Source: Candidatus Levyibacteriota bacterium (GTDB lineage Bacteria > Patescibacteriota > Microgenomatia > Levybacterales > UBA12049). Taken from it: a stretch of 64,000 nt of DNA. Position numbers and translations under genes: made by a program. The DNA lies in contig JBDRBE010000004.1 in the NCBI GenBank assembly GCA_043823085.1, positions 342,780 through 406,779 on the forward strand, in the 5' to 3' direction. Of this stretch, positions 1-64,000 are shown in pieces. The notes beneath the pieces are model-generated. The model did not search any database. It was not told where the DNA came from and saw only the letters and a list, made by a program, of their open reading frames with translations. Every line of letters starts with the position of its first letter. Within the stretch, counting starts at the first letter, position 1.

Positions 1-151
1 TGAACGATATTAACAACAAGTGATACCAAAAAGAATGAACTCAATGCCAAATGACTAATACTCCCCTCCTCCATCTTAATTTTTCTAAAAATGTAAGTAA
101 AAATGCCAAAAAAAATGGCAAAAATTGCCGAAACAATTAATAAGCCATTTA

Positions 152-373
152 TCAAAAACCAAAAAGGGAGCACGAAAATAAAGGAAAGACTAAAAAAATC
201 CAGCAATCGCAAAGTTTGAATTTTTGATCTTTTTGACATGATAAAAAAATACAAAAAAGCAGCCGCAACTCCCCCAAAGAGAGAAAGTCCGGGATGATAA
301 GGAAATAAAGCAAAAATAAACGGGTTAAAAAATTTTGGATCAAAATGAAAAACGACATAAAAAATCCTGGCAA
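152..373 (-). CDS. hypothetical hydrophobic ORF. It is possibly part of a membrane protein at the window edge.
   Basis: 73-aa highly hydrophobic ORF. The surrounding minus-strand sequence is hydrophobic-codon rich. No homology assignment. Confidence 0.15.
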   Translation of the reverse strand: MPGFFMSFFILIQNFLTRLFLLYFLIIPDFLSLGELRLLFCIFLSCQKDQKFKLCDCWIFLVFPLFSCSLFGF

Positions 374-534
374 AAAATAGTCCGATAATTATTGCTACAA
401 ATGCCAAATCATAAACTTTGTCCATCGAAATGTTTTTTCTGATAAGTACAAAGTCGTCATGGGCAAAGATGTAAAGACAAATCAAAAAAAGCAAAAAACA
501 GAACGCAAAAAGAAAAAATGAAAATTGCATAAAT

Positions 535-1806
535 TTACCGTCTGGCCATCAACACTCTTAACCCGCTAAAAGCGATTAAACTGATTCCAATTCCTGTCAA
601 AACGCGCCCCACTCCAAAAATGTCAGAAAGTTCTCCAACAATAATAACCGGCAAAAAAGAAGAAATCCCAACCAGAGAATTTAATACTCCATAAATCTTT
701 CCCCTAATTTCATCAGAAGTTTTTTCCTGCAAGAGCGTGTTTGACGGCACAAAAATCAAAGCGTTGGCAAATCCCAAAACAAAAGCCAAAAAAACCATGA
801 TATGAAGGATGTTAATAGTAAAAATATGCGGCAAATAATCATTTATTGTCTGAACAATTTCTCTTGAGGTAACTTTTGATCCATAAGGTAAAAAAAGAAT
901 CGATAATCCTCCGAGCATTACTCCGATATTGGCCATTTTTTCCCTTGAAAAATCATGAAAAAAATTAGCAATAATAATTGCGCCAACTACCATTCCAAGG
1001 GCCGCCGGCGTAACCAAAACTAATGGAAACTCCTCAACGTTAATTCCTAAAACCTGATGAGCAAATCCCGGCCCGACCACGGCAAAAAGTAAAATCAAAA
1101 CTTGCGAAAGAGTCAAAAGAAAAAGAGAATGATAAATCTCTTTAGTTTTTGCGATAAGACTAAAAGAGCTTCTTAATTCTCTGCCAAAATCGAGTTTTAA
1201 ACTCATCGCTTCCTCTTTTACTTTTTTGATTTTAGGAGCTTTAAGAAACGATATCGCAAATGCGGCTATAAAAAAAAGAACGGCAAGCACTATAAAAACG
1301 TTCCTTGAACCAAAAAAAATTAAAAAAGGTCCGGAAAGTGCATAAGCGACTAAAATTGAACCATATATCCCCATGCCAAAAAGCGCATTTGCCGAAAGAA
1401 GAAGTTTTTTTTTCACAACTAAGGGAATCATTGGGGTTTCTGCCGGAATAAAAAATTGCGTCACAATCGACATTGCAAAAGATAAAAGATAAATGAAGAA
1501 AAGATTGGAATGCAAAAAAGCAAGAATTATTAAAAGCATTGCCCGAACAATATTTGTGATAAAAAGAACATTTCTTTTATTCCATCTGTCAACATAAACT
1601 CCCGCCAATATTCCAAAAATGACAGCAGGTAAAGTAAATGAAAGAACAATCCCCGAAACAGCTGTATTTGAATTAGAAATTTTAAAGGCCACGATGATGA
1701 GAATAAAATTCATCATGTTAAAGCCTACTTGAGAAAAGACTTCGGCAATCCAAAGAAGAGAAAATCTTTTATTAAAAAGGGCGCAAAGAAGATGATTGTT
1801 CTTCAT
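535..1806 (-). CDS. MFS family transporter
   Basis: 423 aa, about 12 predicted TM segments. N-terminal MFS-like motifs (GxLaD-RwgrR-like: VYVDRWNKRN). Confidence 0.65.
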   Translation of the reverse strand: MKNNHLLCALFNKRFSLLWIAEVFSQVGFNMMNFILIIVAFKISNSNTAVSGIVLSFTLPAVIFGILAGVYVDRWNKRNVLFITNIVRAMLLIILAFLHSNLFFIYLLSFAMSIVTQFFIPAETPMIPLVVKKKLLLSANALFGMGIYGSILVAYALSGPFLIFFGSRNVFIVLAVLFFIAAFAISFLKAPKIKKVKEEAMSLKLDFGRELRSSFSLIAKTKEIYHSLFLLTLSQVLILLFAVVGPGFAHQVLGINVEEFPLVLVTPAALGMVVGAIIIANFFHDFSREKMANIGVMLGGLSILFLPYGSKVTSREIVQTINDYLPHIFTINILHIMVFLAFVLGFANALIFVPSNTLLQEKTSDEIRGKIYGVLNSLVGISSFLPVIIVGELSDIFGVGRVLTGIGISLIAFSGLRVLMARR

Positions 1807-1811
1807 TATTC

Positions 1812-2366
1812 TTAAACTCTTTCGCTATACTCTCCGGTTCTTGTATCAATTCTAACTTTATCGCCTATTTTTATAAAAAGAGGGACTCTGGTTTTCAATC
1901 CGTTTTCTAAAATCGCGTCTTTATAAATATTAGTTGCCGAATTTCCTCTAATTGACGGCCCGGTGTCTGAAACCGTAAAATCCATTTTTGGCGCAAGGCT
2001 TATCGATAATGGCTCATTTTCCAAAAAACTAATAGAACAACTTTCCCCTTCTTTTAAAAATTTATGCTCGGGGATTTTATTAAGCGCAATTACTATTTGC
2101 TCAAAGGTTTGAGGATTCATAAAATAAACCGATTCGTCATCTTTATATAAATATTGATAATCCTTTTTGACCAAAAACACCTCGCTGACTTTAGCGCCGT
2201 TGATAAAACTTTTTTCAGTAGTCGAGCTACTTTTTAAATTTCTAACTTTAACCTTAATATTGGCGCTTCCCCGCCCCATTTTTATATGCTCGTAGGAAAG
2301 CACCTGAAAAATTTGTCCCTGATCTTCAAAAATAGTACCGCTTCTTAAATCTGTAACTGATAACAC
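1812..2366 (-). CDS. efp: translation elongation factor P
   Basis: Protein matches EF-P architecture (GTIFEDQGQIFQVLSYEHIKMGRGSANIKVKVRNL ...). The ORF track has a spurious N-terminal extension; the likely start is near 2366. Confidence 0.8.
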   Translation of the reverse strand: MLSVTDLRSGTIFEDQGQIFQVLSYEHIKMGRGSANIKVKVRNLKSSSTTEKSFINGAKVSEVFLVKKDYQYLYKDDESVYFMNPQTFEQIVIALNKIPEHKFLKEGESCSISFLENEPLSISLAPKMDFTVSDTGPSIRGNSATNIYKDAILENGLKTRVPLFIKIGDKVRIDTRTGEYSERV

Positions 2367-2521
2367 AATTGTACAAAATGGCGAGAGAATAAGATTTTCG
2401 CAAGTCGCGAATAATGAATACAATCATCAACTAATCACAGACGACCTAGTAGTCTAAACATCAATAACTAGCACATTGAACCGCGACAAGAAAATTCTAT
2501 TCTCGAGCCAAACAATTCTAC

Positions 2522-4030
2522 TTAAAGGCTTTTCAAATAATTAAGCATTAATCTCACTCCAAACCCCGTCCCCCCTTTTGGCCCTAATTCAAAACTTTTT
2601 TCAGCATACGCCGGTCCGGCAATATCCAAATGCACCCATGGCTTGCTATCCACAAATTCTTCCAAAAACAATCCGCCTGTTATTGCTACACCATATCGAG
2701 AGCTTGAAGTATTTGAAACGTCAGCCACTTCGCTTTTATTTAATTCTTTGTACTCTTTAACAAGCGGTAGTTCCCAAACTTTCTCACCCGTTTCTTTTGC
2801 AACTTTTAGTAATTTTGATTTTAGTTCTTCATTGTTGCCCATAAGACCGGCATATTCTGTTCCAAGAGCAACCATACATGCACCGGTTAAAGTTGCCAAA
2901 TCAATAATTTCGGTTGCTCCTTTTTTAACCGCATAAGAAAGACTGTCTGCCAAAGTAAGCCTGCCTTCTGCATCAGTATGAAGAACCTCGATTGTTGTTC
3001 CATTCATTGCTTTTAAAACGTCTCCTGGAGCAAGAGATTTTCCGGAAATCAAATTAGGCGTTGCGGCAATTAAACCCATAATGCACATCTGCGGTTTAAT
3101 TTCGGAAATCACCGAAAAGACCGAAAGAACTACTGCCGCTCCGGCCATATCCATTTTCATATCAAACATTGACTCGCCTCTTTTAATTGACAGTCCTCCG
3201 CTGTCAAAAGTAATTCCTTTGCCGACAATGGCCAGTTTTTGTTTTTTGTGAGAAAGACCTTTTGGACAATATTCAAGATGAATAAATTTTGGCGGAGTTT
3301 CCGCTCCTTTTGCAACACCCAAAAATGCACCCATACCTATTTTTTCAAGCTCCAATCTGTCATAAACAGTGCATTTTAGGTCTTTATTTTTCTTTGACAA
3401 ATCCTGCGCCAATTGAGCAAGAAATGTCGGATCTACAACGGCTGACGGTTCATTAACTAAATCGCGGCAAAGCTTTGTGGCATTTGAAAAAATCTCTGCC
3501 GTTCTTACTCCCTCTTTTATTTTTAGCGCCATATTTTTATTACTCTCCGAAAATATTATTAAACTCAATTCTTTTACATCTTCATCCTTTTTCTTATATT
3601 TGTTGAATTGATAAACGCCAAGCAAAAACCCCTCACTAGTCACTTGTGATTGAACTTCTGCTCCAATTTTAAAATCTTTTTCTTCAAGTATTAGAAGTGC
3701 AACGGATGAAAGTTTTTTGCTGTTTGATTTTGCAAATCCGGAAATTACTTTTCGAAGAATATTTTGATTAAACTCCTCTTTTTTACCAAACCCTAAAACA
3801 AAAACTTTAGGGGCAAGAATTTTATCGCAGGTGTGAATGATTACGAGCTCTCCTTCTTTTGCCTTAAAATTTTCCTGTTTAACAAAATCCGAAATCTGGT
3901 TTTTTAAGACTTTATCAAGCATTAAAAATCCTTGACTTGGCAAAATCCCCTCTTTTTGCTCAAAGGCAAAAAGCAGAATTGCGTCTGCCGAAATATTATC
4001 TAGAGAATTAGATGAAACCTCAAAATCCAT
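2522..4030 (-). CDS. pepA: leucyl aminopeptidase (M17 family)
   Basis: 502 aa. Carries the M17 signature NTDAEGRLTLAD and a conserved C-terminal catalytic domain. Confidence 0.85.
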   Translation of the reverse strand: MDFEVSSNSLDNISADAILLFAFEQKEGILPSQGFLMLDKVLKNQISDFVKQENFKAKEGELVIIHTCDKILAPKVFVLGFGKKEEFNQNILRKVISGFAKSNSKKLSSVALLILEEKDFKIGAEVQSQVTSEGFLLGVYQFNKYKKKDEDVKELSLIIFSESNKNMALKIKEGVRTAEIFSNATKLCRDLVNEPSAVVDPTFLAQLAQDLSKKNKDLKCTVYDRLELEKIGMGAFLGVAKGAETPPKFIHLEYCPKGLSHKKQKLAIVGKGITFDSGGLSIKRGESMFDMKMDMAGAAVVLSVFSVISEIKPQMCIMGLIAATPNLISGKSLAPGDVLKAMNGTTIEVLHTDAEGRLTLADSLSYAVKKGATEIIDLATLTGACMVALGTEYAGLMGNNEELKSKLLKVAKETGEKVWELPLVKEYKELNKSEVADVSNTSSSRYGVAITGGLFLEEFVDSKPWVHLDIAGPAYAEKSFELGPKGGTGFGVRLMLNYLKSL

Positions 4031-4081
4031 ATATCTTCCTATTCTATCATCTTGCCCTCAAAAATCAAGGGATACTAAATT

Positions 4082-4110
4082 AGCTTCGCAAGGCGACGCC
4101 TTGCGAAGCT
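4082..4110. repeat. 29-bp near-perfect palindrome AGCTTCGCAAGGCGACGCCTTGCGAAGCT. A second copy is inside folA at 62503-62531.
   Basis: Seen directly in the sequence. Intergenic, between the pepA start and tRNA-Leu. Confidence 0.6.
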
Positions 4111-4179
4111 AAAATTTGAATAGTGCCATCGAAGCCAATTAAAGTTAAAGCTTGTTATGTTATAATTATTCCAGTCTTA

Positions 4180-4265
4180 AGGGCAAGTGGCGGAACGGTA
4201 TACGCGTGAGTCTCAAAAACTCATGAGCTGAAAGGTTCATGTGGGTTCGAATCCCTCCTTGCCCA
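4180..4265 (+). tRNA. tRNA-Leu(CAA), type II with a long variable arm
   Basis: Acceptor GGGCAAG/CTTGCCC. D-arm GTGGCGGAACGGTATACGC is like bacterial tRNA-Leu. Anticodon stem TGAGT/ACTCA with loop CTCAAAA gives anticodon CAA. T-loop TTCGAAT. Discriminator A, with no encoded CCA. Confidence 0.8.
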
Positions 4266-4302
4266 CAAAAGAAAGGGTTGAATTTATTCAATATTTTCTA
4301 CA

Positions 4303-5160
4303 ATGATCTGGCTTTTATTTGCATTTTTAACAGCCCTTTTTGAGTCCTTAAAGGATATCTTAAGCAAACACAATCTCAAAAAGATTGACGAATATTCCGC
4401 TTCTTTGGCTTTCCGTTTATCTTTTGTTTTTCTCCTGCCATATTTATTATTTTCGAAAATCCCAACCCTCAATAATCTTTTTTTTATCGCTTTAATTTTT
4501 GCTGTTCCAATAAATATTGCAACCGCAATTCTTTATATGAAAGCGTTAAAGAATTCAGATGTATCATTGAGCATCCCCCTTACAGCTTTTACGCCTTTGT
4601 TTCTTTTAATCACTTCCCCTTTGATTATTCACGAATTTCCTTCTTTTTTAGGCCTTTTGGGGGTGCTTTTAATAGTTTTTGGTTCATATCTTCTAAACCT
4701 CCAAGAAAGACATAAAGGATTTTTTGTTCCTTTTAAGGCCTTACTTAAAGAGAAAGGCCCTCGCTTTATGCTCCTTGTCGCTTTTTTGTGGAGTATCGGT
4801 TCAAACTTCGATAAAATCGGAGTTTTAAATTCCTCCCCTATTTTTTGGGTCATTGCCGTAAATTTCTGCTCAACTTTAATTTTAATTCCAATTGTTTTCA
4901 AAAGAAATAAAAATGCTGCAATAACTCTTCCCAAAAACTTAAGTCTTCTCACAATAAGTCTTGCTAGCGCTTTAAGTTTGGCTTTCCAAATGACTGCAAT
5001 ATCCCTGGCTCTTGTCTCTTATGTTATTTCTATAAAAAGAACAAGTATCCTAATAACCATTATTTTAGGAGCGCTAGTATTTAGAGAAAAAGGCTTGAAA
5101 GAAAGATTAATTGGAGGCATAATAATGATTGCAGGCATCATTTTAATCGCATTTTCATAA
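4303..5160 (+). CDS. EamA/DMT family transporter
   Basis: 285 aa with about 10 TM helices and two EamA-like halves. Confidence 0.65.
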   Translation: MIWLLFAFLTALFESLKDILSKHNLKKIDEYSASLAFRLSFVFLLPYLLFSKIPTLNNLFFIALIFAVPINIATAILYMKALKNSDVSLSIPLTAFTPLFLLITSPLIIHEFPSFLGLLGVLLIVFGSYLLNLQERHKGFFVPFKALLKEKGPRFMLLVAFLWSIGSNFDKIGVLNSSPIFWVIAVNFCSTLILIPIVFKRNKNAAITLPKNLSLLTISLASALSLAFQMTAISLALVSYVISIKRTSILITIILGALVFREKGLKERLIGGIIMIAGIILIAFS

Positions 5161-5289
5161 GGTGACCAAGCTAGTTCACCTTAGAGGTGGTCTAGATAGG
5201 CCACCTCGCTCCTACTCCATCCCCTGCATTATTAAAATTTCTGTTGAAAGCAACAAAAAATATTTCGATTGGCTAAAAGGTCAAATTTC

Positions 5290-5649
5290 TTAAATAATCT
5301 TTTTTCCTGTTTCCAAATCGACAACTTCACTAATTCCAACCAGTATTGCGGATTTTGGGAGAGGCGGGTTGCTTTTGGAAATCGCAAGATTTAAATATTT
5401 CCCCGATGAATAAACTGATGCTGTACCATCAATTCTGAAATAATGCTTGTCCTCATTTGCTACTATTGAAACTTTGTTGTTCTCTTTAATATTTTCCAGG
5501 GTTTTCTTCATCAAACACGCCCCAATTAATATTTTATTATCAATAATGCCAAGGGAAAGTACAGCGATAGCTCGTGACCTTCCGTCTTTTGAACTGGTTG
5601 CCAGAACAATCGCCTGTCTTTCTTTTAGCGCCTTTTTCCAAAAATCCAT
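5290..5649 (-). CDS. pyridoxamine 5'-phosphate oxidase-like (FMN-binding split barrel) protein, putative
   Basis: 119-aa protein with a PNPOx-like N-terminal pattern (LATSSKDGRSRAIAV). Weak assignment. Confidence 0.35.
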   Translation of the reverse strand: MDFWKKALKERQAIVLATSSKDGRSRAIAVLSLGIIDNKILIGACLMKKTLENIKENNKVSIVANEDKHYFRIDGTASVYSSGKYLNLAISKSNPPLPKSAILVGISEVVDLETGKKII

Positions 5650-5653
5650 AAAT

Positions 5654-5872
5654 TTACACTCCTACTTTGGCAGAAATAGCAGCTAGTTTTTCTTCTATTC
5701 TTGCAAGCGACGCCAAGATCTTTTCATGCGGGTCCCCTCCTGGAACCGGCCCTCCCATTGGAGGCGGTGGCGGTGGAGGCGGCCCGCCTAGTCCTGGCGA
5801 GACTGGCATCCCTCCCGGTGGAGGCGGAACAAGTCCCGGTCCTCCTAGTCCTTGATTTATTTGATCATCCAT
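5654..5872 (-). CDS. small Pro/Gly-rich protein (PPPPPPPP tract) with a C-terminal helical tail
   Basis: 72 aa. GGGGGTG RBS 7 nt upstream of the ATG. GC-rich low-complexity coding in an AT-rich genome. The start of the next gene follows 5 bp downstream, so an operon is likely. Confidence 0.5.
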   Translation of the reverse strand: MDDQINQGLGGPGLVPPPPGGMPVSPGLGGPPPPPPPPMGGPVPGGDPHEKILASLARIEEKLAAISAKVGV

Positions 5873-5880
5873 TATTTATC

Positions 5881-6003
5881 ACCCCCTAACCATTTAGAAT
5901 TTTTGAAGTTGGATATCTTTGACATATTTGATCTTGAATATTTGAATAATTGACATCTTTATATCTAGAATTCAAGAAAATCACACTTCTAATCTCAAGA
6001 ATT
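5881..6003. repeat. partial copy of the palindromic intergenic element family (TCAAGA/GATATC/TCTAGA words, ..AATCACACTTCTAATCTCAAGAATTCTAAT terminus)
   Basis: Shares terminus and word composition with the elements at 42151, 43544, 48677 and 62074. Lacks the CAGCTG core. Confidence 0.45.
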
Positions 6004-7323
6004 CTAATCACTCTCTCTCTTTTTTTCGACACTATAAAATCTTATTCTATCTCCCCTAAAAAGTAAATCGATTTCGCCTGTTGGTCCGTTTCGATGCTTG
6101 GCAATTAAAAGTTTCATCGGCATTGTTTTTCCGTATTCTTCTTCGGTTCTATACAAAAACATCACCACGTCCGCGTCTTGTTCAATAGCTCCACTTTCCC
6201 GAAGATCCGCAAGCTGCGGTTTCCTCTCTCCCCTGTGCTCAACAGCACGCGAAAGTTGGGAAACTGCCAGAACCGGAACTTTAAGTTCTCTTGCCAAATT
6301 TTTTAAAGATTGGGAAACAATTGAAACTTCCTGAACCCGGTTGTCATAACGTCTCCCCGGATCTGCCAACTGTAAATAGTCAACGATAATCAATTTTATT
6401 TTATGCTCTAGCTGAAGTCTTCTTGCTTTAGAACGCATATCCGAAACAGAAAGTCCCGGCGTATCGTCAATAAAAATTGGCGCATCTGCAAGCTGTCCCA
6501 TGGCTTCTGACAAATTGCTAAAATCGCTTTCTGAAAGTTTTCCGGTTTTTAATCTCCAGGAATCAACATCTGCCTGATTAACCAAAAGTCTATCCACAAC
6601 TTCCTCCTTGCTCATTTCAAGGGAAAAAAATCCAACCGGAATTTTCTCATTAACGCCTATAAATTGTGCGATATTTACTGCCAGCGCTGTTTTTCCCTGT
6701 CCGGGACGAGCCGCCAAAATTATCAAATTTGACTCCTGAAGTCCGGAAAGCATATTATCTAAATCCATGAAACCTGTTTTTATACCGCGGAACCCCGCTC
6801 CCTTTTTATGCAGTTCATCAATTCTGTCAAAACTCTCGGCTAAAGCCTCACGAATTGGAATAAACCCTTTTGAAATTTGCCATTGAGAAAGAGAAAAAAT
6901 TGATGACTCGGCTTTATTGAGAATATCTTTTACTTCCTCTTCGCTGAAACCAAGTTCCGAAATTTCGTTGCCTGCCTTTATTAATGACCTTTTTAGAGAT
7001 GCTTCTTTTATAAGAAGAGCGTAGTGTTCAACATTTGCCGCGGTCGGAACTTTATTAATAAGATCGCTGATAAAAGACGCTTCGATTTTTTTGTCCATTT
7101 TTTCTTTTTTGAGTCTTGAGGTTAATGTAAGAATATCGATTGGTTTTTTATCTTCATATAAAGTTAGCATCACATTGTAAATAATGGCGTTTATGTCGTT
7201 ATAAAAATCTTTTGGAGAAATAATTTCGGAAACAATACTTATTGCATCTTTATCAATAAGAATTGCGCCCAAAACGCTTTCTTCTGCCTCGTCATTATGT
7301 GGAAGGATGCGTGAAACTACCAT
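6004..7323 (-). CDS. dnaB: replicative DNA helicase DnaB
   Basis: 439 aa. N-terminal DnaB domain (LPHNDEAEESVLGAIL). Walker A GARPGQGKT. RecA-like C-terminal domain. Confidence 0.9.
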   Translation of the reverse strand: MVVSRILPHNDEAEESVLGAILIDKDAISIVSEIISPKDFYNDINAIIYNVMLTLYEDKKPIDILTLTSRLKKEKMDKKIEASFISDLINKVPTAANVEHYALLIKEASLKRSLIKAGNEISELGFSEEEVKDILNKAESSIFSLSQWQISKGFIPIREALAESFDRIDELHKKGAGFRGIKTGFMDLDNMLSGLQESNLIILAARPGQGKTALAVNIAQFIGVNEKIPVGFFSLEMSKEEVVDRLLVNQADVDSWRLKTGKLSESDFSNLSEAMGQLADAPIFIDDTPGLSVSDMRSKARRLQLEHKIKLIIVDYLQLADPGRRYDNRVQEVSIVSQSLKNLARELKVPVLAVSQLSRAVEHRGERKPQLADLRESGAIEQDADVVMFLYRTEEEYGKTMPMKLLIAKHRNGPTGEIDLLFRGDRIRFYSVEKKRESD

Positions 7324-7324
7324 A

Positions 7325-7400
7325 ATACTAGTTTATTAGCGTCTAGCGGCTAGCGTTTAGTTTAACTATACGCTATACACTATTAACTAGACGCTAGTAA
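7325..7400. repeat. ACGCTA/TAGACGCTAG word-repeat block
   Basis: Sequence ttagcgtctagcggctagcgtttag..aactatacgctatacactattaactagacgctag. Same word family as 31980-32010, 32302-32360 and inside dnaX at 45001-45070. Confidence 0.5.
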
Positions 7401-7898
7401 TACTTTTTCCAACTCCGCCGGTAAGCTTTCTTTTTTTACAACGTATTTGGAAACTGATTTTAACGAACTGTCAAGACCTGAATCTGCTTTAAGTTTATTT
7501 TCCTCACCGTAAAAAATAGCAACTTTCGGTTCAATATTGGTAAGAATCGACGGGTCAAACTTTTGGTCAACATGAATTATCGCAATATCATACCCTTTTG
7601 TTTCTGCTTTAATTTTTTCCAATTCCGATGATTTTCCCAAAATTAAACTTATTCCGTCTACAAAAAGATCATAGGTGTGATTAAGCGAAGAAACCTTGAC
7701 GCCGGAGAACTCATACTCCCCCGCTCCATTTATTAAAATCCGTGAACCTTCAACCTTAGACGAATCAAATTCGCAATCTTTTAGAAGTAAAACGGCATCG
7801 CTTGGTGTTTTTGTCTTTAACATTGAAGGGTCAACAAGAAGCGACGAATTTTTTCCTTTTATTCTTAAACAATTTTCTCCGACAAGTTGTATTTCCAT
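7383..7898 (-). CDS. hypothetical protein. It may have a degenerate metallo-beta-lactamase-fold-like N-terminus.
   Basis: 171-aa ORF. N-terminus MEIQLVGENCLRIKGKNSSLLVDP resembles short MBL-fold proteins, but the His motifs are absent. Confidence 0.3.
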   Translation of the reverse strand: MEIQLVGENCLRIKGKNSSLLVDPSMLKTKTPSDAVLLLKDCEFDSSKVEGSRILINGAGEYEFSGVKVSSLNHTYDLFVDGISLILGKSSELEKIKAETKGYDIAIIHVDQKFDPSILTNIEPKVAIFYGEENKLKADSGLDSSLKSVSKYVVKKESLPAELEKVLLASS

Positions 7899-7973
7899 AG
7901 AAACATCCTATCACAGGCAATTTTTCTTGACAAGAGGATTTTTTTGAATTATCATATGGTTTATTAAAACGAG

Positions 7974-8399
7974 ATGAAAACCGAAAGAATTGTCATATCT
8001 TTTATTGCCGTTGCCATTGGCATACTTTTTGCGGGAATTGTTTTTTATTTTTACCAGACAACCAAAGTCGTACCGGCATCACAAACAAAAACCATTACTG
8101 TTACTTCTCCTTCGCCAACTTCAAGTCCATCAATATCTTTATCGGTTGATAATCCAAAAGACGAAGCAGTTTCCGACACAAAAATAATTTCAGTTTCAGG
8201 GAAAACTACAACAGATGCTGTGATAGCAATCATTACAAACTCACAAAATCAAGTTGTAACACCCGCTTCCAATGGTAATTTTTCCGCCAATATCACTCTG
8301 GATGACAGACAAAATGAGATAGAAATAACTGCTATCGCTGCAAATGGAGAAGAAACAAGAATTGTAAGGACTGTTACATATTCAACAGAAAATTTTTAA
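7974..8399 (+). CDS. hypothetical membrane-anchored protein
   Basis: 141 aa. N-terminal TM helix, then a Ser/Thr-rich linker and a beta-rich domain. Confidence 0.4.
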   Translation: MKTERIVISFIAVAIGILFAGIVFYFYQTTKVVPASQTKTITVTSPSPTSSPSISLSVDNPKDEAVSDTKIISVSGKTTTDAVIAIITNSQNQVVTPASNGNFSANITLDDRQNEIEITAIAANGEETRIVRTVTYSTENF

Positions 8400-8402
8400 G
8401 AT

Positions 8403-9170
8403 ATGAAAAATAAAAAAATCATTATTTTGTTGTTTGTTGTTTGTTGTCTGTTGTTTGTTGTCGCCGTACCGCAGGCAACGGCCAAACCAACTCCAACGCC
8501 AACAATTAGTAAAAGCGAACAGCAGTTAAATGAAATAAAAGACAGAATCGCATCGAGAGTTGCCGAATTAAAGCTTGTCGAAAAAAGAGGAATAATCGGA
8601 ACAGTTACTGATACTTCCGATACGCAAATCACAATTTCCGATTTGGCAACAAATACAAGATTTATTGACGTTGACGAAATAACGAAATTCTCATCACCTG
8701 GCGCAAAAACGACTTTTGGCATTTCCGATCTTACCAAAGGAGAAAAATTGGGAATTTTAGGTTTATATAACAAGCAGTCACGAAGAATTTTGGCAAGATT
8801 TGTAAATGTTTTGAATCCTCAAAAAATTATCTATGGCGCAGTTGAATCGATAGACGCACAAAATTTCACTGTTAAAATTATTACCGAAAAAAAAGAATCG
8901 ATTGACGTTGACGTTGAAAAAACAACTAAAACTTCTTCCTACACAAAAGACAGCGGACTTGTTAAATCCGGATTTTCAAAAATATTAGTTGAACAAAGAA
9001 TAATTGTTAGGGGAATTTCGGATATTAAAAACCCAAGTCACGTTTTTGCCTCGCAAATTATTATTTTCCCGGACATTCCTAAAAATCCAAAAATTGTTTT
9101 ATCGCAAATTTCCCCAACTCTCACAGAAACAATTACACCTTCCCTTCAACCGGAAGCGGTAAAAAATTAA
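8403..9170 (+). CDS. hypothetical secreted protein
   Basis: 255 aa. Signal peptide (MKNKKIIILLFVVCCLLFVVAVPQATA) followed by a PTPTPT linker. Immediately downstream of the previous ORF. Confidence 0.45.
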   Translation: MKNKKIIILLFVVCCLLFVVAVPQATAKPTPTPTISKSEQQLNEIKDRIASRVAELKLVEKRGIIGTVTDTSDTQITISDLATNTRFIDVDEITKFSSPGAKTTFGISDLTKGEKLGILGLYNKQSRRILARFVNVLNPQKIIYGAVESIDAQNFTVKIITEKKESIDVDVEKTTKTSSYTKDSGLVKSGFSKILVEQRIIVRGISDIKNPSHVFASQIIIFPDIPKNPKIVLSQISPTLTETITPSLQPEAVKN

Positions 9171-9233
9171 CGCCAATCACAAAATAGCTAATAGCTTATG
9201 GCTAATAGCTAATGGTTAAAACCTCTTATATCA

Positions 9234-9980
9234 ATGATAAAAACCAAATCTGAGATTAAAAAAATTGAAAGGGCTTGCCAAGTTACCGATGAAACCTTTG
9301 ACCATATATTGAAAAAGATTAAGGTTGGAATTTCCGAAAGACAAGTTTCACTGGAAATTCAAAGATTCATCAAAAAATTTGGCGCCAAACTTTCTTTTCG
9401 GCCGATTATTGCTTTTGGAAAAAATTCCGCCAACCCTCATCATAAACCAAACAACACTATATTGAAAAATGGCGATTTTATAAAACTCGATTTTGGCGCA
9501 AAAGTCGACGATTACTGCTCCGACATGACCCGAACTGTTTTTATGGGAAAAGCAAGCCGCAGGCAAAAAAAAATTTATCAAACAGTCCTTGCTGCCCAAA
9601 AAAAAGCCATTAACTATCTTGAGTGGAGTCATTCTGAGCAGAGCGAAGAATCTCGAATGTCAGCGAGATCCCTCGGCCTTCGGCCTCAGGATAACATTCG
9701 GGGAAAAGATGTCGATAAGGCGGCAAGAGATTATGTTATTTCCAAAGGCTATCCCTCCTTCCCCCACGGCTTAGGTCATGGCATTGGAAAAAAAGTCCAT
9801 CAAAAACCAAAGCTTTCTCCAAAATCAAAACATTTTTTAAAACCCGGCATGGTGTTTTCCGTTGAGCCCGGAATATACCTAAGAAGCTTTGGTGGAGTTC
9901 GAATCGAAGACACGGTTGTTTTAGAAAAAACGGGCCTTCGCATCTTGACCAAAAGCACAAAAAGAATAATTGAACTTTAA
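9234..9980 (+). CDS. M24 family metallopeptidase (Xaa-Pro/methionine aminopeptidase-like) carrying an in-frame repeat insertion
   Basis: M24 C-terminal pita-bread motifs (DFGAKVDDYCSDMTRT, HGLGHGIG, VEPGIY, EDTVVL). A foreign 70-odd-nt segment, 9625-9697, is translated as HSEQSEESRMSARSLGLRPQDN. Confidence 0.7.
   Translation: MIKTKSEIKKIERACQVTDETFDHILKKIKVGISERQVSLEIQRFIKKFGAKLSFRPIIAFGKNSANPHHKPNNTILKNGDFIKLDFGAKVDDYCSDMTRTVFMGKASRRQKKIYQTVLAAQKKAINYLEWSHSEQSEESRMSARSLGLRPQDNIRGKDVDKAARDYVISKGYPSFPHGLGHGIGKKVHQKPKLSPKSKHFLKPGMVFSVEPGIYLRSFGGVRIEDTVVLEKTGLRILTKSTKRIIEL
9625..9697. repeat. GTCATTCTGAG..CTCAGGATAAC hairpin-type small element inserted in-frame in the M24 peptidase gene
   Basis: Sequence gtcattctgagcagagcgaagaatctcgaatgtcagcgagatccctcggccttcggcctcaggataac. 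Imperfect terminal inverted repeats and an internal GGCCTTCGGCC hairpin. GC-rich relative to the gene. Related GTCATTCTGA/GTCATGCTGAA words occur at 51078 and 56864. Confidence 0.5.
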
Positions 9981-9987
9981 TTCCCCG

Positions 9988-10016
9988 TTGACATTTAGCG
10001 AATTGAACCCTATATT
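9988..10016 (+). promoter_or_regulatory. sigma70-type promoter TTGACA-N17-TATATT placed 6 nt before the ATG of the 10023 gene (leaderless-type)
   Basis: Sequence ttgacatttagcgaattgaaccctatatt, then aaaatt, then ATG. Confidence 0.5.
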
Positions 10017-10022
10017 AAAATT

Positions 10023-10481
10023 ATGAATGCTGATATTAGTATCGCTGAAAGAAAACCTCCATCTCCAGAAACCCCGAGGTTAAACATGACCTTTATTTCC
10101 CTTAAATACCCAGGCGGCAAGGGAGATGAACAAAAAGCGCTCAATGATTTTGAAAACTTTCTCAACCCCAAAAGAAGCGGTTGTTATGACAAAGCGCAAG
10201 GACGTATAGATCTATATCGTGAACGCGGATTTAGCATTACTGATTATGGTAAACTTCAGGGCGAATGGGAGAAAGGTGTTCCAGACGATCTTAAAAGAAC
10301 TCTGGGTAAAATCGATCCTGAAACTGTTGAATGGATAAAAAACACAAGAGGAGATTACATTGTTCGACAACACAAAATTTTAGAAAACGAAATTACCACA
10401 ACCGAATCGTTTATTAGCGAAGACAAAATTAAAATCGTAAATGCCCAGAGTCCAGGTATTCAACCCCCTACAACCCGCTAA
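10023..10481 (+). CDS. hypothetical protein
   Basis: 152-aa ORF with a strong upstream promoter. No recognisable domain. Confidence 0.4.
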   Translation: MNADISIAERKPPSPETPRLNMTFISLKYPGGKGDEQKALNDFENFLNPKRSGCYDKAQGRIDLYRERGFSITDYGKLQGEWEKGVPDDLKRTLGKIDPETVEWIKNTRGDYIVRQHKILENEITTTESFISEDKIKIVNAQSPGIQPPTTR

Positions 10482-10511
10482 ACTGTAAAATCCCCGCAAA
10501 ATGTACTATAA

Positions 10512-11135
10512 TTGCCGTATAAATATATGACAGTAATTGAAGCCTTAGGAACAAGAAGGGCAGCTGAACCAAAAGGATCAAAACTAAGAAACAGTGCAGA
10601 ACTAGAAACTGATAAATTAATTAACAACACTATCAGCACTGTATTATTATGTCTGCCTCATCGAAGAAGATTGCAAACAATTGCAAGAGATGGACGAGTT
10701 ATACCTGTTAGGGTTGGCGATGTAGAATGGAAATTTAAAGTTGAGGCTGGTGATAAACCTCTTGTTTTAATGACAACCACTAACCCTAAAACAAATGAGA
10801 TTTGTACATATGGAATAGCCACAGACCCAGAAATTAAAAAAATAACAGGGGTTTTTAGAGAGGTCGGTGAACAAAAGTTGGCTCTTGGAATTTCTCCCAT
10901 TGATTTGAAAAGTGCTATGAAAGAATTGAGAAGAAATGAACGCGGAAGGGCATTGCGTTCATTTTGGCGTACTCATTCTATTGAAACAACCTCCCAACAT
11001 CTTGGTATTCCCGTATCAAGGGTTAAGGCTCATATCGAAGCTTATAAAAAATATCTAGCTCGTCCAAAAATACCAAAACACATTATTACCACTACATCTG
11101 CTCATTCTCCTAAAAAATCCCCCACCCGGGTATAG
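10512..11135 (+). CDS. hypothetical protein with a C-terminal sigma-70 region-4-like HTH
   Basis: The segment LRSFWRTHSIETTSQHLGIPVSRVKAHIEAYKKYL resembles sigma region 4 / LuxR-type HTH. Confidence 0.35.
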   Translation: MPYKYMTVIEALGTRRAAEPKGSKLRNSAELETDKLINNTISTVLLCLPHRRRLQTIARDGRVIPVRVGDVEWKFKVEAGDKPLVLMTTTNPKTNEICTYGIATDPEIKKITGVFREVGEQKLALGISPIDLKSAMKELRRNERGRALRSFWRTHSIETTSQHLGIPVSRVKAHIEAYKKYLARPKIPKHIITTTSAHSPKKSPTRV

Positions 11136-11148
11136 CTCACCCGAAAAT

Positions 11149-11177
11149 TTGACAAGGAAAGTTTCTGTGGTATAAAC
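11149..11177 (+). promoter_or_regulatory. promoter TTGACA-N16-TGgTATAAA upstream of the RAYT gene. A near-identical copy sits at 11904-11931.
   Basis: ttgacaaggaaagtttctgtggtataaa compared with ttgacaaggaaaacttttgtggtatgat. Confidence 0.45.
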
Positions 11178-11184
11178 AACTATC

Positions 11185-11203
11185 ACACCCCCGAGGTGTA
11201 ACA
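11185..11203. repeat. REP-like hairpin (ACACCCCCGAGGTGTAACA), upstream flank of the RAYT gene
   Basis: Inverted repeat stem with a CCCGAGG loop. Same family as 11881-11902 and 33841-33877. Confidence 0.55.
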
Positions 11204-11212
11204 AGTACCATA

Positions 11213-11878
11213 ATGTGCTATTATTTAATTATGCCTTATCGAACAACTCCACTTGTTAATAACGGTCTTTATCATATATATAACCGTGGCGTGGAAAAAA
11301 GACAAATCTTTATGAAAGACCGAGATTATCAAAGATTTCTCCAAACTCTCTACTATTATCAGTTTAGCGGTCCTAAAGCTCGTTTTTCTACGCATAAGAA
11401 ATTCAAAAATAAAAATTTTGATAAAAATCCTAAAATCGTGGAAATTATCTGTTACTGTTTAATGCCAAACCATTTTCATTTATTACTGAAACAATTAAAG
11501 GATAATGGCATTCAGGAATTTTTGAGTAAAGTAGCAAATAGTTATGCAAAATATTTCAATACTAAGTACAAACGAGTTGGTCCACTTTTACAAGGTCAAT
11601 TCAAAGCGGTAACTGTAGAAACCGATGAACAATTAGTCCATTTATCAAGATACATACACCTAAATCCATTCACAGCTGAAATTACAAAAGATTGGGAGAA
11701 CTTTCCCTACTCTTCCATTCAAGAGTTTATTGAGGATACAACTTCCAAAATTTGCGCCATTGAACAAATTTTAAATTTATTTACAAATCAAGCAGGATAT
11801 AGATCGTTTATTTCCGATAACCAATCATACGCTTTGGAACTTAGTAAAATCCAACATCTTTTAATAGACGAAGAATAA
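11213..11878 (+). mobile_element. REP-associated tyrosine transposase (RAYT; IS200/IS605 TnpA-like Y1 HUH transposase)
   Basis: HUH motif in CYCLMPNHFHLLL. Conserved YHIYNRG, SYAKYFN, RVGPLLQGQFKA and the catalytic Tyr region RYIHLNP. Flanked on both sides by REP hairpins. Confidence 0.75.
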
Positions 11879-11880
11879 TT

Positions 11881-11902
11881 GTTACACTCCCGAGGTGTAA
11901 CA
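11881..11902. repeat. REP-like hairpin GTTACAC-TCCCGAG-GTGTAAC, downstream flank of the RAYT gene
   Basis: Perfect 7-bp stem. Followed by a duplicated TTGACA..TATGAT promoter. Confidence 0.6.
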
Positions 11903-11926
11903 GTTGACAAGGAAAACTTTTGTGGT

Positions 11927-12400
11927 ATGATACCTAGCATGCCATTTGCTCCTGTAGAAATAGCAACCATAAACCTTGCTAACGAGCTCCGTGAAGGAGA
12001 TAAATTGCGTGATGCAAAAAAAATAAGAGATGAACATGATAGCGCATGGAAGACTCTTGGCGGAAAATTTGGAATCGCTGTTACCGACGAACAAATGGTT
12101 AATGTATTAAAAGCAACGCTCAACATGTTGCGATTTGGTTTAGAACGAGGACTTGGTAGCCCTCCTTCCGAAAAAACTATCGAAGAATTAGAAAAGGCGC
12201 AGGATCTTAGTACCACAAAAGGAAGACAAGCTGCAAATGCGTTTTTTGAACGATTAGCAGGAATTTATGCATATAAAAAATATCCTCCTCTTGACCCAAT
12301 TGAGAACGAAAGAAAATGCATAGCATGTGAAATCGCAGCAATTTCTTTACGCAAACCTAGAGAATTTGACAAACCGCCTGTTTTAAAGTATACTCCTTAA
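11927..12400 (+). CDS. hypothetical protein
   Basis: The ORF track begins inside the REP/promoter. The likely start is MIPSMPF at 11927, after the duplicated promoter. Confidence 0.4.
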   Translation: MIPSMPFAPVEIATINLANELREGDKLRDAKKIRDEHDSAWKTLGGKFGIAVTDEQMVNVLKATLNMLRFGLERGLGSPPSEKTIEELEKAQDLSTTKGRQAANAFFERLAGIYAYKKYPPLDPIENERKCIACEIAAISLRKPREFDKPPVLKYTP

Positions 12401-12590
12401 TACAATTAAATATAAATGCGCTTGACCGAAGTCACGATTCGGGAGCAGAAGGCCAAAATGCCTTACGGAAAAGTTTCAGCCGTATAAAAAGAAACATTCG
12501 GTGTCGCCAAGTTACAACACTGAGCTTGTCGAAGTGCGGAGCCGGACCAAGAGCCTTAGAGAAAAAAGCTTTAAGGAAATAAGGATGGGA

Positions 12591-12610
12591 CCGCGGGAAG
12601 CGGTTTTTTG
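12591..12610 (+). terminator. intrinsic terminator candidate (CCGCGGGAAGCGG plus T6)
   Basis: GC stem, GGAA loop and a U-tract. Confidence 0.45.
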
Positions 12611-12623
12611 TTGAAAAAAACTA

Positions 12624-12683
12624 CCTCTCGTTCCTTGTTCACTATTTTTGTAGTGGATAACGAACGGGAGGTTTTTTGTTGTT
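12624..12683 (+). terminator. strong intrinsic terminator: long hairpin CCTCTCGTTCC..GGAACGAACGGGAGG plus TTTTTTGTTGTTT
   Basis: About 12-bp near-perfect stem followed by a T-rich tract. Tandem with the previous terminator. Confidence 0.55.
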
Positions 12684-12798
12684 TATTTAACGAACTTTTG
12701 TGAGTTTAGAAAACAACAAACCCTTCCGAAGCGAGCATTCGTTTGCGTGGACGTAGCCCACGAAACGAATTCAAGCGAAGGAGGGTAAATTGAAAAAT

Positions 12799-12919
12799 GG
12801 TGGCTGTAGCTTAAATGGTTAGACCTGCCCGCCATCGGCTTTTGCCGAAGGCATATGCGCAGGCGGGGCATTAGGTCGTGGGCTTAAAAGTTGCGGGTTC
12901 AAATCCCCTCAGCCACCCA
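12799..12919 (+). tRNA. tRNA-like gene with a roughly 45-nt insertion in the anticodon/variable region (candidate intron-containing or aberrant tRNA)
   Basis: Acceptor GTGGCTG/CAGCCAC with discriminator C. Canonical U8 A9. D-arm TAGCTTAAATGGTTAGAC like elongator tRNAs. T-arm GCGGG-TTCAAAT-CCCCT. Total about 120 nt. The helix TGCCC/GGGCA encloses a 35-nt segment containing the CGGCTTTTGCCG hairpin. No clean U33 anticodon loop could be assigned. Confidence 0.4.
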
Positions 12920-12940
12920 AGGGAAAGGAAATAAATAATT

Positions 12941-13195
12941 ATGGAAAGAGAATATAGTCAAAAATATTTACAAATCAACCGGGGTAAAAGCATCATTTTT
13001 GATGCGGAAGAATTACCATTTTTTAGAGTCGCGTCTGATCTTTCCGATCTTGGACGTAATTCTCGTGTGGAAAAAGACTTTCGAGATCGCTATTCGAATA
13101 TTGACTTTGCCTTAGGATGCACTGTCGACGGAGCTGTTCTTATTCAAGACATCCTTCCGGAATATTCTGGAAGGTGGCTTCATCGAAAGAACTAA
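12941..13195 (+). CDS. hypothetical protein
   Basis: 84-aa ORF with an AAGGAAA RBS. Confidence 0.35.
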   Translation: MEREYSQKYLQINRGKSIIFDAEELPFFRVASDLSDLGRNSRVEKDFRDRYSNIDFALGCTVDGAVLIQDILPEYSGRWLHRKN

Positions 13196-13235
13196 TCAAA
13201 GACTAAGAGAATTAAATGATATTTCAAAAATTACT

Positions 13236-13841
13236 TTGCAGGTTGTTGATGGAGCTGTTTTATCTAGAACTTTAATTGATCTTTGCATGAAAGACGAAGA
13301 GCTAAAATCAAAAAAACCTTTGCTTGTTTTTCCTGGAGAAGGAGCAAGAGTAGTTGGCAAATATCTTAAGAAAATGAAGCCTAAACTTACTGCGAATAAT
13401 GAAGTTTTTTTACCAACTCGAAGAACCATGGTTAAATCAGGAGTATTTAATCTTTCCGTTGACTACTCTAGTTTACCAAACACTTTAGATACCAATACTG
13501 TTTTAATTATTGACGACGTAGTCGCAACCGGACAAACAGCAGAAGAGGTTGCCTCAACATTAAAAATGCGTTTTCCGGGAATTCGATGCATTCTTGCCTC
13601 TTGGCTTTTTGTGTGGCCTTCGACAAACGAAAACAAAAAATCCCCCTCGGGCGTTAATGGAATTGATAAAATAATCACCAGTATTATTCTCAAGGGCAAT
13701 TACACTGCTCGCCCACCGATAAACAGCATTTCATGTTTTATGCGAAACGAACAACGATATCGAGATGTTAAAAAAAACTTTACAGATAAATATATTGGCG
13801 ATAAAAATGCGTTCCAAGAGATTATGGAAGAATTGAAATAA
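13236..13841 (+). CDS. phosphoribosyltransferase-domain protein (type I PRTase fold)
   Basis: PRPP-binding motif VLIIDDVVATGQTAEE. Start uncertain (TTG at 13236 or an internal ATG). Confidence 0.5.
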   Translation: MQVVDGAVLSRTLIDLCMKDEELKSKKPLLVFPGEGARVVGKYLKKMKPKLTANNEVFLPTRRTMVKSGVFNLSVDYSSLPNTLDTNTVLIIDDVVATGQTAEEVASTLKMRFPGIRCILASWLFVWPSTNENKKSPSGVNGIDKIITSIILKGNYTARPPINSISCFMRNEQRYRDVKKNFTDKYIGDKNAFQEIMEELK

Positions 13842-13845
13842 GCAT

Positions 13846-14757
13846 ATGAATAAAGATAAAGAAACAGAAAAACTTAAATTATCAGAAATCCTAGGAATAC
13901 CAAAAAAAGGAATTATTTTTTGTGATTTAGATGGGGTATTTTTTGATGAAGAAAATAACTTTGCTTCTCCCAATCCATCAGATTTAGCTATTTTAGATGA
14001 AGCAAAAAACGCCGGTTTTTGGATTGTTTTAAATTCTGATACTGGAGTCTCTGCTCTTGCATCTTTTGGTCAACAACTAGGATGTACTCCGTTAGTTATT
14101 GGAGAAAACGGAGCGGTAATTTATGCACCTAATCAAAGAATAAAAGAATTTTTATCATCAGATAAACAATTCTTTGATCAATACAGAAAAGAAGTTGTGG
14201 AAAATCTTATAGACCCAGAAAATACTATCATTCTTGGAGATGCAACATCATTGATAAAAAATCAGCAAAGACTAGAAATTCCAGGGTCTATGTTATATGT
14301 TGTAAATACAGCAAGAGATTGCAGTTTTGGCGTATATACAAGAAGATTCGATGAAAATGGAATTTTAGTAGTCGATGACAAGAGAACAAAACAAACTGAA
14401 GAATTATTAAAAAATCTTCTTTCAAAAAATGGCAGAGAAAAGGATTTATCTTGCAAAAGATATCCTGTGTTAGGAAGTTGTCTTGTCAAAAATCCAAGGA
14501 TTAAAAAAACATTAGGAGTTAAATATATCATTGGTCAGATGCCAAAAGGTTTATCATATTTTATGATAGGTGATACAATAAATGATGCTATTATGTATGG
14601 ACTTGAAGACAAAGTTCGGACATGCGCTGTTGGTAATGCAACCGAAGAATTAAAAGATATGGTTTCTCAAAACGGTGGGATTATTGCACCAAATCAATTT
14701 GGTTTAGCAAAAGGCGTAACTTTTATAATAGCTAACATTTTGGGAGGAGGAAAATAA
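13846..14757 (+). CDS. HAD superfamily hydrolase (Cof-type phosphatase-like)
   Basis: HAD motif I FCDLDGVFF and motif IV GDTINDAIM. Confidence 0.6.
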   Translation: MNKDKETEKLKLSEILGIPKKGIIFCDLDGVFFDEENNFASPNPSDLAILDEAKNAGFWIVLNSDTGVSALASFGQQLGCTPLVIGENGAVIYAPNQRIKEFLSSDKQFFDQYRKEVVENLIDPENTIILGDATSLIKNQQRLEIPGSMLYVVNTARDCSFGVYTRRFDENGILVVDDKRTKQTEELLKNLLSKNGREKDLSCKRYPVLGSCLVKNPRIKKTLGVKYIIGQMPKGLSYFMIGDTINDAIMYGLEDKVRTCAVGNATEELKDMVSQNGGIIAPNQFGLAKGVTFIIANILGGGK

Positions 14758-15548
14758 TGAGACAACCGCACCTTCTTTGTGATAAAAAAGATATTTCTGA
14801 AATTGTCTTACTTACTGGAGATCCAGGAAGATCTGAATATATTGCAAAAAAATATCTTGAAAAACCAAAACTGATTGCACAAAACAGAGAGTTCACAACT
14901 TATACTGGTTTTTATAAGGGTGTAAAAATAACAACAACGTCAACTGGTATTGGAAGTCCTTCTACGGCAATCGCCGTTGAGGAATTAATAAATATTGGAG
15001 CAAAAATTTTAATAAGAGTTGGAACATGCGGCGGTGCTCTAAAAAAAGAAATAAAAGCTGGTTCAATAATCATTCCAACTGCAGCGATTAGGGAAGAAGG
15101 AACAACAAAAGAGTATTTACCGCCGGAATTTCCAGCAGTTGCTGATTATAAAGTTGTGGAAACACTTATTGAAAGTGCAAAAAAATTAGACTATAGATTC
15201 TTTATTGGAATAAATAGAACACATGATGCATTTTATGGACAATCGCAAAATATTAAAAGATGGGGATCTATTTATTTAAATCCTAGAATGAAAAATTGGG
15301 AATATCCATTAATCAGTTCCGAAATGGAATGTGCTCCTCTCTTTTTGATTGGAACATTACGAGGAGTTAGAACTGGGGCTGTTTTGTCAGTAAATGCAGA
15401 CCCAGAGCCATTAAAAGAAATAATCTTGGGAAGATTTAAATTTGATATTCCGCAAACTAAAATTCAAACTGACGAGGCAGAAAAAAGTATAGACAGAGCG
15501 ATATTGGTTGCAGTTGAAGCTTCATTATTATTAAAGAAAATGCTATGA
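14757..15548 (+). CDS. nucleoside phosphorylase (PNP/UDP family 1, DeoD/MTAP-like)
   Basis: Motifs GDPGR, TSTGIGSPSTAIAVEEL, RVGTCGG and a conserved C-terminal EMECA motif. Start overlaps the upstream stop (ATGA). Confidence 0.7.
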   Translation: MRQPHLLCDKKDISEIVLLTGDPGRSEYIAKKYLEKPKLIAQNREFTTYTGFYKGVKITTTSTGIGSPSTAIAVEELINIGAKILIRVGTCGGALKKEIKAGSIIIPTAAIREEGTTKEYLPPEFPAVADYKVVETLIESAKKLDYRFFIGINRTHDAFYGQSQNIKRWGSIYLNPRMKNWEYPLISSEMECAPLFLIGTLRGVRTGAVLSVNADPEPLKEIILGRFKFDIPQTKIQTDEAEKSIDRAILVAVEASLLLKKML

Positions 15549-16786
15549 TGAAAAATATGATTGAACCAAAAATTTTAAAGGGCTTTCGGGATTTTTTGCC
15601 GAAAGTTGCCAAAAAGAGACAATTTGTTATTAACGCCTTAAAAGAGGTGTTCCAGTTGTATGGCTTTGAGCCGCTTGAAACACCGGCGCTTGAATACGAA
15701 GAAGTTTTGCTTGGAAAATACGGCGAGGAGGGCGACAAACTAATGTATCGCTTTACTGATAATGGGAAAAGAAAAGTTGCTCTTCGCTACGACCAAACCG
15801 TTCCCCTTGCCCGCGTTGTTGCACAATATCAAAGTGAACTTCCGATACCTTTCAAAAGATATCAAATTCAGCCGGTTTGGCGCGCAGAGAACACACAAAA
15901 AGGAAGATTTCGAGAATTTTTGCAGTGCGACATCGACACTGTCGGTTCCTCCTCTTCCCTCTCGGATGCAGAAATAATTTCCTGCACATTAGATTCTTTA
16001 AAAAAACTAGGATTTAAAAAATCACAAATTTGGGTAAACGATAGAACAATTTTTGATACTCTTGGACTGAAAAAAGAGGAAGTTATCATTTTAGATAAAT
16101 TAGATAAAATTGGGAAAGAAGAAGTTATTGCCCAGTGGGAAAAAAATGGAAGAAAAAATGCCAAAGAATTATTCGATAGTCTAAAAAATAGTGAACCGAC
16201 ACAAAAACTTAATGAGATATTTTTGATACTCCAAAAGCAAGGATATAAAAGTGGCGAAGATTTTGTTTTTGTACCTTATTTAGCAAGAGGATTAGATTAT
16301 TATACAAGCATAATTTTTGAATCAAAAATTCTCGATCAAACAAGTATATCTTTGCTATCGCTGGCTGGAGGTGGAAGATATGATAATCTTATTGGAATGT
16401 TCTCTGGTAAAAAGGTGCCGGCTGTAGGTGTTTCTTTTGGTTTTGACAGAATAATTGAGGCAATGGATGAATTAAAACTTTTCCCCGATGATTTGTTAAC
16501 TACTAACATTTTAATAACAGTTTTTTCACCGGATTTATTGGAACAATCTATTAAAATAGTTTCAGAATTACGCTCAGAAAATATCAATACCGAACTCTGG
16601 TTAGATCCGGAAATCAAACTTGATAAACAATTAAAATACGCGGATCAAAAAGAAATCCCTTTTGCAATTATTATCGGCCCGGATGAAGCGGCAAAAAACG
16701 TTATCACTCTCCGCAACATGAAAACCAGGGATCAAAAGGAAATTTCCCAAGAAGAGCTCATAAATGTTTTAGCGAGAAGTCTTTAG
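15545..16786 (+). CDS. hisS: histidyl-tRNA synthetase
   Basis: Class II motifs (FRDFLP, RYDQTVPLAR, REFLQCDID, GGGRYD) and an anticodon-binding C-terminal domain. Confidence 0.9.
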   Translation: MMKNMIEPKILKGFRDFLPKVAKKRQFVINALKEVFQLYGFEPLETPALEYEEVLLGKYGEEGDKLMYRFTDNGKRKVALRYDQTVPLARVVAQYQSELPIPFKRYQIQPVWRAENTQKGRFREFLQCDIDTVGSSSSLSDAEIISCTLDSLKKLGFKKSQIWVNDRTIFDTLGLKKEEVIILDKLDKIGKEEVIAQWEKNGRKNAKELFDSLKNSEPTQKLNEIFLILQKQGYKSGEDFVFVPYLARGLDYYTSIIFESKILDQTSISLLSLAGGGRYDNLIGMFSGKKVPAVGVSFGFDRIIEAMDELKLFPDDLLTTNILITVFSPDLLEQSIKIVSELRSENINTELWLDPEIKLDKQLKYADQKEIPFAIIIGPDEAAKNVITLRNMKTRDQKEISQEELINVLARSL

Positions 16787-17461
16787 TTCCTCAAGAACCA
16801 TTACTACATTTTTCACCATTATTTTGGCTGGAAGAACAAACACGCCAATCCCATTCTCGATAGCCGATATCCTTTTTCTTTGTCTGTCAAAAATTTTCGG
16901 ATCAACTTGTCCATAAACATATTCAACCTCGCTCATTTTAATTTCTGGTTCTCCACCGTAAATCTTACTCATTTTCAAACATAAACACACTGCGTAAACT
17001 ATTTCCAGAAAACGTTTATCTGGCCATCTTTTCCGTATAGGCTTAGCACCGTTTTCTTCAAGCACTAAATCTACCTCTGGTTCGTTTGAATTTCTAATAA
17101 TTAGTCTTGCCTTAGCACCAAGAGCGATCTCTCTTTTTTTTATTTCTGTTAACGGTCTACCACAACGTGACTCCCTCATTTTTATAACCGTTTCTGCAGG
17201 AAGAATTATCCCAGTCCTGGTTCCAGACGAACCCATACTGCTTCTACTTAGATGCCTTCTTTTTTCTTCTGACGAAAGAGTTACTCCAGTCTTTTTCCTC
17301 CAACGATATAGTACTTTTGTCACTGCTTGACGACTGGCGTCTATTTCTTTAGCAATTTCTTTTACGGTTTTATCCGTATAAAAAAAGGGCTCAACAAGCT
17401 TTGTTAATTCATTCCGTCGCCATTTATGAAAACCCGAACCCAGTTCTTTGCTTGATACCAT
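16769..17461 (-). CDS. hypothetical protein with an N-terminal HTH, possibly transposase/recombination related
   Basis: N-terminal segment [25 protein letters not shown] resembles transposase-type HTH. The rest is unassigned. Converges on and overlaps the hisS 3' end by 18 bp. Confidence 0.3.
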
Positions 17462-17481
17462 AAAAATTTTATTAAAGAGCC

Positions 17482-17510
17482 TTGTAACTGGCTCAAAAAT
17501 AGGCTATAAT
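17482..17510 (+). promoter_or_regulatory. promoter TTGTAA-N17-TATAAT placed 6 nt before the rpmE ATG (leaderless-type)
   Basis: Seen directly in the sequence. Confidence 0.5.
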
Positions 17511-17516
17511 TATAGC

Positions 17517-17816
17517 ATGAAAGCGGATATTCATCCAAAATACTTTGAAAATGCGCAAGTTGTTTGCGCCTGCGGAAATAAATTTACTATTGGTTCAACC
17601 CAAGAAGTAATTCACGTGGAGCTTTGCAATAAATGCCATCCTTTTTACACCGGCGAGCAAAGATTTGTAGATGCGGCGTCCCGAATTCAAAGATTCAAGC
17701 AAAAAGAAGAAGTTTCGCAAAAATACAAAGTTATAAAGGCTAAAAAGAAAGAAGTCGAAAAGCAAAAACAGCAAGAACCCAAGACTCTCCGAGAAATGCT
17801 TTTGGCAATGAAGTAG
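17517..17816 (+). CDS. rpmE: ribosomal protein L31 with a Lys-rich C-terminal extension
   Basis: MKADIHPKY..CxC..CHPFYTG zinc-ribbon L31 signature. Confidence 0.85.
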
Positions 17817-17825
17817 CCCCACAAA

Positions 17826-18698
17826 ATGGAAGATTACAGATTAGTACAACTTAACGAGCTTAATAAAAAAATCGAGGAAACAAAACTTCTTTTAAATGAC
17901 CCCGAGTTAGTTGAATTGGCAAAAAAGGAAATTAGTGAACTTGAAGAGCAAAAAAAATCACTTGAAGAAAGTCTCAATAAAGAACCTGAGGGAGAATCTT
18001 TTGACACCCGTAACGTAATTTTAGAAGTAAAGGGCGCAACAGGCGGACAGGAAGCAAAACTCTGGGGCGAAGAATTACTGCGAATGTATTCCCGCTTTGC
18101 GCAAAAAAAAGGATTTGATATTGAATCTTTTGACGAAAAGGTTCTTAAAATAAGCGGTTCTCAAAAAGCCCAAAATCCTTTTGGAGTTTTTAAATTTGAA
18201 GCAGGAGTCCACCGAGTCCAAAGAATTCCGGAAACTGAAAAACGCGGAAGAATTCACACGTCAACTGCAACAATTTCCATACTTCCAGAACTTGAAGATA
18301 TTGATTTACATATTAATCCCGAAGACATTGAATTTGAAGCGTATAGATCTGGCGGACACGGCGGACAAAATGTCAACAAAGTTTCAACTGCTGTAAGATT
18401 AAAACACAAACCAACCGGCATCGTTGTTACTTGCCAAACGCAAAGATTTCAAGCTCAAAACAGAGAACTGGCAATGGAATTACTCCGTGCCAAACTTTGG
18501 GAAATAGAAATTGAAAAACAAAACAAAGAAATCTCATCGCTAAAATCAACACAAGTTGGCCGCGGAATGCGGGCTGAAAAAATCAGAACCTATAATTTCC
18601 CGCAAAACCGCCTGACAGACCATAGGATTAATAAATCGTGGCACAACTTAGAAGAAATACTAGAAGGAAATTTGGATGAGGTAGTCAATAGTTTTTAA
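17826..18698 (+). CDS. prfA: peptide chain release factor 1
   Basis: GGQ motif [10 protein letters not shown]. Tripeptide PET (the PxT class) and no SPF, which points to RF1 rather than RF2. Confidence 0.8.
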
Positions 18699-18753
18699 TT
18701 TAAATGTTTTGAACATTAAAAATTGATTGGAAATTGAAAATTGAAAATTTGGT

Positions 18754-20433
18754 TTAAGAAAGGTAGTTGAGATCTTTTGTTTTTAATTTTTCTATAGAAT
18801 CCAGTTTATCCTCTTTTAGAATTTTTGCAATATGTCTTCCGCCTGACAAATGCGGTAGGACAACATAATCTGCTCCCGCCTGATAAAGTTTCTTTGCCTC
18901 ATCTAAATCCTGTGAGACCACAATAACCTTTGCCTTTTTATTATTAGCTTTAAGTGCCTGCAAAAGAAGAAGATTATCCTCCGGATCTGTAATCGTTGAT
19001 ATTACAAGTTTTGCAGAAACCAATTGAGCAACTTCCTGAATCTCTAAATCCGTAATATCGCCAAAAAAACTGTCAATGCTTTCATTCCCTAATTTATTAA
19101 TAATGTCCGGATCAAAATCAATCACCACCACCTGATCTCCAAAATCTTTTAGCTCATCTAAAATGCTCTGTCCCATCCGGTGAGCCCCAACCAAAACAAC
19201 ATGATCCTTAAAGATTTTACGCTCTCCTATCTGTTCTTCATGCGCATCTTTTCTTTCGAAAATACTAAGATACCGATTCAACCACTGGTATAGAATATTA
19301 TTTCCTAAAATCATATAGCTTGAAAAAATAAAGGTAATAATACCAACCATTGTAACTAACGCCACTATTTCGTTTGGTATATGACCTAATTTATTTCCCA
19401 TAAAAACAACAATCAAACTAAATTCAGAAATTTGCGCAACAGTCAGTCCCGCAAAAAACGATGTTCTTTTGCGATACCGCAAAAGCCCCATTATGATCAT
19501 CACAATGATAGGATTTCCAATAAGCACAAAGCTTGCTAAGATAAGTGCCGGTAGCCAAATAGCGCCAATGTCTGAAAAAAGCATATTCATACCAAGGAGT
19601 ACAAAAAAAATGGTAATGAAAAAATCTCTCAAAGCTTTTACCCGCGCGGCAATTTGAAAGTTCTCACTGGAGTTGGCAAGTGCAAGTCCGGCCAAAAATC
19701 CTCCGATCTCAATCGAAAACCCAAACGGTGCAGAACTAACCAATGCAGTGACAAAAAATGCCCAAGCAATACTAAACAAAAATAAAGTTTCCGGAAATTT
19801 TGCAATTAGATCGGTAAACCTTGGAAAAATTTTTCGGCTTAGATAAATAATCGTCACAAATAATAACAAACCTTTCAGCAGAATCAAACCAAAATCAAAA
19901 AGTGAAATTGATACTCCATTTGTCTGGCTAAAACCGGAAAGAATCATAAGAATTAGAATTGCCACAAAATCCTGAACCAGTAAAAATCCAATCGATATCT
20001 TTCCATACAAACTGTTTAGGTCTTTTTTGTCTGAAAGAAGTTTGACGATGATAATCGTGCTTGAAAAAGTAAGTGCAACAGCAATATATAAGGCGGGAAG
20101 GGAAGAAAATCCAAGCAAAAGCGCAATTGTATATCCAATTATCGAGGTAAAGATAATCTGCGTAATCCCGGTAATAATGGCGATCTTTCCGACAGAGCGA
20201 AGCTCGTTGAATTTAAGTTCTAAACCAACCATAAACAAAAGAAATGTAATTCCCAGCTCAGCCAAAACGCGAAATATCTCTTGATTCCCAAACTGGAGTT
20301 GTCCAAAAGGACCTACAATAATACCGGTGAGAATGTAAGCTAGAATTGTTGGTTGCTTGAGAAGCCGAAAAACTACCGAAAGCAAAGAAGCCAAACAAAT
20401 AATAATGGTTATCTCAAAAAAAATACCGCCCAC
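18754..20433 (-). CDS. CPA2 family cation:proton antiporter with a C-terminal TrkA-N (RCK) domain (KefB-like)
   Basis: 559 aa. An N-terminal transmembrane region of about 13 TM helices and a Rossmann-like C-terminus (VVLVGAHRMGQSI..VVVID). Confidence 0.75.
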   Translation of the reverse strand: MGGIFFEITIIICLASLLSVVFRLLKQPTILAYILTGIIVGPFGQLQFGNQEIFRVLAELGITFLLFMVGLELKFNELRSVGKIAIITGITQIIFTSIIGYTIALLLGFSSLPALYIAVALTFSSTIIIVKLLSDKKDLNSLYGKISIGFLLVQDFVAILILMILSGFSQTNGVSISLFDFGLILLKGLLLFVTIIYLSRKIFPRFTDLIAKFPETLFLFSIAWAFFVTALVSSAPFGFSIEIGGFLAGLALANSSENFQIAARVKALRDFFITIFFVLLGMNMLFSDIGAIWLPALILASFVLIGNPIIVMIIMGLLRYRKRTSFFAGLTVAQISEFSLIVVFMGNKLGHIPNEIVALVTMVGIITFIFSSYMILGNNILYQWLNRYLSIFERKDAHEEQIGERKIFKDHVVLVGAHRMGQSILDELKDFGDQVVVIDFDPDIINKLGNESIDSFFGDITDLEIQEVAQLVSAKLVISTITDPEDNLLLLQALKANNKKAKVIVVSQDLDEAKKLYQAGADYVVLPHLSGGRHIAKILKEDKLDSIEKLKTKDLNYLS

Positions 20434-20475
20434 ATATTAAGACTAACATTTTTTATTAACTTATTTCAACAAGGA

Positions 20476-21630
20476 TTACTGGTTTGGGGCGGATTCGAAG
20501 GTTACCTTAACTTCTATTGTTTTTTCGTCTCTCCAAAGAGTAATTGTCGAACTATCCCCAACTTTCTTTTTTGCAATAACTGCAGAAATTTCAGTTGTCC
20601 CGGCAATTCTTTGATTATCGATTTTAGTAATAATGTCAGTACTTTTTATTCCGCCCTTATCTGCCGGTGAATTTGCAATAACTTTTTGCACATATGCTCC
20701 CTCAGGTAAATTATTCATCACTGCCAAATCGCGGCTAATCATTTTATACGTTACACCAAGATAAGGCCTGTTGAATTGACCGGTTTTATTAAAATTATCA
20801 AGAGAATCTTTAACTACATTTATCGGAAGAGCAAAACCAATATTTTGTCCATTACTTGCAACCGCAGTATTTATACCAATAACTTGAGCGCTGGAATTAA
20901 GAAGAGGCCCGCCGGAATTTCCCGGATTTATTGCCGCATTTGTTTGGATTACATTATCAAGCTTTTCAACATAGCCTTGAAATTGATCTCCTGCAGTAAT
21001 TCCCCTGCCAAGTCCCGAAATTACTCCGGTTGTCACAGTATTTCTAAATTCTCCAAGCGCTGTTCCTATGGCAATTGCAAACTGTCCAACCTGAAGACGC
21101 GAAGAATCCCCCATTGTAATGGGCTTTAAATCTGCGCCGGGATTTTGGGACGGATCAATTTTTAAAATTGCTATATCATTTAACGGATCGCGGTAAATTT
21201 TTTGAACATCATATTTTTTATCATTGCTTGTAATAATCTGATATTTTCCACCGATATCTGAAACAACATGTTTATTAGTTACTACCAGCCCATCCGAAGT
21301 CACAATAAAACCTGAGCCGATATTTTGCGGCTGGGGCGTTTGCTGTTGGTTTTGATCAGGAATCCCAAAAATCGAAAACGGTCCAAAGTCAAAAAAGGAA
21401 GAAGAAGCAACAAGTGAAATTTCTTCCGAAACTGTTACAACCGACGGTCCAACTTTCTTTACCGCGTCTATCACAACCGATTCTTCCGTTACAACTTTTA
21501 CTTTTTCACTTTGAAGAGCCAATGGCTGATTTTTTAGAATGTTTAGGACCGAAGTTCCGTATTTATCTGCGGCATTAAAAACTATAAGCGCAATGACTAA
21601 TATTAAAACTAAAATAATAAGTTTTCTCAT
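20476..21630 (-). CDS. htrA: HtrA/DegP-type serine protease (S1C) with a PDZ domain
   Basis: Catalytic motifs HVV, DIAILK, GNSGGPLLN. C-terminal PDZ domain. N-terminal signal anchor. Confidence 0.85.
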   Translation of the reverse strand: MRKLIILVLILVIALIVFNAADKYGTSVLNILKNQPLALQSEKVKVVTEESVVIDAVKKVGPSVVTVSEEISLVASSSFFDFGPFSIFGIPDQNQQQTPQPQNIGSGFIVTSDGLVVTNKHVVSDIGGKYQIITSNDKKYDVQKIYRDPLNDIAILKIDPSQNPGADLKPITMGDSSRLQVGQFAIAIGTALGEFRNTVTTGVISGLGRGITAGDQFQGYVEKLDNVIQTNAAINPGNSGGPLLNSSAQVIGINTAVASNGQNIGFALPINVVKDSLDNFNKTGQFNRPYLGVTYKMISRDLAVMNNLPEGAYVQKVIANSPADKGGIKSTDIITKIDNQRIAGTTEISAVIAKKKVGDSSTITLWRDEKTIEVKVTFESAPNQ

Positions 21631-21650
21631 AGTTAACGCTTTTAGAAAGC

Positions 21651-21805
21651 GCGGGAAGGCACAAAATTTTCGCAGTTCGCATTTCGAGCTAACAACTTTT
21701 GATACGAATTTTTAAAACCCCCAGAGTATTATTTTGCTTTGAATTAAATCAAAACTGTTGCGAGCTGCGGAACAAGAAAACTTTTGTGCCGACCTCAGCG
21801 CGACA
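21651..21805. mobile_element. MITE-like element with terminal inverted repeats GGCACAAAATTTTCGCAGTTCGCA / TGCGAGCTGCGGAACAAGAAAACTTTTGTGCCGAC
   Basis: Terminal inverted repeats are reverse complements of each other. Full copies at 36031-36190 and 48401-48525. Solo arms at 2380-2412, 45935-45990 and 58291-58340. Confidence 0.6.
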
Positions 21806-21808
21806 TCA

Positions 21809-23065
21809 CTATTTTATCAATTCCAAAACTGCCTTTTCAAGCTGTGTATCATGCGTTATATCTTTTTCGTCCGCAGAAACTGCGATATCCGGCGTCAATC
21901 CTTTTCCGTTAACCCAAGTTCCATTTGGCGTCAGCCATTTGGCAATTGTTACATGGAGTCCGGCCCCGTTTCCCAAATCTTCTGCCTGCTGAATTGTTCC
22001 CTTGCCAAACGAAGTTTCTCCAATTAATTTTGCCCGTTTGTAATCAGACATTGCTCCCGCGACAATTTCCGACGCCGAAGCGCTTCCTTTATTTATCAAA
22101 ACCGCCAATGGAACATTTGTCAAAAGTCCTTTTCTTGAAACTGCAAAAGGAGTTTTATTATCATTTCCTTTATCCTGAATTACAACTGTTCCGCTTTTTA
22201 TAAATTCCGAAGCAATAAATGTTGCATCAGTCAAATACCCTCCCGGATTATTTCGTAAATCCAAAATCACTCCTTTAATACTTTTGTCCTCATTCAATTT
22301 AAGCGATAAATTATTCGCCAGAGACAGCCATTCCTGGTTTGTATTATCGCCAAATTGCGACAATCGAATGTAAGCTATCTTACTTTCGGCAAATTTTTGG
22401 TCAAGCTTAATTCCGGCAATTTCGGAAACTTTTTTAATCCACATCGTCACGCTTTTTACAACAATTACATCTCTTGTTATTTTAATATCAACCGCCTTTT
22501 CGGAATTTTTATGTAAAATTGATAAAACAACCTGCGTACCTTTTGGTCCTCTTATTTTTTCTACAGCTTGAGAAAGAGTCCAACCGGCTGTTTGTTTGCC
22601 ATCAACTTTAAGAATTGCATCTCCAGCTTTTATCCCCGAATTTTGGGCAGGGGTACCGTCAAGGGGCGAAATCACAATTATTTGCTTATCTTTTAATCCA
22701 AGCTCCGCGCCAATTCCTTGAAATTGTCCTGACAAACCCTCCTTAAAATCAGAGTTTTGAACCGGCGGTAAAAAAACAGTATAAGGATCACCAATGCTTG
22801 AAACCATACCCGAGATAGCACCGTTAAGAAGTTTTTTTGGATCAATTATTGTTTTATCGTAATATAAAGTATTTAATTTATCGAAAACTGACCAGAAAAG
22901 TGTAAAATCAACCGAGGAATCTGCGGTGGGCGGCTCGCGGTTTATAACCGTAACCTTTGGTTTAAAATTTTTCCACTCAAGAGAAACTTTGGAAACGCCA
23001 ATATAATAACCTAAAAAAGCGGATATTAAAGCAATGACAACAATTTGCAGAAATTTTGGCTTCAT
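21809..23065 (-). CDS. ctpA: carboxyl-terminal processing protease (S41, CtpA-like) with a PDZ domain
   Basis: S41 motifs (GVILDLRNNPGGYL, GSASASEIVAG, catalytic Ser/Lys). N-terminal signal anchor. Confidence 0.85.
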   Translation of the reverse strand: MKPKFLQIVVIALISAFLGYYIGVSKVSLEWKNFKPKVTVINREPPTADSSVDFTLFWSVFDKLNTLYYDKTIIDPKKLLNGAISGMVSSIGDPYTVFLPPVQNSDFKEGLSGQFQGIGAELGLKDKQIIVISPLDGTPAQNSGIKAGDAILKVDGKQTAGWTLSQAVEKIRGPKGTQVVLSILHKNSEKAVDIKITRDVIVVKSVTMWIKKVSEIAGIKLDQKFAESKIAYIRLSQFGDNTNQEWLSLANNLSLKLNEDKSIKGVILDLRNNPGGYLTDATFIASEFIKSGTVVIQDKGNDNKTPFAVSRKGLLTNVPLAVLINKGSASASEIVAGAMSDYKRAKLIGETSFGKGTIQQAEDLGNGAGLHVTIAKWLTPNGTWVNGKGLTPDIAVSADEKDITHDTQLEKAVLELIK

Positions 23066-23074
23066 TAAAAGAAT

Positions 23075-23305
23075 TTATCTGTTTGCGATAAATGGCAAAA
23101 GCGCAAGGAATCTTGCGTGTTTAATGGTAAAAGTTAGAACCCTTTGATGTTTTGAACAAAGTCCGTTTCGGCTTCTTGGCACAATCTTTCCTCTCTCGGT
23201 TAGATACCTGCGCAAAGTTTCAATTTCGCCATAAAAAGGCTCTTTTTTTTCCTTACAGAAATAACAATTTTTTGGTACAACTATTTTTTTTTGTAATCGT
23301 CTCAT
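23075..23305 (-). CDS. rpsR: ribosomal protein S18
   Basis: Motifs CYFCKE..IETLRRYLTERGKIVPRSRNGLCSKHQRVLTFTIKHARFLALLP. The ORF track has a spurious N-terminal extension; the likely start is MRRLQKK. Confidence 0.8.
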   Translation of the reverse strand: MRRLQKKIVVPKNCYFCKEKKEPFYGEIETLRRYLTERGKIVPRSRNGLCSKHQRVLTFTIKHARFLALLPFIANR

Positions 23306-23306
23306 G

Positions 23307-23795
23307 TTAGAAAGGAATATCGTCTGGAGACACCTCTTCTTCCGGCTCTGCAGATTCAACCTTGGCTTTTTCTTCTTTTTTAGCGCTGACTTTTTTAGAC
23401 TCTTTCTTTTCTTCCGCTGGTTCTTTTGAAACTTCACTGCTTCTTGCCTCTTCTCCTACTCTTTTGGAGTCAAGCAGAAGCATATCGTCAATAACTACTT
23501 CCGTAATAGTTTTTTGCGTACCGTCCTGTGCTTGCCAGGATCTTGTCGAAAGCCTTCCCTCAACATAAACTTTTCGCCCCTTTACTAAAAATTGACTGCA
23601 AATCTCTGCTAATTTATTCCAGGAAACAATTCTGTGAAATTCCGTGTCTTCTTTTTTTTCGCCGGTATCTGTCGTCCAACTTCTATTGGTTGCAATACCG
23701 AAAGAACAAACTGCTGTTCCGTTTGCCGTATAGCGCAACTCCGGATCGCGGGTCATATTCCCAATCAACTGTACTCTATTTAAACTTCGTGCCAT
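23307..23795 (-). CDS. ssb: single-stranded DNA-binding protein
   Basis: OB-fold N-terminus MARSLNRVQLIGNMTRDPELRYT. Acidic tail ending DDIPF. The upstream extension is translated repeat sequence. Confidence 0.85.
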   Translation of the reverse strand: MARSLNRVQLIGNMTRDPELRYTANGTAVCSFGIATNRSWTTDTGEKKEDTEFHRIVSWNKLAEICSQFLVKGRKVYVEGRLSTRSWQAQDGTQKTITEVVIDDMLLLDSKRVGEEARSSEVSKEPAEEKKESKKVSAKKEEKAKVESAEPEEEVSPDDIPF

Positions 23796-23955
23796 ATCCT
23801 TTTGGATTTCTTGACGTTGGATATTCTTGATATTCTTGACCTTGACGTTTTTGACTTTTTGATATCTTGAAATCAAGAATTCAATTCTTCAATTCGTCAG
23901 CTGACGAATCAAGATCAAAAATATCGCACTTCCAACTTCTAGATATCTAATTTCA
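23796..23955. repeat. palindromic intergenic element (TTCGTCAGCTGACGAA core flanked by TTGAAGTCTTGATATCTTGA words)
   Basis: Family copy between rpsF and ssb. Confidence 0.6.
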
Positions 23956-24231
23956 CTATTTTTTCCTAATCAATAACGACCTTAAAACTCCTTCTTGATT
24001 CAAAATTTTCTTTTCAAAATCCTGCGGGATTGAATCTCCTTCTAGCGATAAGTGATAATAAAATCCGCTTTTTTCTCTTTTTATCGGATAGCTCAAAACT
24101 TTCTCGCCCCATTCTTCTTCCTTTGTAACTTTTATTTTCCCAAGCCAGGATTTTATTGTTTCAAGTAGTTTTTTTCGGGCGTTTTCGGCCATTGAACTGT
24201 TAAAAATCACGGCTAAATTGTATGTTCGCAT
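23956..24231 (-). CDS. rpsF: ribosomal protein S6
   Basis: MRTYNLAVIF..YYHLSLEG. Operon order rpsF-ssb-rpsR is canonical. Confidence 0.85.
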   Translation of the reverse strand: MRTYNLAVIFNSSMAENARKKLLETIKSWLGKIKVTKEEEWGEKVLSYPIKREKSGFYYHLSLEGDSIPQDFEKKILNQEGVLRSLLIRKK

Positions 24232-24267
24232 AGTTTTTTAATACTATCATATTCAAAAACGAAAAAG

Positions 24268-24343
24268 CAAGCCCCGTATAAGCGCTCCTTCGACGCGAGG
24301 ATGTAAACCTCGAGAGAAGGTAAGCTTTGTACGGGGCAAGCAC
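24268..24343 (-). promoter_or_regulatory. candidate structured 5' leader of the rpsF operon (possible S6:S18 autoregulatory leader)
   Basis: GC-rich nested helix GCAAGCCCCGTA..TACGGGGCAAGC enclosing CTCGAGG/CCTCGAG hairpins. Lies in the rpsF 5' UTR, roughly 60 nt upstream of the ATG. Confidence 0.3.
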
Positions 24344-24460
24344 TATTGCAGACTGTATTGCAAACTGTTATTGACAAACATACCTATACCTTTATACACT
24401 GTAAACAAGAAAGAAATTGCCCCCTTAAAAATTAAGGGGATGTTTTTGGTGAATTAACAT

Positions 24461-25705
24461 ATGAGGCGTTTCTCAAGAGCTCAAATTTTAGCTATTATTA
24501 CCACCATTATCATTGTTGGAGCTATTCCTCTCACCGTCTTTCTCGCCCGCCAACAGCAGGAAATAAGACAAAGAGCCTCCGGAAGAGAAAATGCACACTG
24601 CAACACTGGTGATACTAATTTTCCAGGCGGATATGATTATGTTGCCGGCGGACTTGATACTTATGTCCTTGCTTCTAATGGCGCTTGCAACGAAACAGGC
24701 GCAATTCCAGGAGTCCTTGTGCATGCCGAAGCCCTTCATAATGGTCCATGCGATAGAAACAATGAAGCAAATGATTTTCCTGGTTGTACAACTAGAGAGT
24801 TCATTCCACGGACGGAAATTGATGGGGAAGGATGCGGAATGAGTGGGAATGGCAGAACTGATATACATGGAGAAACCTATCTTTTTCCTCTTAATTGCGG
24901 GCACAATAATTTTCGAATCTCCGTTATAATTTCCCCAGATTATAAATTTACAGGATGGAATATTAACGGCGGGACATGTAGCACCACTGAATTAAGTCAG
25001 GCAGAAATAGAAGTACTAAATGGCGGCGATAAAATTTTGAGAATTTTTTATCAGCCGCCGACTGCACCAACTCCAACTCCTCCAACAGCAACTGCCACCG
25101 TCACTCCTCCAACAGCAACTGCCACCCCAACAAAAACCCCTACTCCAACGCCGACTGGAGTCCTCCCAACAGCGACTCCAACGAAAACTCCTACTCCTCC
25201 AACAACTGCAACTGTGACGCCGCCGGTTTATCCAACTCCCGAACCTTTCTATGTCTCTTTCGTCTGTAACAATTGTCAAGCAGCCCAAGTTCCGACTGCA
25301 ACGCCAACGCCTACAATAGCTGTAACTTCGCCCTCTTACTATCCACCGCTACCTCCAGCTACAGCTTGGCCGAGTGCCACACGTGTTCCAACAGTAACTC
25401 GTACTCCAACGCCAACACCGACGCGCACGCCAACACCGACGCCAACTCGTGGTCCAACGCCAACACCGACGCGCACGCCAACACCCGGCCCGACCGGCAC
25501 GCCAAGGCCGTCTTACTTTGTTGTAATTACAACAAAACCAACAATAGTTATAACAAGTAAAGTTGGCGGCCCAACTCAAGCTGCTCAAGGAGGAAGTCCT
25601 GCGCCAACTCTGCCGCCGACAGGAAGCATTAGTACACCTGTTGCCATAGGAATTGGCGGAATTATCTCTGTTATAATAGGAAGTATTATTTTCTTATTGT
25701 TATAA
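24461..25705 (+). CDS. cell-surface protein with an LPXTG-type sorting signal (LPPTGS plus a hydrophobic tail), a Cys-rich domain and a long Thr/Pro linker
   Basis: N-terminal signal anchor. PTATPTPTPPTATATV repeats. C-terminus TLPPTGSISTPVAIGIGGIISVIIGSIIFLLL. Confidence 0.6.
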   Translation: MRRFSRAQILAIITTIIIVGAIPLTVFLARQQQEIRQRASGRENAHCNTGDTNFPGGYDYVAGGLDTYVLASNGACNETGAIPGVLVHAEALHNGPCDRNNEANDFPGCTTREFIPRTEIDGEGCGMSGNGRTDIHGETYLFPLNCGHNNFRISVIISPDYKFTGWNINGGTCSTTELSQAEIEVLNGGDKILRIFYQPPTAPTPTPPTATATVTPPTATATPTKTPTPTPTGVLPTATPTKTPTPPTTATVTPPVYPTPEPFYVSFVCNNCQAAQVPTATPTPTIAVTSPSYYPPLPPATAWPSATRVPTVTRTPTPTPTRTPTPTPTRGPTPTPTRTPTPGPTGTPRPSYFVVITTKPTIVITSKVGGPTQAAQGGSPAPTLPPTGSISTPVAIGIGGIISVIIGSIIFLLL

Positions 25706-25711
25706 ACAAGT

Positions 25712-26482
25712 TTGAAAGCTCGCTTGAAAACTTTGTTTTCAAGCTTCGCTTATAAAATTATGAAATTACGATCAAAAAAAGGTATTTTTTCAATTTTTAT
25801 TCTTCTGCTTTTAATTGGCGGCGTGGCGCTAACGGTTTATCAAGCAAGAAAACCCCAGGAAATTCGCCAAAGAGCTCAAGAAGCCCAACCATGCACAAAA
25901 GGAACGGTCGTTTGCCAATGGAACCCCCAAACTCTCCCCTCCGGCATTACTTCCTCCCAGCTGCTATATAAGTTAGAAATTTTTGATACTGGCGATGATA
26001 AAATTATTGCGTATCAGGATAATAATGTTAGCTATAGCACCACCTCAATAACAAAATCCTACCCTGTAAATTCCTATCCATTCTACGCGGATCATAAATA
26101 TGCCTGCCGGATAACACCAAGATTTGTCATCTCTGGTCAGACCATCCTCGGAAATCCACAAACATCGACCCCTCCACAAGCTATCTGTTCTTCGCAAGCC
26201 GCCACGGCAACCCCGGTTCCCGTAATTGGTGCTCCAACCGTCACTCCCGTGGCCGTCGCGACCGGCACGCCAGTACCAGGAAGTGGACAATGCTATGCAG
26301 ACTGTACCACTAACAAAGCTTCATGTTCCTCCCCCTACAAATGTCTTTCTTTTTGCCCAAATGGCAAGTTTTATGGTCCCAACTCTAGCAATTATTGTAG
26401 TTCTGACGTTTTCACATATAAATGCGCCAATGATGGCTGTCCAGACTTCCCCACCTGCGACTGCGGTGGATCCCAAGACTAA
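25712..26482 (+). CDS. secreted Cys-rich protein, N-terminal paralog of the preceding gene
   Basis: Shares the anchor motif TV(Y/F)xAR..QEIRQRA with the 24461 protein. Multiple Cys. No LPXTG. Confidence 0.5.
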   Translation: MKARLKTLFSSFAYKIMKLRSKKGIFSIFILLLLIGGVALTVYQARKPQEIRQRAQEAQPCTKGTVVCQWNPQTLPSGITSSQLLYKLEIFDTGDDKIIAYQDNNVSYSTTSITKSYPVNSYPFYADHKYACRITPRFVISGQTILGNPQTSTPPQAICSSQAATATPVPVIGAPTVTPVAVATGTPVPGSGQCYADCTTNKASCSSPYKCLSFCPNGKFYGPNSSNYCSSDVFTYKCANDGCPDFPTCDCGGSQD

Positions 26483-26598
26483 ATAAAAATCTTCCTTATC
26501 CTCTTGAATCTTTGACTATGGCGGAAGTGATTAGATCCTCTCAAATCTTGCATTTTCCGCCGAATTTTCGTATCATTATAGGTCAATAAATAGCTCAT

Positions 26599-27237
26599 AT
26601 GATGCTTTCAGAAGTCCTTACAAAAAATGATCATTTACCAGGAACGAAATCTCACAAAGTTGTTACTATATATGAAATGAAACCTCCTAAAACAACAGAT
26701 TGCTCTTTTTTACCTCAAGAACCAGATGAGTATCCCGAAGAAACCAGAAAAAAAATAGTATTTTATACCATGGCCATAAACAAAGTCTTGGATGACCCTG
26801 CCGGAAAACCGCTTCAGCAGGAACAAAAAAATGAATATAAAATGGCGCTGCTTACCTACTGTTTCCATTTAGGTTTAGGCAACCATTCAACATATTCAAT
26901 AACTAGTGATACTGACGATACAGCAAGGGTACTTAATATTGCAAACCTAGAATGTCGGAGACTTTTAGGATCATTGAGAACCCCTCGCCTAGAAAAAGCC
27001 GTAGATGATCTAGAAGGAATAATTATTCCAATTGATACATTTCGGAAAAGAATTGATCACAAGGTTAAATCATTTAAAAAGAATGGGCAAATGCTATCCG
27101 CTGAAGAAATAGCAGAAATCCTCAATATAAGTCTTGATGAGGCAGAAAGAGCTTTTAAGAGAATGAAAAAAAGATCAGAAGGCAGAGGTGGTCGTCACTC
27201 AATTGGAAAACCAAAAGCAACTATCCCCCAATTTTAA
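26599..27237 (+). CDS. hypothetical protein with a C-terminal sigma region-4-like HTH
   Basis: HTH segment MLSAEEIAEILNISLDEAERAFKRMKK. Confidence 0.35.
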   Translation: MMLSEVLTKNDHLPGTKSHKVVTIYEMKPPKTTDCSFLPQEPDEYPEETRKKIVFYTMAINKVLDDPAGKPLQQEQKNEYKMALLTYCFHLGLGNHSTYSITSDTDDTARVLNIANLECRRLLGSLRTPRLEKAVDDLEGIIIPIDTFRKRIDHKVKSFKKNGQMLSAEEIAEILNISLDEAERAFKRMKKRSEGRGGRHSIGKPKATIPQF

Positions 27238-27301
27238 TCCCTGCTACCCCTAGGGGGTTATCATATTGCAATTTTGACTAAAATATTGTATACTATAAGT
27301 T

Positions 27302-27904
27302 ATGGTTACAGAACTAGCTCCCAAATGTTTGCCAGTAGAAGAACAAATTGCAAGGATAAGGAAAGATTACAAGTTGCCTAGATTGACAGTAACTAATAAT
27401 ACTCTGGAAATTATTGCTAGACTTGTTGTAGCTATTGATAAATTGCCCCATATGTTATCACCAGGAGAGAAACGGGCTCTACTTGTGACAGGCTACTATA
27501 CTCGTGCCGATGATTATCCGGACAATTATTGTCCTTCCGTAGAAGAAGTTGGAAAAACTTTAGGAGTTAATGAGGAAAAAGTTTGGGATTATTTTAAATC
27601 AACGGTCGATAGTAAAACCCTAGGACCAATACTAGAGAATCTTTCGAACGCCGGTAAAACTTATCACCTTAACGGTGATCTTAGAGGTATTGATGCAAGA
27701 GTTTTTGAGATCGTAAAAAATAATCCTCTATTAGGCGTTAAAGAATTAACAAGTCGCTTAAGAGTAAATAAGACAAATTTTGCTAAACTTGAAACAATAA
27801 TACGTTCTCTGAAAAGAATAAAAGAACACCTTGATTGTCACGGGCAAAATTATGATGATCTCCCAATCTTAAACTCAACTACATCCCCGTCTTTTACGAT
27901 ATAA
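27302..27904 (+). CDS. hypothetical protein with a sigma region-4-like HTH
   Basis: HTH segment LSPGEKRALLVTGYY..PSVEEVGKTLGVNEEKV. 3' end overlaps the converging ychF. Confidence 0.35.
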   Translation: MVTELAPKCLPVEEQIARIRKDYKLPRLTVTNNTLEIIARLVVAIDKLPHMLSPGEKRALLVTGYYTRADDYPDNYCPSVEEVGKTLGVNEEKVWDYFKSTVDSKTLGPILENLSNAGKTYHLNGDLRGIDARVFEIVKNNPLLGVKELTSRLRVNKTNFAKLETIIRSLKRIKEHLDCHGQNYDDLPILNSTTSPSFTI

Positions 27905-28932
27905 TCCCTGCCTTCCATTCTTGCTTTTCCCAATTCTCTCGCTCTCTTCCAGCCGCCTGACTGAACAAAATCATCAAAAAAAACAGCTTCGGCTTTAATA
28001 AAGTTTGCAATAAAATCCGTGTGAATCACTCCCGCCGCCTCAACAGCTTTCATCCCCTTTTGAATAGTCCAGGCTCTAACTTCCTTTTCGCCGGCTGTCA
28101 AGAAAGAAATTAAATTAAGAGTTTCATAGGCCTTTTTAACTAACCTCTCAAGCCCTTGCTCTTTTAGTCCTAACTCCAAAAGATATTCTTTTTGTTCACT
28201 TTCGGATAACTCCGATAATTCCTGTTCTATTTTTGCGCTGATTGCAATTGTGTCTTCTCCGAAATTATTTTTTAAATCACTCTCGTCAACATTGGCAACA
28301 TAAATTATCGGTTTAAAAGTTAAAAGCGCTAAATCTTTGACCAATATTTTTTCTTCGTCATTTAACTTACACTCTCTTGCAAGCTTTCCCTCATCCAATG
28401 TTTTTTTTAATTTTCCAATTGCACTAAATCTGATTATTTCATCTTTGGATGCGATTTTTTTGGGTCCTTGCTGTTTTTCCAGTGTTTGTAAATCAGCCAA
28501 CATAAGTTCTGTATTTACAATTGATTTATCCGATTCCGGATTTGGTTCGCCGCCAACATGAATTACATCTTTGTCTTTAAAATGCCTGACAACTTCACAA
28601 ATTGCATCAACTTCACGTATATGTGATAAAAATTTATTTCCCAAACCCTGCCCTTTGGCCGCTCCTTTCACCAAACCGGCAATATCGACGAACCGAACGG
28701 TAGCCGGTACAACCGGCGGACGTGAGGTCCTGAGCGAAGTCGAAGGATTTCCCGCGACAATATCTGCTAGCACCTCTAACCTTTTATCCGGCACCGGAAC
28801 AATTCCAACATTTGGTTCAATTGTCGCAAAAGGAAAATTCGCTACAAACGCAGCCTGCTTTTTCAACAAAGCATTGAACAATGTACTTTTTCCAACATTC
28901 GGCAACCCAACAATCCCAATTGCTAAAGCCAT
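27850..28932 (-). CDS. ychF: ribosome-binding ATPase YchF (Obg family GTPase)
   Basis: G1 motif GIVGLPNVGKST. YchF-type TGS C-terminal domain (VRAWTIQKG..GDVVEF). Confidence 0.85.
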   Translation of the reverse strand: MALAIGIVGLPNVGKSTLFNALLKKQAAFVANFPFATIEPNVGIVPVPDKRLEVLADIVAGNPSTSLRTSRPPVVPATVRFVDIAGLVKGAAKGQGLGNKFLSHIREVDAICEVVRHFKDKDVIHVGGEPNPESDKSIVNTELMLADLQTLEKQQGPKKIASKDEIIRFSAIGKLKKTLDEGKLARECKLNDEEKILVKDLALLTFKPIIYVANVDESDLKNNFGEDTIAISAKIEQELSELSESEQKEYLLELGLKEQGLERLVKKAYETLNLISFLTAGEKEVRAWTIQKGMKAVEAAGVIHTDFIANFIKAEAVFFDDFVQSGGWKRARELGKARMEGRDYIVKDGDVVEFKIGRSS

Positions 28933-29169
28933 TTTATAATTTTATCACAAATTATAAATATAAAAAAACTATCCCATAATATTGCTTTTTCTACTTTTTC
29001 GTGGGATAAAAGCGCAAAGGAATACCTTTCTCTCTACAATAAACTTATTGAACCTACGCCTTAAATCTCTTTGATATAGCAGATAAAATATCCCAAAAAC
29101 AACTTTTTCTACAAACAAAAAACTAATTAATTTAAGAAAGCTATTCGGTTCCAAAATCTTCCCCCCTTT

Positions 29170-31026
29170 TTAATTTCCTCCCGAACAATCTTTCGGACAA
29201 TTTTCTTTGGTTTCACCATTAATCGACTCGCAAATAGTATCACCGCATTTACTGGTTCCTTGTTTATTTTCTCCACCGGTCACCGGACTTGTTTTCTGGC
29301 CTAATAAACCTAAAATGAAATTAATAACCTGCTGTAACAAACCGGTTTGTCCTTTCCCTGAAAGCTGGTTTTCTATGCCGCTTGCTCCATTGTTCATTTC
29401 TTTCATCGCTTCACTCATTGGTTTTGGCTCAATAATCTTATCGCAGGAAAAAACTTTTGTCCTGTTTGGAGATAAAATCTCTTCAAAAAAGTAGGGGGAA
29501 CCGCCAGTTCCGACCGCAATATATTTACCATTTGCAGAAACAGCCACTTCTTCCACAAATTCTTTAAACTCTACAGGCGTATCTTTTTTTCCGCCAGCTG
29601 GCGGATTGGGATCCAATATGTGAACTTTGCTATCGGTGCTTCCCAAGGCAATTATGCTGCCGTCATCGGAAATATCAGCCGAACCTATGGTAGTATTTAA
29701 ATGCCAGTCTGAAATTGATTTACCATTTTTATTCAAAAGATAAACATCGCCTATAGTATTGGCTACCACAATTGAGTTTCCGTCAGATGTCATACCCATT
29801 GCCCTGGCAGCTTTGGAAGCAGAACCTGTAAATTTCCACAAGGGCGTAGAGGAGTTTCTAGAAAATGCTACTACCATTGAAGAATCAGGACCGCCGTCGG
29901 TAGAAAAACTGGCAAAACTTCCGTCTTTGGTAATCCTGGCTCGCTGAACTGGCGAATCATAAGTCAATCTGCCGGAAATCATTACCGGCTTATTGGAATC
30001 CTTACTGAAAATGTAGGCTTGGCGGTCCGGGCAGCCGGTTGAACCAACCACAAAACTACCGTCTTGGGAAAATGCAATATCATGAAAATTACCGGAAGAA
30101 TGATACTGCCACAATGGCTTTGAGGAATCTGCTTTCCATATAATTAACAAGTTGCTGTTTTGTTCATTTTCCGAACCGGCTGTGGCCGCTCCAACATATT
30201 GTCCGTCTTTAGAAATTGCTACATTATAGGCATTGCCTACATTGGACATCCAGACAGGCTGTTTACTGGATTTATTAAAAAATAAAACAGTGTCACCAAT
30301 TGAGGCAAAAATCTTTGAACCGTCAGAAGAAATTGCCGCCCCGCCTTTAACATCTCCGCCAATCATTCCTCCAGCACCTTGCTCGTAAACCCATAAAGGC
30401 TTACTGGATTTAGAAGTATCAAACAACAAAACTTTTCGGGAGGTTTTCGCAGCCAGGTATTTTCCATCATTAGATAAAGCTACTCCGCCAACCCATTCAT
30501 CACCCAACGGATATTCCAGAATCTTCTTGCCGGAACTGTCCATTACCGCTATCTCGTTATGTAGAAAATCTGATTCAAAAAGCACCGGCCCGTTGCCGGG
30601 AGAATCAATTATTCCTTCCCGAGTCTTGCCTAAACCGTTAGAGGCTTCAAAGAAGAAAAAGTTGCTGCCGATTTTATTGGGAACAAATTTATAAATGTAG
30701 CGGACGCCCTTTTTATAATCATTATTATTTGGATCTTCTTTTTGAGGTGTAATCCAACTGCCGTTAAAATACATTTTTACATATTCCGGCGGCCTGCCCT
30801 CTTTATCTTTGTAAGTTGTGTGATAAGTATATCTCTGACAGGGCGGCCCCCACATAGGATAAACCCCGCCATTTTCTAAAATTGGATCATTGGGAGTTTG
30901 AGGAAGTTTTGGAATCATCTGGCCCGGACCGGGCGGAGGCTTACTTTCTGCCAAAGTTTTAGGTAAACCAAAAAAGTGGCTGATTAAAAATAAAACCAGA
31001 CCAATCAGAAGAATTCTTTTCATCAT
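29170..31026 (-). CDS. secreted beta-propeller repeat protein (PQQ/WD40-like) with a Cys-rich C-terminal tail
   Basis: Likely start MMKRILLIGLVLFLIS (signal peptide). Repeated beta-propeller blades. C-terminus CGDTICESINGETKENCPKDCSGG. The upstream extension in the ORF track is spurious. Confidence 0.5.
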   Translation of the reverse strand: MMKRILLIGLVLFLISHFFGLPKTLAESKPPPGPGQMIPKLPQTPNDPILENGGVYPMWGPPCQRYTYHTTYKDKEGRPPEYVKMYFNGSWITPQKEDPNNNDYKKGVRYIYKFVPNKIGSNFFFFEASNGLGKTREGIIDSPGNGPVLFESDFLHNEIAVMDSSGKKILEYPLGDEWVGGVALSNDGKYLAAKTSRKVLLFDTSKSSKPLWVYEQGAGGMIGGDVKGGAAISSDGSKIFASIGDTVLFFNKSSKQPVWMSNVGNAYNVAISKDGQYVGAATAGSENEQNSNLLIIWKADSSKPLWQYHSSGNFHDIAFSQDGSFVVGSTGCPDRQAYIFSKDSNKPVMISGRLTYDSPVQRARITKDGSFASFSTDGGPDSSMVVAFSRNSSTPLWKFTGSASKAARAMGMTSDGNSIVVANTIGDVYLLNKNGKSISDWHLNTTIGSADISDDGSIIALGSTDSKVHILDPNPPAGGKKDTPVEFKEFVEEVAVSANGKYIAVGTGGSPYFFEEILSPNRTKVFSCDKIIEPKPMSEAMKEMNNGASGIENQLSGKGQTGLLQQVINFILGLLGQKTSPVTGGENKQGTSKCGDTICESINGETKENCPKDCSGGN

Positions 31027-31147
31027 CAACTGTAGCCTAATAAAACAGTATGTTATTGAGAAATTTTTGTCAAGAGCTAAAGGTTGAGTCTGGTGCAAAA
31101 ATCTTCTCCTTGACTTTGTTGTTTTAAAAACAGTACGATATAAACCT

Positions 31148-31708
31148 ATGGCAAAAGCTGATAAAAAAATCGAAGACCCGAATTTGTGTCCCAAGTGCGG
31201 CTCAACACTTGCCGAAATAACCGTCACCAAAACCGGACGAAAACTGCAAAGATGCGCTAAAGGCTCCTGGGATCCCGAGACTAGAAAAAATGTCGGATGC
31301 GATTATGTCAAATGGTTTGAAATTGAGCCGCAAGAACTGGATGAAATATGTCCCAAATGCGGCAGTAAATTAGTGTTGGCAGTTACCCGTTTTGGAAAGA
31401 AAATGAAAAAGTGTTCGAAAGGCTCTTGGGATAAAGAAGCCAAAAAAGCTGTCGGATGCGATTATATCGAATGGATCAATGGAACGACAGAACCATTAGA
31501 TGAAGAATGTCCGGACTGCCAAGAAAAATTGGTTTTGTTTACAACTGTAAACGGTAAAAAAATGAAAAAATGTTCAACCGCAGGATGGGACAAAATTGAG
31601 CGCAAAGCAACCGGCTGCCCGTATGTTTACTGGCTCAAGCCCAGTGAATATCCCCAAAATATTGATAGCGGCGGTGAAGAATATCTTCCCCCAGAACCGG
31701 AAGAGTAA
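31148..31708 (+). CDS. protein made of three tandem topoisomerase-I-type C4 zinc ribbons
   Basis: Three repeats of CPKCGS..(K)CSKGSWD..VGCDY(I/V)(K/E)W. Confidence 0.55.
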   Translation: MAKADKKIEDPNLCPKCGSTLAEITVTKTGRKLQRCAKGSWDPETRKNVGCDYVKWFEIEPQELDEICPKCGSKLVLAVTRFGKKMKKCSKGSWDKEAKKAVGCDYIEWINGTTEPLDEECPDCQEKLVLFTTVNGKKMKKCSTAGWDKIERKATGCPYVYWLKPSEYPQNIDSGGEEYLPPEPEE

Positions 31709-31766
31709 TTCCATATTTTTCATCTTGACAAAATGCTGGATTTATTTTATAAATATCTTTTATAAT

Positions 31767-31979
31767 ATGGGAAGGAAAGAATTTCGTCCGTTAAATGGAT
31801 TAAATCCCCGAGGAGTTCATTCTGGAAATGGCGGGAAAGAAACATTTTCATTATCACCAAGACAAGAAAGAATCAAGCTTAAAGAAAGCGTGAGAGCATG
31901 GACAGAAGGTGGCGAAGGAACGTATTATGAATCATTAGGCAAAAAAGCTGTTGAAACAGGCGCGCTCAAACACCCCTAA
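31767..31979 (+). CDS. small hypothetical protein (70 aa)
   Basis: Preceded by TTGACA..TATAAT. Followed by the perfect hairpin GTCAAACG-N9-CGTTTGAC plus a T-tract at 32012-32045. Confidence 0.3.
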   Translation: MGRKEFRPLNGLNPRGVHSGNGGKETFSLSPRQERIKLKESVRAWTEGGEGTYYESLGKKAVETGALKHP

Positions 31980-32088
31980 ACTATACGCTATCCCCTATTT
32001 CCCTATACGCCACAGTCAAACGTGGCTGTCGCGTTTGACGCGACGCTATTTTTTGCATATTTTTACAATTGTGCTAAAATCAAGGCGT

Positions 32089-32301
32089 ATGACAAGTGCA
32101 TTAGCAGAAACTCGTGAATTCCCTAGGAAACGTGTTATTCATGATAATCAAAAAACGGCTACAGTCGTCATAAATCTGGATGGTACTAATGAGGGCCATC
32201 GCGGTTTTGTTGATCCGAACAAATTAAGAAGAGAACTCAGACTATATCGGGGACTGGGACCAAGATTTCACGGCCATCACCCTCATCATCACCGCCATTA
32301 A
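32089..32301 (+). CDS. small hypothetical His-rich protein (70 aa, ends HGHHPHHHRH)
   Basis: Own promoter TTGCAT..TGCTAAAAT. The downstream sequence repeats that of the previous small ORF. Confidence 0.3.
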   Translation: MTSALAETREFPRKRVIHDNQKTATVVINLDGTNEGHRGFVDPNKLRRELRLYRGLGPRFHGHHPHHHRH

Positions 32302-32486
32302 ACTATCCCCATTTCCTATCCCCCCTAAACGCTAGACGCTATTAACTATACGCTAATTTCATTGTTCGTCCGAAAACACCGAATAAAACTTCCCTTCGGC
32401 CAATTTTTTGGCATGCCTTGACTGTTTAATAATTATAGGCTAAAATAGCATTTGTAATTTAAGAAAACTTATAATAGTTTTTACTC

Positions 32487-33308
32487 ATGGTTACACATAT
32501 GACGCACGCTGAAACAGAACCAAAACAAGCTGTCGCTACAGATATAAAACCATTATTGTGGGAGCAATACCCAATGAGCCCTTTATCTAGCGAAGAACAA
32601 GCTCTATTCCAAGGCTTGACGTGGATAAACACAGAAGTTAGAAAAATGGAATACCCGCAACCCAAGTTTGGAATAAGTGAAATAGTAGTTGGTGAACCCA
32701 CGCAAGTTGTTATGATAACTCAAGGCGAAAAAGGTAATTTGGTCAAAAGAATCATTCCAGAAAAAGATAGAACAGTGGTTGGTTTGGGAGCTGGTCCATC
32801 TGTTCCCGAGCGCAGTGTATACTCTAACGATAGTTTTGTTAATTTCGGACCAGCCGATAATAACAGTGTTAAAAGACATGTGGTTTTTCAGAAAGGAACT
32901 GACATTAATAGTAAAACAATACAAAAAGCTATAGCTCTAACTGAAATGTTACAGACTGCAATACAACAAGATCAAGCTTCTCGAAAAATTAAACAAGCAG
33001 AAAGAGATCTCATAGAAAATCTTGGGCTCTCCGACATGGACCCAGTCATAACTGAAGCCCTTACGCAAAGTTTATTTAGCAAACTTCAGGAGGCAGCAAT
33101 TGAGTCTGGGCTTATTAAGACATCGAGAAGTGAACTGCCACAGAAGATACGTAACTTAGCAGATGAAATAGAAAAAGCCGGGATTAAATGCATTGAGTTT
33201 TGGATTGATGGAAGTGTTTATTGGCCAGATGGTATTCGAAAATCGTGGATGCCAGAAACTGATGAATATGCATGGAGCGTGTGGGGCAAACCAAGAAGCA
33301 TAATTTAG
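32487..33308 (+). CDS. hypothetical protein
   Basis: 273 aa. Promoter TTGACT-N17-TAAAAT at about 32420-32450. Confidence 0.4.
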   Translation: MVTHMTHAETEPKQAVATDIKPLLWEQYPMSPLSSEEQALFQGLTWINTEVRKMEYPQPKFGISEIVVGEPTQVVMITQGEKGNLVKRIIPEKDRTVVGLGAGPSVPERSVYSNDSFVNFGPADNNSVKRHVVFQKGTDINSKTIQKAIALTEMLQTAIQQDQASRKIKQAERDLIENLGLSDMDPVITEALTQSLFSKLQEAAIESGLIKTSRSELPQKIRNLADEIEKAGIKCIEFWIDGSVYWPDGIRKSWMPETDEYAWSVWGKPRSII

Positions 33309-33372
33309 GAATCAAAAATTCTGAGAAGCAGCTTAGCTTATTTTCCTGAAAGATCCTAAATCTTTTCTATCT

Positions 33373-33795
33373 CTAATAGCCAAAAGATATTTCCCCTTCT
33401 GCTCTAATTTCGCCGTTTACTGACGCGCGAACATGACCTTTCCCATAATTTGACCGCATTTTGCCAAGCTCTGCTTCCAATATTACTTCCTCTCTCCTTT
33501 CAATCGGTTGACCAAATTTAAAATTGTTCACTCCTGTCAACACAGCTAATTTACCTTTATTTTCCGGTAATCCCAAAATTGCAACAGCACCAGCCTCTGA
33601 TAAAGCTTCTATTATTAAAGGTTGCGGAAAAGTTTTACGAGTCCCAAGTACCGGGTCATTTGTCCAGTCAGTCATTATTCCAACCGCCCACTCGCCAGGT
33701 TGAACAGTAATCGATTCAACAAAAAATGTCGGCGGTCTATGGGGAATAATTCCCATTACTTGTTCTCTTGTAAGACTTCTAAATTTTTCCGACAT
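33373..33795 (-). CDS. FabZ/FabA-like hot-dog fold dehydratase
   Basis: Motif IPHRPPTFFVESI ... G.M.E...Q resembles the FabZ N-terminus LPHRYPFLLVD. Hot-dog fold length. Confidence 0.5.
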   Translation of the reverse strand: MSEKFRSLTREQVMGIIPHRPPTFFVESITVQPGEWAVGIMTDWTNDPVLGTRKTFPQPLIIEALSEAGAVAILGLPENKGKLAVLTGVNNFKFGQPIERREEVILEAELGKMRSNYGKGHVRASVNGEIRAEGEISFGY

Positions 33796-33840
33796 AAATT
33801 CTTCTTGCGCAAAATTACGCTGCAGCTGAAATCGGCGCAT

Positions 33841-33877
33841 TTGTTACACCTCTTGTTACACCTCGGGGGTGTAACAA
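33841..33877. repeat. REP-like hairpin TTGTTACACC-TCGGGGG-GTGTAACAA, with a partial extra half-copy
   Basis: Inverted orientation relative to the copies flanking the RAYT gene. Intergenic, between the fabZ-like gene and cysS. Confidence 0.6.
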
Positions 33878-33881
33878 AATT

Positions 33882-35321
33882 TTAGAGCTTTTTTACTTCC
33901 GAACCACTTTCGGTGTCCGTAACTTCCCAGCCGAGTTTTTTAATTCTCTGGCGAAGACCGTCCGCCAAATGAAATCTTTTTTGATATCGTAACTCTTCCC
34001 TTTCTTTAACCATTTTCATAATTTCCTCTGGGACTTTCTCTTGTTGAACATTGTTTTTCGTTTGAACTGATTTAAGGTTCAATCCAAGCACTTCATCCAT
34101 TTTATATAGGCTATTTGCTTTCGCAGACTTTGGCGCATTTGAGCGAATCATGTCCCAAACAGCAGCCATTGCTTTTGGCATATTTAAATCATCGTTTATC
34201 GCCTCCAAAAACTTCTGCTCGAACTCTGAACAGATAATTTTTGATTCTTCTAATTCATGCTTGTCCGCCGAAGCCTTGGCGAAGGCGGAATTCATAATTC
34301 CTAATTCTTTCCGCAAGTTTTCCAGCGCATTTTGCGCCGCTTCCAAGGCTTCCCAAGTAAAATTCATTTTTTGTTTGTAGTGAACAGTCATTGCCAAATA
34401 TCGAAAAGAAAGAGGATCAAATTTACGCTTTTCAATTTCCGATAAAACATAAACATTTCCTTTTGACCGTGACATTTTTTCATTATCAACAAGTAAATAT
34501 CCTCCGTGTACCCAATAATTAACAAACTTTTGTCCGGTCGCCCCTTCAGATTGCGCAATTTCATCTTCGTGATGAGGAAAAATTAAATCCTCTCCGCCTG
34601 TATGAACATCGATCGTAATCCCCAATTCATTAATCGCCATCACGCTACATTCAATATGCCAGCCGGGAAAACCCTCTCCCCACGGACTTTCCCATTTCAT
34701 AAGTCTCGCACCTTCCGCTTTTTTCCAAAGCGCAAAATCAATACTGTCTTTTTTATCTGTTTCAACAGAAACGCGGACTGCTTTTAATAAATTATCCATT
34801 TTGTCCAAAGTGTTTCCAGAAAGTTTTCCATAATCCTTGAATTTTTTAACGTCAAAATAAACTGTGCCATCAACCTCGTATGCCAAACCTTTTTTGAGAA
34901 GAACTTTTATAATTTCAATCATTTCTTTAACATTTTCCGAGGCTTTAGGAAATTTGTTGGCCTTTTTAATATTGAGTTTTTCTTCGTCTTCTAAATATAG
35001 CTCCGTGTAGTGCTCTGAAATTTCCTGCGGAGTTTTACCTTCTTTTAGCGCCTCTTCTATTATCGGATCGATTTGATTATCTTGATTTTCCCCGGGCCGC
35101 CTCATGTGTCCGACATCGGTAATATTTTTAACGTGCTTTACTTTGTAGTCATTATATTCCAAAGTCCGGCGCAAAAAATCAGCTGTTAAATATGTACGCA
35201 TATTGCCGATATGAACCTCCCGATAAACTGTGGGCCCGCAAGTATACATGCCGACATTGGGCGGATTGATGGACACAAACTCCTCGATTTTTCTTGAAAG
35301 TGTGTTATAAATTCTTAACAT
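33882..35321 (-). CDS. cysS: cysteinyl-tRNA synthetase
   Basis: HIGN motif. KMSRSKGN (KMSKS) motif. Zinc-binding CGPTVY. Confidence 0.9.
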   Translation of the reverse strand: MLRIYNTLSRKIEEFVSINPPNVGMYTCGPTVYREVHIGNMRTYLTADFLRRTLEYNDYKVKHVKNITDVGHMRRPGENQDNQIDPIIEEALKEGKTPQEISEHYTELYLEDEEKLNIKKANKFPKASENVKEMIEIIKVLLKKGLAYEVDGTVYFDVKKFKDYGKLSGNTLDKMDNLLKAVRVSVETDKKDSIDFALWKKAEGARLMKWESPWGEGFPGWHIECSVMAINELGITIDVHTGGEDLIFPHHEDEIAQSEGATGQKFVNYWVHGGYLLVDNEKMSRSKGNVYVLSEIEKRKFDPLSFRYLAMTVHYKQKMNFTWEALEAAQNALENLRKELGIMNSAFAKASADKHELEESKIICSEFEQKFLEAINDDLNMPKAMAAVWDMIRSNAPKSAKANSLYKMDEVLGLNLKSVQTKNNVQQEKVPEEIMKMVKEREELRYQKRFHLADGLRQRIKKLGWEVTDTESGSEVKKL

Positions 35322-35439
35322 AGTCTAAATTTTCAATTTTAAATTTTCAATTTCAAATCAAATCTGAATGTTTTAATTATTAAATTTTAAATCATTAAAA
35401 ATTCATTAAAAATTAAATATTTCGAATTTAAAATTTGGT

Positions 35440-36009
35440 TTATCCCGCTCCAATTGGAACTTCTACTCTTTGCTTTTTTTGCTTAACCAGTTCCGGCACA
35501 CCTTTGGCTTTTTTCTCTTTTTCTTCTTGCAATTCTTCCATTTTTTCCCTTTCCACTTTTTCGGCCGGCTTTTCTTCCGCCTGTCTTTGCGGGGTCGTTA
35601 ATTTATGATAATATTCACCATGCAATCTTTGTTTTAATGCTTCCTCTTTTTGCTTATCTTCAATCTCTTTTTGGGCGATTTGTTCTTTTGGTATTTCGGG
35701 TTTTTCCCCGCCGTATAAATGCTTGACTACGTCTTTTGTTTCCTGCGTTTGCTCAATTGGTTTTTGCGGAAGTTCGGATTTTCCTGGCGCGCTTTTTGGA
35801 CTGATCCCAACTGCCGTTTGAACAGCACCGCCGAATCCCTTTTGTCCCTGTTGCTTATTGCTTGCTACTTGTTTCTGTTGCGCTTGTGTTTTTTGTCCGG
35901 CCGCTTGGTATTTTTGTTTTCCTGTAATTTGACTACCAGCAGTTTTTATCGACTCAATCCCCTCTTCTTTTATTGTTTCCAGCGAACCACCGAGAATATT
36001 TTTTATCAT
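35440..36009 (-). CDS. hypothetical Lys/Gln/Glu-rich low-complexity protein
   Basis: 189-aa ORF. No domain recognised. Confidence 0.35.
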   Translation of the reverse strand: MIKNILGGSLETIKEEGIESIKTAGSQITGKQKYQAAGQKTQAQQKQVASNKQQGQKGFGGAVQTAVGISPKSAPGKSELPQKPIEQTQETKDVVKHLYGGEKPEIPKEQIAQKEIEDKQKEEALKQRLHGEYYHKLTTPQRQAEEKPAEKVEREKMEELQEEKEKKAKGVPELVKQKKQRVEVPIGAG

Positions 36010-36030
36010 ACTTTGTTTTATTTAGATTTT

Positions 36031-36190
36031 TGCGAGGAGGCATAAAATTTTCGCCGTTCGCATTTTGAGCTTAACATAAAAAGAACCGATTGAAAAGAGA
36101 CCTAATGAACAAATTAAGTAATTTTTAAAGAATGACTGTTGCGAACTGCGGAACAAGAAAACTTTTGTGCCGACTTCAGCAAAAATCTAG
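36031..36190. mobile_element. MITE-like element, second full copy (GGCATAAAATTTTCGCCGTTCGCATT ... GCGAACTGCGGAACAAGAAAACTTTTGTGCCGAC)
   Basis: Same terminal inverted repeats as 21651-21805. Confidence 0.6.
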
Positions 36191-36495
36191 CCCAGAACCC
36201 CTAACTTCTTTTTTGCACTTTTTGAAATTCTTTCCGGTGTCCACACAGGCTCCCAAACCAAGTCAACTTTAACCTTTTTCACTCCTTTTACTTCTTTTAT
36301 TCCCTCCTCCACCCAATCGCTAAAAGCAGTAGCAAGCGGACAGCCGGGAAAAGTTAGCGTCATTTTGACGTTAACATTGCCCGTTTTTTGCTCAATTTTA
36401 ACGCCGTAAATCAACCCCAAATCAACAATATTGATACCAAGCTCGGGGTCAATAACTTTCTTTAATTGCCTCCGAATTTGTTTCTCATTAATCAT
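36187..36495 (-). CDS. DUF59/MIP18-family Fe-S cluster assembly protein (SufT/PaaD-like)
   Basis: Segments MINEKQIRRQLKKVIDPELGINIVDLGLIY and TFPGCP are typical of the family. Confidence 0.6.
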   Translation of the reverse strand: MINEKQIRRQLKKVIDPELGINIVDLGLIYGVKIEQKTGNVNVKMTLTFPGCPLATAFSDWVEEGIKEVKGVKKVKVDLVWEPVWTPERISKSAKKKLGVLG

Positions 36496-36530
36496 TTGCT
36501 TGTTTATTCTAAATTCTTTTTACAACTCTT

Positions 36531-36558
36531 CACTTAAATGATATATATCATTTAAGTG
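36531..36558. promoter_or_regulatory. 28-bp perfect palindrome CACTTAAATGATATATATCATTTAAGTG immediately 3' of the TrpR-like gene
   Basis: Seen directly in the sequence. A sister palindrome is at 37006-37033. Confidence 0.5.
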
Positions 36559-36559
36559 G

Positions 36560-37003
36560 TCAGAAGGCTTTTCTGTTTTTCCATTTTCTTTCTTCATGCT
36601 TTCTTCGATAATACGACCATGTACTTCCTTTGGACGGAGGAATTTTTGCCAGCATGTCTTCCACCTTTTGCCAAAATTCGCTTATCTTTTCGTCACGAAG
36701 TATTTTTTCAACCGCCTTTTTATAGCCTTTACCTGAATATTTAAGACTAATGCTTACCGAGGCGATTGTTGGAGGAGTAACCCGCAAGATATTTCCTATT
36801 GAAGGATACCTATAACCCTTTTCCAGTAAAACAGCAATTGAGAGACGTTTTGCCAACATTATTTTCTCTACTGGTGAGAGAAATTCTTCTAGAAAATCGT
36901 CGATATCCTGCGAATCCTTAAGACTTGCTATTACACTTTTAAAAATCTCAAACATTCTCTTTTGGACATCTTTATGAATCGGATATTTTGAAACCTGCGC
37001 CAT
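36560..37003 (-). CDS. TrpR-like (YerC/YecD family) DNA-binding protein
   Basis: TrpR-fold HTH region LSPVEKIMLAKRLSIAVLLEKGYRYPSIGNILRVTPPTIASV. Confidence 0.65.
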   Translation of the reverse strand: MAQVSKYPIHKDVQKRMFEIFKSVIASLKDSQDIDDFLEEFLSPVEKIMLAKRLSIAVLLEKGYRYPSIGNILRVTPPTIASVSISLKYSGKGYKKAVEKILRDEKISEFWQKVEDMLAKIPPSKGSTWSYYRRKHEERKWKNRKAF

Positions 37004-37005
37004 AA

Positions 37006-37041
37006 CACTTTAATGATATATATCATTAAAGTGGTTGTCAA
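37006..37041 (-). promoter_or_regulatory. 28-bp perfect palindrome CACTTTAATGATATATATCATTAAAGTG overlapping the promoter TTGACA-N17-TATCAT-N9-ATG of the TrpR-like gene (putative operator)
   Basis: The palindrome spans the promoter spacer and -10 and ends 2 nt before the start codon. Confidence 0.5.
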
Positions 37042-37166
37042 GAATTATTTTTTGATTCAATAACTTCTACCCTACCCTTTTTACTAATCTCTTAATTACC
37101 ATTTGCTGATTACTTATTTACTGATTTTTATTGACAGCATATTGTGCTTGTGCTAATATCACCGAT

Positions 37167-38429
37167 ATGTATAGAGGTGAAAAACTACAAGGTGAAACAT
37201 TAAGAAATCACTGTTTATCAAAGATTCAAAATGCTCTAAGAGAAGTTTGGGCTTTGCCGGAAGGGCAGGCTTTAGACTCTTCGACTATAAATGTTCTCCC
37301 GCTTAACATAAAAGGAGACAACGAAACAACTGAGTTCCTACGAAACCACATTATGAACAAAGTTATTGGTAAAATAATATTTGTCTGCGATCCAAGTCAA
37401 AGAGGTACAGGAAAATCTGTTGAATTGTCAGCGGAAACTCTTCGCTCAGAGGGTCTTTTTAACTATTTAGAAGAAGAACGATTAATTATTGCTACTGACT
37501 TCTTTCAAGGAATAAGAAGAATTATTCTTCCGGGTCTTTGGCGAAATTTAGATGGCGGTTGCTTTAATTCTTCTCGCGATGATGAATTTAGTAGCATCCC
37601 ATTTGGTAACATTGGTAACACAAAAGAACAGATCCTGCTAGATCCTGATTCAGTTTTAATCATTGCGGTAAATTCCGAAAACGAATTATTTTTTAACGCA
37701 GCCGGCATGCCAGATGGTTGGCAGGAAGCATTTCCAAAACCGCAAGAAAACCCAACCGCTGCCGCCGCATCCTCCCCCCCAGACACTGCTGATTCTACCC
37801 CGGCCATACCTGATGTTACAACAGCTCTCAATTATTTAAAAGAGCAGGTAGAACTGTATCTAAATGGAAAACGAGTTGCCGCCGAACAACCTCCAGATTC
37901 TCTTGACCAAATTTTGGCCGGTTTTGAAACTTTTTCCAAATATAAAGGCCCGGTAAAAGAGCTTAGAGACAAAAATGCAAGACTAGGTGTTTTGGCTGGG
38001 CGCGGAACCGAGGTCAGAATAGTCTCAAGCGAAAATTCAACAATAATTACTCTCTATGATTTAATGATAGATGAATTATCTAATCGTGAATGGGCTTGTC
38101 GCTACCAGACTCCTACTTTACAACAAATTAAATATTGTTTTTGCGGCGATAGAGAACATGATAACAGACAAAGATTTGGCAGATTAGTTATCGAAATACA
38201 AACCTTACCGGATGGAACCAAAGTTATTGATCCTAGAATTGAAGAATTTAACAAACATAACACAAAATATGAGGTAATAGAAGCTAGACGACTAGTAGCG
38301 CATCTAAAGACAAATGAATTTCTCGAACCTTTACTCTCTGAGATCAAACCTCATGAAAGAAGTGCTATCGTGGTACCTCGTCCTCGCCCCAGAACTCCTC
38401 GCCGCCCCAGAACTCATTTCTGGGAGTAA
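37167..38429 (+). CDS. hypothetical protein, paralog A of a three-member family
   Basis: Own promoter TTGACA-N17-TAATAT-N7-ATG at 37131-37166. Shares the central motif LL..FxxAAGMPDGWQEAFPK, a P/T/A-rich linker and the C-terminal domain (RLGVLAG..ITLYDL..CF..R.G.LVIEIQT) with the ORFs at 38471 and 39771. Confidence 0.5.
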   Translation: MYRGEKLQGETLRNHCLSKIQNALREVWALPEGQALDSSTINVLPLNIKGDNETTEFLRNHIMNKVIGKIIFVCDPSQRGTGKSVELSAETLRSEGLFNYLEEERLIIATDFFQGIRRIILPGLWRNLDGGCFNSSRDDEFSSIPFGNIGNTKEQILLDPDSVLIIAVNSENELFFNAAGMPDGWQEAFPKPQENPTAAAASSPPDTADSTPAIPDVTTALNYLKEQVELYLNGKRVAAEQPPDSLDQILAGFETFSKYKGPVKELRDKNARLGVLAGRGTEVRIVSSENSTIITLYDLMIDELSNREWACRYQTPTLQQIKYCFCGDREHDNRQRFGRLVIEIQTLPDGTKVIDPRIEEFNKHNTKYEVIEARRLVAHLKTNEFLEPLLSEIKPHERSAIVVPRPRPRTPRRPRTHFWE

Positions 38430-38470
38430 CCTTGACTCCCCTCTCCCGCTTGTGTTAATATCGCCAGCAT

Positions 38471-39457
38471 ATGGCAAACCCAAGAGAGGAAGAAAAACCT
38501 GTTCAACCATCGCTGGTTTATCAAATGAAAGCCACAATTTCAGGCGGTTTGCAAAACCTTGAAATGCTACCAGTGGGAGAAATTGTAGACCCAAAATTCA
38601 TTTACTTTCCCATGCTCATTATAGACGAAGATGCTTCTGAAATTTTAGGAGACAAAAAAATTCCGCTTGTCGTAGTTAAATTTCCAAAAAGCAATTATCA
38701 AGGGGAACTATTTGATTTATCAACCGAACACAATATTTGGGAGGATGAAGAAAGACTTAGGCTATATTGTTATTCAAACTCTAATACTCTAGTCATAGAC
38801 TTACAGCTTCCCAAATTAGTCGACGATGATGGCTACCAGGCCTCTTTTGACAGAGATGACGTTTATGGTGAAAACCCCAATGTTATAATGATTCCGGGGA
38901 CAATCGGAGCACCAGAAGATATTTTACTAGTTGCCTTGGACGGCGAAAGAATAGGCTGCACGACCGTCTTCTTTCCAGAAAACTGGAGAAAAGCTGTAAA
39001 AAATGGAGGACTGGATGAAGAAACGCCAACAGCAGATGATTTCGCTCCGCTAAATTTTTTTGCAGGAATCACGGAAACTCCACCCACGTGTGCAAAAATG
39101 ATTGAACCGACTCGTGAAGAAACTCCTAAACCAAAAAAGTCGGAGACTCTCCGAGATTTTGTGGCAAGACTTCAAGACGGCGAAAGCTTTCCCTTATTTA
39201 ACGTTCCTGGAATAGTTGTCGAAGAAGGGACAAGAGTGGCAGTTTTGGGGAAAAATCCTGGAACTGATATTAGATTCGTAAACAATGATAATTTTGTCAG
39301 GCTTACATTTTACGATTTAAATTTAGAAACAGTTTGGGAATTATCAAAAAAAGATGCCTTAAAACCAGATGATCTTTTATCTTGTTTCGAAAGAAATAAC
39401 CAAAGACAAGGTCAACTGATTATAGAAATAAAAAAAACAGAGGAAGGTATCTCTTGA
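38471..39457 (+). CDS. hypothetical protein, paralog B
   Basis: Promoter TTGACT-N18-TAATAT-N9-ATG at 38432-38470. Motif FFPENWRKAVKNGG. C-terminus RVAVLGK..LTFYDL..CFERNNQRQGQLIIEIKKT. Confidence 0.5.
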   Translation: MANPREEEKPVQPSLVYQMKATISGGLQNLEMLPVGEIVDPKFIYFPMLIIDEDASEILGDKKIPLVVVKFPKSNYQGELFDLSTEHNIWEDEERLRLYCYSNSNTLVIDLQLPKLVDDDGYQASFDRDDVYGENPNVIMIPGTIGAPEDILLVALDGERIGCTTVFFPENWRKAVKNGGLDEETPTADDFAPLNFFAGITETPPTCAKMIEPTREETPKPKKSETLRDFVARLQDGESFPLFNVPGIVVEEGTRVAVLGKNPGTDIRFVNNDNFVRLTFYDLNLETVWELSKKDALKPDDLLSCFERNNQRQGQLIIEIKKTEEGIS

Positions 39458-39770
39458 AAAGATGTTATAAGAGAATTAAATGCGGCAACGATTTGGGAAG
39501 ATACATTTATTCCGGCATTAAATTTAACTGTCTGCACCCGCGAAGGCCTGACTAACCTTTTATCGAAAATGGCACCTCCTTCCCCACCAGATTATTGGGA
39601 ACAACGCGCTTTTGAAAAACAGGTTCAAAAGGATTTGGGAGAAATAAGACGTGAAGAAGAAGCAAGAGAACGGAGACGATTTAGACCTCCTCAAAGAGGA
39701 TACCGCAGACATTGGTAACAAACTAATCCACCTTGACGGCAAAAATAACTTGTGCTAATATCCCTTCCAT

Positions 39771-40955
39771 ATGATTCAACTAGCCGAAAGAGGGCTTGAT
39801 ACTGGGGTTTCCCAAGAACACAATCCTCAACAGATAAGGACAGAGTGCGTCAATCGCATAGAAAGCACCTTAAGGAGAATAGGCTCATTATCAAAAGAAC
39901 ACATAAAACCTTCCGATATTTCTGCGCCTCCCATAACTTACAGCAATTCATTAAAAGCTTTTGCTAATCTTAACTGCCCGGTATTGACAGAAACCGGCTT
40001 GATAATTATGCATCAACCCGCTAAAAAATCAAACAAAGACGGACAATCTGTCTGCTTAACAACAAGGATATTAGCAACGAAAGATTCGCCAACACGCGTA
40101 AGGGTTGATACTCAAGGTTTTCTCACTAAACGATATAATCTTACTCTGCCGCCTTTAGAGGCTAATCTATTGGCGTGGGAATTTCGCGTAAACAAAGCTG
40201 ATGAAAGCGGAGATTTCGAAGGGGATATGGACAATAATGCTCCTTTGGGCAAAAAAGATGGTCGTGAGCAAGTTTTATTAATTGTTATTAAACCTAAAGG
40301 CAAACATCTTCTTACATCTGTTTTAATGCCAAAAAATTGGCGTGAAGCATTCAATAAAAATGGACAGCTCATACCTCTTGAACCAAAAAAAGTAGAAGCC
40401 CCCGCCGTCCCCGCCTCTGCTGCAATTATTCACACAGAAACACCAACACCTACTACTGTATTTTCCGCGACATCGCCTACAGAGAGAGAAAAACCAAAAC
40501 TGATTTCCACTTTTACCCAACTCTTGGCCACGCTTGAACAATGTTCAAGAGAAACCGCTAAAAATAGAAACCGAAGAGCTGTGTTAGAGGGCCCAAATAC
40601 TAATGTATCAACTTCCAAAGATCCAAAAAACCCGGGAATGATTTGTACTTTTCATGGCCTCTCTCGAAATGATGCTTTACAACTCATCCGGAATACATAT
40701 CCAGACATAAATGACCTCATACATTGTTTTTCCAAAACTACGAATGTAAATGACAGCCTGGTTATTAAGTTTACAAAAGATCCAAGAGCAGACAATTTTG
40801 GAGTGACTTTTGCAATTAGGTCCCCGAGAAAGGCAAATAGCATACGAGCCAAAAATTCACGACAGATAGTTGGAAAAATCAGTCTTATCTTAGAAAGACA
40901 AGTTCTCTCTGACTTTCTTTCTCACCTAAAACCACCCAGCGGAGGGAAAAACTAA
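39771..40955 (+). CDS. hypothetical protein, paralog C
   Basis: Promoter TTGACG-N17-TAATAT-N9-ATG at 39733-39770. Motif LMPKNWREAFNKNG. C-terminal homology to A and B. Confidence 0.5.
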   Translation: MIQLAERGLDTGVSQEHNPQQIRTECVNRIESTLRRIGSLSKEHIKPSDISAPPITYSNSLKAFANLNCPVLTETGLIIMHQPAKKSNKDGQSVCLTTRILATKDSPTRVRVDTQGFLTKRYNLTLPPLEANLLAWEFRVNKADESGDFEGDMDNNAPLGKKDGREQVLLIVIKPKGKHLLTSVLMPKNWREAFNKNGQLIPLEPKKVEAPAVPASAAIIHTETPTPTTVFSATSPTEREKPKLISTFTQLLATLEQCSRETAKNRNRRAVLEGPNTNVSTSKDPKNPGMICTFHGLSRNDALQLIRNTYPDINDLIHCFSKTTNVNDSLVIKFTKDPRADNFGVTFAIRSPRKANSIRAKNSRQIVGKISLILERQVLSDFLSHLKPPSGGKN

Positions 40956-40957
40956 TT

Positions 40958-41521
40958 ATGGCAGCACCACAAGAAGCACCAAAAAAAAATTGTATTTCAG
41001 AAGGAATTTCTCCAGCAAGTCTTTTTTTAGCGGAAGTTACAAGTTCATTTGGAGGCCCGATTAATGCAAGGCAAATTTGTAACCCAGAACTAAAATGCAA
41101 TTCTGCTACCGATATAAGACTTTGTCGAACACACGGTGTCGGTCAATTACCTGAAATAATTGTAATCTCTTCCGATTTAAAAGAAATAAATGAATCAGAA
41201 AACAATTCCTTATCTGTTTTTGTTACGTATGTTAATGAGTTTTGTATTGATCTCTCGGGTTGTCTAGCTAAAAGAACTCCCTTAATTAAACTAGATCTTA
41301 TCGTAAGACGCGATGAAGTTTTTTTTCAATTAGCAAGAATTCGCGATACTTCTTGGATAAGAATTTTACCGGAGGGTAGAATCTGTTTTTCAAGCAAGGG
41401 AACGGTTTTAGGAATAAAAGAAGACTCTGGTAAATTTACAATTTCAGCAATTGATATTGATCCTTTATTGATTGAAGAGGTTTTTGACTACGATGGCAAA
41501 CTAGATCTTTCTGAAAATTAA
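40958..41521 (+). CDS. hypothetical Cys-containing protein, probably co-transcribed with paralog C
   Basis: Starts 3 nt after the stop of C. No recognisable domain. Confidence 0.4.
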   Translation: MAAPQEAPKKNCISEGISPASLFLAEVTSSFGGPINARQICNPELKCNSATDIRLCRTHGVGQLPEIIVISSDLKEINESENNSLSVFVTYVNEFCIDLSGCLAKRTPLIKLDLIVRRDEVFFQLARIRDTSWIRILPEGRICFSSKGTVLGIKEDSGKFTISAIDIDPLLIEEVFDYDGKLDLSEN

Positions 41522-42150
41522 TACTCACTCCTTCCTTCCATGGCGCGTTGGAGAGTTAATTCGTCGGCGTATTCAATATCTGAACCGGTGGGCAGTCCCC
41601 TGCCAATTCGTGTTATTGTTAATTGTTGATTGTTGATTGTTGATTGTTGGCGAAGTTGCTTCGCCAAGTACATCGCCGTCGCCTCCCCTTCCATGGTCGG
41701 ATTCGTCGCCAGTATTATCTCGCGGACTAATGCTGAACTCGAACGCGGAACCGCGCCGACTCGCTCTAGCAGTTGGTGAATATAAATTTCATCCGGGCCG
41801 ATATTGTTGAGCGGATCAATCCTCCCATGGAGGACATGATAAACGCCGTTATACCTGCCGTTTTTTTCCAGCGCCAAAACATCCAAGGGCTCTTCAACCA
41901 CACAAATAGTTGAATCATCTCTTTTCTCATCAGAACAAATATTACAGGGGTCTTGCTCCCCTATCATAAAACATTTCGAACATAAGACCGTATCTTTTTT
42001 CAAATTGATAATAGATGAAGAAAATCTATCCAGTTCACCTTGAGGAACATGCAGTAAATAAAATGTTAGCCTCTGCGCTGTTTTTGGCCCAATTCCCGGC
42101 AGTCTTTCAAAGGACTCAATCAAATTCGCAATTGCTTTTGGGACTCTCAT
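41518..42150 (-). CDS. recR: recombination protein RecR, carrying an in-frame heptamer-repeat insertion
   Basis: HhH segment GIGPKTAQRL. C4 zinc finger CSKCFMIGEQDPCNIC. Toprim domain. (ATTGTTG)x5 at 41615-41649 encodes QQSTINNQQLT. Confidence 0.85.
   Translation of the reverse strand: MRVPKAIANLIESFERLPGIGPKTAQRLTFYLLHVPQGELDRFSSSIINLKKDTVLCSKCFMIGEQDPCNICSDEKRDDSTICVVEEPLDVLALEKNGRYNGVYHVLHGRIDPLNNIGPDEIYIHQLLERVGAVPRSSSALVREIILATNPTMEGEATAMYLAKQLRQQSTINNQQLTITRIGRGLPTGSDIEYADELTLQRAMEGRSEY
41615..41649. repeat. ATTGTTG heptamer tandem repeat (x5) inside the recR coding sequence
   Basis: Seen directly in the sequence. The same repeat is inside proS at 49581-49615. Confidence 0.7.
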
Positions 42151-42295
42151 ATTGGAATTCTTGAAGTCAGATTTCCTTGACGTTTTTGATCTTGATTCGT
42201 CAGCTGACGAATTGAAGTCTTGAAGTCTTGATATCTAGAAATCAAATTATCAAGAAATCAAGTTCAAGAAAATCCCACTTCTATCTTCAATGATT
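42151..42295. repeat. palindromic intergenic element (CAGCTG core, TCAAGAAAATCCCACTTCT terminus)
   Basis: Between recR and prs. Confidence 0.6.
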
Positions 42296-43255
42296 CTATT
42301 TTTTTATTTCTTCGGCGATAATATCAGCGACTGTTAGAATTTGCAGTTTGGGAAATCTTTTTTCTCTTGGACAATAAACCGTATCTGTCACAAAAAATTT
42401 CTTCACTGCCGATTTTTGCAAAATTTTTGGCGCACTCTTTGAAAATACTGAATGCGTCACAAAAACATAAACTTCCTTTATCCCCAATTTTCGGAGAAGT
42501 TTTGTCGCGGTAATTATTGTTCCTCCAGATGAAATCATATCATCAACAATAAACGCCCTTTTAATTTGCTTTAAACTGATATTTTCCAAACCCTCAATTT
42601 TATCTGCTGTCACTTGTCCGGTTTCCAAATTTCTGCTTTTGACAATCGCGCCAAAAAACATATCATTTAACATTTGCGAAAGCAATTTTATCCGTCTTAA
42701 TCCTCCCATATCCGGTGAAATCAAAAGGCTCTGCGAATTATTCCATTTATTTTTTTTAATTGTTTTGGCAAAAAGAGAAAGCGCAGAAAGATGAATAATC
42801 GGCATATGAAAAAGCTCGGGAATTTTAATAGAGTGGAGGTCAAAACAGATAAGTTTATCCATCCCCATCGCTTCTAAAGTTTTGATAATAACTTCCAAAG
42901 ACACCGCCTCGCCTGTTCTAAAAAGATGATCCTGCCTTTGATAACCAAGATACGGAATAACAGCGGTAATTGATTTTGCGCCGCTTCTTCTTAGAGCATC
43001 GACAATAAAAAAAAGCTCCATGTAATTTTGGTCAACAGGCGTACAGCAACTTTGCAAAACAACGCATTTTTGGTCTAAAACTTTGTCAATAATTCGAACG
43101 CGTTTTTCGCCGTCCGGGAAGATATATATTTCCAGAGGTGTTGGACTTGTGCTTAATTTACCTGCGAGTTTTTTTCCAAGTGTCTTACTGGAACTACCGC
43201 TTATAATCTTCACAACAGTTATTGTACTATGTGTCGAAAAAAAATCAATAAGCAA
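42296..43255 (-). CDS. prs: ribose-phosphate pyrophosphokinase
   Basis: PRPP synthetase motifs (DLHS, VDDMISSGGTI). Confidence 0.9.
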   Translation of the reverse strand: MLIDFFSTHSTITVVKIISGSSSKTLGKKLAGKLSTSPTPLEIYIFPDGEKRVRIIDKVLDQKCVVLQSCCTPVDQNYMELFFIVDALRRSGAKSITAVIPYLGYQRQDHLFRTGEAVSLEVIIKTLEAMGMDKLICFDLHSIKIPELFHMPIIHLSALSLFAKTIKKNKWNNSQSLLISPDMGGLRRIKLLSQMLNDMFFGAIVKSRNLETGQVTADKIEGLENISLKQIKRAFIVDDMISSGGTIITATKLLRKLGIKEVYVFVTHSVFSKSAPKILQKSAVKKFFVTDTVYCPREKRFPKLQILTVADIIAEEIKK

Positions 43256-43543
43256 TTAACGCCCAAGTAGTCCTCCGAGTCCTCCGCCCATTTGGGAAAG
43301 TTTACGTGCTGCCACTTCTTGGGACTTTTTAATGGCTTCGTTAACCGCCTCTTTAATATCGTTATCGGACTTTCCATTTGACGATAATTCTTTTATTTTT
43401 TGATCGCCGCTTATTACGACATTAACGCCATTTTTTTCAACCGTAACTTCTTCTCCTTGAAGCTGTTTTTGAATTTCCATGGCCTGATCGCGCATTTTCT
43501 TTAAATCGCCTAATTGTTGAAATGGATTCATCATAAAAATCAC
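43256..43543 (-). CDS. ybaB: nucleoid-associated protein YbaB/EbfC
   Basis: 95 aa. Matches the family (QQLGDLKKMRDQAMEIQKQLQ). The canonical dnaX-ybaB-recR order is partly kept. Confidence 0.8.
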   Translation of the reverse strand: MIFMMNPFQQLGDLKKMRDQAMEIQKQLQGEEVTVEKNGVNVVISGDQKIKELSSNGKSDNDIKEAVNEAIKKSQEVAARKLSQMGGGLGGLLGR

Positions 43544-43704
43544 CCCCTACTGTTTAGATTTCTTGACGTGAGATATTTTTGATATTCTTGATCTTGATTC
43601 GTCAGCTGACGAATTGAAGTCTTGAAATCTTGATATCTTGAGTTCAAGAAATCAAAAATTCAAGTTCAAGAAAATCCCACTTCTCACTTCAAAAATTCTA
43701 ATTA
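43544..43704. repeat. palindromic intergenic element, the fullest copy (TTGACGTGAGATA ... TTCGTCAGCTGACGAA ... GTTCAAGAAAATCCCACTTCTCACTTCAA)
   Basis: Between ybaB and dnaX. Confidence 0.6.
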
Positions 43705-45249
43705 CTATTTCTGTTTTAGTGAAATTGAAACGTCGATTGGGCTTCCTATAATTTGTTTACAAACCTTTTCTATAATATCACGAGTTTTTCTTTCTTCCAA
43801 GCGCTCTTTATGAAACTTATATCCGGCTTCTATGGCAAGATTTTTCCCGTCAAAACTTTTTAAAGTACATCCTCTTAGAACTCCTGCCACCGAATGATTG
43901 TAGGGCTTGACCAAATCAATAAGCTGTTTTAGGACATTTTTTTCGTCAAATATTCCGGGTTGATTAATCGCAGGATTCGATAACACTTCTTCTTTCTCCA
44001 CCTTTTTGTCGCGGAAAGACGCAGAACCGGACGCCAAACTACGCTGACTTTGAACATCTTGGTTTTGATTATTAGTTTCGCGTTTTTCTGCATTTTGTTC
44101 CGCATTCTTCTGCGCCTGTATTCCCCACTCCACAATTGCAATTTCAAGCGGCAATTGCGGCAGGACCGCATATTTTATTTCTCCATACGCCTTTGCCAAA
44201 ATTTCAATCAAAGACTTAATTTCATTAAGTTCTAAATTATAAGTTACAAGTCCTAAGTTATTTTCTACACCGACTTTTGATAATAAATTTAAATGCAGTT
44301 GGGAAATCATTTCTGATATAAAATATTTAACATCTATCCCCTCTTTTGTAATTCTTGATACCAATTCTAAGCTTTTTTTAGTGTCTTTTTTAGAAAGATA
44401 GTCCAACATCTTTGATACTTGATACTTGATACTTGATACTTGATATTTCTCCTCCACCAATTCTTTGGTAATCTTTTTTTTATTGGACATTAAAACAAGT
44501 TCTTCTAAGATTTTTACACCGTCGCGAAAACTGCCGTCGGACAATGAGGCAATATATTTTAGTTCTTCTTTTTCTATTGGAATATTTTCCTCTTTGGCAA
44601 TCCGCGAGAATGAACGCAGAAGTTCTTCTTGGGTCGCTCTCTTAAAAGAAATATGAAAACAACGCGAAAGGATAGTCGCCGGAACTTTTTGCGGTTCCGT
44701 GGTACAAAGAATAAAAACAGCATGACTCGGCGGCTCTTCTAAAGTTTTTAAAAGCGCATTAAAAGCTTCTGTGGTCAACATGTGAACTTCATCAATAATG
44801 TAAACTTTTTTAGAAGCCAGAGCAGGCGAAAGCCGTATTTTCTCACGCAAATCTCTTATCTCATCAATCCCTCTATTTGATGCTCCGTCTATTTCCAAAA
44901 CATCTAAATTTGTGCCATTAGTAATAGATTTACATTGCAAGCATTTATTACAAGGCTCAATACTAGCATCTAGCGTATACCTGCCTGCCGGCAAGGCAGG
45001 GCGTTTAGCGTTTAGTTTTTTTTCTTTTGAACTAGACACTAATTTATTAGACGCTAGACGCTCGCAATTGAGGATTTTTGCGACAATTCTGGCGGTTGAA
45101 GTTTTTCCAAGTCCTTTAGGTCCGGTAAAAAGAAAAGCGTGTTGTTCTGATTTTTGATCGCCGGAAAAAACAGCGGTTAATTTTTCTCTAATTTCTTGAC
45201 TATCAAGATCTTTAATTTTTTGCGGCCGATATTTTCGATAATAAACCAT
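43705..45249 (-). CDS. dnaX: DNA polymerase III subunit gamma/tau, carrying two in-frame repeat insertions
   Basis: AAA+ Walker A GPKGLGKTS and sensor motifs. (CTTGATA)x5 at 44410-44447 encodes SIKYQVSSIKYQVS. An ACGCTA-word block at 45001-45070 lies inside the Zn module, between NCE and EPCNKCLQC. Confidence 0.85.
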   Translation of the reverse strand: MVYYRKYRPQKIKDLDSQEIREKLTAVFSGDQKSEQHAFLFTGPKGLGKTSTARIVAKILNCERLASNKLVSSSKEKKLNAKRPALPAGRYTLDASIEPCNKCLQCKSITNGTNLDVLEIDGASNRGIDEIRDLREKIRLSPALASKKVYIIDEVHMLTTEAFNALLKTLEEPPSHAVFILCTTEPQKVPATILSRCFHISFKRATQEELLRSFSRIAKEENIPIEKEELKYIASLSDGSFRDGVKILEELVLMSNKKKITKELVEEKYQVSSIKYQVSKMLDYLSKKDTKKSLELVSRITKEGIDVKYFISEMISQLHLNLLSKVGVENNLGLVTYNLELNEIKSLIEILAKAYGEIKYAVLPQLPLEIAIVEWGIQAQKNAEQNAEKRETNNQNQDVQSQRSLASGSASFRDKKVEKEEVLSNPAINQPGIFDEKNVLKQLIDLVKPYNHSVAGVLRGCTLKSFDGKNLAIEAGYKFHKERLEERKTRDIIEKVCKQIIGSPIDVSISLKQK

Positions 45250-45325
45250 AAACTAAAAATTTCTAAGTTCTAATTTCTAATTGACCTAAATAATTTAGAA
45301 ATTAGGTTAATTAGGTTAATTTTTA

Positions 45326-45715
45326 TTATTCCTCATGATGTATTCCTAATAAATGTAATAGGCCATGTTGCACCAATTCGTCGATTTTTTCGTCAACAAG
45401 GACCTCTTCGAGTGCCGCTTCTTGGATAACTTTTGGATAAGAAACTACAACGTCGCCCAATCGAAGTGTGTCTGTTGGCAAAACCCCTGCTTCTCCCTCG
45501 TTTAGAGAAAAAGACAACACATTGGTCGCCATATCTTTTCCTTTATATTTTTTATTGAGGCTTCTCATTTTTCGGTTTCCAACAATTGCGACCGAAACCT
45601 CTGCCGGCCCAACAACTCCCTGCTCTTTTAATAAAGTTTTTACAGCAGTTGTAATGCGTTTGCGGTTGACCTGATATCTTGATTCAACGAAAATTAAAAT
45701 CTTAAAATTGTCCAT
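45326..45715 (-). CDS. ybeY: rRNA maturation endoribonuclease YbeY
   Basis: Metal-binding motif HGLLHLLGIHHEE. Confidence 0.75.
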   Translation of the reverse strand: MDNFKILIFVESRYQVNRKRITTAVKTLLKEQGVVGPAEVSVAIVGNRKMRSLNKKYKGKDMATNVLSFSLNEGEAGVLPTDTLRLGDVVVSYPKVIQEAALEEVLVDEKIDELVQHGLLHLLGIHHEE

Positions 45716-45893
45716 AAGCCCTTTTTGCCGCTCTTCTGGCATCTTCTTTTTTCTGCTTTCGGGCTAAAGATGGTTTAAGATAAAATCCTCGTCTTTTTGC
45801 TTCCTGCAAAATTCCTTCTGCCATTACTTTTCTGGAGAATTTACGAATAAGTCCTTCGTCGCTATCTCCAGGCATTTTTTTAACAATTACCAT
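45702..45893 (-). CDS. rpsU: ribosomal protein S21
   Basis: N-terminus MVIVKKMPGDSDEGLIRKFSRKV. Basic C-terminus. Likely start at 45893. Confidence 0.7.
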   Translation of the reverse strand: MVIVKKMPGDSDEGLIRKFSRKVMAEGILQEAKRRGFYLKPSLARKQKKEDARRAAKRAYGQF

Positions 45894-46183
45894 AATAAAA
45901 AACACCCCCTCCGAAAATACTACCAATCTTCAATATCTCAATAAAGGCGAGGAAACAAATTTTCGCAAGTTGCGAAGAATCATCAAAGACTTTCAAGGTT
46001 ATATGAGATACTAATAACGCAACCAATATCCAATAATCTAAAAAGAACCGGCGACAAGAAAATTTTGTTTCCGAGCCGTTTAAATTTCTCTATATATGAC
46101 CTGTGCTAGATGTCTCGTTCTATTCTACTCCAAGAAGTCAGCGGTGTAAATAGCCCGAAGTATTTTCTTTTAATGTGAGACAG

Positions 46184-46390
46184 TCAGTCTTTTAAAGGCG
46201 GCCGCATTCCAAGAGAGATATGCGGTCGTTTCTTGCGATAGTATACCAGATAATTCTCAACCTCTTTGGTTAAAACAGGTAATTCTTTTAATTTATATTT
46301 TGTCCAACCTAAACATTCCTTTCTCAAGCTCCTGTTAAAACTCTCAATAAGTATCTGCCGGAAAGGTCTTGAAAAGCCATAACCGTTCAA
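46184..46390 (-). pseudogene. C-terminal remnant of a DDE (rve) transposase, IS3/IS481-like
   Basis: ESFNRSLRKEC...YYRKKRPHISLG matches the conserved end of the integrase core domain. Only about 65 aa remain. Confidence 0.55.
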
Positions 46391-46504
46391 TAAAACCTTT
46401 CTAATTAAAAGTATATCAGAAAATTTTCGACGAAAAATTCAAAGGACCAAAGACTCAAAGAAACTAAAATCCAAAAACGAAGTGTCAAAAAATTCAAGAA
46501 CTAA

Positions 46505-47125
46505 TTACTTGCGAGGAGAAACGACAAACCCAACTCCAAGATCCCACCGGTCATCAAGGTCAGCATAAAGAGCACCCAACCACAACCCGTCCTCGTAGCG
46601 TACAACATACAAGACATCCGGACCGCCGCTCGAGTCAGTAACGGGTTCCATGACTCCAACCAAAGGTTTTCCTGTTTCAACATGGATATTGCCTTTTACT
46701 GCTTCTATTGCAATTTTTAACATTGCTTCCGCAGAAACCTTGTCTCCAAACTCTTCTGCTTTTCCCCAAACTTGCTTGGTTGTTGGATAATCACTACGTA
46801 TTCCCATGGTGCGGGCATCCATGACTACGGGATTTAGGGGTTCTTGGGGAGCAGTAGACCCTCTTTGAAGAATATATCTTCCCCAAATTCCGAGCCTTAG
46901 CCCTTCTGTGGAATCTGCCAATTTTTCCATATCTCCATTACTCATACCTGCCGTTTCAATTTCGGGGAGACGAATTGCTCCTTCAGGAAAAGGAGAAACT
47001 TTTAAAAGCCTCTCTAAACCTCTTTGTCTTGCAATTTTTGCCAATCCAAAAAGCCCTTTAGAAATATCTTCATTGCCAAAACGGCCATTAAATTCTTTAG
47101 CTAATTTTTCTAAATCTGCTGCCAT
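46505..47125 (-). CDS. hypothetical protein in a GC-rich (about 50%) islet
   Basis: 206-aa ORF. Markedly higher GC than its surroundings. Adjacent to the transposase remnant. Confidence 0.4.
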   Translation of the reverse strand: MAADLEKLAKEFNGRFGNEDISKGLFGLAKIARQRGLERLLKVSPFPEGAIRLPEIETAGMSNGDMEKLADSTEGLRLGIWGRYILQRGSTAPQEPLNPVVMDARTMGIRSDYPTTKQVWGKAEEFGDKVSAEAMLKIAIEAVKGNIHVETGKPLVGVMEPVTDSSGGPDVLYVVRYEDGLWLGALYADLDDRWDLGVGFVVSPRK

Positions 47126-47145
47126 TGAAAGTAGATGTTATCATA

Positions 47146-47511
47146 CTATGAGTTGATTGTCAATACCTCGGCGATTTTGGTAAAGTCTTTGGTGGCAAAT
47201 TTTGGCGGTTTTTTGTAATGAGGAGTTAAATGGACATGAGCGTGAGGCACATCAATTCCAATAACTCCCATCTGTATCCAATCTGCTCCTAATTTTTCCT
47301 TTAATAAAAGCGCAATTTCCTTAACCTTTTGGAAATACTCGGAGTAATTTTCCACCTCCCAAACCCACTCGTAATGTTTTTTTGGAATCACCAGCGTATG
47401 TCCGACGCCAAACGGATTAATGTCTAAAAAAGCAAGAAAATCCTTATCCTCATAGACCTTATAGCTTGGCAATTCACTTTTGACAATTTTACAAAAAACA
47501 CAACCTGTCAT
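47146..47511 (-). CDS. HIT family (histidine triad) hydrolase
   Basis: Segment GCVFCKI and the HxHxH motif PHAHVHLTPH. Confidence 0.75.
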   Translation of the reverse strand: MTGCVFCKIVKSELPSYKVYEDKDFLAFLDINPFGVGHTLVIPKKHYEWVWEVENYSEYFQKVKEIALLLKEKLGADWIQMGVIGIDVPHAHVHLTPHYKKPPKFATKDFTKIAEVLTINS

Positions 47512-47608
47512 TGCTTCATTGCTGCATTGCTCCATTGTTATCTTTAGCAATGGAACAATTGAACAATCCAACAATGTTCTTTTAAAACGACTGTGCCTTT
47601 TAATTCTA

Positions 47609-48676
47609 TTATATTTTTTCTAAAACTTGAATAATCTGTTTTAAAGTTAATCTTGATGCTCTCATTTTTGGGTTTTTGGCACTGCCGTTTAGAAGCATTT
47701 TCTTTGATACGTGCAAAAACCACGATGCTTGCGGATCCATTTTTTTGAATTTTTCATAAACCAAAGTCAGATCTGCTCCTTTTTCTCCGCTGACACTGGG
47801 CCGCGCTTTTATCCTTACATATCCTTTTCTCGGATCGCGTCTTACAACTATTGCATACCCCATTTTTTGCGCCAATTTTATAACCGAGTCATTAACTGTC
47901 TCAACACCCAAACCTTTCCCCCATCTTGTCTTAAACTCAATTCCTTTCTCGGCGATTTCTTTTTCGGCCCAAACTCTGTTTTCAAAATCATGTAAAATTG
48001 CATCAAGGCACTGCGAAATAAAATCAACATAAAAATTATCATCATTTGGCTTTTCAAGTTTCAACCCGTCTAAAATTCCTAAAATTGCAAAATCATGATA
48101 AAAAGCCGTAGGATTTTCCCACAAAGCTTCTCTAAAATGATCAATATCTGTCACAACCTTTACAATTCTACCTATGGCTTCGCTCTTGTCTTTCATTCTC
48201 TCGCTCTCCGAACTTTGAACTTTGCCCTGAACTTGTCGGATGGATGAATTTTGAACTTTCTTGATGTAGTCCCAAACCAAACTGGATGCGCTGATGCTTT
48301 CATCGGAAGTTAAATGATGGTCCAAAGGTCCAAGTCCAGTATCAACATGAATCATTTCGTTGTCATCAATCTTCTCGATAGCATCTAAAGAAGAATTTTT
48401 GCCGCGGGGAGGCACAAAATTTTCGCTGTTCGCATCTTGTCGAGCGCCAATGCGTTGATGAACGCCTTGAGACTCATCGCGAGACAACTGCGGAACAAGA
48501 AAATTTTCGTGCCGACCTAAGCGGCTCAAACCCTCTTTTCCTCTCACTCGCAACCTTTCTCCCGATAAAACAAATCTCACTTCTGCATTTTCCCATCCTG
48601 CTAAAAATCTTTTTGTCAACCAAACCGAGCAAATCGCATCTAAATCAGGAGAAGTATGGGTAACAACAATTTTCAT
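47609..48676 (-). CDS. DHH family phosphoesterase (NrnA-like) carrying an in-frame MITE insertion
   Basis: DHH motif I HTSPDLDAICS and the DHH motif in VDTGLGPLDHH. A 125-nt MITE copy at 48401-48525 is translated between them. A GAACTTTG-repeat insert lies at about 48181-48260. Confidence 0.6.
   Translation of the reverse strand: MKIVVTHTSPDLDAICSVWLTKRFLAGWENAEVRFVLSGERLRVRGKEGLSRLGRHENFLVPQLSRDESQGVHQRIGARQDANSENFVPPRGKNSSLDAIEKIDDNEMIHVDTGLGPLDHHLTSDESISASSLVWDYIKKVQNSSIRQVQGKVQSSESERMKDKSEAIGRIVKVVTDIDHFREALWENPTAFYHDFAILGILDGLKLEKPNDDNFYVDFISQCLDAILHDFENRVWAEKEIAEKGIEFKTRWGKGLGVETVNDSVIKLAQKMGYAIVVRRDPRKGYVRIKARPSVSGEKGADLTLVYEKFKKMDPQASWFLHVSKKMLLNGSAKNPKMRASRLTLKQIIQVLEKI
48401..48525. 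mobile_element. MITE-like element copy inside the DHH phosphoesterase reading frame
   Basis: GGCACAAAATTTTCGCTGTTCGCAT ... CTGCGGAACAAGAAAATTTTCGTGCCGAC. 125 nt, which is about 42 codons with no stop. Confidence 0.6.
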
Positions 48677-48897
48677 ATACTGTAAGTATACAAAAAATTC
48701 AAACTCTTGACAAACTTTTAAAAATGTTACAATATATTATTATACCGAATTTTTGAGGTGGGAAGTGGGATTTTCTTGAACTTGATTTCTTGATAATTTG
48801 ATTTCTAGATATCAAGATTTCAAGACTTCAATTCGTCAGCTGACGAATCAAGATCGAAGACGTCAAGGATATCTAACTTCAAGAATTCCAAATAATT
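48677..48897. repeat. palindromic intergenic element plus overlapping divergent promoters
   Basis: GGTGGGAAGTGGGATTTTCTTGAACTTGA ... TTCGTCAGCTGACGAA. TTGACA on the plus strand at 48706. On the minus strand, TTGTCA-N17-TATACT-N6-ATG serves the DHH gene. Confidence 0.55.
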
Positions 48898-49371
48898 ATG
48901 GACCCGAAAACTGCCCAATTAGATCCTAAACTGAAAGAAGCCTACGAACGCGTTATGGGCACAGCCGTTCCCAAAACGCAAACTCCCCAAGCTCCTCAAA
49001 CTCCCCAACCTCTAACGCCAGTGAAGGAGGCCTCCATTCCTACGGCTAATACCAAAGGAGTTATCATACCCCCTGTCCAAAATCCTTCAGTTGCGCCCGT
49101 TGCTCCAAATACTCCAACACCAGGAATTATTACTAATTCGGGAATAACAACTCCTTCTGTTAAAACTCCGGTTTCTCCATCTATAAATAAAGGAACAAGT
49201 TTTAGCGCAACTGCTGGCAAAGGGGGGTCAGGAGGATTTCCCAGAATTTTAATTTTTCTTTTTCTGCTGATCTTTTTTGTAGGATACGGTATATTTTGGA
49301 TTAAATTCTTTAAACTCTCTGTCCCTTATCTTTCCGACCTTGTCATCCCCGGCCTTGGCAAAGTCTTTTAA
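48898..49371 (+). CDS. hypothetical Pro/Thr-rich protein with a C-terminal TM anchor
   Basis: 157 aa. PQTPQ repeats. C-terminus FPRILIFLFLLIFFVGYGIFWI. Confidence 0.4.
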   Translation: MDPKTAQLDPKLKEAYERVMGTAVPKTQTPQAPQTPQPLTPVKEASIPTANTKGVIIPPVQNPSVAPVAPNTPTPGIITNSGITTPSVKTPVSPSINKGTSFSATAGKGGSGGFPRILIFLFLLIFFVGYGIFWIKFFKLSVPYLSDLVIPGLGKVF

Positions 49372-51079
49372 TTACTTCGTCTATTGTTAACATTTCTGTT
49401 TCGCTTTTAGCTCTTTCTTTGCATTCAATTTTATCACCGGTTTTGCCTGAAATTACTAAACGTATTGGACAACCGATTAAATCGCAGTCGGCGAATTTTT
49501 CCCCTGCCGAAATATCTCTATCGTCATAAAAAACCTCAATCCCCGCATCTTGCAATTTTTCATAAATTTCATCCGCCATTTTGTTGATTGTTGATTGTTG
49601 ATTGTTGATTGTTACGAGGTGTACCAAGTATGGTGCAACCGCTTCCGGCCACTTAATCCCTTTATCATCAGAGTGAACTTCAACAACCGCCGCCATTGTC
49701 CTTGCAATTCCAATTCCATAACAACCCATGTAATATGGTTTTTCTTTTCCGTTTTCGTCTGTAAAAGTGGCGCCTTTCATTTTTGAAGAATAGTGAAATC
49801 CAAGCTGAAAAATATTTCCAACCTCAATCCCCCGTTTTTCTATCAGTTTTTGACCGTTTGGCGCGGCGTATCCTGCTTTTGCAAGCTTGAACTCATAAAA
49901 CTTTTCAGGCTTGGGCAAGTCCCTGCCAAAATTTACATTAATATTGTGAATATTGGTTTTATTCGAACCCATTTCAAAATTCTTTCTTCCTCTCATTGAC
50001 TCATCCATAAAAATTCTGACATCTTTTGGTAAATTCAAAAGCCCGGCATATCCCACTTCTGCTCCTGTTATTTTTCTGACAGTCTCGGCCGACGCAAGCT
50101 TTAAAGAATAAACTTTGGCAACATGCGAGAGCTTAGTTTCATTTATCTCAAAATCTCCTCTGACTGCCGCGGCAATAACTTTTCCATTCTCGTCTTCAAA
50201 GAGAAGTGTTTTTGTGGTTTGTTCAACCGGAATATCAAGAAACTTCGCCAGCTCAAAAACTCCAATAATCCCTTTGCCCTCAACTTCTTCCATCGGCCTC
50301 TCTTCTTCACCGCTTTCTATTTGGTTTAATGAAAGTTTTGCAACGTCTTCATGGACACAATAACTTCCATCCTCTGTTGTCAAATACCTGCTTTCTCCGC
50401 TTTCATGTTCCACCACAAATTCATGACAATATTCCCCCCCGATATAACCGTTATCCGATTCAACAATAATAGTTTTCAACCCCAAACGCTCAAAAATTTT
50501 AGTGTAAGTTTTTTTCATTTTTTCATACTCTTTTTTGAAATCTTCCTCTGTTGTATGAAAAGAATATCCGTCTTTCATCACAAATTCTTTAACTCGCAAA
50601 AGCCCCCCCCGCGGCCGCAGTTCATCCCGAAACTTGGTAGAAAATTGGTAGAGATTAAAAGGCAAATCTTTGTAGCTTATCTGAAATTTACGAACTAAAT
50701 CAACCAGCATTTCCTCTGCTGTCCCACCCAAAACAAATTCCATTTCGTTTCTGTCTTTAACTTTTACAAGTTCAAAACCAACCGAATTTGTGCGGTTTGT
50801 TTCTTTCCATAAAGCAACCGGATGAAGAATTGGTGCTGTGATTTCCTGCGCACCTGCTTTATCCATTTCAACTTTTATAATATCTTGAATTTTCTGGTGG
50901 ACTTTTTGGCCAAGCGGTAAAAAATAATAACGCCCTGCTGTACTTTCGCGGATAAATCCTGCCTTATAAAGAAGTTTATGGGAAGTAATAACCGCATCCT
51001 TTGGCGCTTCCCGAATTGTTCTTCCAAACAGTTTTGAATATCTCATAACAAAAGTATAGCACAAATCCGCGATTGTCAT
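49343..51079 (-). CDS. proS: prolyl-tRNA synthetase (bacterial type), carrying an in-frame heptamer-repeat insertion
   Basis: Class II motifs and an anticodon-binding C-terminus. (TTGTTGA)x4 at 49581-49615 encodes TINNQQSTIN in the linker. Confidence 0.9.
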   Translation of the reverse strand: MTIADLCYTFVMRYSKLFGRTIREAPKDAVITSHKLLYKAGFIRESTAGRYYFLPLGQKVHQKIQDIIKVEMDKAGAQEITAPILHPVALWKETNRTNSVGFELVKVKDRNEMEFVLGGTAEEMLVDLVRKFQISYKDLPFNLYQFSTKFRDELRPRGGLLRVKEFVMKDGYSFHTTEEDFKKEYEKMKKTYTKIFERLGLKTIIVESDNGYIGGEYCHEFVVEHESGESRYLTTEDGSYCVHEDVAKLSLNQIESGEEERPMEEVEGKGIIGVFELAKFLDIPVEQTTKTLLFEDENGKVIAAAVRGDFEINETKLSHVAKVYSLKLASAETVRKITGAEVGYAGLLNLPKDVRIFMDESMRGRKNFEMGSNKTNIHNINVNFGRDLPKPEKFYEFKLAKAGYAAPNGQKLIEKRGIEVGNIFQLGFHYSSKMKGATFTDENGKEKPYYMGCYGIGIARTMAAVVEVHSDDKGIKWPEAVAPYLVHLVTINNQQSTINKMADEIYEKLQDAGIEVFYDDRDISAGEKFADCDLIGCPIRLVISGKTGDKIECKERAKSETEMLTIDEVIKRLCQGRG

Positions 51080-51146
51080 TCTGACCTAAACCATCTTATA
51101 GTCCATCTTGACTTCCAGCCCGAAAGGACTATAATAACGGTTAGAT

Positions 51147-52595
51147 ATGACTACTAGCGAACTTGGGCCTCGTTATGAAGCAGATCCTTCAATGTCGCGG
51201 GCAGAAAGAGTTCTTGCCGACGCGCGATCTATTTTAAAAGAACGGAGGGGTTTTAGTAATACTGCTCATTTAGAATGTCTTTACGGTCATAAGTTGCCAA
51301 CTGGAATTTTGCAAAAATGTCCAGAGTGTCCAGATGATGTTTTTCCTGCCAGCCGCTTATCTGTCAAGTATGACTTTCCCGAAAAATTAAATCCAAATGA
51401 GTTAAAAGCCCGTTGGGAATTTAGAAAATTATCACAAAACCCTACTGATACAAGTGGCGTTTGGCGCTTTAGAGAACTTTCTCCTTTCTGCGACGATGCA
51501 GAGAAAGTTGTTACATTGGGCGAGGGAAATACACGTCTGCTAGATGCTCCAACATGTGCGATGTATGTAGGCTATGATAAGGAACATTGCGATAATCTAA
51601 AATTCAAACACCAAGGTGATAATCCTACAAGATCGTTTAAAGACCCAGGCATGACCGCCGGCATAACATATGCGAATATGTTAGACATGGTTGGAATTAT
51701 TGTTGCTTCCACGGGAAATACATCAGCATCAGCCGCAGCTTATGCCAGAAAAGCAGGTATGACTCCCTTTGTTCTTGTGCCAAAAGGCGAAGTCTCAAAA
51801 GCTAAATTGGCTCAAGTCTTAGACTATGGAGCTCATGTTGCTCTTGTCAACGGAGATTTTGACAAATCAATGGCGCTTGTTGAAGAAGTAGCCCCAAAAC
51901 TAGGCATCATGGTTGTTAATTCATCTAATCCTTTCCGCATGGAAGGACAAAAAACAATCGCACCTGAATTGTTGGAACAATTAAATTGGGAAATTCCAGA
52001 TGTAATTGTTGTTCCCGGGGGAAATCTTGGAAATGTGTCATCTCTCTATAAAGGTCTTCGAGAATTAAAAGAACTAGGCTTTATTGATAAATTACCTAGA
52101 CTAGTTGTTGTACAGGTAGAGGGCGCAAATCCGTTGTTTAAGGCATTTGCAGAAAAACATCCTGACGAACTTATCCCAGTCAAAGCAGATACTCTGCTTA
52201 CTGCTGTCCGGATTGGTAATCCTGTTCGTTTCAAATACGCGGTCGAGGCAATAGAAGAAACAGGCGGGTGTGTCGTTGAGGTTTCGGAGCAAGAAGCAGC
52301 TTGGGGCAAAGAAGAAATAGGCATAGCCGGAATTGGATGCGAACCAGCCTCAGCGCTTACTCTGGCAGGTACAAAGAAACTACTTGAACAAGGAAAAATT
52401 ACACAGGAAGAAAAAGCTGTTTTAGTTCTTACAGGAGACGTTCTAAAAGATCCAAACTATTCAGCTAATTTTCATGCAGGCGAATTAAGTTTTCATGACC
52501 AACTTATTTTGCCAAAACGCGAGAATAAGCTAACTGAAATTTCTAATGAGTACGAAATGAAAAGATGGATTAGCACTTGTACAAAAAACACTTAG
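51147..52595 (+). CDS. thrC: threonine synthase family PLP-dependent enzyme with an N-terminal extension
   Basis: PLP-Lys motif NPTRSFKDPGMT and the glycine-rich loop. About 100-aa N-terminal extension containing CPECPDD. Confidence 0.65.
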   Translation: MTTSELGPRYEADPSMSRAERVLADARSILKERRGFSNTAHLECLYGHKLPTGILQKCPECPDDVFPASRLSVKYDFPEKLNPNELKARWEFRKLSQNPTDTSGVWRFRELSPFCDDAEKVVTLGEGNTRLLDAPTCAMYVGYDKEHCDNLKFKHQGDNPTRSFKDPGMTAGITYANMLDMVGIIVASTGNTSASAAAYARKAGMTPFVLVPKGEVSKAKLAQVLDYGAHVALVNGDFDKSMALVEEVAPKLGIMVVNSSNPFRMEGQKTIAPELLEQLNWEIPDVIVVPGGNLGNVSSLYKGLRELKELGFIDKLPRLVVVQVEGANPLFKAFAEKHPDELIPVKADTLLTAVRIGNPVRFKYAVEAIEETGGCVVEVSEQEAAWGKEEIGIAGIGCEPASALTLAGTKKLLEQGKITQEEKAVLVLTGDVLKDPNYSANFHAGELSFHDQLILPKRENKLTEISNEYEMKRWISTCTKNT

Positions 52596-52604
52596 TTATT
52601 GTTT

Positions 52605-53606
52605 TTACTTCTTCTTCACCGGATGTCTTCCAAATTGCCAGCGCATGGCGGCAACCACTTTGTTACGAAATCCGTTTGGTGATATTTCTTTATCTTTATC
52701 TGAATTATCGCGAACGCAAACTGATGCGTTAAGGACTGGCGTCTCAACACCCATTTTCTTTGCCATTTCAACAGTCCAGTGCCCCTCCCCTTTTGTTTTT
52801 CCAGAACCTCCGCCTGAACCAATGACCGATGAAATATCCGAAAGGTTTTGGTCTTTTTTTAATTCATTTAAAGTCCAGCCAACTAAACGCGATTCTATTA
52901 TTGAACCGTTATTGTAAATTCGAAAGACTTCGCTAAGGTCATATTTAAACGGAGCATATTTTAAAATCGCCGCGCCTTCGCCAATTGCCTCCATCATGCC
53001 ATATTCAATTCCGTTGTGAATTGTCTTGGCAAAATGTCCAGCTCCAATTGGCCCCAAATGCGCGTAGCCGTCTTTTCTGGCAGCAGATTTTAGAATCGGC
53101 TCAATTCTTTTGAAGTCTTCTTTTTGCCCTCCGACCATAATACATGCGCCATTTCTTGCTCCTTCTATTCCTCCGCTTATTCCGCAGTCCATATAATGAA
53201 TTTGTTTTTTTGCTAAAGTTTTTGCACGCCGCAAAGTATGTGTGTAAAGCGAATTTCCTCCGTCAATTATCAAATCGCCAGAGGATAATTTATCCATCAA
53301 CTCGTTTAAAACCGCATCAACGGCCTCTCCAGCGCTAACCATCAGCCAGATTATTCGTGGGGTCTTTAAAGTTTTAACTAATTCTTCTAAGGTTTTTGTT
53401 GTTGTTAAATTCCCACCATTTGAATTATGAATTATGAATTTTGAATTATGAATTTTTTTATTTTTCCATAATTCCTGATTCCTAATTCTTAATTCTTCTA
53501 TCGATTCTTTTGATCGATTCCACGCCACAATTTCCATCCCCTCTTCCAAAAGATGCAAAACCATTGCCTTTCCCATTTTGCCCAAACCAATAAATCCAAT
53601 CTTCAT
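52605..53606 (-). CDS. gnd: 6-phosphogluconate dehydrogenase-like NAD(P)-binding protein (short form), carrying an in-frame repeat insertion
   Basis: N-terminus MKIGFIGLGKMGKAM is a Rossmann fold. C-terminal 6PGDH domain. AATTCATAATTCA-type repeats at 53421-53500 encode RIRNQELWKNKKIHNSKFIIHNSNGG. Confidence 0.65.
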   Translation of the reverse strand: MKIGFIGLGKMGKAMVLHLLEEGMEIVAWNRSKESIEELRIRNQELWKNKKIHNSKFIIHNSNGGNLTTTKTLEELVKTLKTPRIIWLMVSAGEAVDAVLNELMDKLSSGDLIIDGGNSLYTHTLRRAKTLAKKQIHYMDCGISGGIEGARNGACIMVGGQKEDFKRIEPILKSAARKDGYAHLGPIGAGHFAKTIHNGIEYGMMEAIGEGAAILKYAPFKYDLSEVFRIYNNGSIIESRLVGWTLNELKKDQNLSDISSVIGSGGGSGKTKGEGHWTVEMAKKMGVETPVLNASVCVRDNSDKDKEISPNGFRNKVVAAMRWQFGRHPVKKK

Positions 53607-53666
53607 AATAGAAATTCTTACATTTATAAATAAGAGAGTCAAGTCCTAAATTATTTAAACAAATAA

Positions 53667-53703
53667 ACAAAATACTACAGTGCTATGTAGTGCTAAAGTT
53701 TAG
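53667..53703. promoter_or_regulatory. 37-bp repeat ACAAAATACTACAGTGCTATGTAGTGCTAAAGTTTAG, 3' copy, overlapping the stop of the TrpR-like gene
   Basis: 34 of 37 identical to the copy at 54250-54286. Contains CTACA..TGTAG and TAGCGCTA-like dyads. Confidence 0.5.
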
Positions 53704-54238
53704 AACGCAAAAGTTTTTCAATACGCCTATGGAGCTCGTTTTTTTCGTCCAGCTTCTTTAACACATTGCTTATTTTGTCTTTCTGTTTTTGACTCGCACT
53801 TTCTATTACTTTTTCCAAAAGAAGCTCCGGCCAAAAATACAAAGCATGTCTTCTTTTAAATTTATCCCAATCTGAAATATCTGCCCAACTTTTTCCCTTC
53901 TCTATTTCTTGTTTAGGAAGTTTTTTTATTATATTCCTAAAACCATCTCCTCTTTCTGAAAGCCAAACAGCTATCTTCGCAATAGTGGCATAACTTACAT
54001 GCAATTGCCGATTCACTTTTTGATAAGTCAATCCTTTTATCAAAAGTTTTGCTATTCTTAATCTTTTAGATAAAATTTGAACTTCTTTCTTTGTCAATAA
54101 ATCTTGAAGAAATAAAGCAGCCTCGCCGATATTTCCTGTATAAACTAATGCATTAAGTAAATCAAAAAATAAGTCTCTCTGTTCATTTTTTGAAAGCTTT
54201 TCAATTCTTCTTGGTTTTTCAAAAAATGTTTTATTCAT
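53693..54238 (-). CDS. TrpR-like (YerC/YecD family) DNA-binding protein, second paralog
   Basis: HTH region TYQKVNRQLHVSYATIAKIAVWL. Family similarity to the 36560 protein. Confidence 0.6.
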   Translation of the reverse strand: MNKTFFEKPRRIEKLSKNEQRDLFFDLLNALVYTGNIGEAALFLQDLLTKKEVQILSKRLRIAKLLIKGLTYQKVNRQLHVSYATIAKIAVWLSERGDGFRNIIKKLPKQEIEKGKSWADISDWDKFKRRHALYFWPELLLEKVIESASQKQKDKISNVLKKLDEKNELHRRIEKLLRSKL

Positions 54239-54249
54239 AAAATGAACTA

Positions 54250-54286
54250 ACAAAATACTACAGTGCTATGTAGCGCTAAAGTATAG
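54250..54286. promoter_or_regulatory. 37-bp repeat, 5' copy, just upstream of the TrpR-like start (putative operator with a TATACT -10)
   Basis: In gene orientation, TATACT is followed directly by the TAGCGCTA palindrome and the CTACA-N6-TGTAG dyad. Confidence 0.5.
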
Positions 54287-54352
54287 ACGTAATTAGCCTA
54301 ACATATTAATTATGGAAGAATCAATAAGAAGAATTCGCAAGATAATTGGAGA

Positions 54353-54679
54353 TTATTTGATTACGCTTCCCTCCGGAACTTCTTTGTCGGGAGATAAAAG
54401 AACGCATTTACCATCAACATCAACTGCCATAAGCATCCCCTGACTTTCCAATCCTTTTATAACTTTTTGTTCCATATTCATAATAAAAGTAGATTCTTTT
54501 CCAATTAAAGTTTCAGGCTTATAAAACTCCGCAATGCCAGAAATTACTTGTCTTTTTTCAGCACCGAAGTCAACTTCAAGTTTTAATAATTTATCAGCAC
54601 CTGCTACCTTTTCCGCCGCCAAAACTTTCCCAATTCTTATTTCTAATTTCTCAAAATCTTTAAAACCTACTGTATCCAT
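54353..54679 (-). CDS. tRNA-binding domain protein (CsaA/Trbp111/EMAPII-like)
   Basis: MDTVGFKDFEKLEIRIGKV..KLEVDFG matches the tRNA-binding OB fold. Confidence 0.65.
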   Translation of the reverse strand: MDTVGFKDFEKLEIRIGKVLAAEKVAGADKLLKLEVDFGAEKRQVISGIAEFYKPETLIGKESTFIMNMEQKVIKGLESQGMLMAVDVDGKCVLLSPDKEVPEGSVIK

Positions 54680-56115
54680 TTTCTCCCATCCTTCTGGATT
54701 AATTCATTTGCCTCTTTTGGTCCCCACGTCCCTGATTCATAATTCATAATTCCTGATTCCCGTCTCTTCCATCCTTCCAGAATTTTAGTGATAAACTCCC
54801 ACGAACTGTCAAGCTCGTCAGAGCGGTTAAAAAGCATCTGGTCACCAACAAAAATGTCCAAAAGAACTTTTTCGTATGCATTTGTACCTTTTGTATGAAA
54901 TTCGTCTTCGTAATTAAAATTCATATTTACTGTTCCCAACGACACTTTTGAACCCGGCTTTTTTGCGATAACGCGAAGACTAATTCCTTCATTCGGTTGA
55001 ATTCTGATAGTCAAAACATTTCCGGTCTCTGGACAACCATATTCTTTAAATAAAACATGGCAAGTTTGAATAAAAACTATAGAAATTTCCACAGTGCTTT
55101 TTGGCATTTTCTTCCCTACTCTTGCATAAAACGGCACATTTTTAAATCTTTCCGAGTCAACATATAATTTCATTGCAACAAAGGTTTCGGTATTTGATTT
55201 CGGATCAACATCCTTTTCTTTTAGATAGCCTTCATATTGTCCTCTTGCCACAAACTTATCAACCTCATTAGATTCTATGGAGCGGATTGCTTTAATTGCA
55301 TTTGCCCTAACATCACGCATATCGTCTCTTGTAAAGCTTCTTGGCTGTTCCATGGCAACTGCCGCTACCATTTGCATAATGTGATTTTGACCCATGTCCC
55401 TTAACGTCCCAACTCCGTCAAAAAACTTTCCTCTTCTTTCTATTCCCTTTTCTTCTGCAAGTGTGATTTGCACATGATCAATAAAATTTTTGTTCCAGAC
55501 CGGTTCAAAAATTCCGTTGGCAAATCTAAAAGCAATCATGTTCTGCACCGTCTCTTTTCCTAAATAATGATCAACCCTAAAAATCTGTCTTTCTTCAAAG
55601 ATCTCCGAAAGCCTTTTATCAAGCGCTCTCGCAGTCTCTAGGTCTTTACCAAAGGGTTTTTCAATAATAATTTTTGTCCACTTATTGCTTCCCTGTCCGC
55701 ACCCTTCGGAAAGTTTTGAATGATTAAGATGCTCTAAAATTTCCGGATAATTGGCTGGCGGCGTTGCCAAATAAAAAAGGCGCGTAACACAAGCGCCAAT
55801 TTCTTTATCAAATCCTTCCAGTTTTTTAATTAATTCTTCGTAATCTTCCTTTTCCTCAAATTTTCCTTGTTGGTAAAAAATATTTTTTGAAAACGCGTCC
55901 CAATCACTCTGACGATATGTATTATTAGAGTGTAAAAATTCTTTTAGAAGACTATGAAACTCGCTGTTTGTGAACTCTCTTCTTGCAAAACCAATGAGAT
56001 AAAATTTTTCCGGTAATTTTTTTTCTTGAAAGAGTTTAAAAAGAGAAGGAAGAAGTTTAGTCCGCATCAAATCCCCTGTTGCCCCAAAAATAATCATTGC
56101 AAATGGAGAATTCAT
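54667..56115 (-). CDS. zwf: glucose-6-phosphate 1-dehydrogenase
   Basis: NADP-binding GATGDL. Active-site segment DHYLGKE. Motif EKPFG. Small in-frame insert IMNYES from AATTATGAATTATGAAT near the C-terminus. Confidence 0.85.
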   Translation of the reverse strand: MNSPFAMIIFGATGDLMRTKLLPSLFKLFQEKKLPEKFYLIGFARREFTNSEFHSLLKEFLHSNNTYRQSDWDAFSKNIFYQQGKFEEKEDYEELIKKLEGFDKEIGACVTRLFYLATPPANYPEILEHLNHSKLSEGCGQGSNKWTKIIIEKPFGKDLETARALDKRLSEIFEERQIFRVDHYLGKETVQNMIAFRFANGIFEPVWNKNFIDHVQITLAEEKGIERRGKFFDGVGTLRDMGQNHIMQMVAAVAMEQPRSFTRDDMRDVRANAIKAIRSIESNEVDKFVARGQYEGYLKEKDVDPKSNTETFVAMKLYVDSERFKNVPFYARVGKKMPKSTVEISIVFIQTCHVLFKEYGCPETGNVLTIRIQPNEGISLRVIAKKPGSKVSLGTVNMNFNYEDEFHTKGTNAYEKVLLDIFVGDQMLFNRSDELDSSWEFITKILEGWKRRESGIMNYESGTWGPKEANELIQKDGRKWIQ

Positions 56116-56125
56116 TAAAATTATT

Positions 56126-56860
56126 CTACACCTTTTGGTCGGTTATTAAAAGCGTTTTTTTGGAGATTTCGGGCTTCAAATAAAAACGGGATGGAATTTC
56201 TTCAAGAGAACCTTGTTTGAACATCAAGCTCAACGCATTTTTCTTTGAAGAACCAAATACAAAAATAATCAAAAAATCAAACATTTCCATTGCTTTAAAA
56301 GTTAAAGTAATCCTTTTTCCAAACCCGGTTTGGAAAGTATTTCCGTCATCAAAACATGAAACAAATAAATTTTCCTGATCTTTTCCAAAAAGAGGATTTA
56401 CGAAATTATCTTTGTTTGGCGCAATCCCCGCAGTGTGACCATCATTCCCCATTCCAAAAATCCCTACACTCTTTGGAAATTTGGAAAGCAGTAAGCGGAC
56501 AGTTTCGTCATAATCTTTGACAGTTTTTTCAAAATCTTTATTCTCTAAAATTGGATAAAACCTAACGTTTGAACTTTGGAGATAAGAAACAAAACCTGTT
56601 TCTCTAATCATTTTTTCATTGCTGTCGGGATGATTTATTTCTCCATAACGTTCATCAACCAAAGCAACTGCGCCTGGTTTTAAAATTTTTTCTCTTGCAA
56701 TTTCTTCGTATAAAGCTTTTGGGGTTGAACCGCCGGACAGAAAAAGAACAGTTTTTTTATCAATAACTCCATAAAGAATTTCTTTGGCAGATTGCAGTTC
56801 TTGTTGGATATTATCTGCGGTTAAAATAGAAACGCCTTCTTTTTTCGCAAATTCATCCAT
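56126..56860 (-). CDS. pgl: 6-phosphogluconolactonase
   Basis: GlcN6P deaminase/6PGL fold (LSGGSTP motif). Confidence 0.7.
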   Translation of the reverse strand: MDEFAKKEGVSILTADNIQQELQSAKEILYGVIDKKTVLFLSGGSTPKALYEEIAREKILKPGAVALVDERYGEINHPDSNEKMIRETGFVSYLQSSNVRFYPILENKDFEKTVKDYDETVRLLLSKFPKSVGIFGMGNDGHTAGIAPNKDNFVNPLFGKDQENLFVSCFDDGNTFQTGFGKRITLTFKAMEMFDFLIIFVFGSSKKNALSLMFKQGSLEEIPSRFYLKPEISKKTLLITDQKV

Positions 56861-56960
56861 ATTCTCTCCATGTCATGCTGAACTTGTTTCAGCATCTCGA
56901 TTTATTCACTGTGCAATGAGATTCCGAAATAAATTCGGAATGACACTACATGATTTTTTT
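56861..56960. repeat. hairpin-rich intergenic block (GCTGAA-CTTG-TTTCAGC; ATTCCGAA-ATAA-ATTCGGAAT) flanked by GTCATGCTGAA..GAATGACAC
   Basis: Two perfect hairpins between pgl and rseP. The flanking motif is related to the 9625 element. Confidence 0.45.
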
Positions 56961-56962
56961 AA

Positions 56963-58192
56963 TTATGGACCAAAAATATTTTTGCCGGAAATTAATCTGG
57001 TTAAATCATGAAAAGTTATTAAGGCAATTAAAGTCAAAAGTAATGCCATACCAATCGCGTGAGAGTAGCTTTCGAATTTGGCCGGAACTCTTCGCCGAGT
57101 TGCTACTTCTATCAGAATAAAAAACAATCTTCCACCGTCCAAAGCCGGAATTGGCAAGATATTAAAAAAAGCAAGCGAAATCGACAATATTCCGGCGAGA
57201 TTTAGAACCTGTAAAATTTTTTCTTTAAGATCGGGTATTTTAACAATATTTCCAACCAAAGAGTATATTCCTACCGGACCGGCAACGCTTTGGGAAATAG
57301 GCTCGGCGGTTTTTTCTTTTATCGAAATACCAATTAGCTGTCCCATGATGTTGAAATTGTAAGCCAGAAGATTTAATGGATGAGTAAATCCGGAAAATAT
57401 TTTTTGAGGAACAGTTTTATAATCTAAAACTACCATTGAAACCGGAAAAAAACTAATTCCGATTGCTCCCTCGTTTTTGGGAGGATTTATTCTTGGTGTA
57501 ATTTTTGCAAAATAATTTTTATTATTTTTTGCATCCTGCCATGCAACTGTAATTTCTTTTCCTTTATTTTTACTAATAATTTCGGCAAAATAATTCACAT
57601 CATTAACTTTTTGTCCATTTATAGAAAGAATCTTTGAAAAAGATTTAATTCCCGCAATTTCTGCCGGCGAGTTTTTGGCAACATCGGCAATAATTATATC
57701 CGAAGAGTTAGTTTGAGAAACGGCAAAAAATTTATGATCGCCCAAAAGCGGGAGCTGGGTTTTAAAATCGGAAATAAATAAAAATGCGTAGAAAATAACT
57801 GCGGCAAGAACTGTATTCATAAAAACGCCGGCCACTACAATCACCGCTCTTTGTCCGACCGGTCTTGCAAAAAACGCACGGTCTTTATTCTTAATTCTTA
57901 ATTCCTGATTTTTAATTCCCGGCCTGCCGCTACCGGCCTCATCCTCGCCATAAAGTTTTACAAATCCGCCAATCGGCAGCCAATTAATTGAATAAATAGT
58001 CTCGCCCTTTTTTATGCCAAACGCTCTTGGAGGAAGTCCAAACCCAAATTCTTCAACTTTTATCCCTAATTTTTTTGCTACAAAAAAATGCCCAAACTCG
58101 TGAATCAACACTAAAATCGAGAGAATAACCAAAAAAACAACGGCCGTAATTATCATAAATTTTGACTTATATATCGCGGGGAGCCTTTTCAT
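56963..58192 (-). CDS. rseP: RseP-type site-2 protease (M50) with a PDZ domain
   Basis: HEFGH zinc motif in TM1. PDZ domain. LDGG motif. In-frame insert IKNQELRIKNKD from the TAATTCTTAATTCCTGATT repeat at 57886-57921. Confidence 0.8.
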   Translation of the reverse strand: MKRLPAIYKSKFMIITAVVFLVILSILVLIHEFGHFFVAKKLGIKVEEFGFGLPPRAFGIKKGETIYSINWLPIGGFVKLYGEDEAGSGRPGIKNQELRIKNKDRAFFARPVGQRAVIVVAGVFMNTVLAAVIFYAFLFISDFKTQLPLLGDHKFFAVSQTNSSDIIIADVAKNSPAEIAGIKSFSKILSINGQKVNDVNYFAEIISKNKGKEITVAWQDAKNNKNYFAKITPRINPPKNEGAIGISFFPVSMVVLDYKTVPQKIFSGFTHPLNLLAYNFNIMGQLIGISIKEKTAEPISQSVAGPVGIYSLVGNIVKIPDLKEKILQVLNLAGILSISLAFFNILPIPALDGGRLFFILIEVATRRRVPAKFESYSHAIGMALLLTLIALITFHDLTRLISGKNIFGP

Positions 58193-58340
58193 GAGGTGAC
58201 GTCTTCACTAGAGTCGCCGAAGGCGACCGTATCCCGAGTCCCGCCGATGAGGCGGGACGGAGGGACGCTTGCGTTTGAAGACTCGCCGAACTGGAAAGGC
58301 GACCTAAGCGATATTCCCTGAACAAGAAAACTTTTATACC
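58193..58340 (-). promoter_or_regulatory. GC-rich structured 5' leader upstream of rseP, with promoter TGGTATAAAAG
   Basis: In gene orientation: GTCCCGCC-TCATC-GGCGGGAC (8-bp stem) and GTCGCC-TTCG-GCGAC (UUCG tetraloop). Preceded by a solo MITE arm and a TATAAA -10. Confidence 0.3.
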
Positions 58341-58350
58341 AAAGTAAAAA

Positions 58351-58914
58351 TTATATCTGCATTAACTCTTCTTCTTTTTTCTTTCCCAAATTTTCAATTT
58401 CTAAAATTACCGAATCGATTTCTCTTTGAACTTCTTTTTCCAAACGAAGCTGTTCGTCTTCGGAAATTGTTTTATCGTTATAATGTTTTTTTATTTCATT
58501 CATTGCTTCATGCCGCACTTGACGCGCCTGAATTTTTCCGCCTTCCAATTTTTGTTTCATCAAATGAATCAGCTGTTGACGCCTTTCCTCTGATAATGCC
58601 GGTATGGAAATTCTAATCACTACTCCATCAATCACAGGAGTCAGTCCGACATTTGCTTCCTGAATTCCTTTTTGGATTTCACCAATTATTGAATTGTCAA
58701 AAGGGGTAATAACTAGAGTTTGATTATCCGAAGCAGCAATTGTGGCAAGTTCTAAAACTTTTAATTTTTGCGCTCCTCCGTAAGCGTTAATAGAAATATG
58801 TTCAACCAACGATGGCGCGGCGCGGCCGGTTCTAACCGTCGCCAAATCATTTTTCAAAATCTCCAAAACTTTCTGAATTCTCTGTTTCGTTTCTGCTGTA
58901 AAATCCGGATTCAT
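58351..58914 (-). CDS. frr: ribosome recycling factor
   Basis: 187 aa. Canonical RRF sequence. Confidence 0.9.
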   Translation of the reverse strand: MNPDFTAETKQRIQKVLEILKNDLATVRTGRAAPSLVEHISINAYGGAQKLKVLELATIAASDNQTLVITPFDNSIIGEIQKGIQEANVGLTPVIDGVVIRISIPALSEERRQQLIHLMKQKLEGGKIQARQVRHEAMNEIKKHYNDKTISEDEQLRLEKEVQREIDSVILEIENLGKKKEEELMQI

Positions 58915-58920
58915 AAACTA

Positions 58921-59379
58921 TTACCCTATTTCAAATCTCTGGAATTTCTTAACGACGATATTTTCGCCAAGTTTTCCGATAACGCTTTTTATTAAATCAT
59001 TAATTGTCATTGAACTATCGCGAATATACTCTTGTTTTAATAAGCTTGCAACGTCTTTTGGATTCATGGCGCAAATTTGCATGGCAATTTCGTGAGCTAA
59101 ATTTTTAAATTCTTGTGTTCTTGCAACAAAATCCGTTTCACAAAGTATTGAAATTAAAGCGCCGACTCGGCCATTTTGGTGAATGTAGGCTTCAACAAGT
59201 CCTTGTGAAGTCTCACGCTCTGCTTTTTTCTCGGCTTTTTCTATTCCTCTTTTTTTAAGCCAGGCAAGCGCTTTTTTATAATCGCCCGCTGATTCTTCCA
59301 ATGCAATTCTGCAATCGGAAACTGAAGCTTGTGTTTCATTTCGCAGTTTTTTTAAGTCTTGAAGATTTATGCTTACCAT
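58921..59379 (-). CDS. tsf: elongation factor Ts (short form)
   Basis: UBA-like N-terminus LKKLRNETQASVSDCRIALEESAGDYKKALAWLKKRG plus the dimerisation domain. The upstream extension in the ORF track is spurious. Confidence 0.8.
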   Translation of the reverse strand: MVSINLQDLKKLRNETQASVSDCRIALEESAGDYKKALAWLKKRGIEKAEKKAERETSQGLVEAYIHQNGRVGALISILCETDFVARTQEFKNLAHEIAMQICAMNPKDVASLLKQEYIRDSSMTINDLIKSVIGKLGENIVVKKFQRFEIG

Positions 59380-59380
59380 T

Positions 59381-60187
59381 TTACTTCTCCTTACTGGGTT
59401 TTGTTTTTGGTTTTGTTGTCGCCGCCCGTTTAGTTTTAGTTTCCTTTGACGATACGGGTTTGGAAACCTCAACCTTTGCCGATTTTCTTCCCTCAACCCA
59501 CGCTTCTATTATATATGAAATTATTAATTTCAAACTGCCGACCGCATCATCGTTTGCCGGAACAGCATAATCAATTAAGTATGGATCTGCATTGGTATCG
59601 GTTATGCCAACTGTTGGAATACTCATTCTTTTTGCTTCGCGAACTGCTAAATCTTCAAGATGCGAATCAATGATAAACAAGGCGTCGGGAAGTTTTTTCA
59701 TTTCCAAAACTCCGCCGTAAAAACCTTCAAGTTGTAGTTTTTCTTTTTCCCATAGTCCAACTTCCCTTTTGGTATATTTTGCTCTTTCTTCTTCATTTTT
59801 TAACCGTTCTCCTAAATCTTTTAATTTCCTATAATTTTTGGCCATTTCCGAATAATTGGTTAAAGTTCCGCCCATCCAGCGATTGGCAACCCAAAATAAT
59901 CCATCGGCAAAACCTTCTATTTTTGCTTTTTCAATTGCTTCTTTTAGAATCCCTTGCGCTTGCCTTTTTGTTCCAACCACCAAAAAACTTGATCCTTCTT
60001 TTTTGGCAACTGATTTTACAAATGCGGCGGCATTGTCTAAACCCTCCTTGGTTTTTGCTAAATCTATAATGTGGATATTATCGCGAGCTTCAAAAATATA
60101 ATCGCGGGCCTTTGGGTTTGAACGAGTTACCTGATGCCCGAAATGGCATCCTGCTTCCAATAATTCTTCAAGTGTAATTTCTCTCAT
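59381..60187 (-). CDS. rpsB: ribosomal protein S2 with a Lys-rich C-terminal extension
   Basis: MREITLEELLEAGCHFGHQVTRSNP. GGAGG RBS. Confidence 0.9.
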   Translation of the reverse strand: MREITLEELLEAGCHFGHQVTRSNPKARDYIFEARDNIHIIDLAKTKEGLDNAAAFVKSVAKKEGSSFLVVGTKRQAQGILKEAIEKAKIEGFADGLFWVANRWMGGTLTNYSEMAKNYRKLKDLGERLKNEEERAKYTKREVGLWEKEKLQLEGFYGGVLEMKKLPDALFIIDSHLEDLAVREAKRMSIPTVGITDTNADPYLIDYAVPANDDAVGSLKLIISYIIEAWVEGRKSAKVEVSKPVSSKETKTKRAATTKPKTKPSKEK

Positions 60188-60208
60188 ACCGTTTCCTTTT
60201 ACCTCCAC

Positions 60209-60714
60209 TTACAATTAATCTTATTCAGGAAACATAAAGTAAGTGTGTGAATTAAATTCATGATAGCAGAAAAAGAAAAAAAATACAATCCCAAACTTAT
60301 CTTACGCCGCCTTGCGGCCATTCCCTGTCCGGCAAATATTGGCGCGGAAAAGAAGAGGATAAAAGAAATGCAAGTCTCTTTTATACTGCTCACTATATCT
60401 TTTTAATTCTTCTGGTAATGCATCCACGCCACAATGCCAGATAAATCTCGCACACATTTGAAGATCTGTCGGTAGCTTTACCAACGTTCCTTGTCGATCA
60501 ACCCCAGCTCTTCTTGTTCGCTCAAAAACAACATTACTATCTGTCTCTAGTTGACGGTGTACTCTTGGACCACCTAAATCATGCTCTGATAATGCTTAAA
60601 ACCGCTTTCCTTGTCTGTTTCTTAAAAATCTTCTAAGGGCCTCTGGTCGACGACATACTTCTATCATATAATTTATAATTGAATAATATCACTAAATCCC
60701 ATTTTTGCAAGAGG
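60209..60714. pseudogene. about 500-bp non-coding stretch with broken reading frames, a possible decayed gene
   Basis: Minus-strand frames read MIEVCRRPEALRRFLRNRQGKRF, then a stop, then ALSEHDLGGPRVHRQLETDSNVVFERTRRAGVDRQG.. No intact ORF longer than 64 aa. Composition differs from the neighbouring intergenic DNA. Confidence 0.2.
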
Positions 60715-62073
60715 TTATGCTACGGGGAATTTGGAGCAAAGGCTTTTGACTTCTTTATTGATTAAAATTAATTTTTTATTTTTAATAACATTTGTTCTAA
60801 ATTCTTTCCAAAACTGTCCTCTTTCTTCTTTGTTTTGCGGAATCTGCGAGTTTCCTACCTCTTGACAAATTTCATTTATCCATTTGGCGATTTTTACCAT
60901 TTCTCTCTCCTTCATCCCCCGCGTAGTTATGGCAGGTGTTCCCAAACGAATTCCCGAAGGGTAAAACGGAGGCATCGGGTCATTTGGAACAGCGTTTTTA
61001 TTAACAACTATTCCCGCAATTTCTAAAGCCAAAGCCGCAGCCGCACCATTAACATTTTTATTTTTTAAATCTATTAAAAGCAAATGATTTTCTGTTGTAC
61101 CGCTTATTAAATTAAATCCATATCTTGTAAGTTCATCTGCCAGCGTTTTTGCATTTTTAACAATCTGCGCGCCGTATCTTTTGAAAGATGTTAAACTTGC
61201 TTCATAAAGAGCAACGGCAATTGCGGCAGTTTGATTGTCATGCGGGCCTCCCTGCAATCCTGGAAAAACCGCTTTATTAATTTTTTCTCCAAGCTCGGGA
61301 TCTTTTTTTAGTCCTTTATCTGTAACCATTATCATCGCTCCTCTTGGACCTCTCAAAGTTTTATGTGTTGTCGTCATAACTATATGGGCATATGGGATAG
61401 GACTTGGATGAACGCCGGCAACAATAAGACCGGTAATATGGGAAATATCGGCAAGCAAATATGCTCCGACTTTATCGGCAATTTGTCCGAATCTTTTAAA
61501 ATTGATGATTCTAGGATAAGCTGTATAACCGCAGACAATAATTTTTGGCTTTTCTTTAACTGCCAATTTTTCAAGTTCATCATAATCCAACAAACCATCT
61601 TTACCAAGCTGATACTGAACTGTCTTAAAATATTTTCCCGAAAAAGAGACCGGCGCACCGTGAGTTAAATGCCCACCGAATGCCAGAGAAAGCCCCATAA
61701 TTTTATCCTTTAAAGGCTCTAAAAGCGCAAAGTAAATCGCTGTGTTGGCCGGAGAACCGGAATATGGCTGAACGTTTACATATGGAACGCCGAAAAGTTT
61801 TTTAGCCCTTTCTTGAGCCAAAATTTCTACTTCGTCGGCAAACTTTTGTCCTTGATAATAACGTTTTTTTGGATACCCTTCGGAATATTTATAGTTTAAA
61901 ACGCTACCCAATGCCTGAAGCATTGCTTTGCTTAAATGATTGTTCGATGGAATCATTTCTAATGTATTTTGAACTCGTTTTTCCTCGTCTTTGATAAGCT
62001 TGTAAATTTTGGGGTCGGTTTTTTGCAATGCTTTCACAAAATAGATAATACTAATAATTTTAAAAATAATCAA
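60715..62073 (-). CDS. glyA: serine hydroxymethyltransferase
   Basis: PLP motif VMTTTHKTLRGPRG and the overall SHMT sequence. Confidence 0.9.
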   Translation of the reverse strand: MIIFKIISIIYFVKALQKTDPKIYKLIKDEEKRVQNTLEMIPSNNHLSKAMLQALGSVLNYKYSEGYPKKRYYQGQKFADEVEILAQERAKKLFGVPYVNVQPYSGSPANTAIYFALLEPLKDKIMGLSLAFGGHLTHGAPVSFSGKYFKTVQYQLGKDGLLDYDELEKLAVKEKPKIIVCGYTAYPRIINFKRFGQIADKVGAYLLADISHITGLIVAGVHPSPIPYAHIVMTTTHKTLRGPRGAMIMVTDKGLKKDPELGEKINKAVFPGLQGGPHDNQTAAIAVALYEASLTSFKRYGAQIVKNAKTLADELTRYGFNLISGTTENHLLLIDLKNKNVNGAAAALALEIAGIVVNKNAVPNDPMPPFYPSGIRLGTPAITTRGMKEREMVKIAKWINEICQEVGNSQIPQNKEERGQFWKEFRTNVIKNKKLILINKEVKSLCSKFPVA

Positions 62074-62213
62074 GGGCTAGTTTTTAGAATCTTTGATGTG
62101 AGAAGTGGGATTTTCTTGAACTTGACCGTTTTGATATCTAGATATCTAGAATTCAAGAAATCGAAGATTCAAGATCAAAAATGTCAAAAATATCTCACGT
62201 CAAAAATTCTAGT
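62074..62213. repeat. palindromic intergenic element, a copy lacking the CAGCTG core
   Basis: Termini TAGAATCTTTGATGTGAGAAGTGGGATTTTCTTGAACTTGA and ATATCTCACGTCAAAAATTCTAG. Aligns with the reverse complement of the 43544 copy. Confidence 0.55.
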
Positions 62214-62744
62214 TCATCTCTCCAATTCCAAAAACTTATATTTATGTCCTTCCCACTTTCCTTCTTTTTCAAAAACTATTTTTTTGAATATTGATTCGTA
62301 TTCCGGGAAAAAAGTGTCGGCGTCTTTAACAGCATCTACAATTGTTAAATATAATTTATCCGTTAAACCAATCGCCTGCTGATAAATCTGTCCCCCCCCG
62401 ATAATAAATATTTCTTTTTTATTGTCATGCCAAACTTGTTTCGGCATCTCACGAGATTCTGAAGCCATTTTCAACGCTTCATCCAAAGAACTCGTAATTT
62501 TTAGCTTCGCAAGGCGTCGCCTTGCGAAGCTAGAATCTCGCGAAATAACTATGTTCGTCCTATTGGGAAGAGGATGGCCAATCGACTCGAAGGTTTTTCG
62601 CCCCATTATAATAGTATGGCCACATGTTTTTTCGCGAAACCGCTTCATATCTTCGGGGATTTGCCACAACAATTTATTATCGTTCCCAATTCCTCTGTCT
62701 TTTGAAATCGCTACGATGATGCTGATTTTTGAATTATGAATCAT
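62214..62744 (-). CDS. folA: dihydrofolate reductase, carrying an in-frame palindrome insertion
   Basis: DHFR motifs (IVAISKDRGIG, LLW, MGRKTFESIG). The 29-bp palindrome at 62503-62531 encodes SSFARRRLAKLKI. Confidence 0.8.
   Translation of the reverse strand: MIHNSKISIIVAISKDRGIGNDNKLLWQIPEDMKRFREKTCGHTIIMGRKTFESIGHPLPNRTNIVISRDSSFARRRLAKLKITSSLDEALKMASESREMPKQVWHDNKKEIFIIGGGQIYQQAIGLTDKLYLTIVDAVKDADTFFPEYESIFKKIVFEKEGKWEGHKYKFLELER
62503..62531. repeat. 29-bp palindrome AGCTTCGCAAGGCGTCGCCTTGCGAAGCT inside folA. Sister copy at 4082-4110.
   Basis: Seen directly in the sequence. GC-rich in an AT-rich gene. Confidence 0.6.
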
Positions 62745-63229
62745 AAATTATGAATTTTTGAACTTTTAATCAAACCGTTTGAATCGCTAAAAAACTTAAT
62801 TGCATCCTCCACCGTTTGTTTAACATTTGCCAATAATTGATATTTATCTAAATCTGACGTTTTTACCCATTCCGGAATTGTTTCTTCCGATTCTTTTATT
62901 TCCCCTGAAAATTTTAAACAAAGAAAAACATGCCAGGAAAAATTTACAACTCCCTGTTTTCTTTTAATTGCCGCATAATAAATATTATTAGGATAATCAA
63001 CAAATGAAATTCCTGTTAACCCCGTTTCTTCTTTTAATTCTCTAATTGCCGTATCTTTTTCTGTTTCACTCTCATCAACTTTTCCGCCGGGCAAACCATA
63101 AATTCCTGTCAAATGTCCTGCTTTTTGGGTATGTCTTACAAGCAAAACTTTATCATCTTTGATAAGTAATGCCGCCGCTGATAAAACAATATTTTTAAGT
63201 TTTTGATTTTTCGTAGAAGCCTCCTGCAA
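62741..63229 (-). CDS. NUDIX hydrolase
   Basis: Nudix box GGKVDESETEKDTAIRELKEETGL. Confidence 0.7.
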   Translation of the reverse strand: MQEASTKNQKLKNIVLSAAALLIKDDKVLLVRHTQKAGHLTGIYGLPGGKVDESETEKDTAIRELKEETGLTGISFVDYPNNIYYAAIKRKQGVVNFSWHVFLCLKFSGEIKESEETIPEWVKTSDLDKYQLLANVKQTVEDAIKFFSDSNGLIKSSKIHNL

Positions 63230-64000
63230 CAGTTAATTCACCTTTTAAAACAGGATAAGGATCGTAATTTTCCAAAGTCACGTGTTCCACGCGAAAATCG
63301 TCAATTTCTTTTACGCCTTTATCGATTGTTACTTTTGGAAAAGGACGGGGTTTTCTTTTTAGTTGTTCTTTCACTTGTTCAATATGATTTTTATAAATAT
63401 GCGCATCGCCAAAAGTATGAACAAACTCTCCCGGCTTAGCTTTTAAAACTTGAGCAATTATTATTGCTAGTAAAGCATAACTTGCAATATTAAAAGGAAC
63501 TCCCAAAAATAAATCGGCACTTCGCTGATAAAGCTGTAAATAAACTTTTCCGCCTTTCAAACTAATTTGGTACATGTTGTGACAGATTGGAAAACGCGAG
63601 GCGTCTTTGTATTCTGCCATTTTGTAGAGATATTCCGGATTCCAGGAATTCACAATTGCATTACGGGCATATTTATCTTCCCGAAGTTCACCAATCGCCC
63701 ATTTTAACTGATCTATTGTTCTTTTTGTTCTTGTTGGCCATCTTCTCCATAATTCTCCATAAATTTTAGGAAGATTCCCCCACTTTTTTGCAAATTTATT
63801 ATCGTCTTTAATTTTTTGAATAAACTCCTCTTTTGCCATTTGTTGATTCGTTGTTTTATTGATTTGTTGATTGTAAATTTTGTACGGGTAATCGTCCCAG
63901 ATATGAACATTGTTATCAACAAGATATTTGATATTTGATTGCCCCGACATAAACCAATAAAGTTCATGCAAAACCCCTTTCCAGTAAACTTTTTTAGTGG
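63195..64000 (-). CDS. thyA: thymidylate synthase, N-terminus outside the window
   Basis: HELYWFMSG, RRWPTR..P and the C-terminal ThyA motifs. Contains a degenerate QQINKTTNQQ insert from TTGTTGATT-like repeats at 63841-63880. Confidence 0.85.
   Translation of the reverse strand, partial: TKKVYWKGVLHELYWFMSGQSNIKYLVDNNVHIWDDYPYKIYNQQINKTTNQQMAKEEFIQKIKDDNKFAKKWGNLPKIYGELWRRWPTRTKRTIDQLKWAIGELREDKYARNAIVNSWNPEYLYKMAEYKDASRFPICHNMYQISLKGGKVYLQLYQRSADLFLGVPFNIASYALLAIIIAQVLKAKPGEFVHTFGDAHIYKNHIEQVKEQLKRKPRPFPKVTIDKGVKEIDDFRVEHVTLENYDPYPVLKGELTVAGGFYEKSKT

Follow-up and report, generated by a model that had tools for sequence, protein, structure and literature searches.

Two separate phenomena place repeat sequence inside conserved genes of Levybacteria, and the first-pass annotation had merged them. 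In the window (the whole stretch of DNA analysed, 64 kb of a Candidatus Levyibacteriota MAG from the uncultured Levybacteria of the candidate phyla radiation), members of four dispersed, hairpin-forming families, FamB, FamC, FamG, and FamH, are true insertions in variable loops, resembling Rickettsia palindromic elements. The second phenomenon consists of heptanucleotide tandem arrays, most of which are not insertions relative to orthologues; the same loops carry them across the lineage, with lineage-specific units. The initial description of AT-rich DNA with housekeeping genes and at least eight repeat families is borne out by a GC content of 36–41%, by Pfam and NCBIfam profile matches to housekeeping genes, and by at least 10 short repeat families, heptamer arrays included; two further families in the window are FamE and FamF. 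Every copy number is a lower bound, since the counts cover 64 kb and the contig extends to at least 431 kb.

Each claimed in-frame insertion was checked against alignments with orthologues and with PDB structures. Repeat-made true insertions were upheld in the DHH phosphoesterase gene, dnaX site 1, folA, gnd, and recR, whereas the repeat-like segments in zwf, dnaX site 2, rseP, proS, thyA, and the folA N terminus add no length relative to Levybacteria orthologues; about half of the sites listed as dispersed-element insertions are instead lineage-conserved heptanucleotide arrays. The PDB alignments place the inserts in loops. The hosts are cytoplasmic housekeeping enzymes of unrelated function, and all host ORFs are intact, from which we infer that the inserts are translated. 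Fold z-scores range from −5.2 to −9.0 across the four translated elements. FamB has three copies in the window, one coding and two intergenic.

48395–48523, minus strand: FamB coding copy in the DHH phosphoesterase gene, amino acids ~45–93, 'GRHENFLVPQ...NSENFVPPRG', in frame, about +40 amino acids
21616–21800, minus strand: FamB intergenic copy directly 3′ of the S41 peptidase stop codon
35995–36180, minus strand: FamB intergenic copy directly 3′ of the stop codon of the Fe-S assembly protein gene

The coding copy was matched to both intergenic copies by self-BLAST and alignment, and a model built solely from non-window copies recovers it (nhmmer E = 1.1e-15). FamB consists of two inverted arms of ~35 nt each with a conserved 7-nt bulge and terminal inverted repeats, and the DHH copy has a hairpin z-score of −5.4. 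The insert is missing in 49 DHH orthologues. In the AlphaFold2 prediction, it is modelled as an unstructured loop: residues 49–96 have pLDDT <50, lie between two confident strands, and form the sole long low-confidence segment beside a confident core (mean pLDDT 82, pTM 0.78). FamB is found in frame and in one orientation in the DHH genes of the window and L093 and in the L083 dnaX gene; the L083 and L093 genomes hold intergenic copies too, and dnaX of L004, L009, and L086 has empty sites, with neither the FamB insert nor the 33-nt array seen in L083. All intergenic FamB copies share one orientation and adjoin stop codons, a bias that, with the loci co-oriented, is inseparable from the direction of genes or of replication. 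The modal length of the DHH loop is 39 amino acids; 40 of 120 homologues have a loop of at least 45, and at least nine distinct insert families occur among these 40. The inserts vary between close relatives, which, together with the low pLDDT of the DHH insert, leaves the proposal that the repeats are exploited as modular loops without support.

The other three translated families and the intergenic copies of FamC and FamG are as follows.

62496–62536, minus strand: FamC, a 37-nt perfect hairpin in folA, 'SFARRRLAKL', hairpin z −5.2
4080–4117, unstranded: FamC intergenic copy between pepA and tRNA-Leu
44955–45066, minus strand: FamG in dnaX site 1, amino acids 64–96, zinc module loop, hairpin z −5.5
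7337–7399, unstranded: FamG intergenic copy between dnaB and the next gene, no open frame
32320–32356, unstranded: FamG-related intergenic fragment, Smith-Waterman score 23 against 7328–7400 (null 7.6 ± 1.5)
53421–53497, minus strand: FamH in the gnd-like gene, 'ELRIRNQELWKNKKIHNSKFIIHNS', about +13 amino acids, hairpin z −9.0

FamC, with two known copies in all, adds a net three amino acids relative to orthologues and PDB DHFRs, and its coding and intergenic copies are identical at 36 of 37 nt (97%, E = 1e-9). FamG (three copies in the window) combines ACGCTAx heptamers with a nested GC hairpin and adds 32 amino acids to the dnaX product relative to E. coli gamma; against the dnaX copy, 7337–7399 has a Smith-Waterman score of 22 (null 9 ± 1.6), the best of all windows, and an nhmmer E of 3e-7. 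L023 carries the same family in frame in dnaX, and L091 carries it in the DHH gene; the L091 copy shares a 26-nt identical run with the window copy (BLASTP E = 1e-7). FamH is built of inverted heptamer arrays, (GAATYAN)4–spacer–(NTRATTC)5, and has homologous copies, ~80% identical across 80 nt, in L009 (gnd) and L092/P0145 (DHH gene). FamB, FamG, and FamH thus reappear in frame in further Levybacteria genomes, in other genes, and FamB, FamC, and FamG have intergenic copies in the window. The proposed comparison of coding with intergenic copies gave significant similarity for all three (FamB, 1e-15; FamC, 1e-9; FamG, 3e-7). Since FamB, FamC, FamG, and FamH are mutually unrelated in sequence, the claim that several unrelated families are involved at once holds, as does, for these four, the suggested likeness to Rickettsia in-frame palindromic elements.

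Two further families, FamA and FamD, were found in intergenic positions.

5893–6023, unstranded: FamA copy 1, 3′ of dnaB
23800–23966, unstranded: FamA copy 2, upstream of ssb
42151–42311, unstranded: FamA copy 3, between prs and recR, no open frame
43553–43712, unstranded: FamA copy 4, between dnaX and prs, hairpin z −7.0, no open frame
48747–48892, unstranded: FamA copy 5, inverted, upstream of the DHH gene
62078–62211, unstranded: FamA copy 6, inverted, between folA and glyA
18668–18756, unstranded: FamD, AT-rich, built of 7-mers, intergenic
35320–35443, unstranded: FamD second copy, palindromic, with TAAATTT arrays, intergenic

FamA is ~150 nt long and quasi-palindromic, with 8-nt TTGAnnTC subrepeats; all six copies are intergenic, and the family has no open frame and no coding copy in the 64-kb window. 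Coding repeat copies are open in one or two of six frames, the window intergenic copies of FamB and FamG in none or one (21616–21800 has stops in all six), and both FamC copies, coding and intergenic, in two. The statement that no copy introduces a stop is true, yet unavoidable for any intact gene. The absence of stops in coding copies is a survivorship effect: FamA lacks an open frame and has no copy within a gene. These open-frame counts fit the proposed purifying selection for copies that are frame-neutral and free of stops.

The heptamer arrays and heptamer-periodic segments behave differently from the hairpin insertions, in that most add no length.

41615–41649, minus strand: recR array, (ATCAACA)x5, 'QQSTINNQQLT'
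49581–49613, minus strand: proS array, (TCAACAA)x4.7, 'VTINNQQSTIN', variable segment
44412–44445, minus strand: dnaX site 2, perfect array, (GTATCAA)x4.9, 'YQVSSIKYQVS'
54731–54760, minus strand: zwf heptamer-periodic segment, 'ESGIMNYES'
57877–57918, minus strand: rseP heptamer-periodic segment, 'IKNQELRIKNK'
62723–62767, minus strand: heptamer-periodic segment from the end of the Nudix gene to the start of folA, not an insertion
63838–63872, minus strand: thyA segment of period 7–8, 'NQQINKTTNQQ', length equal to orthologues

The recR array is a true insertion of 5–6 amino acids, common to L012 and L019; over 33 nt it has 97% identity with the proS array, which adds no length relative to many orthologues. 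Neither dnaX site 2, whose peptide is shared by orthologues (with degenerate array versions in L002, L007, and L078), nor the zwf segment, which is conserved in L002 and L003, is an insertion. The Nudix/folA segment is 82% identical to gnd 53421–53465. Perfect period-7 runs number six in the window against ~0.03 expected; any other period has at most one, save period 14, a multiple of 7, with three, and a 50-kb phage T4 control of 34% GC has none. Related loci totalling 1.25 Mb contain 98 perfect runs of period 7 (52) or 14 (46), compared with 0–6 for any other period; no other period is enriched. ORFs of at least 100 amino acids hold 57 arrays and intergenic DNA seven, a share in ORFs (~89%) near the window coding fraction of 0.87. 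Perfect period-7/14 runs are present in 19/66 gnd, 16/62 rseP, and 6/17 recR orthologues; no other period attains the threshold in these loops, and the units vary by lineage. Between L031 and L057 (~87% identical over the ~2.2 kb that align at ≥80% identity), array units change in concert. The lengths of perfect arrays concentrate around 33 nt (11 amino acids), and of 57 array units 30 contain TCAA, whereas 14.5% would be expected with stop avoidance taken into account. Of 35 indels that separate close relatives, ~3 distinct events are heptamer arrays, so arrays do not dominate length change.

A further insertion had been assigned to a repeat in the M24 peptidase gene.

9621–9692, plus strand: M24 peptidase insertion, amino acids 130–153, 22–24 amino acids, hypervariable loop

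The insertion is real and could not be tied to any repeat: a search for a second copy found none, and the hairpin is not significant (z +0.46). Both it and a second folA insertion match neither the hairpin elements nor the heptamer arrays.

The window also encodes a RAYT-like transposase.

11213–11878, plus strand: RAYT-like Y1 (HUH) transposase gene, PF01797 E = 2.5e-7
11175–11203, unstranded: REP hairpin (CACACCCCCGAGGTGTAAC) directly upstream of the RAYT gene
11874–11902, unstranded: REP hairpin at the 3′ end of the RAYT gene
33841–33876, unstranded: third REP hairpin, intergenic, upstream of cysS

The gene matches NF047646 REP_Tyr_transpos (E = 8.8e-13; 48 bits, under the curated cutoff of 80) and carries the HUH and Tyr motifs PNHFHLLL and YIHLNP; an rve-like fragment is the only other transposase-like gene in the window. 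The linked REP (GTTACACC...GGTGTAAC) has three copies in the window, all intergenic, with no doublet structure there and no sequence in common with FamB, FamC, FamG, or FamH. The first-pass annotation was thus right that a RAYT gene is present, and it is REP-flanked, but its REP is unrelated to the translated families and the tie to them is co-occurrence, nothing more.

These observations are probably best explained by two superimposed processes, the movement of small hairpin elements and the turnover of heptanucleotide arrays. FamA, FamB, FamC, FamG, FamH, and the RAYT-linked REP would be unrelated, non-autonomous families scattered genome-wide, with most copies in very short intergenic spacers, often right behind a stop codon. 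Now and then a copy would insert into a gene, where it could survive only in a tolerant surface loop, with an added length that is a multiple of three, free of stops in the orientation and frame read, and with the fold undisturbed by the extra peptide. A surviving insert would be translated as an unstructured loop, an outcome equal to that of the Rickettsia palindromic elements. Movement would most likely proceed through a single-strand hairpin intermediate processed in trans by an HUH/Y1 enzyme; no target-site duplication, autonomous partner element, or parent IS was identified for the translated families. Arrays of period 7 (and 14) would arise independently, in the kind of tolerant loops that hairpin elements also use, and turn over through replication slippage and within-array exchange. 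As 7 is not divisible by 3, an array would be read in all three frames to give 7-residue-periodic peptides (e.g., STINNQQ, KFKVQSS, LRIKNQE), and within genes only units that are stop-free on the sense strand would persist. Arrays would keep their protein position across the lineage while the unit sequence is repeatedly homogenised and replaced, and they also make up the arms of composite elements such as FamH and flank GC-rich cores. Single-unit slippage would frameshift essential genes, which counts against slippage turnover, and the TCAA excess is not predicted by simple slippage.

An account without mobile elements, in which slippage and point mutation reshape low-complexity loops in situ and the likeness of these loops to intergenic sequence is convergent, could draw on the 6 of 12 claimed sites that have no extra length, on the heptamer periodicity of the same loops throughout the lineage, and on the small number of stop-free A-rich heptamers, which would make units recur. 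We regard it as unlikely, since the nucleotide identity of FamB, FamG, and FamH extends across genes, genomes, and intergenic copies (the 26-nt run; ~80% over 80 nt), close relatives have empty sites, and the paired FamB arms with their conserved bulge cannot be convergent. It is likewise improbable that the inserts are exapted modules, whether surface loops selected, for example, for episymbiotic interactions or mRNA structures tuning expression: at any one loop, the family, length, and presence of the insert vary widely among relatives, the DHH insert lacks structure in AlphaFold2, and the hosts are cytoplasmic enzymes of unrelated function. These points stand against the conservation of zwf 'ESGIMNYE' and dnaX 'KYQVSSIKYQV' between genomes whose orthologues are ~68–69% identical, the uniform orientation of intergenic FamB copies beside stop codons, and the array length near 33 nt, which could encode a strand-turn-strand unit.

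A RAYT typically recognises only the REP that flanks it. A single RAYT/REPIN system in which the gene at 11213–11878 mobilises all hairpin families, the translated ones included, is accordingly quite doubtful, given that the adjacent REP shares no sequence with FamB, FamC, FamG, or FamH and is intergenic in 3/3 copies, and that the NCBIfam score is under the cutoff; the HUH and Tyr motifs, the flanking REP hairpins, and the REPIN-like layout of the two inverted FamB arms speak for such a system, and the shared element orientation in co-oriented loci would fit single-strand transposition. Collapse or misjoining of repeats into genes during metagenome assembly or binning is hardly credible. The same-sample Logan contig L089 does end at about window position 4085, near FamC (4080–4117), and at about 18750, at FamD (18668–18756), positions derived from gene coordinates and not from alignment to the window. 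However, a separate assembly of SRR27458547 is 100% identical over 8.5 kb that include the gnd, zwf, and rseP arrays and encodes the same M24 protein, insert included; host ORFs are intact throughout, and dozens of independent MAGs, produced by different studies, show these phenomena too.

Mobile hairpin elements superimposed on array turnover have counterparts in known systems. As summarised in PMC10969869, which cites Ogata et al. 2000 and 2002, Rickettsia palindromic elements (RPEs) are short hairpin-forming repeats of several families that lie between genes and in frame in unrelated housekeeping genes, with the frame open and in fold-compatible loops. The Levybacteria hairpin families are likened to them by form, being intergenic and in frame in loops of unrelated housekeeping genes. 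They differ in host phylum (CPR/Levybacteria), in the larger number of families, in their often shorter length (37 to ~125 nt), in being built in some cases of heptamer arrays, in the at least nine insert families at one loop of one protein across relatives, and in the accompanying lineage-wide excess of heptamer arrays. By definition, classical REPs lie outside genes. The RAYT-like gene with its HUH/Tyr motifs, short GC-rich flanking hairpins, and a third hairpin copy elsewhere is typical of REP/REPIN systems, and FamB resembles a REPIN in its two-arm layout and in its intergenic copies right 3′ of genes; unlike in those systems, the RAYT-adjacent REP is unrelated to the translated families and forms no doublet in the window. 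Gene-internal bacterial MITEs, reviewed in PMC10969869, include ERIC, BOX, Correia, and cyanobacterial MITEs. The Levybacteria elements share with MITEs their non-autonomy, many copies, terminal inverted repeats (FamB), and occasional in-frame fusions to host ORFs; unlike MITEs, they have no identified target-site duplication or parent IS, and the share of copies in essential genes appears much above the MITE norm.

For the arrays, PMC4692102, in its passages on heptameric repeats, describes them as over-represented in bacteria, cites the idea of polymerase slippage, and names GGGAATC in Xanthomonas and STRR/GGGGAYT in Nostoc (Mrazek 2007); the repeats described there are G-rich, intergenic, and under-represented in coding regions. 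The Levybacteria arrays likewise exceed all other periods and have a preferred size of ~4–5 units, whereas their units are A-rich, often TCAANNN, with ~89% in ORFs on the sense strand, and would be translated in all three frames within essential genes. Like contingency loci, they are coding tandem repeats whose unit length is not divisible by three; unlike them, they reside in core housekeeping genes (dnaX, recR, proS, zwf), with all observed alleles in frame and no sign of on/off switching. In this lineage, hairpin repeats and 7-base arrays thus lie inside essential genes and appear to be read through as extra protein loops, and the same is seen in related genomes.

The window has a GC content of 36-41% and encodes ~65 genes, most of them housekeeping genes by Pfam and NCBIfam assignment, including efp, pepA, dnaB, the M24 peptidase gene, hisS, cysS, recR, prs, dnaX, ybeY, the gene of a DHH-family protein, proS, a gnd-like dehydrogenase gene, zwf, pgl, rseP, frr, tsf, rpsB, glyA, folA, a Nudix protein gene, and thyA. 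A search with the zwf protein found 80 syntenic loci (designated by L-numbers), nearly all of which are labelled Levybacteria/Levyibacteriota or Microgenomates and whose zwf proteins are at most 69% identical to that of the window at the amino-acid level. An independent assembly of SRR27458547 is 100% identical to the window across 8.5 kb. Repeat families were defined by self-BLAST, repeat finding, and Tandem Repeats Finder, and the resulting census, listed here, shows that the first-pass annotation was right to count at least eight families.

Repeat families and the RAYT gene of the window
FamA: ~150 nt, quasi-palindromic, a perfect palindrome of 20 nt set among 8-nt TTGAnnTC subrepeats; six copies, all intergenic
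FamB: two ~35-nt inverted arms with a variable centre between them; three copies, two intergenic and one in the DHH gene
FamC: perfect 37-nt hairpin; two copies, one intergenic and one in folA
FamD: AT-rich, built of 7-mers; two intergenic copies
FamE and FamF: short repeats; two copies each, mainly intergenic, just upstream of genes, overlapping gene ends
FamG: built of ACGCTAx heptamers; three copies, two intergenic and one in dnaX
FamH: two inverted heptamer arrays; one copy, in gnd
REP: RAYT-linked hairpins; three intergenic copies, at 11175-11203 and 11874-11902 (flanking the RAYT gene) and at 33841-33876
Heptamer arrays: 7-nt tandem units; several, mostly coding
11213-11878: RAYT-like ORF, PF01797 (Y1_Tnp) E 2.5e-7, with HUH and Tyr motifs

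The inserts in the DHH gene (FamB), folA (FamC), dnaX site 1 (FamG), and gnd (FamH) form hairpins that are much more stable than shuffled controls (z = -5.4, -5.2, -5.5, and -9.0, respectively). FamB has terminal inverted repeats with ~35-nt arms (GGCACAAAAnTTTTC..GTTCGCA) and occurs in more than 10 copies in the related loci. A scan of JGI metagenomes with its right arm gave six loci, five of which (L082, L083, L085, L086, and L087) carry a compact ~95-nt form with a conserved 7-nt bulge. A profile built solely from these compact copies, all from outside the window, recovers the DHH copy with an E of 1e-15 and also matches both intergenic window copies as well as L009, L019, L035, L059, and L083. 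The best-characterised intergenic copies (B1 and B2 of the window and those of L083, L086, and L093) follow a stop codon immediately on its 3' side, and the hit strands place all copies in a single orientation with respect to neighbouring genes. A further copy is found in the reading frame of the dnaX C-terminal linker of L083, with the same orientation and arm peptides as the window DHH copy; the close relatives L004, L009, and L086 have empty sites at this position. L093 carries FamB both in the DHH loop and at one intergenic site. The DHH copy of the window keeps the family arms and has a different, GC-richer, stop-free centre. No clear target-site duplication was seen at the FamB copies whose sequence was inspected, and no IS with FamB-matching ends is present within the 64-kb window.

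The two copies of FamC, in folA and beside tRNA-Leu, differ at 1 of 37 positions, and no copy was found in the related loci. The FamG insert of dnaX aligns to the intergenic stretch 7337-7399 with a Smith-Waterman score of 22 (null 9 +/- 1.6) and an nhmmer E of 3e-7, and the family also has members in L023, within dnaX, and in L091, within the DHH gene (26-nt identical run, BLASTP E 1e-7). FamH recurs in gnd of L009 and, ~80% identical across 80 nt, in the DHH gene of L092; no intergenic copy of it was found. The similarity of coding to intergenic copies claimed in the first-pass annotation is thus upheld for FamB, FamC, and FamG. The inserts would be translated as part of their host proteins, giving junction-spanning peptides such as 'GRHENFLVPQ' in the DHH protein and 'KLNAKRPALPAGR' in DnaX, and the families presumably spread by transposition.

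Orthologues extracted from the 80 loci were aligned, and the window proteins were also aligned to solved structures, which divides the in-frame insertions first proposed for these genes into two groups. Extra length is present in DHH (~+40 aa, absent in 49 of 49 orthologues), at dnaX site 1 (32 aa between residues 66 and 70 of E. coli gamma, in the zinc-module loop), in folA at the FamC hairpin (net +3 aa), in gnd (~+13 aa, common to L009), in recR (+5-6 aa, common to L012 and L019), and in the M24 peptidase (22-24 aa in a loop that is hypervariable among 25 homologues). The zwf segment 'ESGIMNYES' (shared by L002 and L003), the dnaX site 2 segment 'KYQVSSIKYQV' (shared by L002, L007, and L078), and the segments in rseP, proS, thyA, and the folA N-terminus are not insertions relative to orthologues. 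The M24 insert shows no hairpin signal (z = +0.46), and a motif search of the window and 81 loci, BLAST, and a 10-mer scan found no second copy of it; the proposal that it carries dispersed-repeat sequence was therefore dropped.

Two further segments were noted in these alignments. DHFR has a second insertion relative to PDB homologues and orthologues, of ~10 aa ('ESREMPKQVWHDN', window 62425-62470, folA aa 94-106), whose sole match, to intergenic 56873-56898, is weak (E 0.005); an exact-match look-up of the folA protein gave no record. CysRS has a 13-aa insertion relative to PDB homologues ('GHMRRPGENQDNQ', window 34070-34110, cysS ~aa 70-83). The heptamer-like cysS segment 'KELGIMNS' was also considered as an insertion and was rejected, as it adds no length in the PDB CysRS alignment.

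In terms of reading frame, each coding copy has one or two open frames out of six, and the frame read is one of these. The intergenic FamB and FamG copies of the window are open in 0-1 of six frames, both FamC copies in two, and the FamA copies, none of which lies in a gene, in none. Given this pattern and the stop-free centre of the DHH copy, the statement that no copy introduces a stop is correct and is what survivorship predicts.

In the window, FamB occupies a DHH loop whose modal length among 120 homologues is 39 residues and which reaches at least 45 residues in 40 of them. Nine or more unrelated types of insert occur in these 40 long loops, FamB-like (five), FamG-like (six), and FamH-like (one) inserts among them, and several have an array-core-array organisation with GC-rich cores such as PFDKLRT. 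The AlphaFold2 model of the window DHH protein (mean pLDDT 82, pTM 0.78) has a core with pLDDT >90, and the insert, residues 49-96, is the sole long segment with pLDDT <50, located between strands 32-36 and 100-103; in PDB alignments, the other inserts fall at gaps between aligned blocks. The inserts are accordingly placed in surface loops, with the host fold predicted to be kept.

Composite inserts were observed in the rseP loop of L026 and in the DHH loop of the homologues P0152, P0131, P0234, P0140, and P0218, with a GC-rich core (PFDKLRT, PASQRGE, or SGQ-type) between identical heptamer-encoded peptides (LKIKD...LKIKD; ISNFKF...ISNFK), as though cores either were inserted into arrays already present or brought arrays with them as arms. 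In recR, a GC-rich coding hairpin at 41650-41674 (TTGGCGAAGCAACTTCGCCAA) abuts a heptamer array (region fold z = -4.7).

The likeness to Rickettsia proposed in the first-pass annotation is one of behaviour; sequence homology to the Rickettsia palindromic elements (RPEs) is not expected across phyla. Shared with RPEs are a palindromic, stable hairpin (FamB, FamC, FamG, and FamH, the M24 insert failing in this respect), dispersed copies at unrelated loci, intergenic ones included (FamB, FamC, and FamG; for FamH, gnd and a DHH gene), in-frame residence in conserved genes with the ORF intact and the insert absent in orthologues (DHH, dnaX site 1, folA, and gnd), and a predicted position in a surface loop with the host fold kept. 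By this analogy, the translated elements may be said to work like an RPE without being filed as members. FamB shares terminal inverted repeats with MITEs.

The RAYT-like ORF (motifs PNHFHLLL and YIHLNP) matches NCBIfam NF047646 (REP-associated tyrosine transposase) with an E of 8.8e-13 and 48 bits, below the cutoff of 80, and has no PDB match by sequence. As in REP/REPIN-RAYT systems, the gene encodes the HUH and catalytic Tyr motifs, and the REP hairpins on either side of it also occur elsewhere; the difference is that the translated families are not the cognate REP of this RAYT: REP has no BLAST similarity to FamB, FamC, FamG, or FamH, and its copies are exclusively intergenic. For the RAYT transposase and the translated repeats, the data show co-occurrence and no more; the RAYT gene itself is real and REP-flanked. 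Separately, an ORF fragment at 46187-46438 (minus strand) was judged by eye to resemble the C-terminal region of an rve/IS3-type integrase ('...LRKECLGWTKYKL...YYRKKRPHISLG') and looks like a transposase remnant.

At the gathering threshold, tRNA-Leu is the only Rfam match in the window, and a permissive Rfam search of the FamB-bearing loci gave only chance matches to eukaryotic snRNA/snoRNA families; FamB corresponds to no described RNA family. A promoter/terminator scan of 41.9-49.1 kb gave no convincing signal in the FamA copies, and we therefore claim no such role for them. In the Logan assembly of SRR27458547 (L089), contig ends at ~4085 and ~18750, positions derived from gene coordinates rather than from an alignment of L089 with the window, adjoin FamC (4080-4117) and FamD (18668-18756), which suggests that these repeats break short-read assemblies.

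The heptamer arrays behave differently from dispersed elements. Perfect period-7 runs with at least 12 matched positions occur six times in the window versus ~0.03 expected from Markov simulations; other periods give at most one run each, save period 14, a multiple of 7, with three. A 50-kb phage T4 control (34% GC) has zero period-7 runs. The related loci (1.25 Mb) contain 52 period-7 and 46 period-14 runs, and the remaining periods in the range 4-15 give 0-6. Their units are rich in A (AAATTTC, AACAATC, AAGAATC, and AAAGTTC, for instance), the encoded peptides are 7-residue-periodic, and perfect arrays cluster near 33 nt. Coding arrays are read on the stop-free strand, and in 48 of 57 the reverse complement of the unit fails to be stop-free in all three frames.

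Perfect period-7/14 runs are found at orthologous loops of gnd (19/66), rseP (16/62), recR (6/17), dnaX site 1 (6/40), and proS (5/59), where no run of period 4-6 or 8-10 attains the threshold and the units vary by lineage. L031 and L057, ~87% identical over the ~2.2 kb that align at >=80% identity, have arrays in which several units carry the identical substitution or the entire array has another unit. This conservation at orthologous loops and the concerted change of units indicate that the arrays are long-lived occupants of tolerant loops undergoing concerted turnover, rather than recent arrivals of a dispersed element. In dnaX, L083 has a 33-nt array that is missing in three relatives. Homogenisation of the arrays would have to proceed without frameshifting essential genes. 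All orthologues examined at array loci are in frame and the hosts are housekeeping genes. This sets the arrays apart from contingency (phase-variable) loci, in which changes in repeat number switch a gene, typically a surface or restriction-modification gene, on or off.

The tetranucleotide TCAA occurs on the sense strand in 30 of 57 coding array units, or 53% versus 14.5% expected from composition and stop avoidance, a count in which arrays at orthologous sites are not independent; at this excess, a mere by-product of stop avoidance was rejected as the full explanation. TCAA is also a cleavage tetranucleotide of IS608 TnpA, which we regard only as a lead. The FamA subrepeat TTGAnnTC has a TCAA core on its opposite strand.

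The specific enrichment of period 7 over other periods is shared with known heptameric repeats, which are described as over-represented in bacteria, possibly through polymerase slippage (PMC4692102). The cases it describes, from Xanthomonas and Nostoc, are intergenic and depleted in genes (PMC4692102), whereas here ORFs of at least 100 aa contain 57 of the 64 perfect arrays, the other seven being intergenic, a proportion close to the window coding fraction of 0.87. Our literature search found no report of heptamer arrays of this sort in CPR bacteria.

Several other repeats were observed in the window. A 55-nt direct repeat (84% identical, 53650-53704 and 54233-54287, internal palindrome ACTACAGTGCTATGTAGTGC) has one copy immediately upstream of the gnd-like gene and the other immediately upstream of its neighbour, a TrpR-like regulator gene, and could be an operator common to both promoters. 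A second TrpR-like gene, at 36560-37003, is enclosed by two perfect 28-nt palindromes, 36531-36558 and 37006-37033 (CACTTAAATGATATATATCATTTAAGTG and a copy nearly identical to it). A ~135-nt repeat (67% identical) found upstream of efp (2377-2509) and of the small rpsU (45943-46077) may be a common leader or promoter region; rpsU itself (45744-45929, minus strand) is not in the 100-aa ORF list. Thr/Pro-rich tandem repeats with periods of 12-30 nt occupy 25111-25509, where local GC is higher than in the rest of the window, within a 414-aa ORF (24461-25705) without a Pfam match, and a ~159-nt tandem duplication (64-75% identity) spans 31241-31638 in the region of a zinc-ribbon ORF (31148-31708).

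The best account of these observations is that a compact genome harbours several families of hairpin elements together with a lineage-specific tendency to form heptamer arrays, and that selection would allow only frame-neutral, stop-free copies in tolerant loops to persist inside genes. A bolder reading, which we consider improbable, is that Levybacteria, and perhaps Microgenomates, actively write short cassettes (the ~33-nt heptamer arrays with their TCAA bias and the hairpin cores within or beside them) into a few tolerant loops of essential proteins across the lineage, the arrays serving as landing pads or arms for hairpin elements and being homogenised in frame. Were this so, the core proteome would be subject to a natural in-frame mutagenesis of its loops, beyond passive slippage and rare surviving transpositions.

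The preferred account, of resident hairpin families and heptamer arrays under selection, has practical and biological consequences. Work with metagenome-assembled genomes is affected because such segments interrupt assemblies, make proteins seem more divergent than they are, and can lead phylogeny and annotation that rely on alignments astray. Essential genes are normally purged of repeats with a unit length not divisible by three; across this lineage, heptamer arrays persist in dnaX, recR, proS, zwf, and other genes, and they bear on replication fidelity and repair in reduced genomes and on the period-7 preference of bacteria, a long-standing unexplained observation. Protein-coding palindromic repeats have hitherto been regarded as peculiar to Rickettsia. 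That a CPR lineage shows the same outcome, here with several families, with the same loops struck repeatedly, and with nine or more insert types in one DHH loop, suggests a general way for highly compact genomes to take up selfish DNA and gain new protein loops.

Follow-up and report, generated by a model that had tools for sequence, protein, structure and literature searches.

The closest described systems are the REP and REPIN repeats with their RAYT transposases, among them the REP/BIME repeats of Escherichia coli with TnpA-REP (PDB 4er8) and the REPINs of Pseudomonas, in which short G+C-rich hairpins are dispersed through the genome, many of them at gene 3' ends. In the REPtrons of Proteobacteria, the repeats occur as genome-specific variants and a Y1/HUH gene is bracketed by the same repeat, which sometimes overlaps the ends of the gene, whilst REPs within genes, and REPs that overlap the ends of RAYT genes, are on record from other phyla (PMC3733652). 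Classical RAYT-linked REPs are defined by a GTAG (or CGTC) tetranucleotide tag at one end (Di Nocera 2013), and Di Nocera et al. equated RPE-4 and RPE-6 with REP-type repeats (PMC3733652). In Rickettsia, RPE palindromes lie both in frame within intact genes and in intergenic DNA of a reduced, A+T-rich genome. Classical RPE-1 is much longer than the element described here, adds tens of residues to its host proteins and is not known to have a linked transposase. The insertion sequences of the IS200/IS605 group (IS608, ISDra2) encode an enzyme of the HUH fold with a catalytic tyrosine and carry gene-flanking hairpins that are recognised as single-stranded DNA. Small G+C-rich palindromes in an A+T-rich genome, occasionally in frame (var1), are also known as the GC clusters of yeast mitochondrial DNA.

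The window analysed here, a 64-kb stretch of DNA, contains the 29-bp palindrome AGCTTCGCAAGGCG(A)CGCCTTGCGAAGCT and, as its exact reverse complement with a central T, a second copy within folA (Table 1). These two were the only matches at up to three mismatches, a relaxed scan that tolerated up to four substitutions in each arm added none within the 64-kb window, and 100 dinucleotide-preserving shuffles yielded zero matches, in agreement with an earlier note that had reported one intergenic copy and one in-frame copy inside folA. In one relative orientation the copies are identical over 34 bp (T + 29 + AAAA), and with their flanks included, pairing reaches 16 bp in copy 1 and 18 positions, 94% complementary, in copy 2; the 29-bp core has a stem of 13-17 bp. 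The 29-mer has a G+C content of 62% against 37.7% for the window, and as RNA it is predicted to form a hairpin of -25 to -27.5 kcal/mol. The folA copy and its intergenic counterpart, 58 kb apart, do not differ in sequence, which implies that copying or gene conversion was recent. With pepA beginning on one side (4030, minus strand) and tRNA-Leu(CAA) on the other (4181-4266, plus strand), copy 1 occupies a divergent promoter region and not a 3' end, and a terminator or operator reading was rejected on that position. A terminator scan flagged copy 1 weakly and on the minus strand only, where no gene is transcribed towards it, and left copy 2, inside an ORF, unflagged; an intrinsic terminator, in the sense of a G+C-rich stem with a T-run behind it where a transcription unit ends, was accordingly rejected for both. 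Scanning the window against Rfam at the gathering threshold returned tRNA only, with no match to the palindrome, and no copy was detected in the viral contigs searched.

Table 1. Features of the 64-kb window, and net length changes in host proteins measured by alignment to solved structures and orthologues
Feature	Position	Strand	Net change in host protein	Remarks
Copy 1, REP-like palindrome	4080..4112	.		core 4082-4110 = AGCTTCGCAAGGCGACGCCTTGCGAAGCT; TT/AA flanks give a 16-bp stem; intergenic
RAYT-like Y1/HUH transposase ORF	11213..11878	plus		motifs MPNHFHLL and RYIHLNP; tblastn E = 9e-33
folA, DHFR, 176 aa, host of copy 2	62214..62744	minus		intact ORF; 100% identity to a Candidatus Levyibacteriota MAG protein encoded on a 431-kb contig
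Copy 2, palindrome, centre T	62503..62531	.		in frame in folA; SFARRRLAKL, DHFR residues 72-81
ThrRS			0 aa	
M16 peptidase			0 aa	
ArgRS			-1 to +2 aa	against two bacterial structures
DHFR			+3 aa	
RibD			+4 to +7 aa	left arm duplicated
Copper ATPase			+5 aa	
PfkB kinase			+12 aa	against a solved homologue
ComEC			+12 aa	against a solved homologue

Both copies belong to a family of REP-like repeats of Microgenomates/CPR, the named relatives being Microgenomates and the window itself part of a Levybacteria MAG. The family consensus, (Y)TAGCYTCGCAAGG-N5-CCTTGCGARGCTA(R), describes a unit of 29-36 bp with a 12-bp G+C-rich stem (AGCYTCGCAAGG/CCTTGCGARGCT), a variable 5-nt centre and T...A-rich flanks. 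In 10^12 bases, the arm pattern would be expected to turn up by chance less than once (an estimate). A scan of public metagenomes with the outer arms fixed (AGCYTCGCAAG-N7-CTTGCGARGCT) recovered at least 120 loci with at least 139 copies, and among the matches listed the loci ranged in G+C from 0.33 to 0.53. The earlier note had proposed, as one of two alternatives, a mini mobile palindrome with RPE-like behaviour, a proposal supported by these related CPR copies (at least 139, about a third of them in frame in genes) and by a closest folA orthologue that is without the element. The stem pairs co-vary, which indicates that the hairpin is maintained: among the matches listed, the 4/26 pair is T-A 86 times and C-G 33 times, which makes 119 of 125 unique copies Watson-Crick paired against 73.7 expected, and position 12/18 is paired in 122 of 125. 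In the flanks of the same matches, position -1 is T in 84% and position -2 is T in 54%, C in 26% and G in 9%, so that the element ends as (Y)TAGC...GCTA(R), with YTAG on both sides forming part of the stem. The centre is usually common to all copies on one contig, and genome-specific variants were recovered, such as GCGACGC, present twice in the window, and the three identical imperfect copies of locus L137. Locus L138 packs 10 copies into 20.7 kb, most of them at gene 3' ends; here asymmetric arms (AGCCTCAAAAGG / CCTTGCGAAGCT) are constant and the 5-nt loop occurs both ways (GGACG, CGTCC), which suggests loop inversion independent of the arms.

Using the 21-nt core, a scan of species-representative genomes gave 10 loci in several phyla, including three in Patescibacteria and two in Dehalococcoidales. 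The matches in these two groups have AGCT/AGCC ends in common, those of Dehalococcoidales showing compensatory AGCC...GGCT ends. The palindrome family, or a convergent one, may reach beyond CPR. The Dehalococcoidales MAGs carry the core palindrome at 1643-1669 (L002) and at 5152-5178 and 7546-7572 (L005, with two to three copies in 8 kb), and no Y1 transposase is present in either 8-kb locus. Matches in Anaeromyxobacter, Blastocatellales, Akkermansia and Prevotellaceae were set aside as probably unrelated G+C-rich hairpins. A further sequence, AGCCTCGCAAG-TAAGAAA-CTTGCGAGGCT, shares the outer arms and has an unpaired 7-nt centre (L038 656, L087 6180, L089 705); it always occurs in the same small-ORF context, at least L087 coming from a human gut metagenome, and it is probably a separate hairpin family.

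A link between the palindrome and a RAYT-type transposase emerged from its host ORFs, some of which carry the motifs NHFHLL and RYIHxNP. These transposases match Pfam Y1_Tnp above its cutoff (E = 1e-9 to 1e-12), whilst their sole NCBIfam match, REP_Tyr_transpos, scores 35-38 bits, far below the 80-bit cutoff. By tblastn, a transposase gene adjoins the palindrome in 19 of the 120 loci listed, and among the matches listed 28 of 139 copies (20%) lie inside a Y1 transposase match or within 100 nt of one; such matches with their 100-nt margins make up 2.45% of the locus DNA. In locus L137, the first of the three identical copies precedes the ATG by 31 nt, the second falls within the sequence encoding the C-terminus and the third spans the stop codon, and this bracketing is the REPtron arrangement. 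Residues H95, H97, Y155 and H157 of the transposase are invariant in 38 sequences, and the native sequence at its C-terminus, AS(Q/K)GxALRSY, corresponds to frame 1 of the element. The enzyme family comprises 7,227 proteins at E <= 1e-20, under names that include Gottesman- and Shapirobacteria and "Patescibacteria", with one JGI record naming RayT. No match to PDB was obtained by sequence; with an AF2 model (pLDDT 87), the best Foldseek match was 4er8 (E = 3e-5), a complex of the REP-associated transposase of E. coli with a REP hairpin, followed by the TnpA of ISDra2 and IS608. Across the sampled loci the transposase genes are 50-73% identical and not identical copies. Two paralogues in L083 match one and the same RAYT query, at 60% and 50% identity. 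Among the matches listed there are about five solo hairpins to each transposase gene, no near-identical transposase genes occur within one locus in the 762 kb of loci listed, and no TnpB gene was noticed beside a transposase gene in the inspected loci.

The window has a RAYT-like ORF of its own (Table 1), of the same enzyme family and about 34% identical to the palindrome-linked transposases. It is probably not the cognate enzyme of the 29-bp palindrome, because it is flanked by a different hairpin, ACACYCCCGAGGTGTAAC; no transposase bracketed by the 29-bp palindrome is present within the 64-kb window. The flanking hairpin represents a second REP-like family, (GT)TACAC(C/T)CCCGAGGTGTAAC, which brackets the ORF at 11185-11202 and 11884-11901 and has a third copy at 33855-33875 between two minus-strand genes. 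Beside the bracketing copies lies a duplicated, strong sigma-70-like block, TTGACAAGGAAA..TGTGGTATRA (11149-11175 and 11904-11930). Elsewhere in the window, two perfect 28-bp A+T-rich palindromes, CACTT(T/A)AATGATAT|ATATCATT(A/T)AAGTG, are found 475 bp apart (36531-36558 and 37006-37033) and could be operator-like or terminal repeats.

The unit is free of stop codons in frames 0 and 1 on either strand, where it encodes SFARxxLAKL or ASQGxALRSY, whilst a TAG arises in frame 2 from the flanking T. Among the matches listed, 44 of 127 unique copies (about 35%) lie inside ORFs of at least 150 aa, and a stricter, separate count of long ORFs placed 21 copies in frame 0, 23 in frame 1 and two in frame 2. 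Host genes include those for ThrRS, ArgRS, a copper ATPase (CopA), RibD, topoisomerase I (TopA), an M16 peptidase, a PfkB kinase and ComEC. In the listed matches, the purine-rich side of the loop, which avoids Pro codons, is on the sense strand in 21 in-ORF copies vs 2, compared with 9 vs 11 next to gene 3' ends; being specific to in-ORF copies, this orientation bias points to translation of the coding copies. The remaining 83 of the 127 unique copies listed are extragenic, 41 of them abutting a gene 3' end, with 12 supplying the TAG of the upstream gene and five supplying a stop at the far border. Selection at the RNA level was rejected, as G-U wobbles on the sense strand are without bias (2 vs 2).

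In the window, copy 2 is read within DHFR as S-F-A-R-R-R-L-A-K-L, and a peptide spanning it would read ...RDSSFARRRLAKLK... Although 29 cannot be divided by three, the folA frame is kept because the net change relative to element-free orthologues is +9 nt (+3 aa) and not +29. The closest orthologue (P0002, 76% identical by alignment) is without the palindrome and has the loop DYKPEGV, which resembles the loops of other element-free DHFR homologues. Of 120 homologues surveyed, 11 have a related palindrome at this loop; judged outside the loop, the nearest neighbour of most of these bearers is element-free. An 18-residue loop with no SFARRRLAKL-like motif is found in 79 of the 109 element-free homologues, whereas the loop is 21 residues long in nine of the 11 bearers, that is, three additional residues and not 10. 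Together with the likeness of the P0002 loop to those of element-free homologues, the prevalence of the 18-residue loop indicates that absence is ancestral and that the element was apparently gained several times independently. The earlier note had asked whether the folA segment is conserved across orthologues at the protein level, and the answer is mixed: palindromes do recur in the same loop in those 11 homologues, but they look like independent gains and not like protein-level conservation. In Microgenomates DHFR genes the centres of these palindromes differ yet stay complementary, as in ...AAGGT-CTC-ACCTT... (L011) and the perfect ...AAGACC-A-GGTCTT... (L014), and the L013 loop holds a decayed copy. 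The folA element partly replaces the native DHFR loop and is not a clean insertion; on the proposed course of events, folA would have gained its copy once its lineage had parted from that of the closest sampled relative, and the native 7-residue loop would have been replaced with a net gain of three residues. An AF2 model of the protein (mean pLDDT 87.9) places the element residues in a predicted short helix between two strands, at a pLDDT of about 78 vs 93-94 for neighbouring blocks. The gene stands in a minus-strand group of glyA, folA, a NUDIX ORF and thyA (60715-63971); in the related Microgenomates loci L011 and L013, thyA, folA and glyA are adjacent, with dCTP deaminase or dUTPase-like genes upstream.

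Length changes in the other host proteins range from none to 12 added residues (Table 1). In ThrRS, SFARGGLARL falls exactly over native SYAQKINEEL; in an alignment of 120 orthologues, the first 60 are free of gaps at this site apart from one 2-residue deletion. The RibD gene (L046, ~5033-5073) carries a tandem duplicate of the left arm (AGCCTCGCAAGt AGCCTCGCAAGG...), giving SLAS-SLARRGLARL, which may reflect slippage or a second event, whilst the change in TopA lies in a variable region and is unscorable. Pure insertion as a general rule is ruled out by the near-zero changes against structures and orthologues, and pure same-length replacement by the two +12-aa cases. The unit can add about 36 nt, and host codons can also be lost at constrained positions, in the same event or by later trimming. 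Relative to the window, the closest sampled locus reaches at most ~72% identity in long blastn alignments and ~84% in short ones; as no sampled locus is closely related to the window, no empty site with high flank identity was found among them. A more speculative reading, which we regard as doubtful, is that the hairpin is installed by conversion-like replacement of about 8-10 host codons, recurrently at the same sites and with little or no length change. The recurrent sites would be the DHFR loop in several lineages, the ThrRS helix and the C-terminus of the transposase itself, and the replacement might be guided by short repeat similarity, for example between native S-Y-A-Q and the element's S-F-A-R. 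If true, it would constitute an undescribed, RAYT-linked route into essential genes where intergenic space is nearly absent.

We consider it likely that the palindrome is a REP/RAYT-type mobile element of Microgenomates/CPR with RPE-like in-frame behaviour. By analogy with E. coli RAYT and the TnpA of IS200/IS605, a RAYT-type enzyme would recognise the folded hairpin in single-stranded DNA and cut and rejoin at its foot, and the hairpin would thereby be copied or moved to new A/T-flanked sites. Copies landing in tolerant protein loops or helices could then persist, as two of the three frames are without a stop on either strand. Weighing against this reading are the mere two copies in the window and the lack there of a transposase that they bracket, the missing GTAG tag, the low NCBIfam score, the PDB sequence search without a match, the failure to find an empty site close enough to define the inserted unit, and host length changes of 0 to +12 aa, which simple insertion would not predict. 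We know of no experimental demonstration of a RAYT transposing a REP. Within the literature searched, no paper linking REP/RAYT repeats to CPR was found, the nearest mention being a RAYT annotation in an archaeon only.

Against this stands the view that the hairpins are not selfish DNA but signals maintained by the host for mRNA 3'-end stability, termination, stop codons or chromosome structure, with gene conversion or a domesticated RAYT writing the copies or keeping them uniform, a process that would account for both same-length replacement and the repeated use of the DHFR loop. Such maintenance accords with the extragenic copies listed that abut a gene 3' end (41 of 83) or provide an upstream TAG (n = 12) or far-border stop (n = 5), with the identity or near-identity of copies within a genome, with host lengths unchanged in ThrRS and the M16 peptidase and shifted by -1 to +2 residues in ArgRS, and with the recurrence in one DHFR loop. 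It is nonetheless improbable, given that window copy 1 sits in a divergent promoter region and not at a 3' end, that in-ORF copies occupy unrelated positions of unrelated proteins, that PfkB kinase and ComEC contain plain +12-aa insertions, and that most orthologues are missing the element. Still harder to sustain is a specific cis-regulatory role for the folA copy in the thyA-folA-glyA transcript, along the lines of the RNA structure or processing site that the earlier note gave as its first alternative. The hairpin within the mRNA would be very stable, at the predicted energy given above, and same-loop hairpins recur in 11 of 120 DHFR homologues, but the identical sequence lies between pepA and tRNA-Leu, the family is also found in ThrRS, ArgRS, CopA, RibD, ComEC, TopA, kinases and intergenic DNA, the closest orthologue is without the hairpin, Rfam gave no match and G-U wobbles show no sense-strand bias (2 vs 2), all of which make this role very improbable.

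It is scarcely credible that SFARRRLAKL is a conserved functional DHFR peptide with an incidental palindrome, or that the palindrome is an assembly artefact. Similar peptides do appear in several DHFRs; however, the 18-residue loop of 79 of the 109 element-free homologues has no such motif, the DNA is identical to the intergenic copy, and the centres vary between lineages yet stay complementary, whilst an artefact is contradicted by the same elements in independent ENA, JGI, NCBI and Logan assemblies. The loop survey, the intergenic copy, the complementary centres and the independent assemblies refute this reading.

Set beside the described systems, the putative mobile palindrome of CPR is a REP/RAYT system by function and architecture, though not a plain member. 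Across the sampled loci it shares with REP/REPIN and RAYT systems the dispersed short G+C-rich hairpins, many at gene 3' ends, and with the REPtrons of Proteobacteria the genome-specific variants, the Y1/HUH gene with copies of one repeat on both sides, in some cases running into the gene ends, and an enzyme whose best structural match is 4er8. It differs from REPs in having no GTAG/CGTC tag (G precedes TAG in 9% of flanks among the matches listed), in a YTAG end that pairs with the other end, in its many perfect palindromes and the roughly 35% of listed copies inside ORFs, in one copy that makes up part of the conserved sequence encoding the C-terminus of the transposase itself, AS(Q/K)GxALRSY, in hosts that are CPR bacteria with very small genomes, and in an enzyme that scores under the NCBIfam RAYT cutoff. 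The absence of the GTAG tag and the score below that cutoff are the reasons why we do not file it as a plain REP member. With the RPEs of Rickettsia it has in common palindromes both intergenic and in frame in intact genes of a reduced A+T-rich genome, including ORFs whose orthologues lack the element (DHFR P0001 vs P0002; PfkB, ComEC). The RPE likeness suggested by the earlier note holds for the in-frame behaviour but not for size or, probably, sequence; the element is a hairpin of REP type, and the Y1 transposase to which it is linked is of RAYT type. Its 29-36 bp unit adds 0 to 12 residues, often replacing native ones, and it is not filed as an RPE, being set apart by this length and by its CPR host. 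With IS200/IS605 the system shares the enzyme fold, the HUH motif and catalytic tyrosine and, by analogy, gene-flanking hairpins that would be recognised as single-stranded DNA; in CPR, however, the hairpins far outnumber the transposase genes, and an IS200/IS605 insertion sequence was rejected as no near-identical units of gene and ends occur within the loci listed (762 kb, a limited sampling). The GC clusters of yeast belong to a different genetic system with no Y1 transposase and no sequence relation to the CPR palindrome.

CPR genomes are among the smallest and most tightly packed bacterial ones, yet the repeat and its transposase are widespread in them, and the repeat lies inside essential genes, including those of DHFR, threonyl- and arginyl-tRNA synthetases and topoisomerase I. 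For annotation, the element accounts for the recurrent SFARxxLAKL and ASQGxALRSY peptides and the repeat-supplied stop codons of CPR proteomes. With a candidate enzyme at hand, REP mobility becomes testable. As a mobile element, the palindrome would represent a second, independent and much larger natural case, after Rickettsia, of selfish DNA in proteins.

Follow-up and report, generated by a model that had tools for sequence, protein, structure and literature searches.

An M24 metallopeptidase gene in a MAG of Ca. Levyibacteriota, a candidate phylum of the CPR, contains between positions 9625 and 9697 a segment that is at once palindromic and translated, which raises the question of how such a sequence came to lie inside a housekeeping enzyme. 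All positions refer to the window, that is, the whole stretch of DNA analysed, which covers 64 kb of a 431-kb contig. The segment agrees with the description in an earlier note: 73 nt, GC-rich and read in frame in the M24 gene, with terminal inverted repeats (GTCATTCTGAG / CTCAGGATAAC) and an inner GGCCTTCGGCC hairpin. It is probably a dimer of two inverted CGTC-tagged units of the REP type, inserted in a loop of the peptidase; in essence, this is a known kind of selfish-DNA insertion in a new lineage. Each unit would have a [C/T]GTC tag on its 5' side, followed by a hairpin with A-T and T-A as the first two stem pairs and by a 3-nt CTC tail.

The host ORF matches the Pfam family Peptidase_M24 (E=1.3e-63) and shares 100% identity with an NCBI entry of Ca. 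Levyibacteriota that carries the annotation M24 family metallopeptidase. The earlier label "M24 aminopeptidase" goes no further than a Pfam-level assignment. The five metal-ligand positions, D86, D97, H182, E211 and E225, fall in invariant alignment columns and are retained in the protein. In the AF2 model (mean pLDDT 91.5, pTM 0.88) low confidence is limited to the blocks spanning residues 131-150 (65 and 52), i.e. to the insert, which lies in the loop joining the long helix at residues 109-134 to the helix that follows (157-170). The solved homologues 3q6d and 1wn1 align with the query in two blocks, between which a turn of 2-3 residues stands opposite residues 130-153 (about 24). The insert is located in a surface loop, to which it adds about 22 residues that are probably disordered. 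With the ORF intact, the ligands kept and only a short turn in the solved homologues, this is an in-frame insertion at a fold-compatible site. The gene is still translated, as the inserted length leaves the frame undisturbed and stop codons are absent from two of the element's three forward frames.

The element proper comprises 68 nt (9628-9695) with a GC content of 54%, compared with 39.6% for the M24 gene and 37.7% for the window, and its in-frame translation is SHSEQSEESRMSARSLGLRPQDN. The earlier note took it for one hairpin with terminal repeats, a view that had to be given up in favour of two arms that fold separately and form a dimer, each with its own tag, hairpin and tail. The inverted arms, GTCATTCTGAGCAGAGCGAAGAATCTC on the plus strand and GTTATCCTGAGGCCGAAGGCCGAGGGATCTC on the minus strand, form a heterodimer with the tags pointing outward (Table 1). 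Arm A exactly matches a 27-nt pattern found across phyla, GTCATnCTGAGCnnAGCGAAGn'ATCTC, and two of the nine positions of its stem are a tandem G.A. The stem of arm B has eleven positions, with an outer ATCCT/GGGAT part (one T.G pair), the G.A tandem kept, and an inner GGCC/GGCC part; partner arms resembling it are present at four other loci (L116, L134, L074 and L125). The first G and the last C of the spacer prolong the CTC/GAG pairing between the arms. Arm A has an A before its tag, where C or T would be usual, and arm B has a T there but a tag mutated to GTT; the copy in the M24 gene may therefore be old and decaying.

Table 1. Arms of the repeat and associated genes in the 64-kb window.
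Feature	Position	Strand	Details
Short-form M24 (Xaa-Pro peptidase-like) metallopeptidase, host gene	9234..9980	+	248 aa, intact ORF
Arm A	9628..9654	+	tag GTC, stem ATTCTGAGC/GCGAAGAAT, loop AGA, tail CTC
Spacer between the M24 arms	9655..9664		10 nt, GAATGTCAGC
Arm B	9665..9695	-	GTTATCCTGAGGCCGAAGGCCGAGGGATCTC, degenerate tag GTT, loop GAA
Y1 (IS200-like) transposase	11213..11878		1.5 kb downstream of the element; HUH motif NHFH, Y motif YIHLNP
Decayed arm	28726..28751	+	GGTCCTGAGCGAAGTCGAAGGATTTC; inside YchF, ORF 27853..28941
Intergenic dimer, same superfamily	56872..56944		spacer 19 nt
Single arm and truncated partner	62424..62465	+	GTCATGCCAAACTTGTTTCGGCATCTC and GAGATTCTGAAGC; inside DHFR ORF 62214..62744

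Several other kinds of element were considered for this segment. No target-site duplication was found around it (the flanks read ..GAGTGGA / element / ATTCGG..), and no IS with these ends occurs in the window or in 212 arm-bearing loci, so that a classical MITE was rejected. A covariance-model search against Rfam gave nothing at the gathering threshold, the best match at E<=10 being a chance C/D-box match. A hammerhead or other self-cleaving ribozyme was discarded for want of an Rfam hit and of the core motifs on inspection, an integron attC site on inspection of the R-box consensus, from which the element departs, and an intein or spliced element for lack of any supporting feature. In the literature, the 12-mers of the arms matched unrelated primers only.

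Beyond the M24 dimer, the window contains four arms: the two of an intergenic dimer, one in the DHFR gene and a decayed one in the YchF gene, all of them with the tag tGTC. The intergenic dimer consists of arm 1 (+), tGTC ATGCTGAA cttgt TTCAGCAT CTC, and arm 2 (-), tGTC ATTCCGAA tttat TTCGGAAT CTC. Both have 8-bp stems and 5-nt loops, and the predicted DNA fold of the dimer stands out with z = -3.9; the loop of the DHFR arm also measures 5 nt. The two related sites cited in the earlier note fared differently: the block at 56861-56960 holds this true family dimer, while the motif at 51078 is a chance match. The stretch 51075-51085 was rejected as a family copy, as it has neither hairpin nor tail, and it adjoins a promoter-like site, TTGACT-17-TATAAT.

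The 11-mer alone is not significantly enriched in the window, with two matches at up to one mismatch against 0.68 expected. A strict definition of the arm (tag GT[CT], stem beginning with AT and 8 or more positions long, loop of 3-7 nt, tail CTC) yielded five arms in the 64 kb against 0.39 expected, a count reached by none of 200 dinucleotide shuffles; the decayed arm comes in addition to these. This test was used in place of a looser structural scan that admitted GTT tags and wobble pairs and proved unspecific (6 observed, 6.5 in shuffles).

The exact 27-nt arm pattern was found in 92 viral stretches of IMG/VR and at least 120 genome stretches, and is distributed over at least 15 phyla in addition to phage contigs. 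The hosts include Chloroflexota, Acidobacteriota, Saccharibacteria, Nitrospirales, Omnitrophota, Bacteroidales, Clostridia, Planctomycetales, Verrucomicrobiota, Alpha-, Gamma- and Deltaproteobacteria, Gemmatimonadota and Latescibacterota. In 242 of 249 non-redundant copies the free positions 6 and 22 form a Watson-Crick pair (TA 126, CG 99, GC 14, AT 3), compared with about 44% predicted by a hand calculation from the base frequencies of the columns. Copies of this first type have a G-N-A loop in 232 of 249 cases, and T or C before GTC in 234. A second type of arm, GTCATnCYGAAYTTRTTTCRGn'ATCTC, is Watson-Crick at its two free pairs in 33 of 33 copies, with C (18) or T (13) before the tag in 31. 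The tail is CTC in all copies collected and in dimers pairs with GAG of the partner arm, which lies 2-79 nt away (median 32) in at least 70 of the 249. In JGI metagenomes the M24 spacer has no second copy, the arm-spacer-arm junction giving no match there.

Nearest-neighbour folding of the M24 copy was no better than that of shuffled sequences (z = -0.7 for RNA, -0.1 and -0.6 for DNA), so that the RNA folding proposed as a check by the earlier note lends it nothing. The evidence for the hairpin is the covariation within the family, as read from the aligned copies, and not the predicted energy of this one: the hairpin is conserved via compensatory changes, the tag and the tail in sequence. Among the classic features of stable DNA mini-hairpins are a G-N-A triloop with a closing C-G pair and tandem G.A pairs. 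Both features are purine-specific to the tag strand. The arm may accordingly be recognised as a single-stranded DNA hairpin, and the family is probably kept up by a factor that recognises arms in their folded state; a strand-transfer enzyme or gene conversion between copies may spread or homogenise the arms.

Alignment of the M24 orthologues supports the insertion suspected earlier, as the solved homologues have the minimal turn and the loop is short in roughly half of the closest orthologues. The site measures between 3 and 31 residues in 27 close orthologues, with short and long forms intermixed on a rough NJ tree. Thirteen metagenomic relatives were inspected, among them all eight of 45% identity or more, and only L220 has an insert; the matches of the other 67 relatives are about 615-690 nt long and leave no room for one. 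All eight long-loop orthologues examined (L213-L220) have a palindrome exactly at the site, in quite different sequences. Two of them, L215 and L220, have CGTC-type arms at the same nucleotide offset as the window copy. In all three genes nucleotide 29 after a conserved Gln codon is the first of GTCAT, which is read in one and the same frame as [S/C]-H-S-E, and the arms belong to different subtypes: a type 1 heterodimer in the window, a long single arm in L215 and a pristine type 2 heterodimer in L220. Other orthologues carry unrelated palindromes in this loop. Most likely the M24 insert is selfish and neutral, and persists because the loop tolerates it, as with the Rickettsia palindromic elements.

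The shared offset permits two histories. Instead of independent insertions at a hot spot, a single ancient CGTC insertion in the ancestor of the three lineages is possible, if somewhat doubtful, with later overwriting by gene conversion from family copies and precise loss in relatives. It would account for GTCAT at one offset and in one frame despite the different arm subtypes. However, the three proteins are just 58-60% identical or thereabouts, insert-less sequences branch among them on the rough NJ tree, and the unrelated palindromes in other orthologues call for independent events in any case. A more speculative proposal, which we consider rather unlikely as it stands, is that the GTCAT...ATCTC arms constitute a single family that is pan-bacterial and phage-borne, and that widely shared machinery, which re-targets existing copies or a preferred sequence, keeps its tag, tail and fold nearly constant over at least 15 phyla. 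Such machinery would explain the different subtypes at the same nucleotide in three diverged CPR orthologues.

The recurrence of a palindrome in every long-loop orthologue examined, with sequences so unlike one another, could also be taken to mean that the hairpin is a functional mRNA structure (e.g. a translational pause or an RNase site) selected at this position, the sequence turning over while the structure is kept. We regard this as improbable. The insert is missing in about half of the close orthologues and in the more distant relatives examined, the window and L220 copies belong to repeat families dispersed over unrelated contexts and phyla, and the fold energy of the M24 copy is unexceptional. 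Single arms show weak co-orientation with flanking genes (29 vs 20 in genomes and 28 vs 20 in viral contigs, with crude ORF calls).

The Y1 gene nearby suggests that the element might be the cognate REP or REPIN of this transposase (RAYT/TIRYT-type), moved by it into the peptidase gene. The ORF has both the NHFH and the YIHLNP motif, and HUH Y1 enzymes act on single-stranded DNA hairpins with a conserved 5' tag (PMC6006769); moreover, the M24 loop of L216 carries arms CACCTCGGGGGTG, which are the hairpin that flanks the window's Y1 gene. However, these flanking hairpins, TTACACC[C/T]CCGAGGTGTAA (also given as CACC[C/T]CCGAGGTG), are in direct orientation at 11186-11204 and 11882-11903 and are not GTCAT arms. 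The motifs are those of subclass 2.1, for which no REPs have been found, and phmmer with the window's Y1 protein revealed no homologue in the 212 arm-bearing loci (1.65 Mb). No gene that might mobilise the arms was linked to them in these loci: all-against-all clustering of their 1818 ORFs gave just a phage head module (portal, HK97-type capsid and adaptor) and common housekeeping families. As CGTC repeats have moreover been described without a dedicated transposase, mobilisation by the Y1 enzyme is very doubtful.

A native stretch of the protein or an artefact of assembly, with no repeat element at its origin, is hardly credible in spite of the unbroken ORF and hydrophilic peptide, as its DNA fits a pattern present hundreds of times elsewhere and related arms occupy the same site in independent assemblies from other samples. 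According to the earlier note, a solitary segment with a conserved peptide would speak against an insertion; instead, the arms recur elsewhere, and the peptide is conserved in no orthologue.

An inserted dimer of tagged hairpins has its closest known counterpart in the superfamily of CGTC-tagged REPs (Di Nocera, De Gregorio & Rocco 2013, BMC Genomics 14:522; PMC3733652), and the resemblance noted earlier to a palindromic intergenic repeat in other phyla is borne out by this fit and by the phyla and phage contigs that share the arm pattern. In that superfamily the tag is an unpaired 5' CGTC, often TGTC and also CCTC; the stem has 8-9 bp beginning with A-T and then T-A, the loop 4-5 nt, and the unpaired 3-nt tail is mostly CCA (PMC3733652). 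The repeats occur for the most part as inverted dimers, in many cases heterodimers, have spacers that vary and in-frame intragenic copies, and the same description reports no associated transposase (PMC3733652). The M24 arms share the [C/T]GTC-type tag, the A-T/T-A start of the stem, the length (3 nt) though not the sequence of the tail, the inverted heterodimer with outward tags, the in-frame location and the lack of an associated transposase. They differ in having stems of 9 or 11 positions with a tandem G.A pair, 3-nt loops (AGA and GAA; G/A-N-A), CTC tails, and a pattern that ranges over at least 15 phyla, including CPR, and phage contigs, compared with about five published phyla, the hosts named there being Proteobacteria, Bacteroidetes/Chlorobi, Thermotogae and one spirochaete (PMC3733652). 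The intergenic arms at 56872-56944 agree with the published stem and loop in full. By the published description, and as judged from sequence features, the M24 arm fits the superfamily but is not assigned to one of its four families.

Like the Rickettsia palindromic elements, the insert is a palindromic repeat that keeps the frame of housekeeping enzymes in a bacterium with a small genome, with several genes affected per genome and about 8 residues per unit or 20-30 per dimer; the host phylum is different, here a CPR with a low-GC genome, and the classic RPE-1 (about 100-150 bp) is unrelated in sequence. RPE-4 and RPE-6 are listed as CGTC-4 and CGTC-1, translated intragenic copies of the CGTC superfamily read VIPAKAGI, SFPRKRES and DSRFRGND, and dimers of R. 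conorii start with the tag and end in ...ND, i.e. ...AATGAC (PMC3733652). The three peptides are compatible with a GTCATTCCCGCGAAAGCGGGAATC-type unit on our own back-translation, and the link to RPEs rests on that paper's statement and listed translations rather than on Rickettsia DNA.

REPINs, doublets of GTAG REPs linked to RAYT, a domesticated Y1 HUH transposase, likewise consist of two inverted 5'-tagged hairpin units, can fold as one long hairpin and are dispersed in the genome, and the window has a Y1 gene. However, their GT[AG]G tag stands at the foot of the hairpin, whereas here GTC is followed by AT, and they flank their cognate Y1 gene (REPtron), whereas the Y1 gene of the window has members of another hairpin family on either side, in direct orientation. 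Neisseria dRS3 is an intergenic repeat at which filamentous prophages integrate by means of an IS110-type recombinase; nothing of this sort was seen for the present arms. It shares the GTCAT-stem-loop-stem-ATC architecture and is CGTC-1 in the same classification (PMC3733652).

If confirmed, a re-targeting machinery would answer what mobilises the 'transposase-less' CGTC repeats, the range of which is now widened from about five phyla to at least 15 and to phage contigs. The M24 loop represents a natural experiment, in which one protein loop holds at least six different palindromes across related genomes, and it can be used to study the site choice, survival and mobilisation of such elements. 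Inserts of this kind swell 'hypothetical' peptide motifs and may mislead the alignment and annotation of CPR proteins. The colonisation of housekeeping enzymes in frame by palindromic repeats, a textbook oddity of Rickettsia, thus also occurs in CPR bacteria with tiny genomes, where it affects the M24 peptidase, DHFR and YchF in a single 64-kb window. The DHFR arm is translated on the minus strand as SESREMPKQVWHD, and about 12 residues at this site are lacking in solved DHFRs; the decayed arm in YchF, also translated on the minus strand, reads NPSTSLRT and gives the protein about six residues more than solved YchF.

The palindromic element within the M24 peptidase gene is 68 nt long (54% GC; window GC, 37.7%) and consists of three parts, two inverted arms and the spacer between them. 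Both arms run from a GTC/GTT tag through a hairpin to a CTC tail. The outer stem of the hairpin is AT-N-CT/AG-N'-AT; inside it follow a tandem G.A/A.G, an inner stem of GC or GGCC and a loop of 3 nt. The element is translated in frame as SHSEQSEESRMSARSLGLRPQDN, and one further forward frame is likewise open. Given this arm/spacer/arm structure and the in-frame reading at 9628-9695, the earlier note had correctly described the segment 9625-9697 as inverted termini translated within the peptidase.

Arms, M24 loops and other repeats (L-numbers are loci from viral contigs, genomes or metagenomes)
Feature	Position or locus	Strand	Sequence or remark
M24 arm A	9628-9654	+	GTCATTCTGAGCAGAGCGAAGAATCTC; full architecture (9628+)
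M24 spacer	between arms A and B		GAATGTCAGC, 10 nt
M24 arm B	9665-9695	read on minus strand	GTTATCCTGAGGCCGAAGGCCGAGGGATCTC; full architecture (9695-)
Intergenic dimer, first arm	56872	+	full architecture
Intergenic dimer, second arm	56944	-	full architecture
DHFR full-architecture arm	62424	+
Same DHFR arm, single, + truncated partner	62424-62465		SESREMPKQVWHD; ORF 62214..62744, minus strand
YchF decayed arm	28726-28751		about +6 residues
M24 loop	L220		pristine type 2 CGTC heterodimer TGTCATTCTGAACTTGTTTCAGAATCTCG-AGCAAAAGC-GAGATCCCGAAATAAATTCGGGATGACA
M24 loop	L215		long single CGTC-type arm
M24 loop	L219		decayed relative of L215 arm
M24 loop	L216		arms CACCTCGGGGGTG / CCCCCGAGGTG
M24 loop	L217		arms AGGGTTCAACCCTT
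M24 loop	L218		arms CCACCTCGAAGG
M24 loops	L213, L214		AT-richer arms, ATTATTCTTCGAG
GC-rich palindrome in CysS	34264-34289		TCCGCCGAAGCCTTGGCGAAGGCGGA, in frame as SAFAKASAD; ORF 33882..35321, minus
GC-rich palindrome near RecR-like C-terminus	41647-41667		TTGGCGAAGTTGCTTCGCCAA, in frame as LAKQLRQ; ORF 41521..42234, minus

For the product of ORF 9234..9980, NCBI holds a 100% identical protein under the name M24 family metallopeptidase, encoded on a 431-kb contig of a Candidatus Levyibacteriota (CPR/Microgenomates) MAG. The product represents a short-form Peptidase_M24 (PF00557, E=1.3e-63) that retains the five metal ligands D86, D97, H182, E211 and E225. The solved prolidases 3q6d and 1wn1 align in two blocks, with 2-3 residues opposite query residues 130-153. 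An AlphaFold2 model built from the M24 alignment (mean pLDDT 91.5, pTM 0.88) has low confidence solely in blocks 131-150 (65 and 52), between helices 109-134 and 157-170, a loop that the general M24 pita-bread fold would place on its helical outside, remote from the metal centre. Among the 27 closest homologues the aligned site between '...AINYL' and 'I.AK.VDK' holds 3 to 31 residues, and about half of them have a loop of 6-10 residues, often xSLIxNHKS. The ortholog alignment proposed in the earlier note shows the inserted peptides of these homologues to be mutually unrelated, and a rough NJ tree, from which the loop was left out, intermingles short and long forms. L220 alone carries an insert among the 13 metagenomic relatives that were looked at, which include all eight of 45% identity or more; in the other 67 the matches span about 615-690 nt, too short to accommodate one. 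The M24 element is an insertion in a sound gene.

By itself the 11-mer GTCATTCTGAG shows no significant excess in the window, and the looser pattern GTCAT-N10-30-ATCTC has four matches versus 1.5 expected. The full arm architecture occurs five times versus 0.39 expected, a count of five being reached in none of 200 dinucleotide shuffles. The block 56872-56944, which the earlier note had related to the M24 segment, proved to be a true dimer of this type lying between genes; its stems measure 8 bp, its loops 5 nt, and its DNA fold has a z of -3.9. The site at 51075, also cited there as related, has neither hairpin nor tail and adjoins a promoter-like TTGACT-17-TATAAT, and is therefore regarded, from its sequence, as a chance match. 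The suggested RNA folding of the M24 copy gave a nearest-neighbour energy no better than that of shuffles, as did nearest-neighbour DNA folding; the case for its predicted hairpin rests on covariation within the family.

The type 1 arm, the 27-nt M24 type, is defined by the pattern GTCATNCTGAGCNNAGCGAAGNATCTC with 23 fixed bases. This pattern is contained in 92 IMG/VR stretches, and at least 120 more come from GTDB species-representative genomes. The hosts include Chloroflexota, Acidobacteriota, Saccharibacteria, Nitrospirales, Omnitrophota, Bdellovibrionales, Bacteroidales/Pedobacter, Ignavibacteria, Clostridia, Planctomycetales, Verrucomicrobiota, Alpha-, Gamma- and Deltaproteobacteria, Gemmatimonadota, Latescibacterota and Dehalococcoidia. 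In 249 non-redundant type 1 copies the two free stem positions are Watson-Crick paired in 242 (TA 126, CG 99, GC 14, AT 3), the expectation being about 44% by hand calculation from the column frequencies of these copies. The loop is G-N-A in 232, the base before GTC is T in 199 and C in 35, and for at least 70 a partner arm in inverted orientation lies 2-79 nt off, the inner stems of partner arms varying yet staying complementary (GC/GC, GGCC/GGCC, GCC/GGC). The type 2 arm, to which the intergenic dimer and the DHFR copy belong, is Watson-Crick at both free pairs in 33/33 non-redundant viral copies, with C (18) or T (13) before GTC. The arm is a conserved hairpin with sequence-conserved flanks, found singly and as inverted dimers scattered over phyla and phage contigs. 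The viral contigs L310, L315 and L316 carry the variants gtcatttcgagcaaagcgagaaatct, gtcatttcgactgtagggagaaatct and gtcattcctgtggagacaggaatcc beside type 2 arms, which shows that a single contig can hold several subtypes. About 27 of the 92 arm-bearing IMG/VR stretches (L004, L013, L014, L016, L017, L025, L033, L037, L042 and L045 among them) have in common one small phage head module of SPP1-type portal, HK97-type capsid and SU10-type adaptor. Several of them have a single arm directly upstream of the RBS and ATG belonging to one and the same gene (..GAATCTCataaagaaggag..ATGacaaagtcaaag).

Several copies in this genome are read within intact genes where homologues have short loops; the DHFR insert adds about 12 residues without counterpart in solved DHFRs. 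In every long-loop M24 orthologue examined, comparison of the DNA placed a palindrome at the identical site. In the window, L215 and L220, whose M24 proteins are only about 58-60% identical, GTCAT starts at nucleotide 29 past the conserved Gln codon, in the common frame [S/C]-H-S-E. An old insertion in this loop, later overwritten by other family members via gene conversion, fits these data, as does a preferred target at the GTCAT-start nucleotide or at an existing copy; under either history the unrelated palindromes in other M24 orthologues require independent events.

The M24 insert is most likely neutral selfish DNA, kept since the loop tolerates it, and the arm would be recognised as folded DNA, probably single-stranded. 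A G-N-A triloop closed by a C-G pair, and tandem G.A pairs, are hallmarks of very stable DNA mini-hairpins. Both are present on the tag strand only, the complement having T-N-C loops and pyrimidine mismatches. A strand-specific RNA role receives little support from the weak co-orientation excess of single arms with neighbouring genes (crude ORF calls).

As to a mobilising agent, the Y1 (IS200-like) ORF 11213..11878 has motifs NHFH and YIHLNP; by these it belongs to subclass 2.1 as defined by Quentin et al. (2018; PMC6006769), a subclass without known REPs. On either side of the gene stands a direct copy of another hairpin, TTACACC[C/T]CCGAGGTGTAA (11186-11204 and 11882-11903), and neither a Y1 homologue nor another transposase was found in 212 arm-bearing loci. 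Gene and hairpins together resemble an IS200-like or REPtron-like unit that has a small repeat family of its own, although subclass 2.1 reportedly lacks REPs. A duplicated promoter-like TTGACAAGGAAA..TGGTAT brackets the gene as well. The hairpin recurs a third time (33853-33877) between genes, upstream of fabZ-like/cysS; a homologous Y1 gene in L213 has CACACCGGGTGTG hairpins at its flanks (5160-5185 and 5901-5927); and Y1-flanking arms also fill the M24 loop of L216, another genome.

The CGTC-tagged REP superfamily of Di Nocera et al. (2013; PMC3733652) has a CGTC, often TGTC, tag, stems of 8-9 bp that almost invariably begin with A-T pairs, a short loop and a tail of 3 nt. Inverted dimers predominate, frequently as heterodimers, and their spacers vary; some copies are intragenic, and the repeats are described as without a dedicated transposase. 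The paper equates CGTC-1/-4 with Rickettsia RPE-6/-4 and Neisseria dRS3, and gives intragenic peptides from Rickettsia conorii and others (VIPAKAGI, SFPRKRES, CHSRESGNP, DSRFRGND), which on back-translation appear compatible with a GTCATTCCCGCGAAAGCGGGAATC-type unit; R. conorii dimers, e.g. SFLRKQES...DSRFRGND, are tag-outward as well. The collected arms match this description in tag, AT-first stem, tail length, dimers and intragenic copies, whereas the M24 arms depart from it in the 3-nt loop, the G.A tandem within the stem and the CTC tail. No Rfam family matches the M24 element, which by these features is filed under the CGTC superfamily and under no named family. Palindromic repeats read in frame are familiar from Rickettsia and REP surveys, and the mechanism class is not new. 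Apparently new with respect to the literature consulted are such repeats in a CPR bacterium, the arm in at least 15 phyla and phage contigs versus about five phyla in 2013, and the recurrent, nucleotide-exact occupancy of one M24 loop. A less likely reading is that behind the family stands a widely shared targeting machinery still to be discovered.

Most other GC-rich islands of the window are long Thr/Pro-rich low-complexity stretches (PTPTPTRTPTPTPT...; 25043-25533 and 26171-26303, ORFs 24458..25702 and 25706..26479), unrelated to the palindromes. About 530 nt at ~12400-12940 without a long ORF end in a tRNA-like T-arm/acceptor GCGGGTTCAAATCCCCTCAGCCACCCA; neither ARAGORN nor Rfam at gathering threshold made a call, and the stretch may represent a tmRNA that escapes recognition or a tRNA-like gene that has been disrupted. 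The 119-nt intergenic block 58185-58303 (61% GC; RNA MFE -58 kcal/mol) contains several nested GC-rich hairpins (GTCGCCGAAGGCGAC, GTCCCGCCGATGAGGCGGGAC), its sole Rfam match being weak and sub-threshold (Moco, 18 bits vs 36). A separate family, the 33-37 nt near-perfect palindrome TTAGCTTCGCAAGGCG-N-CGCCTTGCGAAGCTAA (62499-62535 and 4080-4112; four half-site matches vs 0.09 expected), has one copy in the intergenic region upstream of tRNA-Leu and the other inside DHFR, read as SFARRRLAKL.
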